Both the position numbers and the translations under genes were made by a program. A stretch of 63,904 nucleotides of DNA, counting the filler, from Octopus bimaculoides (taxonomy: Eukaryota): the NCBI RefSeq assembly GCF_001194135.2. It is 4 parts of 4 records of this genome, joined end to end, with 100 filler letters (N's around TTAATTAATTAA, not from the genome) between each part and the next. Parts side by side here need not be neighbours in the genome. Positions count along the whole stretch, not along the records: positions 16,486 to 44,459 come from NC_068987.1; positions 44,560 to 62,183 come from NC_069003.1; positions 62,284 to 63,904 come from NW_026376060.1; 1 more part is not named here. The stretch is one strand, 5' to 3'. Of the stretch, positions 1 through 63,904 are shown piece after piece (positions within the stretch are counted from its first letter, which is position 1; the number at the start of each line of letters is the position of its first letter). The notes beneath the pieces are model-generated. The model saw only the letters and a list, made by a program, of their open reading frames with translations, ran no database searches and was not told the DNA's origin.

Positions 1-42
<42 letters not shown>

Positions 43-55
43 CACAAACACACAC
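1..55. repeat. (CA)n microsatellite
   Basis: Near-perfect CA dinucleotide run at the window start. Confidence 0.95.
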
Positions 56-760
56 TACTAGTTGTAACCTGGTTGGTAGAGTCGTCTTTCATTATGTTCT
101 ATTTTGTAAGAAATCCCTGCGCATATAAGGATACACATCATAGGAGAACAGAATGGAATAAGCAGAGCAAGAGCACATACGAAGTCGGAAAGTGTCGCTG
201 AGGCGTTCACAGATGTATAACGAAAGATTTCCGAACAATGGACATGAGTTAGAATAAGAACAGTAATAAACGAGTGAAGAACGAATATATAGTGCATGTG
301 TTTATTTGACAAAAAAAAAATGACCGTACCGAAATACAATAATATCTAAATGTTAAATTTTCTTTTTATTCACCCGAAGAAAACGTTTTTTTTTTAACAT
401 GATGTAACACTTTTGTTCATCAATAAAGAACACGTCTGAAGCAGCTGTAGTGAACCTCAATCCATCTGCGTTATCGTTTATATATATGCACATACATAGA
501 TAGATAAATACATACTCCTACACACACATATGTATATACACACACACACGCACATATATGTGGAAATGGATGCACTCGGTGCACGACAAATGTACAGTTC
601 AAGTTGTGGCTCTTATTAACAATCGCATCAAATTCCTTCTGTATTATAAAGAGTACATCAATTATGCGAGAAGTAAACATTGGCATGAACTTAATAGTTC
701 TTTACGTATGTAAAATATGTAATAAAGGAATACCAAGCCTGTCTATGTTTTCTTTCTCTT

Positions 761-762
<2 letters not shown>

Positions 763-805
<43 letters not shown>

Positions 806-976
806 NNNNNNNNNNNNNNNNNNNNNNNNNNNNNNNNNNNNNNNNNNNNNNNNNNNNNNNNNNNNNNNNNNNNNNNNNNNNNNNNNNNNNNNNNNNNNNN
901 NNNNNNNNNNNNNNNNNNNNNNNNNNNNNNNNNNNNNNNNNNNNNNNNNNNNNNNNNNNNNNNNNNNNNNNNNNNN

Positions 977-1017
<41 letters not shown>

Positions 1018-1034
1018 ACACACACACACACACA
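763..1034. repeat. (TC)n and (CA)n microsatellites flanking an N-gap
   Basis: (TC)n 763-805, N-gap 806-977, (CA)n 978-1034. Confidence 0.95.
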
Positions 1035-2743
1035 CTGTGTTTCACCGAAAATAAGACCTACTCCGAAAATAAGTCCTACCATGATATTTCAGGATGTTTT
1101 TAATAGAAGCCCTACCCCGAAAATAAGACCTAGTCAAAAATGCATCAGCTTGTTAGCAAAACCATGTGATGTTTGCAAAATAAACCAATTACTGAAGCTT
1201 GGCTAAAGTCTGCACTAAGCGTGCATGCACGGAGTTGTCTCCCTAGGCTTGACTCCTTAGTTCCCTAGGCAAGATGAGTGCAAAAAGAAAGAGTTATTCC
1301 GTGGAGTACAAGAAAAAGATTGCGGGAGAGTCACATAACAAGATTCTTACAGTTTTCTGTAAGGAGAAGATGTTGGATCTCCGAATGGTTCGAAAATGGC
1401 GAACAGAGTACGATAATCTCAGCAGACAGGTGGGTAAGGGAAGTGCTAAGAAGCGCAAGTGTGGATCATGTCGACAATCGTTATTTTCGGAGCTGGAAGA
1501 TATCACATCGGGATGGATTGCTGACAGAAGAACAAAGGCTTTGGTTGTACGCAGGGCTGATATTCAAGAATTTGCTCTTGCAATGGCACCACAGTTGGAT
1601 ATACCCCTAGAGATATTCAAAGCATCACCTCATTGGTTGGATAACTTCCTTCGGCGATATGAGCTCTCTCTAAGAAGATCAACAGCACTGTTCAAGCTGG
1701 AGGATGCTGAAGTGATTCAACCTGCATTCAAGTCCTTCGTTGATGGCATCGACTTTTCTAAATACAATATCTCCAATATAATTGCTATGGATGAGACTGC
1801 AGTATTTGTAGACCAAGGATCTAAAACGACAATTGAACAGTGCCTCGTCAATCTACGTTGCCTCAACGGGTTAAGAAAATGCAAGAGTTACTTGTATTTT
1901 AGCAATTCGTCTTGATGGAACAAAAGTCCCACCGCTTATCATCACAAATGGCAAAACAGAGAAAATAGAACGAGTTTCGGGCATTTATGTCCTTGAAACG
2001 GAAAAGGTTTAGTGCAAACAAGCTGTTATAAGAAAATGGGCTGATTTAACTATGTCACTTGTTTTACGTGGTTCTCAAAAAGGTCTGTTAGTCTGAGATT
2101 CGGCCAGTACTCATCGCGCAAAAGATGTGAAAACCTTCCTTTCTGAGAGAAGAATTGACCACATAATGATTCCTACTGGAATGACTTCATATCTACAAAC
2201 ATTCGATCTTGTAATAAACAAGCCCTTCAAGGATTATTTGTGGATGGAAGTGAATGAATATATCGAACACAGAATGGAGAGAAATCAGCGTAGAAACTTT
2301 GTCAAACCCAACCTCCAAGAAGTCGTAAATTGGGTGAAGAATCCATGGAATAAAATTGCCGACAGTTGCATTGCCAATGCACTACGAGCGGGGTACTTGG
2401 ACAAAAAGTGTTCATTAAAGGCAAGTTATATTGCCAAACATGATTGGGCTCCATGATTCTACAGGAAATGGATTTGCAAGAAATTCAGTCTGAAATTCGG
2501 TGTTTGATGATTTATGACGATGTTCCAGAAGAGGACGAAATGTTTGTACTTGAATAAAAACAATAAACAAATAAATAAACTTTTGATAGCTAAAAACGTG
2601 GGTTTCCTTTTTTACAATTTTTTCCTTTTACACGAGGACATGAGACTCTTTTGTCTTTCTTGGATTTTTTCCGCAAAAATATAAGACATCTCCCGGAAAT
2701 AAGCCGTAATGCATTTTTTGGATGCAAAATTAATATAAGACGG
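1035..2743 (+). mobile_element. pogo-superfamily DNA transposon (DD35D, Passer-like), defective
   Basis: Left end CTGTGTTTCACCGAAAATAAGAC with CCGAAAATAAG repeated three times at 1044-1130; right end ...AATATAAGACGG followed by (TA)n; internal transposase relic. Confidence 0.9.
1274..2557 (+). pseudogene. pogo transposase (Brinker-like/CENP-B HTH plus DDE_1), frameshifted
   Basis: MSAKRKSYSVEYKKK...RMVRKWR N-terminus; ASPHWLDNFLRRY; catalytic D in MDETAV (1790), DSASTH (2097) and LQTFD (2205), giving D35D spacing; frameshift near 1845 and in-frame stops. Confidence 0.9.
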
Positions 2744-2770
2744 TATATATATATATATATATATATATAT
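2744..2770. repeat. (TA)n at the pogo right end
   Basis: TA run directly after the terminal CGG; TA is the target duplication of this superfamily. Confidence 0.85.
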
Positions 2771-3115
2771 NNNNNNNNNNNNNNNNNNNNNNNNNNNNNN
2801 NNNNNNNNNNNNNNNNNNNNNNNNNNNNNNNNNNNNNNNNNNNNNNNNNNNNNNNNNNNNNNNNNNNNNNNNNNNNNNNNNNNNNNNNNNNNNNNNNNNN
2901 NNNNNNNNNNNNNNNNNNNNNNNNNNNNNNNNNNNNNNNNNNNNNNNNNNNNNNNNNNNNNNNNNNNNNNNNNNNNNNNNNNNNNNNNNNNNNNNNNNNN
3001 NNNNNNNNNNNNNNNNNNNNNNNNNNNNNNNNNNNNNNNNNNNNNNNNNNNNNNNNNNNNNNNNNNNNNNNNNNNNNNNNNNNNNNNNNNNNNNNNNNNN
3101 NNNNNNNNNNNNNNN

Positions 3116-4217
3116 AAGTTCCCGCCGTTTTTTTTAAACTTAAATTTTTTAAATGGTTTAATAAAAAAAATAACAACTAATTAATCAATAATGTATTCAC
3201 CCTTCTTGTTTACAACTTCTTCCCAATGTTCAACAAGATTTTCAATACCTCGTTGGTAGAAATCACCCGATTTCGACTCGGAAAATTGATCCAACCAAGC
3301 TCTCAATTCTGCATCAGTATTGAACGAAACTTCGCGCATAGCATTTGAAAGAGATCGGAAGAGGTGGAAATCCGTTGATGCCAAACAGTGGGTGTGGCAG
3401 CACTTTCCAGCCATGCGTTTGAATGGCTTCCTTGGTCATATTGGCGAAATGGGGGCGGGCGTTGTCGTGCAGCAGAAGAACTCCATGCTATCGTTTAGGT
3501 CTTTTCTCTTGAATAGCCGTGTTGAGTCGTTCCATCTATTGAACTTTGAGTTCCGCGTTGACCGTTTGGTTCCGTTCAAGCAATTCGTAATGGATAATCC
3601 TTTCCCAGTCCCACGATACGCACAACATCGTTTTACGCAGATGAAGATCTTGTTTTACGCGCATGTCGCTTGTTTACCGGGGCTAAGTCATTCCTTACGC
3701 TGCTTCATATTGATGTACAGGCACCATTTTTCGTCGCCAGTAACGATTCGGTAAAGAAATCGTTGCTTGTGTCCATATATTGAGCGGTGATGAGCAAGCA
3801 AACCAGCGGAGATTGTGGCTCGTTGATTTTTGTTTTGTTTTCACTTAAAGCATACGGAACCCATGCTCCATACTTCTGAACCTTTCCCATCGAGTGAAGA
3901 NNNNNNNNNNAGTTCTTTCAGCTATGGCATCTCTCCCTACACAGCACATATGTCGCGAGCAGCTTTTGCGACCTTAGAACCTTGATTAAAAGCAAAAAGA
4001 AGGAGGTGTCGAAAATGCTCGTTTTTCTTAACTTGACATTCCATTTTAATGATCTGAAAATAAACAAAAATTAACTAAAATTAACTAGAAAAAAAAAACA
4101 ATATAGATTCTAAAATGATTCAAAAATATAATTCTCGAAAAAAATAGATTCCAAAATTTAAAAACGCAATAAATTCCAAAATTTAAAAAAACCGCGGGAA
4201 CTTAGTTGCCAACCCAA
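3116..4217 (-). mobile_element. mariner DNA transposon, defective
   Basis: Inverted repeats AAGTTCCCGCCGTTTTTTTTAAA (3116) and TTTAAAAAAACCGCGGGAACTTAGTTGCCAACCCAA (to 4217); the outer part of the left TIR lies in the N-gap. Confidence 0.9.
3181..4044 (-). pseudogene. mariner transposase relic
   Basis: MECQVKKNEHFRHLLLFAFNQG start; WVPYAL (WVPHEL-like); ASTDFHLFRSL (SPDLAPSDYHLF-like); C-terminus FYQRGIENLVEHWEEVVNKKGEYIID*; several frameshifts and a 10-N gap. Confidence 0.9.
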
Positions 4218-5149
4218 AAGTTTCAATCCCAGTCTAAAGTTACTTACATCACTTTACCTAGGTAAAGAACTTAAGGAATCTTAAAGACATAGTCTTCCCC
4301 AGAAACACAGTCATGTATCCATTTCTAAAACTAAGTATCAAGGCCTTAAAATGATAGATGAGATAAAATCATTGAGATACCGGAGGGTCAATGGCGTCAG
4401 ATCCGTCGTTTCTATAGCCAATTCTTTATTGTACATGATCAAACTACTTTTCTTCAGAGCAATCAATATCTCATATCTTTTCATTTATAGTTTATTCGAT
4501 AACTTTTATAACAGGATCGTCCGGAAGAGATCTCCAGTTGCGAGCATTATCTCTTTGAATGTAAGACACATGTCGACTAAAATGGCGGAAGTGGAGGCTT
4601 ACATTCGCACATATCAAGTTTAACCTCATGTATTACATAACAAATCCTAGTATCTCTGAATGTCTCATGCTTCAAGTTGACAGTGTAACCAATTTCACTC
4701 TGGATTCAGTATTAACTGATCTGATTCTACTGTAAATTGTCAATTAATTAACTTCTGTTCCAGTTGTTTCTTAGCAAAGTGTCCGCTTTCATGACGCGTT
4801 GAATGCACATCTAATATTCATTCTAAGCACAGAACACAAAAGCTAATAGAAGAAACGGTTTCTTACATACAACAACTCAGATTTACAGACTAAACCAGTC
4901 AAATTTGCTACTGTCGATGCTACAATGAAAACCTGATGCATAAATACATTATATTGCAAGACAAAGGCTTTTATATAATGTTAATTAAATTCCATCTTAG
5001 TTATACCATTTCGGTATCTGTCATCAACGCATGTGAAATGGAAGAAAAACTGGTGTGAATACAATTTAATATTACAACAGTGAATCACTATTTAAAAATA
5101 GCCGATATAAAGTTTGGTTGGTTGGTTGGTTGGTTGTTTCTCCATTCAC

Positions 5150-5272
5150 GCTTTATATCGCATAGAGAGAGGTAGAAAGAGAGATAATAAAAGAGAGACA
5201 TAGAGAGAACTTATAGGAGAGATGTAGAATGAGTGCACTTACTAGGCTTGGTGGCCGGCAATGAGTAAAACA
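5150..5272 (-). mobile_element. 3-prime fragment of the PLE family at 16170-18120
   Basis: AGATGTAGAATGAGTGCACTTACTAGGCTTGGTGGCCGGCAATGAGTAAA resembles AGATGTAGGATGAGTGCAGATACTAGACCTGGTGGCAGACAACGAGTAAA at about 16327-16377. Confidence 0.55.
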
Positions 5273-5439
5273 ACGTCCCCCTCCACACACACGCACTGCC
5301 GAAGAAAAAGAATCGCAAGCATAGAGGAAGGGAGATGGAAAAGAAGAGGGGAGAGAATAAATGACAGAGTAGCAATAAGAGGAGCCACGCAAATGAAAAA
5401 TTAATTTTATTTAATTCTATTTTAAAGTAATTTTTAAAA

Positions 5440-5640
5440 TCTTTTATTTTGCTTGTTTCAGTCATTAGGCTGTGACCATGCTGGTTTTAATGAATTTTTA
5501 GTCGAATGAATCGACCCCAATACTTAATTTTGTCAAGCTTGGTACTTATTTTATTAACCCCGAAACGATGAAAGGCAAAGTCAACCTTGGCGGAATTTGA
5601 ACTCAGAACATGAAGACGGGCGAAATGCAGCTAAATATAT
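5440..5640 (-). mobile_element. octopus SINE, composite (family-A body with family-B tail)
   Basis: Minus strand reads ...GTTCTGAGTTCAAATTCCGCC...GACTTTGCCTTTCATC... then GGGGTCGATT...CAGCATGG...ATGACTGAAACAAG. Confidence 0.75.
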
Positions 5641-6661
5641 TTGTGTGGACATGGGGCTTGAGAAGTATGATAAATAAGGGTTTAAAACAAGAAAATGAAT
5701 AAAAACAAAGTCACGACAACAACAAAATAGATCAACACCAAGAAACAGAGAATCTAGAATTAGAGTACAAAAACACAAGAACGAATGAAACGAGTAAATT
5801 AAGAATAAACAAGCAAAATCAAAGATTGAAAATAAACACTATATAAAAATTAGATTGGTATTAAAAATTTTAGAATAAGCACACTAACTGTATGAGTAAT
5901 TAACTACAGTTCTAACGTAATACATGGAAGCTTTACACTCATAGTTTTTAACCCTTTGCCTGTCCAAAGCAGTTTCATAAGTTTGCCCTAAACGTCCATT
6001 CTTGTTTTCAGACATTTAGTCCTTTTATCATACGCTCTGAGTAATATAAATCTTTCTTTTCATAAGTTCTAAGTTACCATAGTGGTGAAAAAAAAGTGGA
6101 GGCAGGGGATATGTATCATATATGATGCATTGACTCCAGGATAATATGTTCTTTGTATCATGGAACACCCAAGGCAAGCAAACAGTTAGGTCGTTTGATT
6201 TATAGTTTATGAATTGCCGATGTCGTATCATACAGTAAGAATGTTATGGCATGTGGAAACATAAAGAGTATCGAGTAATGTGGCGTAGTTAATTAAGTTC
6301 AGAAATTCTATGAGATATTAAGACACGAAAATAAACGGTAAAGAGAACAATAGAAATACTTGTAAGATTCCTCTTCTAAGTAGTGGGATAGTTGTTCTCT
6401 TCCTTTCAGTGAACTAAAATTGTGGCCAAGAAAAATTTATGACATAATTAAGTATATATCTCCCTAAATACACTGTCGACAGGGACGAGGGGGTATTTAC
6501 AACACCACAAAGGTAGGAGTGGATACATAAATAAAGAATTAGTATTGAAAATATGACGACTACGGTAGAGCTAAAAAGGTATCAAGTACAAATGAAGGAT
6601 TATTTTAACAAATTCTTTTCAGAACACAGAGAAAAGTATGTTTGTATAAGCGCAGCTGTAA

Positions 6662-7006
6662 TTAAGAAGCTCGCTTTACAGCATTATGGCTTCGGGTTCA
6701 GTCCCACTGCGCGGCACCTTGTGCAAATGTCGTCTATTATTGCCCTAGGCTTGGCAGATGTCTTGTGAGTGAATTTGGTAGACGGAAATTGCTCGAAAGT
6801 ACGTCGTGCGTGTGTGTGTGTGTGTTTGTGTGTCCTCTCTATTACTTGACAACCAACCAGTGTTGGTTTGTTTACGTCAGCCATAACTTAGCGGTTCGGC
6901 AAAAGAAGCGATGGAGTAAGTACTAGGGTCGATTAGTTCGACTAAACCCTTCATGGTGATGTCCCAGCGTGGCTGTTGCAGTCCAGTGACTGAAACAATT
7001 ACAAGA
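6662..7006 (+). mobile_element. octopus tRNA-derived SINE, family B
   Basis: GGGTTCAGTCCCACTGCGCGGCACCTTG, GGTAGACGGAAA, internal (TG)n, ACTTAGCGGTTCGGCAAAAG, GACTGAAACAA tail; colinear with 30773-31245. Confidence 0.8.
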
Positions 7007-7059
7007 TACTCGTAAAAAGAACGGTAAGGAAGCAGTTAGATGCAGTTTAGTTCGAGACC

Positions 7060-7098
<39 letters not shown>

Positions 7099-7669
7099 TA
7101 TTTCACCGTTTCGTTTTCCTGTCTTGTTTTCNNNNNNNNNNNNNNNNNNNNNNNNNNNNNNNNNNNNNNNNNNNNNNNNNNNNNNNNNNNNNNNNNNNNN
7201 NNNNNNNNNNNNNNNNNNNNNNNNNNNNNNNNNNNNNNNNNNNNNNNNNNNNNNNNNNNNNNNNNNNNNNNNNNNNNNNNNNNNNNNNNNNNNNNNNNNN
7301 NNNNNNNNNNNNNNNNNNNNNNNNNNNNNNNNNNNNNNNNNNNNNNNNNNNNNNNNNNNNNNNNNNNNNNNNNNNNNNNNNNNNNNNNNNNNNNNNNNNN
7401 NNNNNNNNNNNNNNNNNNNNNNNNNNNNNNNNNNNNNNNNNNNNNNNNNNNNNNNNNNNNNNNNNNNNNNNNNNNNNNNNNNNNNNNNNNNNNNNNNNNN
7501 NNNNNNNNNNNNNNNNNNNNAGAGAGAGAGAGAGAGAGATTGATAGATAGATACTTGCAGTAAGAATTAGATACCAACAGGAGAAGTAAAGTAAACAAAA
7601 TACATTTTGAAACTTACTGAAGAGAGACGCTGAAGCAAATCCAATTGGAAAGGGCAAATTAATTTAATT

Positions 7670-7746
7670 GCCTGTAGTATTTGATTCATACTTTATCGAC
7701 ACCAGAGAGATGAAAAGTAAAGTTAACCCTAACAGGATTTGAACCG
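7670..7746 (-). mobile_element. SINE family A fragment
   Basis: ACTTTATCGACACCAGAGAGATGAAAAGTAAAGTTAACC...GGATTTGAAC. Confidence 0.55.
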
Positions 7747-7790
7747 ACTACTACTAATGATAATGTCAATTAATAAATTAGTGTTGTTAC

Positions 7791-7983
7791 AAGACGGTGA
7801 GCTGAAAGATGCTTAGCGGTTTTTCGTCCGTCTTTATGTTCTAAGTTTAAATTCTGCCCAAGTCGACTTTGTCTTTCGTCCTTTCGGGGTTGAAGAAATA
7901 AGTACTCAGTTGAGCACTGGGGTTGATGTAATCGATCTACCCTCTACCCTGCAATTGCTGATCTGGCGCCAACATTTGAAACC
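7791..7983 (+). mobile_element. SINE family A with 18-bp TSD
   Basis: GACGGTGAGCTG...GTCGACTTTG...AGCACTGGGGTTGATGTAATCGA; flanked by the direct repeat AATAAATTAGTGTTGTTA (7772-7789 and 7984-8001). Confidence 0.85.
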
Positions 7984-8102
7984 AATAAATTAGTGTTGTT
8001 ATGAAACCTAAAAGAATAAGAATATTTTATCTTTAAGAAAAGAATTGTCACGTCACTTACACTTATTGAAATGTAAAGGATAATGAAATAATAATCTTTT
8101 TT

Positions 8103-8292
8103 ATCATAGGTACATGACCTGAATTTTTAGGGGAGAAGGCTAATCGGTTACATCGGCCCAGTGCTCAACTGGTACTTATTCTATTGAACCCGAAAGGAGG
8201 AAATGCTAAGTTGACCTAGGTGGAATTTAAGCTCAGAACGAAAAGCCAGAAGAAATGCCATTAAATATGTAACGATTCTGCCAGCTCGCTGC
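8103..8292 (-). mobile_element. SINE family A
   Basis: CAGTGCTCAACTGGTACTTATT...GGAATTTAAGCTCAGAACG...AACGATTCTGCCAGCTCGCTGC. Confidence 0.85.
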
Positions 8293-8542
8293 ATTGGATA
8301 ATTAAATGATAACGAAAGAAGAAAATCATGACAAATTATCTTTTAAGATTATTTAGAATATCTGAAATTCACACACGAAAGTCACGACATATTGATTAGA
8401 TTTAAGTCTCTTTCAAAAAAAAAAAAAATATATATATATATATACAAACAAAACGAATAAGACGAAGCCTGTTTCATGATGAATCGAGGAGAATAGTTGA
8501 AAGGGAAGTCAATCCGATAGTAGATGATGCTGAGATCATGTG

Positions 8543-8577
<35 letters not shown>

Positions 8578-8597
8578 AGAAGGAGAGGGGGGAGAGA

Positions 8598-8636
<39 letters not shown>

Positions 8637-9403
8637 TGCAGGAAAAGTCTTTTGGTTTTGAGTGTACAGTAACGTGTTAAATATAACTATACACACCCAT
8701 ATTTCAGCAAAGTTATTCTTTTATTGTTATATTAGTTTCAGTCTTGGAGTGGAGATATGCTGGTGCCCCACCTTTAAGGATTTATGATTGATAATATCGA
8801 CCTTTATCAAGCTAAACTATATTTTGTCAATTCGCAAAGTTACAGTACCGGTTTTACAGCTTTCTGCACAGTCTCCGTTTACCAAATTTCACACACAATG
8901 GTCGACCCGAGAATATGGCAAAAGACTGTTCTTTAAAGTTGAACCTGGAGCCACATATGTGAAAAGTGACCTTAACGAGACGATTAGCATTGCAAATGTA
9001 TGCATTTTTTAATACTCTGAACCTAAGGAACTGCATTTGGAAACATTCTATATTCAGGCCTGAATGTCGGTCGACTCGCCCAAGTAAGAATAAAAGGTTT
9101 TATTACATGGCGCTGAGAAGCTCCCAGAACTAATCCTAGAAATAATATGCCCCTTTCCTTTTAGAAGCTTTCGTTGTTCATATGTTCAAATGTTATACAA
9201 TTAATTGCCAGTAGCTTTCTTAAGAAACAAATTTCTTTGAGTGTCCTATCAAAATGTATTTTCAAAAGAAAAAATATTTATTACTTTAAAATAAAATTAA
9301 ATAAGACAAATTTCTCATTTGTAAAACTCTTCTCACATTTAATCTGGCATTTACTCTCCTCTTCTGTATGATTGTGTGTGTGTGTGTGTGTGTTTGTGTT
9401 TGT

Positions 9404-9435
<32 letters not shown>

Positions 9436-9581
9436 TTGTGTGTAGCGTCCATTTACTCATTACTTGTCACGGAGCTTCGTATGTTAATTCACTCTGTATC
9501 TCTCTTTATTGCCATTCTCGCCTCTCAATACAATGTAAACCAACATTTTTAACAGCTATTATTAAATCGAGATATTGCAGT

Positions 9582-9690
9582 TGATTGGAAGGGTCGTTAA
9601 AGCGCGGGACATAATGTCTTGCGATATTTAGTTAAGGCCCTTTACACCTGAGTTCAATTTCCACCAAGGTCAACTTTGCCTTTTATCTTT
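9582..9690 (+). mobile_element. SINE family A 5-prime fragment
   Basis: CTGAGTTCAATTTCCACCAAGGTCAACTTTGCCTTTTATC. Confidence 0.6.
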
Positions 9691-10009
9691 CCTCTCCTCA
9701 AAATGGATGGCTCCGTGTCAATACTAGAACTCAATAATCTCGATCTCGGAGGAAAGCATTTAATTGAACACATGTTTGGATAGGTTTTAACTCAACTCAC
9801 TGAGGCAGTTACAAATTTAACCCTAACTTGTGACACGTAAGTGAGATTGAATAATTCCGAAAGCGCTGGTTACTCACTATAAGCAGTATGATTTACATAA
9901 AGAAATACCAAACGACACTCGGGAGTGTTGCAGAACAAATACTCAAAGTATCTACTCTATTGCAGTAGGAGGAAAAGATTGGAAAGGTTTATGCCATCTC
10001 GAGACTGGC

Positions 10010-10625
10010 ATTGCACTTGGTTTTATTACTTTATCGATTTAATGTGGAAGAAGAGGTTGTGTTCATGGCTTATTCTGGTGAGATTGATATGGTTAATGTT
10101 GCTCTTGAACAGTTGCAGGTTGATGGTTGTGAGGGAAAATATGGATAGGGAGGGAATTTCAAAGGGATGACGTTTTGGGGAGGAAGAATAAGATGTGGTG
10201 GTCATTGTGAGGCACAGGGAAGGTGGGAAGACTACGTTTGGCGAGAAGAGACGAGTGAGTCAGAAGTGCTTGATGGGTTGCACTAGAGCAGTGCTGTAGA
10301 GGTATAAAAGACAGAGAGAGGACAGAGCACTGAATGTTGGACTGTGTTCGTGAGTGACTTCATGACAATCAGTCGAGTGTGATTGCAAAGAGGGATCCTC
10401 GGTGATTGTAATTCTTAGCATTTGTCGTAACTTTGAGGGTTCCAGTTATGTGTTGCTCGTGTTTAGACGGTTTATACGATACTATTTTCTATATAAGTGT
10501 AGTGATTGCTTCTGGGGCTGTTGTAGGAGATAATTTTTGTATGACACAATAGGAGATTATTTCCGTGGATGGAGTGAGTGGCGATTTGATGCAGAGTGAA
10601 CAGAGCAGGGGTCGGCGAAGTGAGT
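10010..10625 (-). mobile_element. CR1/L2-type LINE 3-prime fragment, decayed
   Basis: Minus strand gives LCLLY...PKTSSL*NSLP.HIFP...NLQLFKSNINHINL-like translation, similar to the ORF2 C-terminus at 12130-12355. Confidence 0.65.
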
Positions 10626-11069
10626 CTGTGTGGCTATACAAAGGGTCGATAAAAAACCTGAAACGATTTTAAGTATTAAGGGTGCTAAATTATTAGCGAA
10701 TTAAATGTGAAAGAGAATAGTAATTTAAGGCTAAAACTCACTAGTTTCCAAACAAACATCGATGCAATGATTAGTATTCACCAACTACATATTACTCAAT
10801 AAATATTCCGATAATATCAATATAATATGACTGAAATTCTATTGTTCTTTGCCAATTTCGCTAAGTATTTTCATTAAATATCCTTTGATATTTCTAATTA
10901 AAAAGCGACAACGACACAAAAGAACGAAGGAATTATTGTTTATAAATCAATTTTTTTTTATTAATTACACTTTTTAATTTTGCATCAGAATTTTTTTTAT
11001 GATGGGGTTCGATAAGTTATCAACAATTCAATGGAGGTGGTTAATGATAAAAGAAGTTTGCTGACCCCT

Positions 11070-11275
11070 GCTCTACATTATGTGTTGATGACACATACAG
11101 TTAGCTGGCCGAAAGTGTCCCTACCTTTCCTTTGTATAGTCTTAATTAACATTAGGCCTGTAAAAACTGGTAAATATAGGTCCCCAAAATACATGGAGGT
11201 TTCCATCATAGAGAGACTGTCATTGTTTCCAAACGTATTTGCTGTCTTCTTTTATTTCTATCTTTTCTTTGGATT
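11070..11275 (+). mobile_element. possible LINE RT C-terminal remnant
   Basis: CVDDT in one frame, then NIRPVKT and PKYMEVSIIERLSL (KYLGVxIDxxLSF-like). Confidence 0.35.
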
Positions 11276-11399
11276 AGCAAAGCATCCAGTCTAATCTGGC
11301 GTGCAAATCTCTAAGAAAAACTGCCTGCTTGCAGGCATCATCCAGCTCTCACCCCTTGAGTTAGTGGATTCCTATCAGATCATACCATAGCGGTGTATG

Positions 11400-12355
11400 C
11401 CGATCCATTTTCTATCATCTTTGGTGTGTCCCACTGTTCAGCTTTTGTCCCCTACGCTATCTTCCGTCATACACGTCAATAACCTACTTACCTTCAGTCC
11501 AGCCACTCACGATCGCTTCACTGCCTCCTTACCTTCTTCTCCCAAGTGTCATCCCTTGCACCCAAGATACCTCCCGCCAAATCTACCCTGACGCTTTGAG
11601 ACCTCAAAAATATCCACCGATAGAGTCATGCAAAATTTGTCTCTTTCAACAGAACTAAAGACCATAACCACTACGCACACCAAGAAATCATTATCAAACC
11701 TAACCTTACTAGGTATGAACAAATCTAGAACTCTTAACTGATCAAGAGTCATTGAGAGATCTGTAGTCGTCAACAGATATAGAGCTCTCAAAGAGATATA
11801 GAGCTCCCAAAAGATCGTGAGATCTCAAAGTTACAACATATGTTAAGACTTATCACCAGAGAGGTTCTCTCTTGGCAGCTATACTTTCTTTATACAATAA
11901 CAACTGCACCTCAGAGATTGTCCTTTCTCTTCAGGACCAGAAAATATTTCAGCTCCTAACAAATATTAACCCTGTAAGAAGTTCAGGTGAGACCACAGTG
12001 ATGTACTCTTCTCGTTTCCGGGACGCTGATGCACAATAAACTATCCTAGACCTCAACCAAATAAAGGCCTAATCATTAATTGACACGAAGTTGCTCATAA
12101 ACACACTCCAATATCTGACTCACAGATGTGCTGTCTCTTCTCGTTGTCTCTTCTACTTTTGCTAAACTGGTCATCTCTTCTGTGATCTGGTTGGTCTCTT
12201 GTCACTCAAGCACTCACAATTCACTCGTCTGCCCTCGTCACCCATACTGTATCTGTCCTAAATCCCACACTAACCATTACACCCAATCAACCCTCCCCAG
12301 AACGTCTACACTCTAGAATTCCCTCCCTGTAACTGTTCAAGTGGAACGTTAGCAG
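11400..12355 (+). mobile_element. CR1/L2-type LINE RT and 3-prime end, decayed
   Basis: LSPTL..IHVNNLL; LTLLGM; QRLSFLFRTRKYFS..ILTL..VQVRP; HRCAVSS.CLFY; HTNHYTQSTLPRTSTL*NSLP. Confidence 0.75.
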
Positions 12356-12473
12356 TATCACTGACACCAGTTTCAGAAAGTCTGCCAAGGCGATGGGCAC
12401 GAGGAATCCTTCATCCAGATGAAATTCATGATTGACTCAAATTTGGGTACAAAACCAACAGTTTCAAAGAGAA

Positions 12474-13225
12474 AGGGCTAGTCGATTACATCGACCCAAG
12501 TAATTGACATACTTTATTTTATCAAGTCTGGAGAAATGAAAGGTAATGATGAGCTCTGCAAGATTTGAACTCGGAACGTAAATTGTTGCAACAAATGTCT
12601 CGAGGCATTTTTACCAATGCGCTAACGAGTCTGCCAATCCACCATCTTGATCAAACTAATAATGGTTTTCTAATTCAAATACAAGACTGGCATTTTTCAG
12701 GGGACAGGATTCGTCAATTTTATCGAACCGAGTACTCGATTGGTAATTATTTTATCGATCCTCGAAAGAATGAAAGACAAAGTTCATTTTGGTGGGTTTT
12801 GTCTGACCAAACTAATAATTCTTTATATGGTAAGGAGCAAGTTGATTATTACAAACTCAATACTTGACTAGAACTTCAATTTATCAACCCTGGAAGGAGA
12901 AAAAGCAAAGTATACTTCCGCGACACTAACTCAGAATGTAAAGAGAGAGGACAAAAATACCACGAAGCATCTGATCCAGCGCGATAGCGATTCTGTCGGC
13001 TCGCCGCCTTACTGGTCTAACATAATAATTTCAAACTTTTGACACATGACCAACAATTTCGGGGGTAAGTCAATTATATCGACTGCTCGACTGGTACTTA
13101 TTTTATCGACCCCGAAAGGATGAAAGGTAAATTCGACCTCGGCGGAATTTGAACTCATAACATAAAAGATGGACAGAATGCCACTAAGCATTTTGCCTGG
13201 TGCGTTGAAATTACTGCCAGTTCAT
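12474..13225 (-). mobile_element. cluster of four same-orientation SINE family A copies
   Basis: Copies at about 12474-12645, 12720-12790, 12862-13010 and 13030-13225; the last has CTGGTACTTATTTTATCGACCCCGAAAGGATGAAAGG...CGACCTCGGCGGAATTTGAACTC. Confidence 0.8.
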
Positions 13226-13816
13226 TTCTAAAAAGTGTGTTCAATAAGTCGCTATAGAGAAACAAGCTTTGTATCTTTCAAATTCCGGCAAAGCACTCTG
13301 TACAATTAAGCTCAGCGATCTTTAGCACTAGCCTAACTAAAAAAATAAAATGGTGTTGATTACATTAACACTNNNNNNNNNNNNNNNNNNNNNNNNNNNN
13401 NNNNNNNNNNNNNNNNNNNNNNNNNNNNNNNNNNNNNNNNNNNNNNNNNNNNNNNNNNNNNNNNNNNNNNNNNNNNNNNNNNNNNNNNNNNNNNNNNNNN
13501 NNNNNNNNNNNNNNNNNNNNNNNNNNNNNNNNNNNNNNNNNNNNNNNNNNNNNNNNNNNNNNNNNNNNNNNNNNNNNNNNNNNNNNNNNNNNNNNNNNNN
13601 NNNNNNNNNNNNNNNNNNNNNNNNNNNNNNNNNNNNNNNNNNNNNNNNNNNNNNNNNTATTTGTAACTTTATCTGCTTCAAGATTCCCCGTTCCAAAAAG
13701 AATTATAAATATATTTTTCATATTTTTGAGGGCGTGCGAGTGGGGAAAATATATATTTATTTTTCTATATTTGGTTTACTTCAGTATATTTGTCAAGCGT
13801 GAGATATGAATAGAAG

Positions 13817-13871
<55 letters not shown>

Positions 13872-14164
13872 CGGAGGGGTAACTGTTTGAAGGAAGATAT
13901 ATGACCAATCCAGTCCTTCGTACGAGTTTCCATTCTTCATATTTATTTGGGTTTACTCTCTTTGCATTTTGCTTCTTCTTAAACTTTTATACGTCCTCAA
14001 AGACCACTATGGAAACAAGTATAAAACCATTTAGAAGTAAACCGTAAGTCCATTATACAAGGTTTTTGATAGTCAGGGATCATATATATTTGATAGCACA
14101 GGGTGTAGTGTCACATTCATGACATTTTTCATACAGTTTAACAATCCAACCGGTTTTGATATGA

Positions 14165-14485
14165 ATGAAAGTATGTTGATTATGGTGGTGATGATGATGA
14201 CGACGAGGACGAGGACGAGGACAATGATGATGATGATGATAATGATGGTGACGACGATGATGACGATAATAATAACTGCAGGAGAAATTAGCAAAATGAC
14301 CATGTGCAGTGTATTGTTGTAAACAAAATAATTAGTATAAACAGCGATGAGTTTAAGGCTTACACAGGAAATTGGTTTCTTTGAGCTACTTTTCAAAGAT
14401 TTCTTCACTTGTGTGAACAAAGAAATTGTTGTTGTTTTTGCTGCTGTTTTTGTTGTCATTGTTGTTGTTTTTGTTGTCGTTGTTT
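14165..14485. repeat. cryptic trinucleotide low-complexity tracts (GAT/GAC/GTT)
   Basis: Mixed ATG/ACG/GAG/GTT triplet runs. Confidence 0.85.
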
Positions 14486-14664
14486 ATCTTTATATGATGT
14501 ATTTGTTTAAAAGTTTGCTTAAAACTGTTTAATTTTCTACATTGGCGTAGTTGGGAGATTACAGAATATCTTAAGACATATAAATTGCTTTCATCCTTCT
14601 TAAAGATCAGTTTACAGAAACACATCAAATTATAATTTCTCCTGAATACACACAGACGCGTACA

Positions 14665-14719
<55 letters not shown>
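14665..14719. repeat. (GCAC)n tetranucleotide repeat
   Basis: Perfect GCAC run ending at an N-gap. Confidence 0.95.
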
Positions 14720-14785
14720 NNNNNNNNNNNNNNNNNNNNNNNNNNNNNNNNNNNNNNNNNNNNNNNNNNNNNNNNNNNNNNNNNN

Positions 14786-14821
<36 letters not shown>

Positions 14822-14949
14822 TTTAATGCTTGCTTTAAAATCAAGTTATTTGAAAACAATTTAACATTAAACTGAAGGAATGCTTCATACCATTTGTAAA
14901 CTTCGAAGTCACTCTCAACCTTTGCCTTTGTAAAAGTTTAATATATGTA

Positions 14950-15272
14950 TAGGTGTAGACGTGGCTGTATGAGAAGATGGAAGCCTGTGGCGAGGAAGCT
15001 GGGAGTGTTTGGCACCAGGTAAGTGGGAGCCAAAAACAAGGGAAAGAAAAAGCAAGGGGTCTACCCTGGTGGTCGGATGCCTATCCTTCAGGAAAGCCAT
15101 TACAAATTGCATCTGTAATGAGCAATACTTCAATCGAACATTGTAAATAATTTTTATTGTGTATTTAAATTTGTAAATATTTAATCGATACAGCTTCTTC
15201 ACCCCTTTTATGTTTGTCTGTCCTTGTTCGTCTCCTCTTTGTAATGCCTTTATGGCAAATATTTATGAAATA
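14950..15272 (+). mobile_element. probable Tx1/L1-group LINE 3-prime end
   Basis: MRRWKPVARKLGVFGTR* resembles Tx1-type ORF2 termini; followed by GGTGGTCGG...GGAAAGCC, a T-rich UTR and ATGGCAAAT...AATAAA. Confidence 0.45.
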
Positions 15273-15411
15273 AAGAAGCTTGCTTCCCAACCAGATGGTC
15301 CCAGGTTCAGGCCCACTATATGACACCTTGGGCATACTTCTACTAGAGCTTCGGGCTGACCAAAGCCTTGTGAGCAAATTTGATTGACAGAAACTGAAAG
15401 AAGCCCGTCGA

Positions 15412-15460
<49 letters not shown>

Positions 15461-15560
15461 TTGGGGTTTGTGTCTGTCTCCCCAACACCACTTGACAACC
15501 GGTGTTGGTATGTTATGTCTCCGTAATTTAGCGGTTCGGCAAAAGAGGATGATAGAATAT
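15273..15560 (+). mobile_element. SINE family B (5-prime truncated)
   Basis: AAGCTTGCTTCCCAACC...CACCTTGGGCA...CCAAAGCCTTGTGAG...AAACTGAAAGAAGCCCGTCG, (TG)n, TTAGCGGTTCGGCAAAAGAG. Confidence 0.85.
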
Positions 15561-15632
15561 GATGATAGTCCCCTCCCACCAAATTTGAGGCCTTGTGCCT
15601 ATAGTACAGTGGATTATTATTATTGTTATTGA

Positions 15633-15840
15633 AGCGGCGAGCTGGCAGAATCGTTAGCACGCCGGGTGAAATGCTTAGCAGTATTTCGTCTGTCGCTACA
15701 TTCTGAGTTCAAATTCCGCTGAGGTCGACTTTGCCTTTCATCTTTTCCGGATCGATAAAATAAGTACCAGTTGAGCACTGGGCCGATGTATTCGACTTCC
15801 CCATTGCCCTCAAAATCGCTGGCCTTGTGCAAAAAATGAA
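15633..15840 (+). mobile_element. SINE family A, near full length
   Basis: GCGGCGAGCTGGCAGAATCGTTAGCACGCCGGG (A-box region), GAGTTCAAATTCC (B-box), GAGGTCGACTTTGCCTTTCATC, GCTGGCCTTGTGC tail. Confidence 0.92.
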
Positions 15841-15884
15841 AATTACTATTGACAGCCGTAGGGAGAGAGAGAGACCTTCTCTAG

Positions 15885-16030
15885 CAATCAACTGGTATTT
15901 ATTTTCATTCAGCTGAGTAGGCTGGAGCATCGTGGCTTGAAGTGCCTTGCTCAAGGAAAGCGTCACTCGTACCACGAATCAAACCAACAACATTACGAAC
16001 GTGATACCCACACTCTAAACTCTACACCAG
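15885..16030 (-). mobile_element. decayed tRNA-like SINE, another family
   Basis: AGCTGAGTAGGCTGGAGCATCGTGG...AAGTGCCTTGCTCAAGG...GAATCAAACC; the minus strand reads as a B-box plus CCTTGAGCAAGGCACTT. Confidence 0.55.
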
Positions 16031-16049
16031 CGCCTTGAATATATATATA

Positions 16050-16084
<35 letters not shown>

Positions 16085-16385
16085 ACACACACACACACAA
16101 TCGCACACACAATCGTACACATGCACACATACGCAATAGCACATATAAATGGTAGTTGGTTTCATTTCTCAAGACACGCTTTACACTAAATAGAATGAGG
16201 GGGAGAGAGAAAGAGGGAGGGGAGAGAGAAAGGGAGAAGGGAGAAAGAGAGAGGGGAGAGAGAAATAGAGAGAAGGGAAGAGGGGAGAGAGAAAGAGATA
16301 TATAGATACGGAGAAGCTAACATAATAGATGTAGGATGAGTGCAGATACTAGACCTGGTGGCAGACAACGAGTAAAGGAAGGTCT

Positions 16386-16485
16386 NNNNNNNNNNNNNNN
16401 NNNNNNNNNNNNNNNNNNNNNNNNNNNNNTTAATTAATTAANNNNNNNNNNNNNNNNNNNNNNNNNNNNNNNNNNNNNNNNNNNN
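16386..16485. other. artificial scaffold gap with six-frame-stop linker
   Basis: 44 N + TTAATTAATTAA (16430-16441) + 44 N = 100 bp. Confidence 0.95.
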
Positions 16486-16534
<49 letters not shown>

Positions 16535-18049
16535 ATACGGTCGGTGGAAAGTGGAAGTGCGTGAAGATGGTAGGACAGCTGCGGTGCGGTTGATTGCTCG
16601 GGTTCGGTGGAGTGCCGGGTCTACAACTGATAGAGGATAGCCATGATTCAGAAAAAAAAATCGCATTGTTTTGCAATGGGATTCGAAATCCGAATCAAAG
16701 CTGAAAAGTCGTCGAAGGCGAAGAAGTTGAAAGAAAAGTATTGCAGATTTAATACGTTGGGGTTAGAGAAAGACTAGTGAAGGTAGGAGTGGGAGTCAGT
16801 AAGTTTATAGTAGACAGAGGTGGAGAGGTGGGTATTGTGTATTGAGATGGAGATATCCAGAAAACAAACAAAAGTATCAGATATGGTCTGGGTCAATTAC
16901 AGGGCTGAGTGAAAGGCGGTAATGACAAAAATAAAATAATTGAGTTGTTGTCTGTTCAGTCTTGTGGTGCCAATACAGTCGTCGATGTAACGACCATACA
17001 GCTCTGGGACGGGTCCAGAGAACTGAGTAAAGATTTCGTCCAGTTATGATGGGGGAAGGTTTGAAATACTCGGTTTTTCCAACGAAATTGAAGGCACCGA
17101 GGTCGAAACGGCATTTTTTAAATAAATATATCTACCGAACGGTGTAATCGTATATTTAGTGTCCAGTTGGAGAAACGTTTTTTGAATGAAGTAAAGTCGT
17201 CCTCAATCGGAGGAACTCAGCTTCTATTATAGCAAAATGCACTCAGCTGTATCCGACGGCGAAACATTTCTGTATCGGCGCTTGCGTCAAATTCACTGGG
17301 TGTATTTTGGAGAGGAATGGCATTAAGACCTCTGCTAAGTAAAGCTCGTTCGGCGTGAGTGAGAGGTAAATTGCTCTGGATGGTATAGACCGTGCCACTT
17401 CTCCTGAGTGAGGCAGGAGAAGTGGCACGGCGGGGGATGAGTGAGTGAATTTTGCGTGTCTTTTGTGCAACAAGGAAGTAGTAAAGTTTGCTACTGAGGC
17501 GGCGTGGATAAAGGTCCGTGTCCTGAAGTTGTGTGGTCGATCAAAGAGCGATACGAAGAGAGCTATAGTGGGTGATTTCCGGGGTGACGTATTCGCGCTG
17601 GGCGCATAGGGTGTGGGTGGGTGGTGTCTCTCATATGTTGTTTGTAAGTACAGGCAAGAATGTTGGTGACGTTCACAGGATATTAAGTAGAGTTTTGCTG
17701 TCTGAAGGAAGGATGAAGAATCAGTTGGAGGTACCGTGGTATGACTTTAAGGTGCAGACAGCATGCAATAAAGTTAAAATGGCTGCAATAGCGAGGTTTC
17801 TTGAAAATAAAATTAGAATATCGAAAAGCAATATAGTAGCAGTCAGAGGGAAAAAGAAAGAAGAAAAGTCTTAAAATGCTTTGCAACTGTGTATAGGCAT
17901 AGTGAGAATGGCAGTCCCCATAATTTAGTGTTTGGGTACAATCAGGCAAACTACAAGGAACCTTGACCTTGTGTAGCTCTGCGTGGACAAGACTTTTAAA
18001 ACTATAGAAAAAAGTGAAAGTATTACAGTGAACATACCGTGAGGAGTGG

Positions 18050-18090
18050 AATATCCAACGTTTCCGATGTAATCCTTCATCAGTGGGTAT
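18050..18090 (-). ncRNA. degenerate type I hammerhead-like motif in the PLE pLTR
   Basis: ATACCCA-CTGATGA-A-GGATTACATCG-GAA-ACGT-TGGATAT; core intact, stem II has a mismatch and one junction base appears to be missing. Confidence 0.55.
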
Positions 18091-19244
18091 CGTTGTTTTA
18101 AAATGCGTTCTTGAAAATATCAAATATAACGAAAATAAATATATGCGAACTTAAATGTCTATTTTCCAGAAGAATTTAATATTTGTAATATTGTCGTCCA
18201 TCTAAAATTTCTGAGACGCAATAGTATAATAAATTATATTCTCATGTATTTTAAGTTTTGTATGTAATAGGAAGTATTAAATTTGAAACACACATACGCA
18301 CACATAATGAGAATGCTTTTACGAAGGCATTTTCATATATCTGGAATTCATGAAGTGCTTATTTGCATATAAAATTAAATCCATTCAGTTATAATTTTCT
18401 GTTAAACATTGTTCTTCTTTTATCTCTTTTACTCCATTCTTTTCCTATTGTCAGAAAATGTTTAAAATCGTTCAAATTTCAAATATAACGTTTTTGCTTG
18501 AATATCAAAATCGTTTTGACCTTTAAAACTTCGAGGTGATAGCTTTCATAAAATGTGTACTTATGCTTTACTCGCTCTATCTGGGTTTGTTATTTCGTGA
18601 ATGATAACTACATATTTTATAACCAGCTTGAACTATTACGGGTCCGCTCCATATGTCTGTGTAGTTGGGAAATATCGTCAGGAACCATGTTTTCCCTAGT
18701 TCGATCCCATTTCACGTGCGCCAGGTAAATGCCTCGTAGTATACATTCAGACCGATATTATATATATTATTCTTTCAATAAAGTTTGTAATATGGAAACT
18801 GCGCCGAAATTCGCCAAGTACGTAGCGTCTGAGTAATTTGCTTTGGTGACTAACGTAAGAGTATAAGCGAAACGCTACGCATTTCCATATCTCTCACTTT
18901 AAACGCTATAATATCATATTAGCAAATTAATATAGAACAGTATTATACTTTCTACACCTTTCATGTACTATTGGTCTATACATATTAATCCAATTCTAAG
19001 AATGTTTCGGAGATATCAATACAATTTAAAGTAAACTAATTAAATGATTACAGTTTCGAAATTGAATTTCAACGGCAAATAGTCATACTTATTTAACTTT
19101 TGGCTGCTAATTAATACATTTGTCATAATATTTCGGTCGGGAAAATTCGTCTCACTATATATTAATGCGTATTAATTATTATTTTACCCATAAATAAGAT
19201 CGGTCGAAAGAATGAAATTATTATAAATATACCATAACAATTTC

Positions 19245-19398
19245 AGGCAGTAAGCTGGCAGAATCATTATCACAAATTGCTTAGCGGCATTTTGCCCGTC
19301 TTTATGTCCTGAGTTCATATTTCACCGAGGTCGAATTTGCCTTTCGGGATCCATACAATAAGTGTCATTAGCACTGGGATCGATGTGTTCCACTAACC
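19245..19398 (+). mobile_element. SINE family A, decayed
   Basis: AAGCTGGCAGAATC...GCTTAGCGGCATTTTG...CTGAGTTCATATTTCACCGAGGTCGAATTTGCC. Confidence 0.8.
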
Positions 19399-19902
19399 AC
19401 TGATTATCTCAGAGAGAAATTCCGATTTGTACATAGGTGCGCCCTCAAAAAACTTCAAATTGAGACTGGCAAACAATTTAAGTTTGTTTAAGGATAAAAT
19501 TAAGATGCACAACACTAGCTTGAACACGTTCGTTTGGCCTCCTAAGGATAAAATGGATAGCGTTTGTATAGAATGGAAACAATTAGCACAGGTGCACCAT
19601 ATATAACAGGAAGAAGAAGATGTATTTATATATGGAGAAAATTTACCAGACTTTCACATCAAATCACCAGTTGCTTAACAGTAGAAATGAACGGACCTTG
19701 ATGTGTCCGTACCTGCATGGAAACATATTTAAACACTTCCATGCAGGTGTTAGATATGCCAGTATCCACTACACAAATGGGAGTTGCCTGAATTTACATG
19801 TTAAGTGTCAGTATAATATCTGGTTTAAGTTTCAATTAAATGCCGATACTCTCACCATCGTAAAATGGCTTCTTGGCAAATCATAGCAACGCATATAGTA
19901 TG

Positions 19903-20022
19903 CAATATGTTCCATATAATATAAAATAAAGTATACAGTATGTTCCATATAATATAAAATAAAGTATACAGTATATTCCATATAATATAAAATATAGTAT
20001 ACAGTATGTTCCATATAATATA
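19903..20022. repeat. 33-bp minisatellite, about 3.6 copies
   Basis: Unit CAGTATGTTCCATATAATATAAAATAAAGTATA starting at 19903, 19936, 19969 and 20002. Confidence 0.9.
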
Positions 20023-20698
20023 CAATTGAATTGTACGTACCTTTCATATGGACATCTTAAGTACGCACCGTATATTACAGATATATAATCTAATCATTCA
20101 GAATTCCATCAATTGATTCAAATAAATTTAGCTTGCTTCCATTTAATCACTTCTAATACGTAGATGAATTTGCATCAAAACACAAAGATACATATTTTCA
20201 CCGAATTTAGTGTATAGAATTCTCAGCTTCGTTCTAGAACTAAGGTTACCAGATGTGAGATATAAAATAAATTTTATAGACACAACGATTTTCAACATTA
20301 TGCCTTCATTTTCTTTTGCATCTGAAATCAGAATGAAATTTTAAAGAATGAGCTGACCACATGTAAATAAAATCACTTCGGTTCGAACGATAGTTTTGGA
20401 AAGACATTGAATGAAGGTGCATAGTAGAATGTTGCGGGTTGCATATGCAAATGCACATTCTCTATGCAGCTGAAACACATAGAGATAGTTTAGTGGGCGA
20501 AATTTCAAGTCACTGACAAAAACATTCTAGTTTAAGAACAATAAATTTTGTGTTTATACATAATTTTTCTTATTAACACACATTTGTTTTTCGTTTAATT
20601 ATAGAGGATTTTATTAAATTATCACAAATGTCTAATTTATCTGTCGCGCACACAGAAAAACAGACATACACACATACTCAAACACACACACGCATATA

Positions 20699-20706
<8 letters not shown>

Positions 20707-20767
<61 letters not shown>
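20707..20767. repeat. (TA)n microsatellite
   Basis: About 30 perfect TA units. Confidence 0.95.
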
Positions 20768-20770
<3 letters not shown>

Positions 20771-20869
20771 TATATGCATTCGCATAAGGTAATTTAATGG
20801 AATCATTCATAATCAAGCGGGAAATGTATGTATTTTAATTTTAAAAAAATTGGATCATATTTCATCGAT

Positions 20870-21800
20870 AATCATTATTCTATGAATCCGCTTTTAGCTT
20901 CGATGACTGTTGTAAGAATTCTAATTAGTTTTCCTTTCAGTAAAGCTCAACACTTAATCCGTGGTATTAAATCGAAGGAGTTTGGATGCCTCATATTTGC
21001 AGTTATATGATGGATAAGATTAACAGAGATCCATTCTACTGTTGCAGTGTCATTCTGAGAAGCTGCTGAGTTTTGGTGAAATACATATAGCCTTCAGTGA
21101 GTACTCCATCCATCTAGGGATTAACAATTGTCTGTGGCATCTATATATATACAAAGACATTAATTCTAAAACTTTGAAGAAAGATATGATAGAACATGAC
21201 CTTCCTTACTCCCTACCACTAAAACTGTGGGATCATCAGAACGATCTGCATATAGCCATCTGTAATATCTTTCTTATCTTTTGTGTTGGTAGAAAATTTC
21301 CTGTCTGATCTTTCATGTTGATCGAAACTTTCGTCATCAGATATGAATTAAAGCATTGCGTGTTCGTGCGGTTTTTTAACTTTGTTAAGTAACCGCTTGA
21401 CACGGCTCAAACGGTTTCCTTGTGTCTTTTACGGCAAGGAGAGGACTCTCCTTAGGACATTTGACTTGTACCAAATGTCCTCATGCACCACAGTTCTCAT
21501 AGTCTATTCCGACACCTGCAATTCTTTGGTGATTGACATTCCTAGGAATCATAAATGAACCTGTGTGATGAATTGCGGTTTCATTATAGCTTACGGACGT
21601 TTAGCATGTTTTTCCTTTTTAAGACAATTCAAACACTCCTACTTGAGGCCTTCAGTTCCATTCGAACGTCGCGTACAGAAGAGTTTGCAAAGTTTAGTAA
21701 CTTAATAACTTATAACTCATTGAAACCTGCACATATCGCAATAATGACTGCACTTCTTGTAATCGTGCTAGTACTTTCTCTGGGGGATCCGAAAGAAATA
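20870..21800 (-). mobile_element. Tc1/mariner-superfamily transposon relic (maT/DD37D-like)
   Basis: MRTVVHEDIWYKS...NRLSRVKRLLNKVKKP; SDDESFDQ; EGHV; YVFHQNSAAS; HPNSFDLIP (WPPNSPDLNP-like); VIEAKSGFIE*; many frameshifts. Confidence 0.8.
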
Positions 21801-22339
21801 AACTTTTTTCAGTTGGTTTCAAATACGCAACACACTGATAACTATAAATGCGTGTGTTCATGTGTGTATGTGTGCGTGTGTGTGTATGTGTATTCATATG
21901 TCTGTGCGTGCTCGTGCCTGCGTGTGTACTCATGAACAATTATTACCTAATATTTGTGAGTATCTCTGCGTGTATTTCTTTTATTGCTAATTGTTTGTTA
22001 CCAAAGACGGCCTTCCGTTTCCTTCGAAACATCTGGGCCCGTCTAACAATACATCTCCTTTGTCCTTGAATACAACTATTTAAAAACGAAATTGTGCTAG
22101 CACTGGATGTGTGTAATGTGATGTCATATGAACAGTGAAGGAAACAGAATAGTAAAAGTGTGTAATAAAAACTAGGGTGGATAGATCAATAGGTAGAAAG
22201 AATAAGACTAAAGTGGAATGAGATGTGATGATAGTATTGAGATGACAGTACTGAAAGTGAATGACAATAGGTGTGTTGGAATGGGAGTGGTGACGGTAGT
22301 GTTAATAATGATGATAGGGCTATTGCTGACGTTGAGAGT

Positions 22340-22400
22340 GTTGTTGTTGTTGTTGGTGGTGGTTGTGATGAAGCTGATGATGATGATGATGTTGATTTTG
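22340..22400. repeat. mixed (GTT)/(GGT)/(GAT) trinucleotide tract
   Basis: Direct inspection. Confidence 0.85.
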
Positions 22401-23466
22401 ACCACGGCGCTGATTGTCTGTTTGAAAAATGATGGGTGAGTAGATGGTGAATATCATACTCATTGTGTTAATAACAGTGATAATAAAGAATTTTATAATA
22501 GTCATGCTAACCGTAGTGATGATGCTGGTGTTTAAGATCATGTCCTCGATAAAAAACGTGCAGAGAAAAACGTATTTTGGAATATGTGTAAGATGTTGTG
22601 AACTTGTTTATTGATAACAGCACAGATAGCGATATGAACGTATGCCCAACACATCTCTTACCAATAATATTATATATTGTTTAGTATACCTGCTTCCTAA
22701 CAACGAAATATTTTATCCATTATTTTAAACTGGATTTCCTAACACTATTTTATATTATCATTACTAACCCTATCACAATTAGTAGCGTTAATATAACACT
22801 TTGGTCTGCCACTTTAAGAAACGCCAATTATTTAGTGTCTGATGTATTCATGATCAAAAGGATATGGAATAAGTTGGAACCACTAAATAATTCATACTGA
22901 CACACAATATCATTTACTTGTGGTCTTTATTCATAGTGATATTTTCACGATAGATAAATATATAGATATATATCGATATAAATATATAGAGATATGGATA
23001 TATATATATATATATATATANNNNNNNNNNNNNNNNNNNNNNNNNNNNNNNNNNNNNNNNNNNNNNNNNNNNNNNNNNNNNNNNNNNNNNNNNNNNNNNN
23101 NNNNNNNNNNNNNNNNNNNNNNNNNNNNNNNNNNNNNNNNNNNNNNNNNNNNNNNNNNNNNNNNNNNNNNNNNNNNNNNNNNNNNNNNNNNNNNNNNNNN
23201 NNNNNNNNNNNNNNNNNNNNNNNNNNNNNNNNNNNNNNNNNNNNNNNNNNNNNNNNNNNNNNNNNNNNNNNNNNNNNNNNNNNNNNNNNNNNNNNNNNNN
23301 NNNNNNNNNNNNNNNNNNNNNNNNNNNNNNNNNNNNNNNNNNNNNNNNNNNNNNNNNNNNNNNNNNNNNNNNNNNNNNNNNNNNNNNNNNNNNNNNNNNN
23401 NNNNNNNNNNNNNNNNNNNNNNNNNNNNNNNNNNNNNNNNNNNNNNNNNNNNNNNNNNNNNNNNNN

Positions 23467-23497
<31 letters not shown>

Positions 23498-23509
23498 GAT
23501 ATATGCACC

Positions 23510-37323: not shown

Positions 37324-37646
37324 GCTTTACATAATTTTGTATAAACGGAGCTGAGTTCATACGCTAGTCAGCATTTTTCCTTTTAAAGACCGCAAGTCGT
37401 TAGAGGATGTAAAGATATATAAATATAGGAACATAAATGTAGATATATACGCGTGGTCATTTGACCGGGACCTACAGAAGGTAAATATTCGCTTTAAGTG
37501 TAGAGGTGTATTTTTCCAATGAGTGAATGAGTGTATAAATGTTTCCATATTCAATTTATTAGATATTCCTATTCATCAATAAAAAATAAGTTTTTTATTC
37601 CGTTATATATGTATATAAGTGTGTGTGTTCTTCTGTGTGTGTGTTC

Positions 37647-37685
<39 letters not shown>

Positions 37686-37772
37686 TGTGTGTGTGTGTGA
37701 GTGTGTACTTGATAAAGGAAACGGAAGATGGATTTAGTACGAATATTTATTCTGCGCGACGATCGTTTGGAT

Positions 37773-37921
37773 CCATCCTGCATCTGTCCCAAAGAAGTAC
37801 AATATCGTGCATCTGATTGCTTGCATCGATCATTAATGGCTTTGTCAATTCAGCCTGCACTGTTAGATGCAACGCAACAAGATGCACAAAATTGTACTCC
37901 TATGGGACAGATGCTCGATGG
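37773..37921. repeat. long imperfect inverted repeat (55/56-nt arms, 38-nt spacer)
   Basis: 37773-37827 versus the reverse complement of 37866-37921: 47 of 56 aligned positions match. Confidence 0.85.
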
Positions 37922-38532
37922 TTGAAAAATCATTGTGCTGAATTAAAATTCGATCTAAATCCGTATTCGTTTCCTTTATCAATTATAATCTCAACATACA
38001 CTGCGGATTTCTTGACGTAGATGCACTGAAAAGTATATCGTTACTATGGATGACATCAGGTAGATAAAACGGTGGCTTTGGTTTAATCGAAAAACTGGTA
38101 GACATGTACCCAAGTTCAAATACTTATATATAAATCTAAATATATTTATACACCCAAACGCGCGCGTGCAATACACACGTATGTACACACACACATACAC
38201 ACACACGCACACACACACATACATGTGTGCGTTTGTATTTATACATGTATTTATGTATATAATCCTGAAAGTGAACGGCTTCTGTCAGAGGCCTGCGAAT
38301 GGCGCACAGAAACAAATCAAACTGCTTTATATAATATATGTACACATATCAATATGTAAATATATACATATATGTATATATGTATCTATGTTCGCACATG
38401 TACACACACAGATATATATATATATATATATATACACACNNNNNNNNNNNNNNNNNNNNNNNNNNNNNNNNNNNNNNNNNNNNNNNNNNNNNNNNNNNNN
38501 NNNNNNNNNNNNNNNNNNNNNNNNNNNNNNNN

Positions 38533-38574
<42 letters not shown>

Positions 38575-38804
38575 TTTATACTCTACGTTCCACATTATTA
38601 GACAAACCAACCTCCTCTCAATAAATAAATGTATATTCATTCAAAACCAGTCCTTTTCCCGCTGACTGTTTAGAACCACCTCTCTGAGCATATTCTTTTA
38701 AAATTAATCGGTTCTGCGCAGACGAAAACAAACGGCGGCCATTATCATGTAGTAGGAACATTTCTGCTGTCCCAATTTATTTGGCAGCTGTCCAATTTAA
38801 GTGG

Positions 38805-39578
38805 CATATTCAGTTCATTGGCAGAAAGGTTAACATCATACATGAAGAATTCCACCCACTTCACAGAATTGATCAAGAACACCCCATTGAATCCAACCAG
38901 ATGGTGAGTATAGATGTGATAAGCCTCTTCACCAAAGTCCCAACTGGTGAAGCACTATTGGTGATACAAGAAACACTAGTGACAGACACCCATCTAAAAG
39001 AACGCACCAGTATATCAATAAGAAACTTGATGGAAATGTTGACCTTCTGTGTAGAAACTACCTACATCTGCATGGACACTGATATATATCGAAAACAGGA
39101 GGGTTTAGCTATGTGTTCGCCATTATCACCGGTAATAGCTAAAATATACATGGAATACTTTGAGAATTTGGCTTTAGGATCAACACCACTGAAACAATCA
39201 CTTTGGCTACGATATGTTGATGACACCTTTATACGCTGGCCCCAGCAGGAAGATGTCCTAGTGTTGTTAGATCATGCGAACTCAATAAAACCATCTATAC
39301 AGTTCACAATGGAAAAGGGAAAAGGCAATCAGCTGGCATTCCTGGACGTATTAATAACACGCACCAAGTATGGATTCAGCACATGGGAAAACGGAGTCCA
39401 CCTCCCTCGGTTGGATGAAGTTAAAATAATAGACAGAGAACACCACTGGAAAATACGAAAACCAAATGAGGCAGTACATATGCTAGGACACAACAACCTC
39501 CTAAGCAGACCGAGTGCAGATATGAACAGCATATGGGAACCGGTATTAAGGAAGAATGGAAGAATATTAGATTTATAA
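38805..39578 (+). mobile_element. Penelope-like element RT fused in-frame to the GIY-YIG tail (Penelope/Poseidon-like)
   Basis: MVSIDVISLFTKVP; QEGLAMCSPLSP; WLRYVDDTF; SIQFTMEK...LAFLDV; abrupt jump near 39384 to ...IIDREHHWKIRK..EAVH; frameshifted at the 5-prime end. Confidence 0.9.
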
Positions 39579-39608
39579 GCCCTAAAATACCCTCCATAAT
39601 TGCCCACG

Positions 39609-39853
39609 AGCATATGGCGTAGTGGTTAAGAAAGCGGGCTACTAACCCCACGATTCCGAGTTCGATTCCAAGCAGAACAATAATAATAATGATAATAATA
39701 ATAACAACAACATCGAAAAATACATTAGGAATGAGAACCCAGGTTCGAAACTTCCCCAAGACACCTGAAGAAGGCTGGAGGGTATATCAGAAGAAACGTG
39801 TTAACAACGAGCAAGATGAGGACAAATATCCGTCGAATGTAAATAATGTAAAT
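39609..39853 (+). mobile_element. tRNA-headed, (AAT)n, hammerhead-bearing unit (copy 2), directly after the PLE ORF
   Basis: TGGCGTAGTGGTTAAG (A-box), GTTCGATTCC (B-box), (AAT)n, GACAC-CTGAAGA-A-GGCTG...CAGAA-GAA-ACGT-GTT. Confidence 0.8.
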
Positions 39854-40139
39854 GGTGAAAATGTTGCCCAATTACAAAAATGTCCGCCATTTATTGGCAG
39901 ACCCGGTTTATTTTAACAGAATGTGCGCAGATAGGTGTTGTCACCTGTCAGTGCGAAAAAAACTAGCTTTGAACGAATATTGGGAACGAATATTGAGAGA
40001 TGTTTGATTTGCCTAATAATGTGGGACGCAGTGTATTTTATCACTAACTGGTTAAAGATGAAATACATTCGACTAGTAGCATTCTGAGGCACAACCTTGA
40101 GGAATATTTTGGAATGAATCGGTCTAGTATATATATTTT

Positions 40140-40245
40140 TCAAGCCTGGTACTTATTTGATTGATTTCTGTTCCGTACCTCCAAGTTACAGGGATATAAA
40201 TATATCGACACCGGTTGTCTGGCGGTAGTGCGGGAGAAACACTCA
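40140..40245 (-). mobile_element. SINE family B fragment
   Basis: CCTGGTACTTATT...AAGTTACAGGGATATAAA...ACACCGGTTGTC..GCGGT, followed by (CA)n. Confidence 0.65.
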
Positions 40246-40246
40246 A

Positions 40247-40295
<49 letters not shown>

Positions 40296-40965
40296 CACAC
40301 ACACNNNNNNNNNNNNNNNNNNNNNNNNNNNNNNNNNNNNNNNNNNNNNNNNNNNNNNNNNNNNNNNNNNNNNNNNNNNNNNNNNNNNNNNNNNNNNNNN
40401 NNNNNNNNNNNNNNNNNNNNNNNNNNNNNNNNNNNNNNNNNNNNNNNNNNNNNNNNNNNNNNNNNNNNNNNNNNNNNNNNNNNNNNNNNNNNNNNNNNNN
40501 NNNNNNNNNNNNNNNNNNNNNNNNNNNNNNNNNNNNNNNNNNNNNNNNNNNNNNNNNNNNNNNNNNNNNNNNNNNNNNNNNNNNNNNNNNNNNNNNNNNN
40601 NNNNNNNNNNNNNNNNNNNNNNNNNNNNNNNNNNNNNNNNNNNNNNNNNNNNNNNNNNNNNNNNNNNNNNNNNNNNNNNNNNNNNNNNNNNNNNNNNNNN
40701 NNNNNNNNNNNNNNNNNNNNNNNNNNNNNNNNNNNNNNNNNNNNNNNNNNNNNNNNNNNNNNNNNNNNNNNNNNNNNNNNNNNNNNNNNNNNNNNNNNNN
40801 NNNNNNNNNNNNNNNNNNNNNNNNNNNNNNNNNNNNNNNNNNNNNNNNNNNNNNNNNNNNNNNNNNNNNNNNNNNNNNNNNNNNNNNNNNNNNNNNNNNN
40901 NNNNNNNNNNNNNNNNNNNNNNNNNNNNNNNNNNNNNNNNNNNNNNNNNNNNNNNNNNNNNNNNN

Positions 40966-41006
<41 letters not shown>

Positions 41007-41504
41007 GAGAGAGAAAGAAAGAAAGAGAAAAAAACGAGATATACTGACAGCAGACACTCTCATCATTGTTCGCAGGGGTAACTTGGAGTATAAGCTCTTG
41101 TTCCTAAAACATACCGAACGCATTTCGATTTCCATTGACTGTGGAGTGACGTTTCCTATTCTTCTGTTTCCATGGAAAGATGTTTTATCCGGGAATATAT
41201 TGTTTTGCATTATTGTAATGACAATGAATTATTTTTCAAGAGTGATTTAGTAACATGACATACCGAAACACTTTCCAACGTACAAGCACTGAAGTGGCAA
41301 AATAATTAACATATGGTATATAGTTTCGTCCCTCGTTCAATTATCCTCCAGTTTCCCCCGACTCACATATATACCTACTACAGAGAGTAATTGCAAATAA
41401 AACGCTGGTAGCTTTTGGGTAGCTATGCTTCTTTCACACACTCTCTCTCTCTCTGTCTGTCTGTCTCGGAATGTATGCATATATGTGTGTGTGTGTGCGT
41501 ATAC

Positions 41505-41569
41505 ATATATACATACATACATACATACATACAAATATACATGCATACATACATGCATACATACATACA

Positions 41570-41600
<31 letters not shown>
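41505..41600. repeat. (CATA)n tetranucleotide repeat
   Basis: Direct inspection. Confidence 0.9.
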
Positions 41601-41603
<3 letters not shown>

Positions 41604-43733
41604 CAACTCGCAGCTTCCATTCTTTTAGGTTTCTATCTGGCTGCGAAATCTATATTCATGTGTAAATAGAAAATTGGAACACTGCCGGTAAACGATTTAG
41701 GAGAAGAAACGACTGCTCTAAGGGCTCACATTTTAACATGTTCTCTGATCAAATGCCATTGTGTATGTCTGTACCAGTCATGTTTATGTAGTTGCTCATA
41801 TAACTACCGATGTAACGCGCGTTTGATTAATTTGTCTAACTCTCTTCTACTTGTGATTAATCAAATAAAATCAATAAATGTCTGCTGAAGTTGAGAGTTG
41901 TTCTAATTTCTCAAGAAAAATTTCACAGGAATTGATTTATTTTTTAACATTTAAACAACAAATTAAAAGAAGAAAAAAATATACAAAAAATGTACCGCGC
42001 ATGGTGTACAACATAATGTATATCTCTACTGTGAATTACATTATCGCTTTCAGTCTCAATATTATGCAGGATATGAATGAAACATCGAGAACACCTAGTG
42101 CCTTATTTACTATATGCCAAGCAATGCATATCCTAAAGTCCTGGAGATTGTACTGCTTTGATATAAGAATGATTACATCGACAGGCATCCAGCGCAAAGC
42201 CAATTAAGTGCTTTACGACATCATTTCTGCGTTTCTTAAAAAGTTTCTTTCAGATGGTTTTCCATTGTTTAGCAGCTATATTCCAGTAACCCACAACTAG
42301 CGTGTTAATAACAGGTTGATTTTTTAGGCAAGTAAAAAGTGGGGGAAATTCGATTTTATAGGCAAAATATAAAAATTACAAAAGTGTATATTAATCTGAA
42401 ATATTGTTGGCTGTATGTAAGAATAAATTTGATAAATACATGAAATTATTAAACGGAATTTCAGTGATGAATGTGAATATTAAAGCGAAATTGCCAAAGG
42501 AAAAGAATATAAAAGAGAGGAAAAAACACAGGCAATTGGCAAAGAAAAACAGATAGGAAGAAAAAGGAAAATAGATTATACGACGTAGAGAATTAATATA
42601 TAGAAGAAGCAGATACACTGCGTACATTTCTCATGAAATTTAATCTAATTTTTCTGTGTAGATTTACATCTTGATAAACATGCAAAATCGATTCACGTCT
42701 ACTGAAGTGCACCGGAAAATAAACTCATAAGATTGTATTATTTATTATATATTTATTTAATATTTTTAAATAAAGCTGTAAAATATATTATGAGAAGTCT
42801 AATTTCACGTGCAAATACTTCCACAGAAATCCCAAATTTGTGTTATGTATATAGGTTCATATAACTCATACTAGACACAAATGCCATCATACAAAAAATT
42901 ATAATTAAATATGTATGTATGTATATATGTATGTATGTATGTATTTACATATATGTATGTATGTGTAATTGTGTGAAGATAACTGCGTAGTATGGGTCTG
43001 AAACTATAAGTATATTTGTGCCTGAGTGACATGCATTTATAAATGTCACATAGCTTTTCTTTGAAGTAGGTAGTGAGAAAGATAGTTTTATATTTTCGGT
43101 ACCGATATTATTCAATCTGTTTCGGGTTTATGCAATTCACACCAATGTTCGTTATTAATATCCCTGTTCAAACTTGTACACTCTTTCCATACACGTATAC
43201 TTACGTCAGCGATGTTCAAAACTTTTAGGCCATGGATTGTTTGACAAATAATTGTCTTGGTCTGGATGAGTGGCACTTGATTTTAATGGATATTAAGCAA
43301 TGCAGTTTTACCTTTACTTCATTCTTCAGCAAAATATGTAATACTTCCGCAATTTTCATTTATTGCATTTCTTTAATAATATATCTTTATTTTTAAAGTT
43401 ACTTTTTTAAATATTGCCTACACATATTCCAAAATAGTAAAAGAATCTTATAGAAAATAACATTCAAAAACACAATATGAAAATATATATTCACCTTACC
43501 TGAAAATTATTTTGCCATTGTAATTTCTGTAAAAAGGAATGGTTTGATCCAACAACAGAAAACATCAATTCCGATCTTAAGTGGGCCTATTTTCCTTCAA
43601 CTCTCCCTTACTGCAATTGTGTTATTGTTTTAGAATACTTTTACATGCATATGTACATACATTTATACATACATGTATGCATGCATATATATATATATAT
43701 ATACATATGTGTGTGTGTGTATGTGTGTGTGTG

Positions 43734-43765
<32 letters not shown>

Positions 43766-44459
43766 CGTGTGTGTGTATACAAGTTCAAACAAGGCAGCAA
43801 TTGTATTTAATTTGCTTATATTTTCTTATAGTCAGTCAATGTTTAAACGTATACTTTAGTGGTACACTCTCAATACACTAGATTACTGCAACTTACATGT
43901 TCAGCGTATATTTATTTATTTTCAAATAGTTTTTTTTCCTTTTCAAGTAAAATTGTAGAAACTTCTCCGATACTTTAGCTATAGACGTTTCTATCGAAGG
44001 AGTTCCATGAAAATATCCGCTCCGATTCCAGTTGGCAATGGGTCAGCCATCACTTTGATTTCGTTCATATATATATATACATAAAATATGTATCTAGACT
44101 TTTATATATACTACATATGTCTCCATTAACCTACTTTCGAGATGGGTTGTCTCATGCTTTAGAGTACTACATTTTCTAGATAATCTAAAAAATATTTTTA
44201 ACCGAAATTGAATTAGCTCAATTGAGGCTTCTATCTATATCCACTATTATTTGCTTTTTTGGCCTCATGGCTTTTAATGTTTATACATTTCCAATTTTTA
44301 AAATTTTAATGCATATTTTTCTAGTAATTTGTGGGAAGCGTTAATTTATGTAACTACATATAACAATAAAAGAGAAAATATAAACACATAAAACACAAAG
44401 AAAAACATATAGACCTCACAAATTAACAGACGTACACACATGCAGAAACAACCGAAGGA

Positions 44460-44559
44460 NNNNNNNNNNNNNNNNNNNNNNNNNNNNNNNNNNNNNNNNN
44501 NNNTTAATTAATTAANNNNNNNNNNNNNNNNNNNNNNNNNNNNNNNNNNNNNNNNNNNN
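44460..44559. other. artificial scaffold gap with six-frame-stop linker
   Basis: 44 N + TTAATTAATTAA (44504-44515) + 44 N. Confidence 0.95.
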
Positions 44560-45348
44560 CTTACGTCGTGGAGTTGGTTAAAATCTTACAGACAGAAGGA
44601 AGTTAATTTAAACTATGTTTCCGTTGGATTTATTATCAACCTCTGTTCCCCAAAAGTGTAGATCTGCAGATCTGCGAAGGGAGACTGACGAAGCTTTGTC
44701 TATTAATTGATGATTTCAGGCCGAAATTTGACTTAAACCAAACTCTCATCCTGTCACTCACCTGCCACTCTTTGAATACGCCACATTAGTTAATGCACGT
44801 AGATTGATAGAAAATACAGTTTGTCTGGAAAGATGAGATGATCGTGGCGGAGAATGAGTTGGGTCATACGTCTGCAGGATCGAGGATGTGCAAGATCTAA
44901 GCAACTGTACAACAACAACAACAACAACAGAAGCAACAAGTACAACGACAAAAGATTTCGTATCTCTAATTTTATGGTGTTAAGTAGTGATCGTGTAATA
45001 TAAAAAGAAATATTTATAAGGCGAGAGAGAGAAGGATTATGTTTCGACAAGATTTTCTATTAACTTGTAAAGACTGTAGTTTTAAAAGAATGTTACATAA
45101 TGTTTACACATGTTTCACTAGCGTATAATGGTAAACCTTGCGATAATTGTTACATAACCGATTGCTTAATCAATTTACTGCGCTAAATGTTCAGAAGAAA
45201 AAGTAATTTAACCCCTTTTTGATTCTCAACATCAGTTGATAGGCAGGGCCACGCTGACAATTACCTGTAATCTTCGGTGGATTCTTAATTTATACCCAGC
45301 CGCTAAGGAAGGAGTTTTATAAATTTTAATTCATCGGTGACACGAAGG

Positions 45349-45384
<36 letters not shown>

Positions 45385-45477
45385 AGTAGAAGGAAAGAGA
45401 TAGGGAGGGGGAGAGGAAGATAGAGAGAGTTTGAGAGTCGGAGAAAAAAAATTCTTGGAGTACTTGTTTCGGGTCTC

Positions 45478-45625
45478 AGTTGTTGGTACTTATTTTATCG
45501 ACCCCGAAAGGCTGAAAGGGAAAGTAGCCTCGGAGGAATTTGAACGCAAAACGTAAAGACAGGCGAAATGCTGCCAAGCATGTTACCCCACGTGATAACG
45601 ATTTCGGCATTTCCTCGCTGCCAAT
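45478..45625 (-). mobile_element. SINE family A
   Basis: GGTACTTATTTTATCGACCCCGAAAGGCTGAAAGG...GGAATTTGAAC...CTCGCTGCC. Confidence 0.85.
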
Positions 45626-46684
45626 AACCACGGATAAAATAACTACGAAACATGCAAGTGCAAAGAGGGAAACAAAATAGAAGAAATAAACCGCACATGG
45701 CGCGCAAACACACAGACACCTGCGCGCGCACACACAGCAATACACACATGCTACCATACATACGCACACAGACGTCAACGCACAAACACACTGAGGAGCC
45801 ATACACAAACATACCTGCGCATTTATACATGTATTCACACTGATACAACCACACATACAGTTACTCAGTTAAAACACAGATGCTTGCAAAGGAATACAGG
45901 CGCTCACACATAGACACAAATGCAGCAGGAAAAGTTAATGATATAAAAAAAGACAAAAAAAAAAACATGCAGATCGTATTAAAAAAAAAAAGTTGCAGCA
46001 AGAAAAAACGAAGGGAAAAAATGTACCAAAATTAGAAGTTGAAAAATAAAAGTAATATAAAACCAATATTCAATAAAATGTATAAAGTTCAGTGGAATGA
46101 TGCTCCGATATAAAATCGAAACCTCTAAGACGAGATGATGATTGGATTCCGAACATGGCAAAGGTGTAAAATAGCCAACGTTTGATGTCTTGTAGTTATT
46201 GGAGAAAGAAAGAAAGAAACGGGGAAAAAAGGAAACAAAAAAACCCCAAATGAAAGAAGCAGTATATAGCAGATTAACGTCAAAATATATAAACCGAGTG
46301 AAATTGTAGCGCTGATATATATATATATATATATGTACAGGTGCGTATAGTGTGTGTGTGTGTGTGTGTAAATGTGTGTCTGTGGGTGTGCACGCCCATA
46401 TATTTACGTATATGTGCGCGGTGAGTGCTTTGAAGTACAAACGATTCCATTTAACAGCATTCTCTATAGTCTCTACTTATTCTAATATAAGAATGTGACG
46501 CTCAGATTATGCCCTAATGATGAGGTCAAATATGGCCGGAACATGCTCAGTTTTGTCGCCCTACTTTATCATAAACCTGTCTAACTTCTTACCGTATTGT
46601 GTTTTTAATGAATATAATTAAAATTAAAATTAATTACATTAAAAAGCCGGACAAAATGCTTAACAATATTCCGTCTGGACGTCC

Positions 46685-46950
46685 TCAGTTCAAGGGCTGC
46701 TGCGGTTGATTTGCATTCCTTCCTTTCGGGGTCGATAAAATACGTTGCAGTTTAACATTGAGATCGACAAAATCAATTCCCCCTCCCCTGAAATTACTGG
46801 CCCTGTGTAAAAGTTTGCAGCCAGGTCTTTGAGCTGGCAGAATCGTTTGCACGCCGGACAAAACGCTTAGCGGCATTTCGTCCGCTTTTACGTCCCGAAT
46901 CTAAATTCCACTGAGGTCTCTTTGCCTTTATTCGTTTCGGATTCGATAAA
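46685..46950 (+). mobile_element. two SINE family A pieces (3-prime half, then 5-prime half)
   Basis: CCTTTCGGGGTCGATAAAATA...CTGGCCCTGTG (to about 46815), then GAGCTGGCAGAATCGTTTGCACGCCGG (from about 46831). Confidence 0.8.
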
Positions 46951-48039
46951 ATGTTTCATGCAGAGGGAGCCCCTAGGCAACTTGGCCTCGAGGTTTCCTT
47001 TTATCCTTCACTTAATGTCCCATTTATTTTTTTGTTTCAGATGTTGTGTAACCCAAAGTCTGTCCTGATTGAGCAGGTATTTGATGCAAGACATTCCATT
47101 CGTAACCATCTCGTCTGTTACATAAATGATTTGCTAGTGATTCCTTTTATTTTTATCTTCAGAGTGGGATTGGTATTTTACCAAAGTTGGTCATTGTTCA
47201 CAACCTATCAAACAATCACAAAGACAATCCTTGCGGTATTGATGAGGCAATGGTTCGCTGATAAGGTCTGATAAAACCGAAATAAGTTCCGAAGTATCTC
47301 TGTAATACCAAAGAACGAATCCATTGCGCCATTGCATACTATTTTTAATTACTTTTAATTAATTAAAATTCAGAGTTATCTGCCTCGATATCTTTGGCTT
47401 GCAGTAAGTTAAGTCATTGAAAATAATTCGCTTCCTTATTAGTATTGACGAGATTATAACTAATTGAGATTGTAGCTAATTGACACTTTTCGCGTCACTG
47501 TGTTTAATATGTTAGCACCTGCCTACCCTCCACCTCCCACCAACACACACACACACACACACACCCATAGTATACACCTTCGTAACCAGTGCTCAAATAA
47601 CCGGAACACTCAAGCAATCAGCATCACAAATTGACAAAGAAAATGTGTTGTTAATTAGAGTTAAGAGAATTTGTGCTAATTTGTGTTAATTAATTGTCAT
47701 TACAAGAAAGTCTCTCCTGCATCTAAAATGGATCTCTGCTTCCGTGAATATAATGTTTTGTTTCACTGCATTTACGCTTCCTGTATTTTATCTGGGAAAA
47801 TTCTTTACTTTAATTCAACTTTTATTCCTTCCTCTTTCGACTATATTCGAAATATTAATGGCAAAACTGGTGTNNNNNNNNNNNNNNNNNNNNNNNNNNN
47901 NNNNNNNNNNNNNNNNNNNNNNNNNNNNNNNNNNNNNNNNNNNNNNNNNNNNNNNNNNNNNNNNNNNNNNNNNNNNNNNNNNNNNNNNNNNNNNNNNATA
48001 TACTTTATTTTATTTAAAAGCAGCAGAAATATAACAAAT

Positions 48040-48083
48040 AAACCGTTACTCTGAGTTTCACGTTCCCGTTCATCGGACAGTTT
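48040..48083 (-). ncRNA. minimal type I hammerhead ribozyme motif (U4C core)
   Basis: AAACTGT-CCGATGA-ACG(GGAA)CGT-GAA-ACTC(A)GAGT-A-ACGGTTT; all three stems pair; GUA cleavage triplet. Confidence 0.75.
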
Positions 48084-48093
48084 TGCTTACTCC

Positions 48094-48140
<47 letters not shown>

Positions 48141-49363
48141 ATATGTATGCATGTTTGTTTGTATGTGTGAGTATGTATGCATGTGTATAGCTTATGTGTG
48201 TTTCGAAATATACTGTTTCAAATAAGAATTATTTTGTGTTCGCTCGAAAGATTATAAATTTATGACGATAACGCGCCTATCTATCTATCTATCTAATCTA
48301 TCTATCTATCTATCTTGTCTATCTTGTCTATCTATCTTATCTTTCTATCCATATCAGCTAAGGCGCAGTTGATGCCAATTTTATTGCTTGGCATATAATT
48401 TCAAAAAGCATTAAGAACATCGAATATGTGCATTTTCCCATTTCATTCCATATAAAACCGTCTTCCACACTTCGCAGGAAATTTCTGTTGAGGAATATGA
48501 CAGAAATATGAATGAAACCGAAGATACTGCGAAATGGATATGAGAATGTGAAAAAGACGGGTCATGCTGGCGTCTACGGCAATTGGAATTGTAAACGTGG
48601 GATCTGTGAGATCCCACATGTTTAGGATAACACAAGGACATAAATAAGGGGAAAATAGATACTAAGAGGTGAATACGAGAAAAGGGGAGGGAACACGATG
48701 TGGTAGAGCAAAAGTACCTTAGTAAAAAGGAGGAGATAGGGGTCGAAAAAGAAAGAGAAATATAGGAATAAAAAAGAAAAATAATGAAGTGGCCATTCTG
48801 TCGGTTTGAGAATTTGTACTGTGAAAAAAGGGAGTTCAAAAGGGAATCAGTTAAAACCAAAGTAAGAATGGCAAATGAAATAGCCCCTTTCTGCGCAGAA
48901 GAGGTAGCGCAGAGTTCTGTTTTTCAGCTGATACAGAGGAAGTGTCCAAAAGTGTAGTTAAGAATGAGTCTGATGCCGCTAGAAAACTAAAATATGAAGA
49001 GACATAAACATGTAAATATACTAGGATGGACAAAAGAAAAAAGAAAATCAATTACATAACAGTAAATAAATGTATACATAAAATCTGAAATAGATAAAAA
49101 GCAAGTGAAAGACTGTCAGATTCATATAGAAGCTTATGAATATTTAAGTCGATTAGGGAATGCAGGATCTATGGCATAAAAGAGAATGTCTTGACGGAAA
49201 AATGATATTATTTCACACTGTTTGTTAAGAAGATACAAAATCTCACGTCATATCTGAGGACATTCGCTGCAGCTGCACAAATTCACGCAGTTTGCGCCAT
49301 ACTTAGCATCATTGAAACAGCTGCAATGTTTTTATGCGCATTTTGTAAGTTGGATATGTATAT

Positions 49364-49724
49364 TTAACAGCACTCCGTCGCATACGACGTCGAGAGTTCC
49401 AGTTGATCCGACCAACGGAACCGCCTGCTCGTGAAATTAACGTGCAAGTGGCTGAGCACTCCACAGACACGTGTACCCTTAACGTAGTTCTTGGGGATAT
49501 TCAGCGTGACACAGTGTGACAAGGCTGACCCTTTGAATTACAGGCACAACAGAAACAGGCAGTAAGAGTGAGAGACAGTTGTGGTGAACGAGTACAGCAG
49601 GGTTCGCCACCATCCCCTGCCGGAGCCTCGTGGAGCTTTAGGTGTTTTCGCTCAATACACACTCACAACACCCGGTCTGGGAATCGAAACCGCGATCCTA
49701 TGACCGCGAGTCCGCTACCCTAAC
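49364..49724 (-). mobile_element. octopus tRNA-derived SINE, family C
   Basis: Minus strand begins GTTAGGGTAGCGGACTCGCGGTCATAGGATCGCGGTTTCGATTCCCAGACCGGG (tRNA-like, B-box); GC-rich body; the 5-prime end runs into an N-gap. Confidence 0.85.
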
Positions 49725-49990
49725 NNNNNNNNNNNNNNNNNNNNNNNNNNNNNNNNNNNNNNNNNNNNNNNNNNNNNNNNNNNNNNNNNNNNNNNNNNNN
49801 NNNNNNNTCCACTCCACCATCATCAATATTTCGAAAAGTGGTACGCAGCAAAATATTGGTGTTACGTGCAATGACGAACAGGCAAAAACGGTTGATTTAG
49901 AAGATCATTATAACTTTACTACGTCTTGGAAAGCCTAAGTGGTATCTACGTTGCTTGTTGCTTGCGCAAGATTACAAAGTAAGCGTTTCG

Positions 49991-50036
<46 letters not shown>

Positions 50037-50500
50037 ATGCACCTATCTATCTATCCATCCACATACATACAGACATAAATATATAAACGCACGCATAGAG
50101 GCACACTAAATCGATAGAGGCATATATAGGTAGACTGATATATTGAGGGTTAGAAAGATATTTTCTCTCCCGACTATTATAATTGCAAATGGCGGATGTG
50201 GCAGGGGAATTAACCGCGATAGCCTATGGAAACTATTAAATGGAGATTTTGCTTCAAACAGTCTCTTTGATCTGTAAGATGTAATGAGAATTTTATCTGC
50301 CTTGCCCGCTTCTCTAAGACCAGCATTTCAATTCAACCCTTTCACAACTGAGATTCTGCAGTGCTCATATATATATATATATATATATACATGCATGCAT
50401 GTTGGAGAGAGATGTAATATGCATGTAGACGTGTATAAACGTATATTTATACATATATAATACATACATAGATATATACATACATGCATACACACAAATA

Positions 50501-50546
<46 letters not shown>

Positions 50547-50874
50547 TACACGCATATATGCACATACAAACGTACACATGCATATGTGCATATCAGTACT
50601 AGTACATGTACACACAAAAACACACCGGCACACGCATGTACGTACGCATGCTTATGCAAGTATGTATGTATAAATATGTCTGTGTGTATATTGGCGTGTA
50701 GGCGTATATGTGTAAAGATGTATGCGTATAAATACATATGTAGGTATTTAAATACACACTCACACACATATATATATACATATATATTTGTGTGTACATG
50801 TATCTATCTATGTATATGAATTATATACATATGTGTCCGTGTATATATATAATTATATATATATATATGGGAGA

Positions 50875-51040
50875 ATATACAAATAATAACAACAGACGAG
50901 GACAGGTGGTGTAAATAACAAAAGTATATATTAGTATGACGCTCGGGAATACGGAAAGTCTTTGACGTTTCGAGCTACGCTCTTCAACAGAAAGAATACG
51001 GAGACAAGGAGAAAAACACGGAGAAAAAAAATGGAATAGT
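50875..51040 (-). mobile_element. short pLTR-like element carrying a hammerhead motif, no ORF
   Basis: About 165-bp non-microsatellite island between (TA)n tracts, centred on the HHR at 50959-50995. Confidence 0.55.
50959..50995 (-). ncRNA. minimal type I hammerhead ribozyme motif (A6U core)
   Basis: TCTTT-CTGTTGA-A-GAGC(GTA)GCTC-GAA-ACGT-C-AAAGA; GUC cleavage triplet; loop-less palindromic stem III. Confidence 0.75.
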
Positions 51041-51289
51041 GTTCAGTCAACGATATATAAGTGCATATATTTTAAGTATGTATATGCACAAAACTCATGC
51101 CTCCATACGTGTGGTTCTCTATGGTTATGTTTGAAGGAAAATAGACTTATGAATAGATCAGCGGAGTCATCATGCCTGCAATATTTAGTTACGTAAGCGC
51201 GTACACAGAGGCACACTGACACACTCTCACGCGCATATATATATATATATGCATATATAAATANNNNNNNNNNCATAGGAGGGACAAAC

Positions 51290-51462
51290 AAAGGGATTAA
51301 GTCGATTACATCGACCCCAGTGCGTAACTGGTACTTATTTAATCGACCCTGAAAGGATGAAAGGCAAAGTCGACCTCTGCGGAATTTGAACTCAGAACGT
51401 CACGGCAGACGAAATACCGCTGAGCATTTCGCCCTTCATGCTAGCGATTCTGCCAGCTCACC
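51290..51462 (-). mobile_element. SINE family A, well preserved
   Basis: GTCGATTACATCGACCCCAGTGCGTAACTGGTACTTAT...GGAATTTGAACTCAGAACG...GATTCTGCCAGCTCACC. Confidence 0.92.
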
Positions 51463-51892
51463 ATTATATATAGTGTATGTATATATAAACCCTGTATATG
51501 CGCGATGACGTTGCTGTAATATCTATTATATGACTAAGTAGTTTATGAAACAGCTGTTAACGAATGGAATAAACACCTACACACTCACTTTTGTCAGCTA
51601 ATCATTTTGCATGTAATGTATTCATAGACAAGCACACACACCCATACACGAGCACACACGCACTCACACAACACACTCACACATGTATTTTTGTATACAT
51701 GTAGGAATGTATAGATTTATGCAGAGATGTACGTGTGTGTGCTTGTATCCATACGAGCAAATGCTACTATGGTCTTCCACATCTGACTTGTATATCTATA
51801 TTTATACACGTTGGGGTGGTATATTTGCATGCCTGTTCCTTGTTTTCTGTCTGTCTGTCTGTCGCCTCTCTCTCTCTCTCTGTGTGCTTGCG

Positions 51893-51927
<35 letters not shown>

Positions 51928-52198
51928 GCATTCGGGTGTATATATGTGTGAGTGTCCGTGTTTATGTATAAGTCTATGTTTACACCCAAGACGGAAGTTT
52001 TCTCATTTCAGCGATAGAATATAAATATTTACTTTAGCCTTGAGAATCCCCTTTTGTGCCATTTAGTTGTCCTTGAGTGACGCCGTTCACGGAACTAATA
52101 TCTGAAGCAGCGTGCATCTAATATTCGTTGCGAAGACAAGATGCTTGCTCTGTTACCGAAGTTGAAGATAGCAAATAGAAAATATGAGCGTGTGTATG

Positions 52199-52201
<3 letters not shown>

Positions 52202-52272
<71 letters not shown>
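52202..52272. repeat. (TA)n microsatellite
   Basis: About 35 perfect units. Confidence 0.95.
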
Positions 52273-52276
<4 letters not shown>

Positions 52277-52759
52277 CACACGTACACACACAGAGCAATA
52301 TAACTACACGTGTGCTCTTGACGACTTCTTTTCCTTCTTTGGACATTTCCCTTTCTCCTTTCCGGCGAAGAGCTTTGCACGAAAGTCAAACTCTCTCATT
52401 TCAATGAGCATCATTCTAATACATTTCGTCTGCCCGTCCCCACCCCTTTAAGTTAGCTTAAGGGAAACGTGTTTGAGTTTACACGTATAATCTTCTACCT
52501 TATTATTCCGACTACGGCCCAGTAATTCCAACTTGCCTCAGCATACATTTAGAAATCCTAGTTTTAATCGATTCATAAACATGTATATCAAGTGTGCATT
52601 TTGAAATAGAGAAATAAACTACGTTGTATCTAGAGAGAATCATTGCACGAGTTCTTTAATGAAGTGTCGGGTCGTTATTTTGATTTTCCCACAGCAGAAC
52701 CCAGTCTCCTCCAGCATCTTGCTAGCCTGGCTTTAGCTGATTCTGCTTCTTTTTGTTGC

Positions 52760-53200
52760 TCCCCAAGATTTCTCATTCAAATAATTTTGCAATAATTTAA
52801 ACAAGTGGAAATCGGATGAAGCAAGCGGCAGAGAGTATGGTGGGCTGCAGCATCTTTCCCCGCCCAACTGATTTCAGAAGATTTTTAGGGACTAGTGTAA
52901 CGAGAAGCCAAGCATTCTTTTGATGTAAGGGAAGCCGCCTTATGCTTTAATACTGTAGGTCATTCTTTATCCAAAAGCAGTCTTCGAACTGTGACGTTAT
53001 GGTCAGTCGACTTAAAACGTGATGGATTCTGATTACATTCAATATTTCTTTCCATATCGCACAAAAGATTCAATGGATGTTTTCTGTCGGTGAAAGCCAA
53101 CTGGTGGAAGCTGTTTAGGTTTTCCTTTCTGCTGCGCTTAATGTTGCAATAAAAATATACTCTCTCATTCCCATGCAACATCCGGTTTTAAAATGGTGCT
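52760..53200 (-). mobile_element. mariner transposase catalytic-domain relic
   Basis: RMLHGNERVYFYCNIKR (TGDEKW.YxN-like) and PPYSLPLASSDFHLFKLLQNYL (PPYSPDLAPSDFHLF-like). Confidence 0.75.
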
Positions 53201-53555
53201 TAGAAGTAGGCCTTGATGAAGACAAGCTGCCGGAAAAAAACATGAAGCAAACATTTTCCTCACTTTGAAACATTCCTTTGCATTTGAAATGACCATTATG
53301 CTTACAATGCTACCATTAAATCACGTAGAAATCTTTCTTTCTCTATCTCTCTCTAGCTATCTATCTATCTCATTTGTNNNNNNNNNNNNNNNNNNNNNNN
53401 NNNNNNNNNNNNNNNNNNNNNNNNNNNNNNNNNNNNNNNNNNNNNNNNNNNNNNNNNNNNNNNNNNNNNNNNNNNNNNNNNNNNNNNNNNNNNNNNNNNN
53501 NNNNNNNNNNNNNNNNNNNNNNNNNNNNNNNNNNNNNNNNNNNNNNNNNNNNNNN

Positions 53556-53598
<43 letters not shown>

Positions 53599-53669
53599 GT
53601 ATAAAGAGAGAGAGAGAGAGACAGAGAGACAATGCATCAATTAAACAGATAAAACATTGCTATTAATGT

Positions 53670-53709
<40 letters not shown>

Positions 53710-53834
53710 CACACACATATAAGATGTATATCACAGTGGCAACTCCGACACTCGGGCTGTTCGTTCGTTCTTAGCCCGAGTATAAATTTAGTAAAGTGCC
53801 CAGTGACATCTTTGTGTTTACTTCGTAAGCTGTG

Positions 53835-53881
<47 letters not shown>

Positions 53882-54194
53882 TATACACATGCATATATAT
53901 ACATACATGCCCATACATACATACATACATACATACATACATACATACATACACATGCATATATATATATACATACATGCCCATACGTTCATACATACAT
54001 ACATACATACCCATACAAATGTACGTATATACATACGTATATATACATACCCATACATATATATACATATATACACATACCACACACACATATACACATG
54101 TAAAATTGTAAAACGAGAAGGTAGACTTAACATTTTCAGATGATAAGCAATCCAGTATAAATATGCATCTTTATAGAGCAAATATACTCAGATT

Positions 54195-54780
54195 TCGTGG
54201 TTGTATAAAATGCTCCTGGACTAGTTCCGTAGCGCACCAACAGATGGTAGTACACGGTTGTATGTGCAGTGGGAGCTAGTAGTGACCTTCATGGGGCAGT
54301 GTGCCCAGTAACATCGTTGCGTTTACTTCGTAAGTTGTGAAATTTGTGTTTTTGTGATTACGTGGACGCTGTAGTCTGCGATTTTGTCATGGACAGGATG
54401 TAAGAACACAGAGCCACGTGAAATTTTGCGTGAAACTTGGGAAGTCTGCTACAAAGATATGGAGCATGCTTCGGCAAGCTTACGGCGACGAGGCAATGGG
54501 CCGTACGCAATTTTTGAGTGGCAAGGGAGCTTCAAAAGCAGAGCGTCCCTGGAAGACTTTCCCCGAGTGTCACCACCGGAAATATGGATTAAATTTAGGA
54601 GTTTGTGTCTGAAGATCGCTGGAGGGCAATCAACGACGTTGCTGATGTTGGTCTGTGGTATGGGTCTGCGTAGGCAAACCTAACATCTGAATTGAACATG
54701 CGGCATGACTCTGCCAAGTTTCTCCCTCGCCTGCTGACATCTGAGCAAAACGAACATCGCGTCGAAGCCAGAAATAACGA
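54195..54780 (+). mobile_element. mariner 5-prime half (irritans/Hsmar2-like)
   Basis: VKFCVKLGKSATKIWSMLRQAYGDEAMGRTQ.FEW; LNMRHDSAKFLPRLLTSEQNEHRVE; frameshifted and truncated. Confidence 0.85.
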
Positions 54781-55245
54781 AATATTTTGCACATAAAATT
54801 TTCGACGTCCATCTTGGAAACAGAAGAGAAAAATATCAGAAACAACAAAACATTGTTGCATAGTTTCAATAACTCTCCGGTTTCGGTCATTTGACTTTCA
54901 TGATGGTTGGTAACAGGTTAGAAAGGTTGTAGCTGAATAGATCAAGGCAAGTACAAGACTGATACTTGATTGATTGATATGAAACAAGATAAAAAAATAA
55001 AGTGAAACGAGCCGGAAACTGTATTCAGAACGTGAGAGACCGAACNNNNNNNNNNNNNNNNNNNNNNNNNNNNNNNGCATGTGTATATATGTATATCTAT
55101 CTATCTATATGCTCCTATACATATGTGTATTCATATGCAGATGAATGTATGTGTGTGTGTGCAAATACACACATACGGATAAATGCGGATTAATATATGT
55201 ATGCCACTATTTATGTAGGTATGTCTGTACGTGTACTTATATATG

Positions 55246-55294
<49 letters not shown>

Positions 55295-56415
55295 GTATCA
55301 TTATATACGGGTATGCGCGCCCGTGCGTGTGTGTATGTGCGCACATATGTAAATACATTTAAATTACATTGCTAATTAAAATGGAATGCGTGCACGAGTT
55401 TTCGGCACACATAGAGATAGAGATAAAGTGAAGTGGAAACATAGCGAAATGAACGAGAGAAGATAAGAAATAAAGGATGAAGAAATGAGGAAGAAAATAG
55501 GAAGAAGATAAGAAAAACCGGAGGTAGATAAGAAGGCGAAGAGGAAGAAATTTTGTCTGAAATTAAAATGGTGCCTTTCTTGAGGCAGTCTTGTTGATGA
55601 TGTGAAAATCCGTAATTATCTACGCGCTCGCCTTCACCTTATATTTCTTCTATTTTCTCCACTCTTATCTTATTTTCTCTTCTCTCTTTCTCTCTCTCTC
55701 TCCCTTTCTCTTTCTTCCTTTAGTTCTCTCTCTCTCTCAATTATTTCTCTCTTTTCTCTACTTAAATATCTTCAGCAAATGTACGGCAATAAAAGTTTCT
55801 CAAGTTTTTTAATTTCGTTGACGATTTCGATAAATGCATGCAAAAAGTGTACACTATCGTGGAAGCATATCATCTCTATCGTCTGGTGTCGTGTCATGTT
55901 GAATGAGAGAGAGAGAGAGAAGGGATGATTAGGATGATGAGAAGAGATGATGGTTCCGTGTACGCATAAAAAGAAGAGAATAAAGAATGGATGGTGGAGG
56001 TGTGGGGACGAGGGGTAAGTAGAAAGATGAGAGGAAGAGAAGCAGGGAAGAGAATAATAGAAACAAACGTAAATAAGAACGACAATCAAATAATAATAAT
56101 AACAATAGCAATAATGTTAGTAATAATAATGATAATAATAACAATAAATGATGATTATGATGAGGATTTTTTCCTGTAGTCTAATCTGTTGAAATAATAA
56201 TAACTATTATTATTATTATTTCAACTGCAATAACAACAAGAACTACAATAATGAGGGTAATAGTGATAATGGTTGTGATGATGATGATGATGATGAAGAG
56301 TATTGTCAACTGGATAAGAAATTTAAGAACTGGATAAGACGCTGCGTACAGGTGGGAGACACGCTTGCGATTCAAAGCAGTCTCCACCATTCCGTACTCT
56401 GCGCATTGTCTGCAT

Positions 56416-56452
<37 letters not shown>

Positions 56453-56759
56453 CACAATCGCACACAAAAGAACACGCACGCACACACACACTCATGTATA
56501 TGCGTATATACATGTATAGCTATATATATATATATATGCTTATATACATGTACGTAGGAATATATATATATACACACGCGCGCGCGCTATGTATATGATA
56601 AGAAGATGAGATGATAAAGGAAGAAACGATTATCTCATGAAATTCATTAGCTTACAGTGGTTTCTGCTATATAATTCAGTGGGCTCAGTTGAGTGCCTGA
56701 GTAACAACTTATAGCAGTCAATTCCCTGCCCTATATCTGTATATATATATATATGTTTA

Positions 56760-56802
<43 letters not shown>

Positions 56803-57799
56803 TTATATATATATACACACACGCACACAAACATATATATATATGGATTTAATTAAATAAGTAGAAAAGAAAATTATTCATTTTCAGTTTAGAAGATTAA
56901 AAAACAGTGCTTCCGGGTTGTTGGCGCATCCTAATCTGATCACATTTCCAAGAGGACTTGTGAAAGGTATGTGTGTGCGTGCGTGCGTGTGTTTTTATAT
57001 GTGTGTGTGTGTGTGTATTTGTGAATGAGTATATATTAGTGCATGTGTGTATATGAACGCGCGCCTATGTAAGTATGTATGTATATACACACACACACAT
57101 ATATATCCCATCACAGACACATATACACCCGCATGCATATATATCTATATGCATTAAATCATGCATTGAATATTGAACAATTGTTTTGGCATTATTGTTG
57201 GAATCGACTTTATTGAATTTCGGACCTTAATTCATAAATGTTTTCCAAGAACGTCAAACTAAAAGAAATTAAACACTGTAACACTATACATCGTGGAACT
57301 ATTCCTATAACAATGGCACCTTCTCGAGCCTAATATAACGAAACATTAAATATATGCTGTGTACTTTGGTAATTCTCTACGCCTGTAGAGTTCTTCGTCC
57401 TCTCTTCGCAATAAAACCCGGTGTGGTAGATCTTCTGGTACAAATTAAACTGCAATCATTGTCAACAGGTAAAATCAGTCGTCAATCTGTGATTGTCTTG
57501 GAATTTCCTAACTTAGGTTCTATGAGTGCTGGTTTTTATTTTGCTTTGGTCCCTGTTGATAGACGCTGTAACGTGGGTCCCTCTATGTTGCTGCACCTCG
57601 TGCTAGATATAACAGCTAAATCGCATTGAAATTACACGCTGATGTCTTGATGTGTGTCGAATGCACTGCATAAAGCGCAGATCTACAGGGAAGAATATTC
57701 CAGAGATACACGAAAGGGCTTTGGTTGAAAGACTTTTGAATATAGGTTTACTTAGTCAAGGCCGAACAGAGGATACAACAGACGATAACAACTACATCA

Positions 57800-58150
57800 A
57801 CAATATCGCCGCCGCCGCCGCCGATTTTCATCTGCCTTGGTGTTTATGGTTGGTTCAGAGACTATTTCACTTTGCTTATCAGTTATATTGACTCTTTCAA
57901 TCATTACTACATTTTCATCAGACCTGGGTTGGTCTATAATTATTCCTTCTGTAGTATCTTCTTTAGCTGCAGTTTCGTTCCCTTTATCCCTTACTGCTTG
58001 TCTAATTTGGTCAATCTCTAATTCAGTCAGTAATATTTTTTTTATAGTGTTTCCTCTGACGTTGGTAAGTTTGTTTCTGTCCATTTAGGATCTTACTTCA
58101 AGGTGCTTCTGTCGCCAGTTTAGGTAGGTGTGCTCAGTATTAGATTTATT
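57800..58150 (-). mobile_element. R4/Dong-clade non-LTR element, N-terminal fragment
   Basis: TYLNWRQKH.EVRS*MDRNKLTNVRGNTIKK..LTELEIDQIRQ resembles the N-terminal region of Dong/R4 ORFs. Confidence 0.55.
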
Positions 58151-58707
58151 GTTGTTGAGTATCATTCTTCTTATTGTTATTACATATGTCTGTATTCGTA
58201 ACGTAAGTGCCTTCTCCCGCACACATATATACACAGAGATAGATGGAGAGAGAGAGAGAGAGAGAGATAGAGAGAGAGAGAGATAGAGAGATAGAGAGAG
58301 CGGAGCAGTTGGCAGCCAGACTCTTTGTAATACAGATAAGAAATTCGAGCGTTCGAAGAACATTGTCTAAATTAATCTTCAGGAAATTTCCAAGAACAGT
58401 TCCACATGCGTAATATCGCTGGAGACTGAAATTACAACCAAAGAATAACAATAACCACTTCTTTCTTCACTTGGTATCAATTCCACAATTTGATATAATG
58501 TCACCTTCCTCATACGTCCACACCCCCGCCGATCGATTCTGCCTACATTATAAACGGCTCTTTTACTAACCCGGAAACTTGTATCATGTAGCGTCTTTCA
58601 TTCAAAAACATTCAATCCCATATGGCTTTTAACTACAATCTTCTATTTCACTAGCGCCCCCTAACCAATCTCCTCCAAACTCCACTTTTCTTATTTTGAT
58701 GCAATGA

Positions 58708-58922
58708 AAGGCAGCGAACTGGCCGAATGGTTAATACTCCAGGCAAAATGTTTGGCGGCATTTCGTCCGTCTTTACGTTGTGTGTTCAAATTCCACCGAG
58801 GTCGACTTTGCCTTTTATCCTTTAGGGCGCGATAAAATAAGTTCCAGTTGGGAACTGCTGTCAATAAAAACGATTTCCTCCTCCCCCAAATTTGCTGGCC
58901 TTGTGCCAAAAGTTGAAACCAA
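58708..58922 (+). mobile_element. SINE family A with 16-bp TSD
   Basis: GGCAGCGAACTGGCCGAATGG...GTTCAAATTCCACCGAGGTCGACTTTGCC...GCTGGCCTTGTGCC; TSD TATTTTGATGCAATGA (58692-58707 and 58923-58938). Confidence 0.9.
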
Positions 58923-59101
58923 TATTTTGATGCAATGATTTACAGATTTCCATAGAATTGCTTCATTACGTTTAATGATGGAGATTAATTTATGAATCCT
59001 CGATTTTGTCTCCTTATTTGGGTTGTTTCAAAGTGTAGAACTTCATCTTGTTTCATTATGTTAAAAATATCGACAGTTAAAGTTGTTAAAGTATTGCAGT
59101 A

Positions 59102-59313
59102 TTTCAAAGTTTGGCACGAGGCCAGCAATTTCAGGGGTGGGGGAGGCAAGTCGATTACATCAATCTCCACAGTTCAATTGGTACTTATTTTAGCGATCCT
59201 GAAAGGATAAAAGCCAAAGTCCAGCTCGGTGGAATTTGCAGTCAGAACGTAAAAATGGACGAAATGCTGCCAAGCATCTCACTTGGCTAACGATTCTGCT
59301 AACCCACCTCCTT
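59102..59313 (-). mobile_element. SINE family A
   Basis: GGCACGAGGCCAGCAATTT...GTCGATTACATC...GGTACTTATTTT...GGAATTTG...AACGATTCTGCTAA. Confidence 0.85.
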
Positions 59314-59349
59314 CAAACGTCCAATTATATTGTCATCAGGAATTCGTTG

Positions 59350-59422
59350 TTACTTTATTCCGTCGATCCCAGAAGGATTAAAAACAAAGTTGGCTTTGGC
59401 AGAATTTGAACTCAAAACGTAG
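59350..59422 (-). mobile_element. SINE family A fragment
   Basis: GTCGATCCCAGAAGGATTAAAAACAAAGTTGGC...GAATTTGAACTCAAAACGT. Confidence 0.65.
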
Positions 59423-59446
59423 TCAGCAGTGACAAATAACGATCCT

Positions 59447-59519
59447 ACATTTGATAATTTCTTATTTAGACATTTGATAATTTCTTATTTAGACATTTGA
59501 TAATTTCTTATTTAGACAT
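59447..59519. repeat. perfect 23-bp tandem triplication
   Basis: ACATTTGATAATTTCTTATTTAG x3 plus ACAT. Confidence 0.95.
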
Positions 59520-59751
59520 AACGCCCACAATTTTGAGAGAGTTAATCGATTAAATCCACTCCAGTACTTGACGTGAGTTTTATTTCACAGACCTGCATAT
59601 AGGTGAAAGGTATTATTGATCTTTGCAGTATTTGAATTCAGAACCTAAACACTCATATTGATTAGACCTAGTAACCTAATTTGTCCGAGGTTCTTAATAT
59701 TCTACCATTGAAAAATTTCAAATTAATACAACAAATCAATTTATAATATCA

Positions 59752-60090
59752 ATCTGGCGCATCGACCGCAAACCCGGGTATCGCCGACTGTAACACAGAG
59801 GAGAGACAGATCAAGAAGTACAGGGACCGAACCGACCGCCATCAGCTTATGTCGGTCGCTGTCGGGACCGCGGTTGTTCTCGGATCCCGTGCTGTCGATT
59901 TCTTTTGCCAAATCGGGATAATTGCAGCCCGTTTGAGAAATGAACCCCACCATGAAGGATGGCTGCTGCAGCAAGGGTCACTGGCCATTCTCCGTGGCAA
60001 CGCCTTTTCAATCTTGTCTGCGAGGCGCGCCTGACCCTGTTTACACACCACTCGCACCTTCGAATGCTTCATTCTTCTTCCCACATTTGT
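59752..60090 (+). mobile_element. CRE-clade (REL-endonuclease) retrotransposon 3-prime end
   Basis: PGIA...EERQIKKYRD...LMSVAVGT..VLGSRAVDFF.QIG...WLLQQGSLAILRGNAFSIL resembles the KxxKY...PVAVET.G...QRxSxAxQRGNAxxI terminus of CRE elements; locally GC-rich. Confidence 0.75.
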
Positions 60091-60171
60091 TTTCCTTGTT
60101 TCCTTGGTGAGGTAGTTTTGCGGTTTTATTCTCCATAATCTGATCGTTAACCCTTTTCATGTTTTTTTTCA

Positions 60172-60650
60172 TTCATGAAGAGATCAATTGGAGGAAGGGG
60201 ACTGATAAGTGTGGAAGACTGCTTGCGTATCGAACTCGAGAGTTTAAAGAGATATTTAACTCAAAGTAGGGAAACCTTGCTAGTGACGGTTAGGAACGAG
60301 GGAGTAGTGAGAGAAGAGAAAAAAAGGGAAAACAAAGGAAGGAGTACAAAGAGGAGATGGAGAATTATGTAAGAAGGGACTAAACAATCAATTCCATGTA
60401 GCCACAACAGAAGTTGCTGGAAAGAATAGGTGGGATTGGCTGATGAAAGGAACCCTAAAAGAGAGATGGAGAGCACTATATTGGCAGCGCAGGACCAAGC
60501 TCTGGTCACGAACTGGAGGGTCAACCTGAGGAATGAGCAAGTGTCTCCACTGTATCGTATCTGCAACGGAGTGGATGAAATCATTGACCATTTTACGAAC
60601 GAATGCCGTAGACTCACCCAAAACCAATACAAGCTGTGGCAGATCGATTC
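60172..60650 (+). mobile_element. R4/Dong-clade non-LTR element, C-terminal fragment
   Basis: MKRSIGGRGLISVEDC; LKREMESTILAAQDQALVTN; RICNGVDEIIDHFTNEC (decayed CCHC knuckle). Confidence 0.8.
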
Positions 60651-61229
60651 GACTTACCAGTGATCTTTGATTAATCAGCTCCGAAATGATAAAATGCAAA
60701 AGATCGCACATAGCCGCTATTTGAACCCAGAACACCTAAGGGAGGTAGCAAATACCTCAGGGTATTTTAATCCCACAGTGTGGTTTCCTATAATTATTAC
60801 CTAATTATACTAATCAACTACAAACCTGCCTCCCTATTTAGACATTGCATTATCAGTCCTCCTTTGTTTTTATCTCCTGCGGTCGACTCCTTCTTCTCTC
60901 ATTCTCGTAATCTTCGCCCTTCGCCGCGTTTCTTTGTTTTCTTATTGCGGCGATTCGCCTTCTTCCGATCCGTTCCCTTCCTCTGCCAAACCACATCTCA
61001 CATAAGTCCTAATCTGTTGATATATTTATGGGGAATTAAAATAACGATATGCCGCGAGGAACAGCCACAACAACAACGAATATTAGCAAGATAACTAGAT
61101 TCTATACTCCACGCACCTTCTTAACACACACACACACGTTTGTCTATATGTGTGTAAACGTATGTTTTATATATACTATATATGCATACGCGTGTGAGTG
61201 AATGTAAATATATTTTATATGTGTGTGTG

Positions 61230-61372
61230 TGTGGTTAGAAGATTGCTCCTTAACCATGTGGTTTAGGGCCACTACGCTACGTACCACCTTGGCCAACTGT
61301 CTTCTACTATAGCCTGGGGTCACCCCAAAGCTTGTGAGTGGATTTGGTCGACGGAAACTGAAAGACATATAC

Positions 61373-61409
<37 letters not shown>

Positions 61410-61618
61410 CTTTGTGTTTGTCCCCCACCACCGCTTGACAACCGGTGTTGGTTTGTTTAGGTCCACGCAAGTCAGCGGTTCGGCATTAGCGACCGATAGG
61501 ATAAGCACTAGACTTTACAAAATATACCATGAATTGGGGGCGAATTTTTCGAGACCAAACTCTTGAAGGTGGGGCCCCAGCATGGCCGCAATCCAAGGAC
61601 TGAAATAAGTAAAAGCTT
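61230..61618 (+). mobile_element. SINE family B, decayed
   Basis: CACCTTGGCCAACTGTCTTCTACTATAGCC...GTGAGTGGATTTGGTCGACGGAAACTGAAAG, (TG)n, CCAGCATGGCCGCA...GACTGAAATAAGTAAAAG. Confidence 0.85.
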
Positions 61619-62094
61619 AAAGATGTGTATACATACATACATATATTTATATATACATGTATATATTCACATATATGTATATATACATCTATTTATATAT
61701 ACACATCTTATCTTATATATATATATATATATATGTGTGTATGCATAAGGAATGCATGAATATATGCCTGCCTATGTGTACACAAAAATATACACATGTA
61801 TACGCATTGCAACTATACACGGTCCACCGTCACACAGTATACATAATTACATATGTTACACAAGAAACAGAATCCCTAATCCTGTTAATCCTTCTCACGT
61901 CTCAGCCCTTAATCCCAAACAAACTAAGCCATCGTGTCTGTTGCGAAAGATTAAAAAAAACATTAAATACACATCATATTATTGTGTGTATATATATGGG
62001 AGAAACTGCACGTGTACATGCGCACACGCACACATGTATATGGATATATGTGTTCGCATATACATAACATACATCATTATAAATTCATGTGCTC

Positions 62095-62095
<1 letters not shown>

Positions 62096-62183
<88 letters not shown>
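62096..62183. repeat. (TA)n microsatellite
   Basis: About 44 units ending at a gap. Confidence 0.95.
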
Positions 62184-62283
62184 NNNNNNNNNNNNNNNNN
62201 NNNNNNNNNNNNNNNNNNNNNNNNNNNTTAATTAATTAANNNNNNNNNNNNNNNNNNNNNNNNNNNNNNNNNNNNNNNNNNNN
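62184..62283. other. artificial scaffold gap with six-frame-stop linker
   Basis: 44 N + TTAATTAATTAA (62228-62239) + 44 N. Confidence 0.95.
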
Positions 62284-63640
62284 GGTCGCGGGCATAAATT
62301 AGGGACTTATTTAATAGGATAGGTGAAATACTAACATAATAATTAGATATATAGAATTGTATAAACGAAAAGTCTCTCTTACATTGGATAGAGTTGAACC
62401 AAATCAAAACGTCCTCAGTATTGACCCATATGTTGAGTGGGATGTGAGGTTTAATTCGTGGAATTACTCCGTCTAGGATAGTTTTACTTAGTCTGCCTAT
62501 GTCTGATTTAGTAGGGCATATAAGCCTCACTTGTAATTTCTCTGGGAATCCTGTCTTATGGTCCTTAATAGTAATCCATGGTTCCTGGGGGATGAGTGGC
62601 TCCGTCCTTTCTAGTAAATTTAGCTTGGACGTGACTTCCTTTATTTTGTTGTTGATTTCTATTAGGTTATCTGATGACGTTACCTTGTATTTTTTATGGA
62701 GTTCCTTAACTATTAGCGATTTGTATGTATTAAAGTCCAGTTTATACCAGTTACCTGTTTTGTCTGCTGGTATGATTAAATTATCTTCATTTTTTATGGA
62801 TTTTAAAAACTGTTTTAGTTCGTCCAGGTGGTTGTTGCTAACAGTACTGTGTTTTTTTTAGTTTGATTTTTCCTATAAATTCGAGGATATCCTTTTCGAA
62901 GCTTTCTAGTTCGGAGTTCGGTGGTGGGTTTCTTCTACTTTTAAATATTTTCTTGTTCATGATATCCTCCTGGTTGGTGCTTGGTTTGTTTTTATTTTTA
63001 TTGTCAAAGTGATATGCGGCCCATCTAATTCACCTCAGGAAATCCGTGGTCCTGTGGATAAGGGCCGTCATGTAGGTGTCGTCCGTGTGTAGTGGTATGT
63101 CCTTGGGAGAGAAATTGGTGTGAATCCTTTGTATCATTGTTCATTTGTCAAGTATTAAAAGTTGACGTGGGCATGTAAATACCAGTCAGATGGACAACGT
63201 GAATCACGTAGGTAAATTGAAATTTAGAGGTAATACTTGACAATTGTAAGCACCTGTATATTCCAGCTAGTGGTTGCGGTAAAAGAATAAATTGTAAATC
63301 CCAAAAATAACAACAAAACTACAAAGGATTCCGCGGTACACGTGTTTCAAGCTTTATATGTGTATAATATAATATGTGTATAATTTACAATGTAAAGCTA
63401 TCCTCAGCCGCAAAATTATTTCTCTCCCTGGAAATTATACCACCTCGGCGTTGAAGTAGGAAGAAAGGTGTGATGTAAGGGGTGAAGATCCTTTCGGTAT
63501 TCTGTATAGTACTATACCTCGTATCATTCTCCACCCAGACATAATCTCTCTGGTCCTCCGAAAACCTTCCATACCTTGCCACGATTCAGTGTGTAGTGTT
63601 AAGTTGGTGGTTAAGAACAATACAATACAATAAAAAGACA
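62284..63640 (-). mobile_element. Penelope-like element 5-prime part with upstream pLTR/HHR
   Basis: FSPKDIP...ALIHRTTDFLR*IRWAAY; FKSRRNPP..ELESFEKDI; IIPADKTGNWY; IKDHK..FP...VRLICPTKSDIGRLSKTILD; WVNTEDVLIWFNSI...FIQFYISNYYVSI (FDIxxFYPSI-like). Confidence 0.85.
63328..63416 (-). ncRNA. type I hammerhead ribozyme motif with long stem II loop
   Basis: ATTTTGCGG-CTGAGGA-T-AGCTTTA(36 nt)TAAAGCT-T-GAA-ACACGTGT-A-CCGCGGAAT; 9-bp stem I, 7-bp stem II, palindromic stem III, GUA triplet. Confidence 0.8.
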
Positions 63641-63719
63641 TACACAGATATTCATGTAAAAAAGTAAGAATAAATTTAAAATAAAACTAAATATATATAT
63701 ATATATGTATATATATATA

Positions 63720-63838
63720 TTCATCATCATCATCATCATCATCGTTTAACGTCCGCTTTCCATGCTAGCATGGGTTGGACGATTTGACTGAGGACTGGTG
63801 AAACCGGATGGCAACACCAGGCTCCAGTCTGATTTGTC
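63720..63838 (-). mobile_element. RTE-type LINE/SINE 3-prime tail with (GAT)n
   Basis: (CAT)n then CGTTTAACGTCCGCTTTCCATGCTAGCATGGGTTGGACG, which I recognise as a common octopus RTE-related 3-prime end. Confidence 0.7.
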
Positions 63839-63872
63839 AGATTCATATATACATATATATATATATTTATGA

Positions 63873-63904
<32 letters not shown>

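What the first reader, a model, noticed from the sequence alone, without database searches (positions are those of the whole stretch)
18050..63416. Candidate system: PLEs and short non-coding partners carrying several different non-canonical, dimer-type hammerhead ribozymes
Seen in the sequence: six type I HHR motifs in 45 kb with unrelated stems (18050, 35722, 39760, 48040, 50959, 63328; the two at 35722 and 39760 are one family). Three lie next to PLE ORFs and three stand alone. The three that fold completely each deviate differently from the canonical core (U4C with A10.1-U11.1; A6U with an extra A; U10.1.U11.1). All have a palindromic or 0-1-nt-loop stem III. Established knowledge: PLE pLTRs carry minimal type I HHRs that cleave as dimers in tandem transcripts, and HHR-bearing non-autonomous elements (retrozymes, schistosome SM-alpha, newt satellite 2) exist. 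Inference: octopus may host several HHR-processed, PLE-mobilised short RNA families whose variant cores would be missed by searches requiring CUGAnGA.
Basis: partly seen in the sequence, partly recalled or inferred. Interest (0 to 1): 0.8.

Follow-up and report, generated by a model that had tools for sequence, protein, structure and literature searches.

The report
Octopus repeat with fixed mutant hammerhead
The six motifs are end-pieces of known Penelope-type jumping genes, but one sits in a very abundant, roughly 185-base repeat whose copies in three related organisms nearly all share a change in the ribozyme's catalytic core, likely a disabled ribozyme that is copied around the genome without being cut.

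Summary
All six motifs are real; three fold completely (3 found, 0.3 expected in shuffles). They are not one system but terminal (pLTR) hammerheads of at least three Penelope-like element (PLE) types. U10.1·U11.1 and the 0-2-nt stem III loop are the norm of Hydra-clade PLEs and are in print; the extra A is the published PLE hallmark; three motifs are simply decayed. The new result: A6U (50959) is not decay. It lies in a ~185-bp non-coding unit flanked by (TA)n, with depth about 6x10^4 times single-copy, and no other letter reaches 5% at that position in four runs from three organisms. Published mutagenesis predicts low activity, and PLE insertion in vitro needs no cleavage, so I read it as a PLE-mobilised, SINE-like repeat with a crippled ribozyme rather than a self-processing RNA. 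U4C (48040) is a Hydra-type end fragment; family status unresolved. No cleavage or circular-RNA evidence. The scan noted a different PLE core variant before, in another genome.

The parts
50868..51052 (-). About 185-bp non-coding unit between (TA)-rich flanks; very high copy number; ends 96 nt downstream of the hammerhead cut site
   Evidence: summed contig depth 2-3x10^6 (X1) and 0.5-1.5x10^6 (X5) over 50881-51036, against about 20-150 in the flank beyond 51063; loose ends run into TA-rich sequence on both sides; for the 96 nt
50959..50995 (-). Minimal type I hammerhead with A6U (position 50987), extra A after A9, G10.1-C11.1, palindromic 2-bp stem III; cut site would be between 50964 and 50963
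   Evidence: no other letter at 5% or more at 50987 in any of 4 runs; N17 varies C/U
47998..48095 (-). Short Hydra-type terminal fragment next to (TA)n and an N gap, holding the U4C hammerhead (48040-48083; C4 at 48075)
   Evidence: stem III identical to several Hydra-element hammerheads; 77% over 44 columns to L012; part of its 8 sampled words held by runs of organisms A, B and C
63328..63416 (-). Hydra-clade pLTR hammerhead, canonical CUGAnGA core, U10.1.U11.1, long stem II, 4-bp loopless stem III
   Evidence: same form listed in Craig 2021 File S2
62284..63116 (-). Broken Hydra-clade PLE reading frame (N-terminal part and start of RT, DKT motif), cut by an assembly gap
   Evidence: tblastn to P0168 residues 2-279, E 8e-48; clade definition
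38797..39578 (+). 5'-truncated, internally deleted PLE reading frame (RT, then the last residues of the endonuclease); Penelope/Poseidon type by recalled motifs
   Evidence: RVT_1, E 2e-5, below cut-off; P0151 residues 330-525 and 709-764, 48-73%
39615..39857 (+). pLTR directly after the stop codon: tRNA-like A box (39615) and B box 34 nt further, (AAT)n, decayed canonical hammerhead (39760-39806)
35545..35821 (+). Solo copy of the same unit, beginning at the tRNA-like head (A box 35551), with hammerhead 35720-35770 (C at G12)
   Evidence: the only two A+B box pairs in the window are in these two copies (shuffle mean 0.05, max 1 in 100)
18050..18092 (-). Decayed canonical minimal hammerhead (extra A, palindromic stem III) upstream of a broken PLE
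16531..17900 (-). Broken PLE reading frame, Neptune-like by recalled motifs, ending at a (GA)n run; outer limits approximate
   Evidence: translations; tblastn 16777-17073 to P0173/P0174, E about 1e-9

Best explanation
The six motifs are terminal hammerheads of several Penelope-like element types, and the A6U motif belongs to a very high-copy, fixed-length non-coding repeat that is likely copied by a Penelope reverse transcriptase from uncut RNA, its ribozyme predicted to be largely disabled. Shown: the motifs, their link to PLE frames, the U.U clade norm, the unit length, TA-rich flanks, copy-number contrast and fixation of U6 in three organisms. Inferred: the element is the pLTR module of a Neptune- or Poseidon-type PLE (same hammerhead type; parent not found); the PLE endonuclease nicks a TA run, reverse transcription starts about 95 nt past the cut site and runs through the hammerhead; because the copy spans the cut site, uncut RNA is the simplest template, so a core change that lowers cleavage costs nothing and may have favoured spread (intact template; less risk to host pre-mRNAs holding two copies). 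The U4C fragment would be the Hydra-type counterpart; 18050, 35722 and 39760 are decayed canonical motifs.
For:: 9048, 3180, 162 and 70 contigs laid from four runs (organisms A, B, A, C); plateau about 6x10^4 times single-copy depth in both DNA runs (ratio; the tool warns it is no true copy number); sharp ends; no row at 50987 or any of C3-A9. Frangieh 2024 (PMC11167929): a Poseidon PLE starts reverse transcription 111-118 nt into the ORF with the cut site at +26 (85-92 nt apart by my subtraction), hammerhead mutants insert normally and unprocessed RNA is the main substrate; the octopus unit ends 96 nt past its cut site. Roberts 2023 (PMC9901934): single mutants in the CUGA turn show low activity with no rescue except the C3-G8 swap; Perreault 2011: natural A6C gives low activity. 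Hammerheads of the same type (extra A, palindromic GAAACG start) lie 3' of Neptune-type frames in L020 and L058. For the U4C fragment: TA runs begin 30-103 nt past the cut in 13 hammerheads of Hydra loci, against about 45-49 nt here. Four listed contigs of run X20 bridge the A6U cut site with 31 or more letters each side (RNA status guessed, strand unknown).
Against: No cleavage assay; A6U itself was not found measured in any paper I could read. Every core and stem position other than position 6 stays canonical, and the only frequent change inside the motif is C/U at N17, both cleavable letters, which is what a working ribozyme would show (though 7 of 78 variable sites 3' of the motif against 1 of 37 inside is not significant, p 0.43). 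The parent PLE, the promoter and what fixes the 5' end are not identified; the unit has no A/B boxes. One single-copy-depth joint from 51031 back to 50868 in X1 could be a tandem copy. A low-copy canonical parent under 5% of depth, or under 80% alike, would not show.
Confidence: 0.55

Rival explanations
1. One reading: the variant cores are active as dimers (perhaps protein-assisted); tandem master copies give multimeric RNA that is cut to unit length, circularised and reverse-transcribed around the circle, which also puts the hammerhead in the middle of a fixed-length insert.
For: Fixed unit length of about 185-200 bp and conservation of all stems and the other core letters in three organisms; N17 varies only between C and U. 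Natural core variants with low but real activity exist (U4C, A6C). The PLE hammerhead of Anolis cuts only with its protein. Animal non-LTR retrozymes work this way and include many monomer copies.
Against: No head-to-tail joint at more than single-copy depth in 9048 and 3180 DNA contigs (tables 5 and 5c). CUGA-turn mutants are near inactive even in a tertiary-stabilised hammerhead, and this motif also has a 2-bp stem III. Eight of nine Xenopus retrozyme dimers with intact-looking cores did not cut.
Confidence: 0.2
2. The short units are only 5'-truncated, dead-on-arrival ends of autonomous PLEs whose own hammerhead carries the variant; there is no separate non-autonomous family.
For: Most PLE insertions are 5'-truncated and leave one terminal repeat. 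The U4C fragment has just that shape (12 nt upstream of stem I to about 45-49 nt past the cut). A U4C hammerhead sits 278 nt 3' of a long Neptune-type frame in L020 (one copy).
Against: For A6U the depth is roughly flat across the unit and stops within about 30 nt at the 5' side; loose ends there run 10-15 nt further and then into TA-rich sequence in 44 contigs of X1, not into a shared longer sequence.
Confidence: 0.17
3. All variants are private decay mutations of canonical PLE hammerheads.
For: True, as far as can be read, for 18050, 35722 and 39760. U4C is absent from 44 distinct Hydra hammerheads and from the 26 Hydra rows of Craig File S2, so it may be private.
Against: Excluded for A6U and for U10.1.U11.1.
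Confidence: 0.03

Closest known systems
[quoted passage not shown]
   Same: Type I, extra nucleotide between 9 and 10.1, G10.1-C11.1, palindromic stem III, mostly single dispersed copies in many families per genome; a core variant family (U3-A8) already described.
   Different: Their consensus keeps CUGANGA; the A6U family breaks it without a compensating change and reaches far higher depth than the 2,000-9,000 motifs per genome reported there.
Hydra-clade PLE hammerheads (Craig et al. 2021, PMC8557442; passages, Hydra section, Files S1-S2 read)
   Same: DKT motif, (TA)n insertion, no extra nucleotide, 4-5-bp stem III with 0-3-nt loop, U.U at 10.1-11.1 in 14 of 26 Hydra rows by my count; an octopus family (Hydra-1_Obim) with a hammerhead is listed.
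   Different: 63328 differs only by a long stem II; 48040 adds U4C, seen in none of those rows.
Animal non-LTR retrozymes (Cervera and De la Pena 2020, PMC7229834, passages; Li et al. 2026 bioRxiv 10.64898/2026.07.22.740005, parts 1-3 of 5)
   Same: Short non-coding units with a type I hammerhead, related to PLE pLTRs, proposed to use PLE enzymes; an axolotl family has U.U at the base of stem II.
   Different: Defined by tandem arrays, canonical active cores and circular RNAs; the A6U unit appears as dispersed monomers in TA runs with a mutated core, and no circle is shown.
Schistosome SM-alpha/Sj-alpha SINE-like elements (as reviewed in PMC6765202, passages; primary papers not read)
   Same: Pol III-type promoter followed by a hammerhead, like the 35722/39760 unit.
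   Different: Here one copy sits directly behind the stop codon of a PLE frame, which suggests the tRNA-like head is part of a pLTR; the hammerhead is the minimal PLE type.
Natural hammerhead core variants (Perreault et al. 2011, PMC3088659; passages and section 8)
   Same: U4C (viroid), A6C (phage) and U10.1-U11.1 are reported, with reduced activity for the core changes.
   Different: Those are rare single cases; A6U is not among the passages read, and here it is fixed across a very large repeat family.

Membership tests
PLE minimal type I hammerhead | Core CUGANGA and GAAA with stems I and II | tested here: met
   63328 complete; 18050, 35722, 39760 keep the core words but have broken stems or G12
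PLE minimal type I hammerhead | Canonical CUGA turn (U4, A6) in the short stand-alone elements | tested here: not met
   C4 at 48075; U6 at 50987, fixed in four runs
PLE minimal type I hammerhead | Palindromic or nearly loopless stem III | tested here: met
PLE minimal type I hammerhead | Location in the terminal repeat of a PLE frame | tested here: met
   18050, 39760, 63328; not shown for 35722, 48040, 50959, which stand alone
PLE minimal type I hammerhead | Self-cleavage as a dimer | not testable with these tools
   no assay; folding predictions did not discriminate
Hydra-clade PLE (62284-63416) | DKT in place of DKG; C-terminal GIY-YIG with CxCX5C linker | tested here: met
   DKT in the window frame; C-terminal domain seen only in its best full-length relative P0168, the window copy is cut by a gap
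Hydra-clade PLE (62284-63416) | Hammerhead of the clade's form at the clade's position | tested here: met
   553 nt upstream of the matched segment against about 430-520 nt in metagenome loci; same stem III form
Non-LTR retrozyme (A6U unit) | Head-to-tail tandem arrays | tested here: not met
   single copy in the window; no joint above single-copy depth; short contigs could miss rare master arrays
Non-LTR retrozyme (A6U unit) | Unit-length linear and circular RNAs | tested here: inconclusive
   only contigs were available; they cannot show RNA ends or strand
Non-LTR retrozyme (A6U unit) | Short, non-coding, multi-copy unit with a type I hammerhead fold | tested here: met
tRNA-derived SINE (35545 unit) | Internal Pol III A and B boxes at tRNA spacing | tested here: met
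   (box consensus recalled); the same scan hit a true tRNA-Thr with the same 34-nt spacing in L013
tRNA-derived SINE (35545 unit) | Recognisable tRNA homology | tested here: not met
   no ARAGORN gene and no Rfam tRNA match
tRNA-derived SINE (35545 unit) | Many copies starting at the head, in excess over the PLE body | not tested

The most novel reading that the evidence does not exclude
Octopods host a class of PLE-mobilised short elements built from the pLTR hammerhead module, in which non-canonical cores (A6U, U4C) are family traits that still cut as protein-assisted dimers and yield unit-length circular RNAs from tens of thousands of loci, alongside a Pol III-driven, tRNA-headed hammerhead SINE born inside a PLE terminal repeat.
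Probability: 0.15. Interest if true: 0.78.

Novelty: new variant of a known kind. Interest (0 to 1): 0.5.

Why it matters
What the hammerhead does for Penelope-like elements is an open question: Naiads lack it and an in vitro system inserts without cleavage. A family that reached the order of 10^4-10^5 copies in several octopods with a fixed CUGA-turn mutation is a natural experiment. If it does not cut, cleavage is dispensable for PLE-driven spread in vivo and the fold is kept for another reason (protein binding or priming), and such repeats are an overlooked SINE-like partner class of PLEs. If it does cut, it is a natural core variant outside the known consensus. Either way, hammerhead censuses that demand CUGAnGA miss what may be the most numerous motif in these genomes. 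The other variants are known.

Tried and rejected
Exact pattern scans for the A6U family found nothing in viral, prokaryote genome or metagenome contigs, nor for the U4C motif in viral contigs; a relative of the Poseidon-type protein was not found in viral contigs. Rfam gave no hammerhead or tRNA match. Repeat finders returned microsatellites and gaps only in the rows shown. One search listed no holder on record as RNA; this says nothing on expression, and its small shares (3-6 of 8 words) do not tell which words cover position 4. A predicted 4-bp mispairing of the U6 core with stem III (P 0.78-0.97 in the 37-mer) was dropped as an argument: it falls to about 0.1 in the whole element and the canonical control also misfolds. 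An alternative register for the 50959 core (U3.G8) was rejected by eye because it leaves no stem I. The twofold depth step in the RNA-guessed runs near 50972 was not used, since contig depth cannot rank parts. The joint 51031 to 50868 may be a local duplication in a subfamily, as similar short back-joints end at 51000-51012. The idea that 63328 is a hammerhead in a Naiad (reported to lack them) was rejected: the frame has DKT and no room for an N-terminal endonuclease. No hammerhead was found 3' of the endonuclease fragment at 29814-30433. Earlier scan notes: one related note by words, none by place or sequence. Papers not held: Lunse et al. 2017 (known only through the review) and Nelson and Uhlenbeck 2008. 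Supplements not seen: Cervera 2020 and file 1 of Cervera 2014; these, Repbase/Dfam and the Zenodo library of Bonar 2026 may already hold these repeats.
Full report
Observation. A descriptor that allows one deviation and demands stems I and II finds three, at 48040, 50959 and 63328, all on the minus strand, against a mean of 0.3 (max 2) in 40 shuffles. The other three have the core words but broken stems or a lost G12. Rfam finds none of them (150 of 223 matches listed) and monomer folding is no better than shuffles, as expected for motifs of 37-90 nt with almost no stem III. The window is rich in microsatellites and gaps. The best named protein hits are from Argonauta hians, in line with an octopod source.

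The PLE frames. tblastn with four relatives places PLE coding remains at 16777-17073 (minus), 29814-30433 (minus), 38797-39554 (plus) and 62288-63116 (minus). [quoted passage not shown] Neptune and Poseidon labels for the others rest on recalled motifs.

63328 is an ordinary Hydra hammerhead. In 47 of the 78 a hammerhead lies about 430-520 nt upstream or 1.9-2.3 kb downstream of the match; 44 sequences are distinct; shuffled zones gave 0 hits in 20 rounds. Position 10.1-11.1 is G-C in 18, U.U in 17, G.U in 5, A-U in 2 and C.A in 2; stem III has 4-5 pairs and a 0-2-nt loop in all 44; 42 have CUGAnGA and none has C4 or U6. Because that scan required pairing, I repeated it with core words only: 47 distinct matches in 41 loci, stem I paired in 181 of 188 cells against a shuffled mean of 98 (max 117 in 2000), U.U in 15 of 47. 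Many loci are close relatives, so these are not independent counts. The same form, with U.U in 14 of 26 Hydra rows by my count and an octopus Hydra family among them, is in File S2 of Craig 2021; U10.1-U11.1 is also in Perreault 2011 and a U.U stem II base in an axolotl retrozyme.

48040 is a Hydra-type end fragment. Its stem III is identical to that of several Hydra loci and it aligns to L012 at 77% over 44 columns. It starts 12 nt upstream of stem I at a (TA)n run and ends about 45-49 nt past the cut at a gap; in Hydra loci TA runs begin 30-103 nt past the cut in the 13 cases that had one within 250 nt. Runs of three organisms hold 3-6 of its 8 sampled words, so the element is likely shared, but I cannot tell whether C4 is. 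U4C is known from a viroid, with much reduced activity in vitro. One well-paired U4C hammerhead lies 278 nt behind a long Neptune-type frame in L020.

50959 is the real result. I laid four of the 24 listed runs on 50868-51235 at 80% likeness and a 5% listing threshold: X1 (organism A, DNA), X5 (B), X17 (A, RNA guessed) and X20 (C, RNA guessed). 9048, 3180, 162 and 70 contigs were laid. Summed depth over the unit is 2-3 million in X1 and up to 1.5 million in X5, against tens in the flank; the ratio is about 6x10^4 in both, a rough figure since the tool warns that the sum is no copy number. Both ends fall off within about 30 nt and loose ends run into TA-rich sequence. No other letter is listed at 50987 (position 6) or at any of C3-A9, the extra A, stem I, G10.1 or stem III. 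Inside the motif the listed changes are N17 C to U (33%, 89%, 10%, 90%), G12A (0.3-5.8%), C11.1A (6.5% in X17 only, two contigs) and one extra base in loop II. So A6U is the family norm in three organisms. Stems do not covary; they are invariant. Seven sites vary at 10% or more in the 78 nt downstream against one in the 37-nt motif, which is not significant (p 0.43). No head-to-tail joint above single-copy depth is listed; one joint (51031 to 50868, depth 55) is ambiguous. A canonical subfamily below 5% of depth or below 80% likeness would be unseen.

How it likely works. The insert spans the cut site, so its template was either uncut or a re-ligated circle. Frangieh 2024 (parts 1-2 of 4 read) showed for an Anolis PLE that reverse transcription starts inside the RNA 85-92 nt past the hammerhead cut (my subtraction), that hammerhead mutants insert normally, that uncut RNA is the main substrate, and that the ribozyme cuts only with the protein. 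The octopus unit ends 96 nt past its cut. Mutations in the CUGA turn gave low activity with no second-site rescue except the C3-G8 swap (Roberts 2023, passages), and natural A6C is slow. The hammerhead type (extra A, GAAACG palindrome) is the one found beside Neptune- and Poseidon-type frames in the window and in L020 and L058. I therefore infer a non-autonomous pLTR module copied by a PLE enzyme into TA runs from uncut RNA, with a crippled core (0.55). The parent element, promoter and cause of the fixed 5' end are unknown. The retrozyme-like rival with an active variant (0.2) fits the fixed length and the C/U-only change at N17 but lacks tandem arrays; the truncation rival (0.17) fits U4C better than A6U.

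The 35722 and 39760 copies share, upstream of the hammerhead, a head with Pol III A and B boxes 34 nt apart and an (AAT)n tract. These are the only two such box pairs in the window (shuffle mean 0.05); the same scan over 258 kb of Hydra loci hit once, on a true tRNA-Thr with the same spacing. ARAGORN and Rfam do not call the heads. In one copy the A box lies 37 nt after the stop codon of the PLE frame, and the whole stretch sits between two inverted arms (38578-38717 and 39897-40036, 74%); the other copy begins at the head. This resembles schistosome SM-alpha (review passages) and suggests a SINE arising from a pLTR, but it rests on two decayed copies.

Known or new. PLE minimal hammerheads, their extra nucleotide, dimer architecture, dispersal as single copies, and PLE-related retrozymes are in print. 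I found no natural A6U hammerhead and no description of these octopus repeats as hammerhead carriers in searches (listings) or in the supplements searched; Lunse 2017, the paper most likely to list PLE variants, was not held, and repeat databases could not be searched. A 2026 Octopus vulgaris repeat annotation (parts 1-2 of 3 read) lists 893 unclassified recently active SINE families, and I saw no mention of ribozymes in those parts. An earlier scan note concerns a U3-A8 PLE variant in another genome and also judged it largely known. Verdict: new variant of a known kind, interest 0.5.

Noticed in passing
window 38578-38763 and 39858-40036: Inverted arms of about 140-190 bp (74% alike) enclose the truncated PLE and its pLTR; either a MITE-like element interrupted in its centre or a PLE inverted terminal copy.
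   Followed up: partly
window 29814-30433 (-): Linker and GIY-YIG end of a Neptune-like PLE (47-50% to P0173/P0174); no hammerhead found in the 900 nt downstream.
   Followed up: partly
window 1253-2456 (+): Broken pogo/Tigger-type DNA transposase (HTH_Tnp_Tc5 and DDE_1).
   Followed up: no
window 5540-5649, 7806-8292, 13029-13223, 15625-15835, 45484-45628, 46830-46952, 51299-51462, 58711-59308: At least ten copies of one 150-200-bp dispersed repeat, 72-87% alike, probably a SINE; a second family with a CA tract lies at 6663-6927, 15273-15559, 30770-31250, 36949-37329 and 61228-61621.
   Followed up: no
window 19418-19579 (+): Weak tblastn match (E 3e-4) to the endonuclease part of the Hydra protein P0168; may be another PLE remnant.
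   Followed up: no
L020:800-5600 and L058:426-5470: In both loci a Neptune-type PLE with its 3' hammerhead is followed directly by a Hydra element; the L020 Neptune hammerhead (2904) is a well-paired U4C variant.
   Followed up: partly
L064:2103 (+): A Hydra hammerhead with the U3-A8 core covariation together with U10.1.U11.1.
   Followed up: no
window 50945-50953 and 50996-51004: A 9-nt direct repeat flanks the A6U hammerhead on both sides; role unknown.
   Followed up: no
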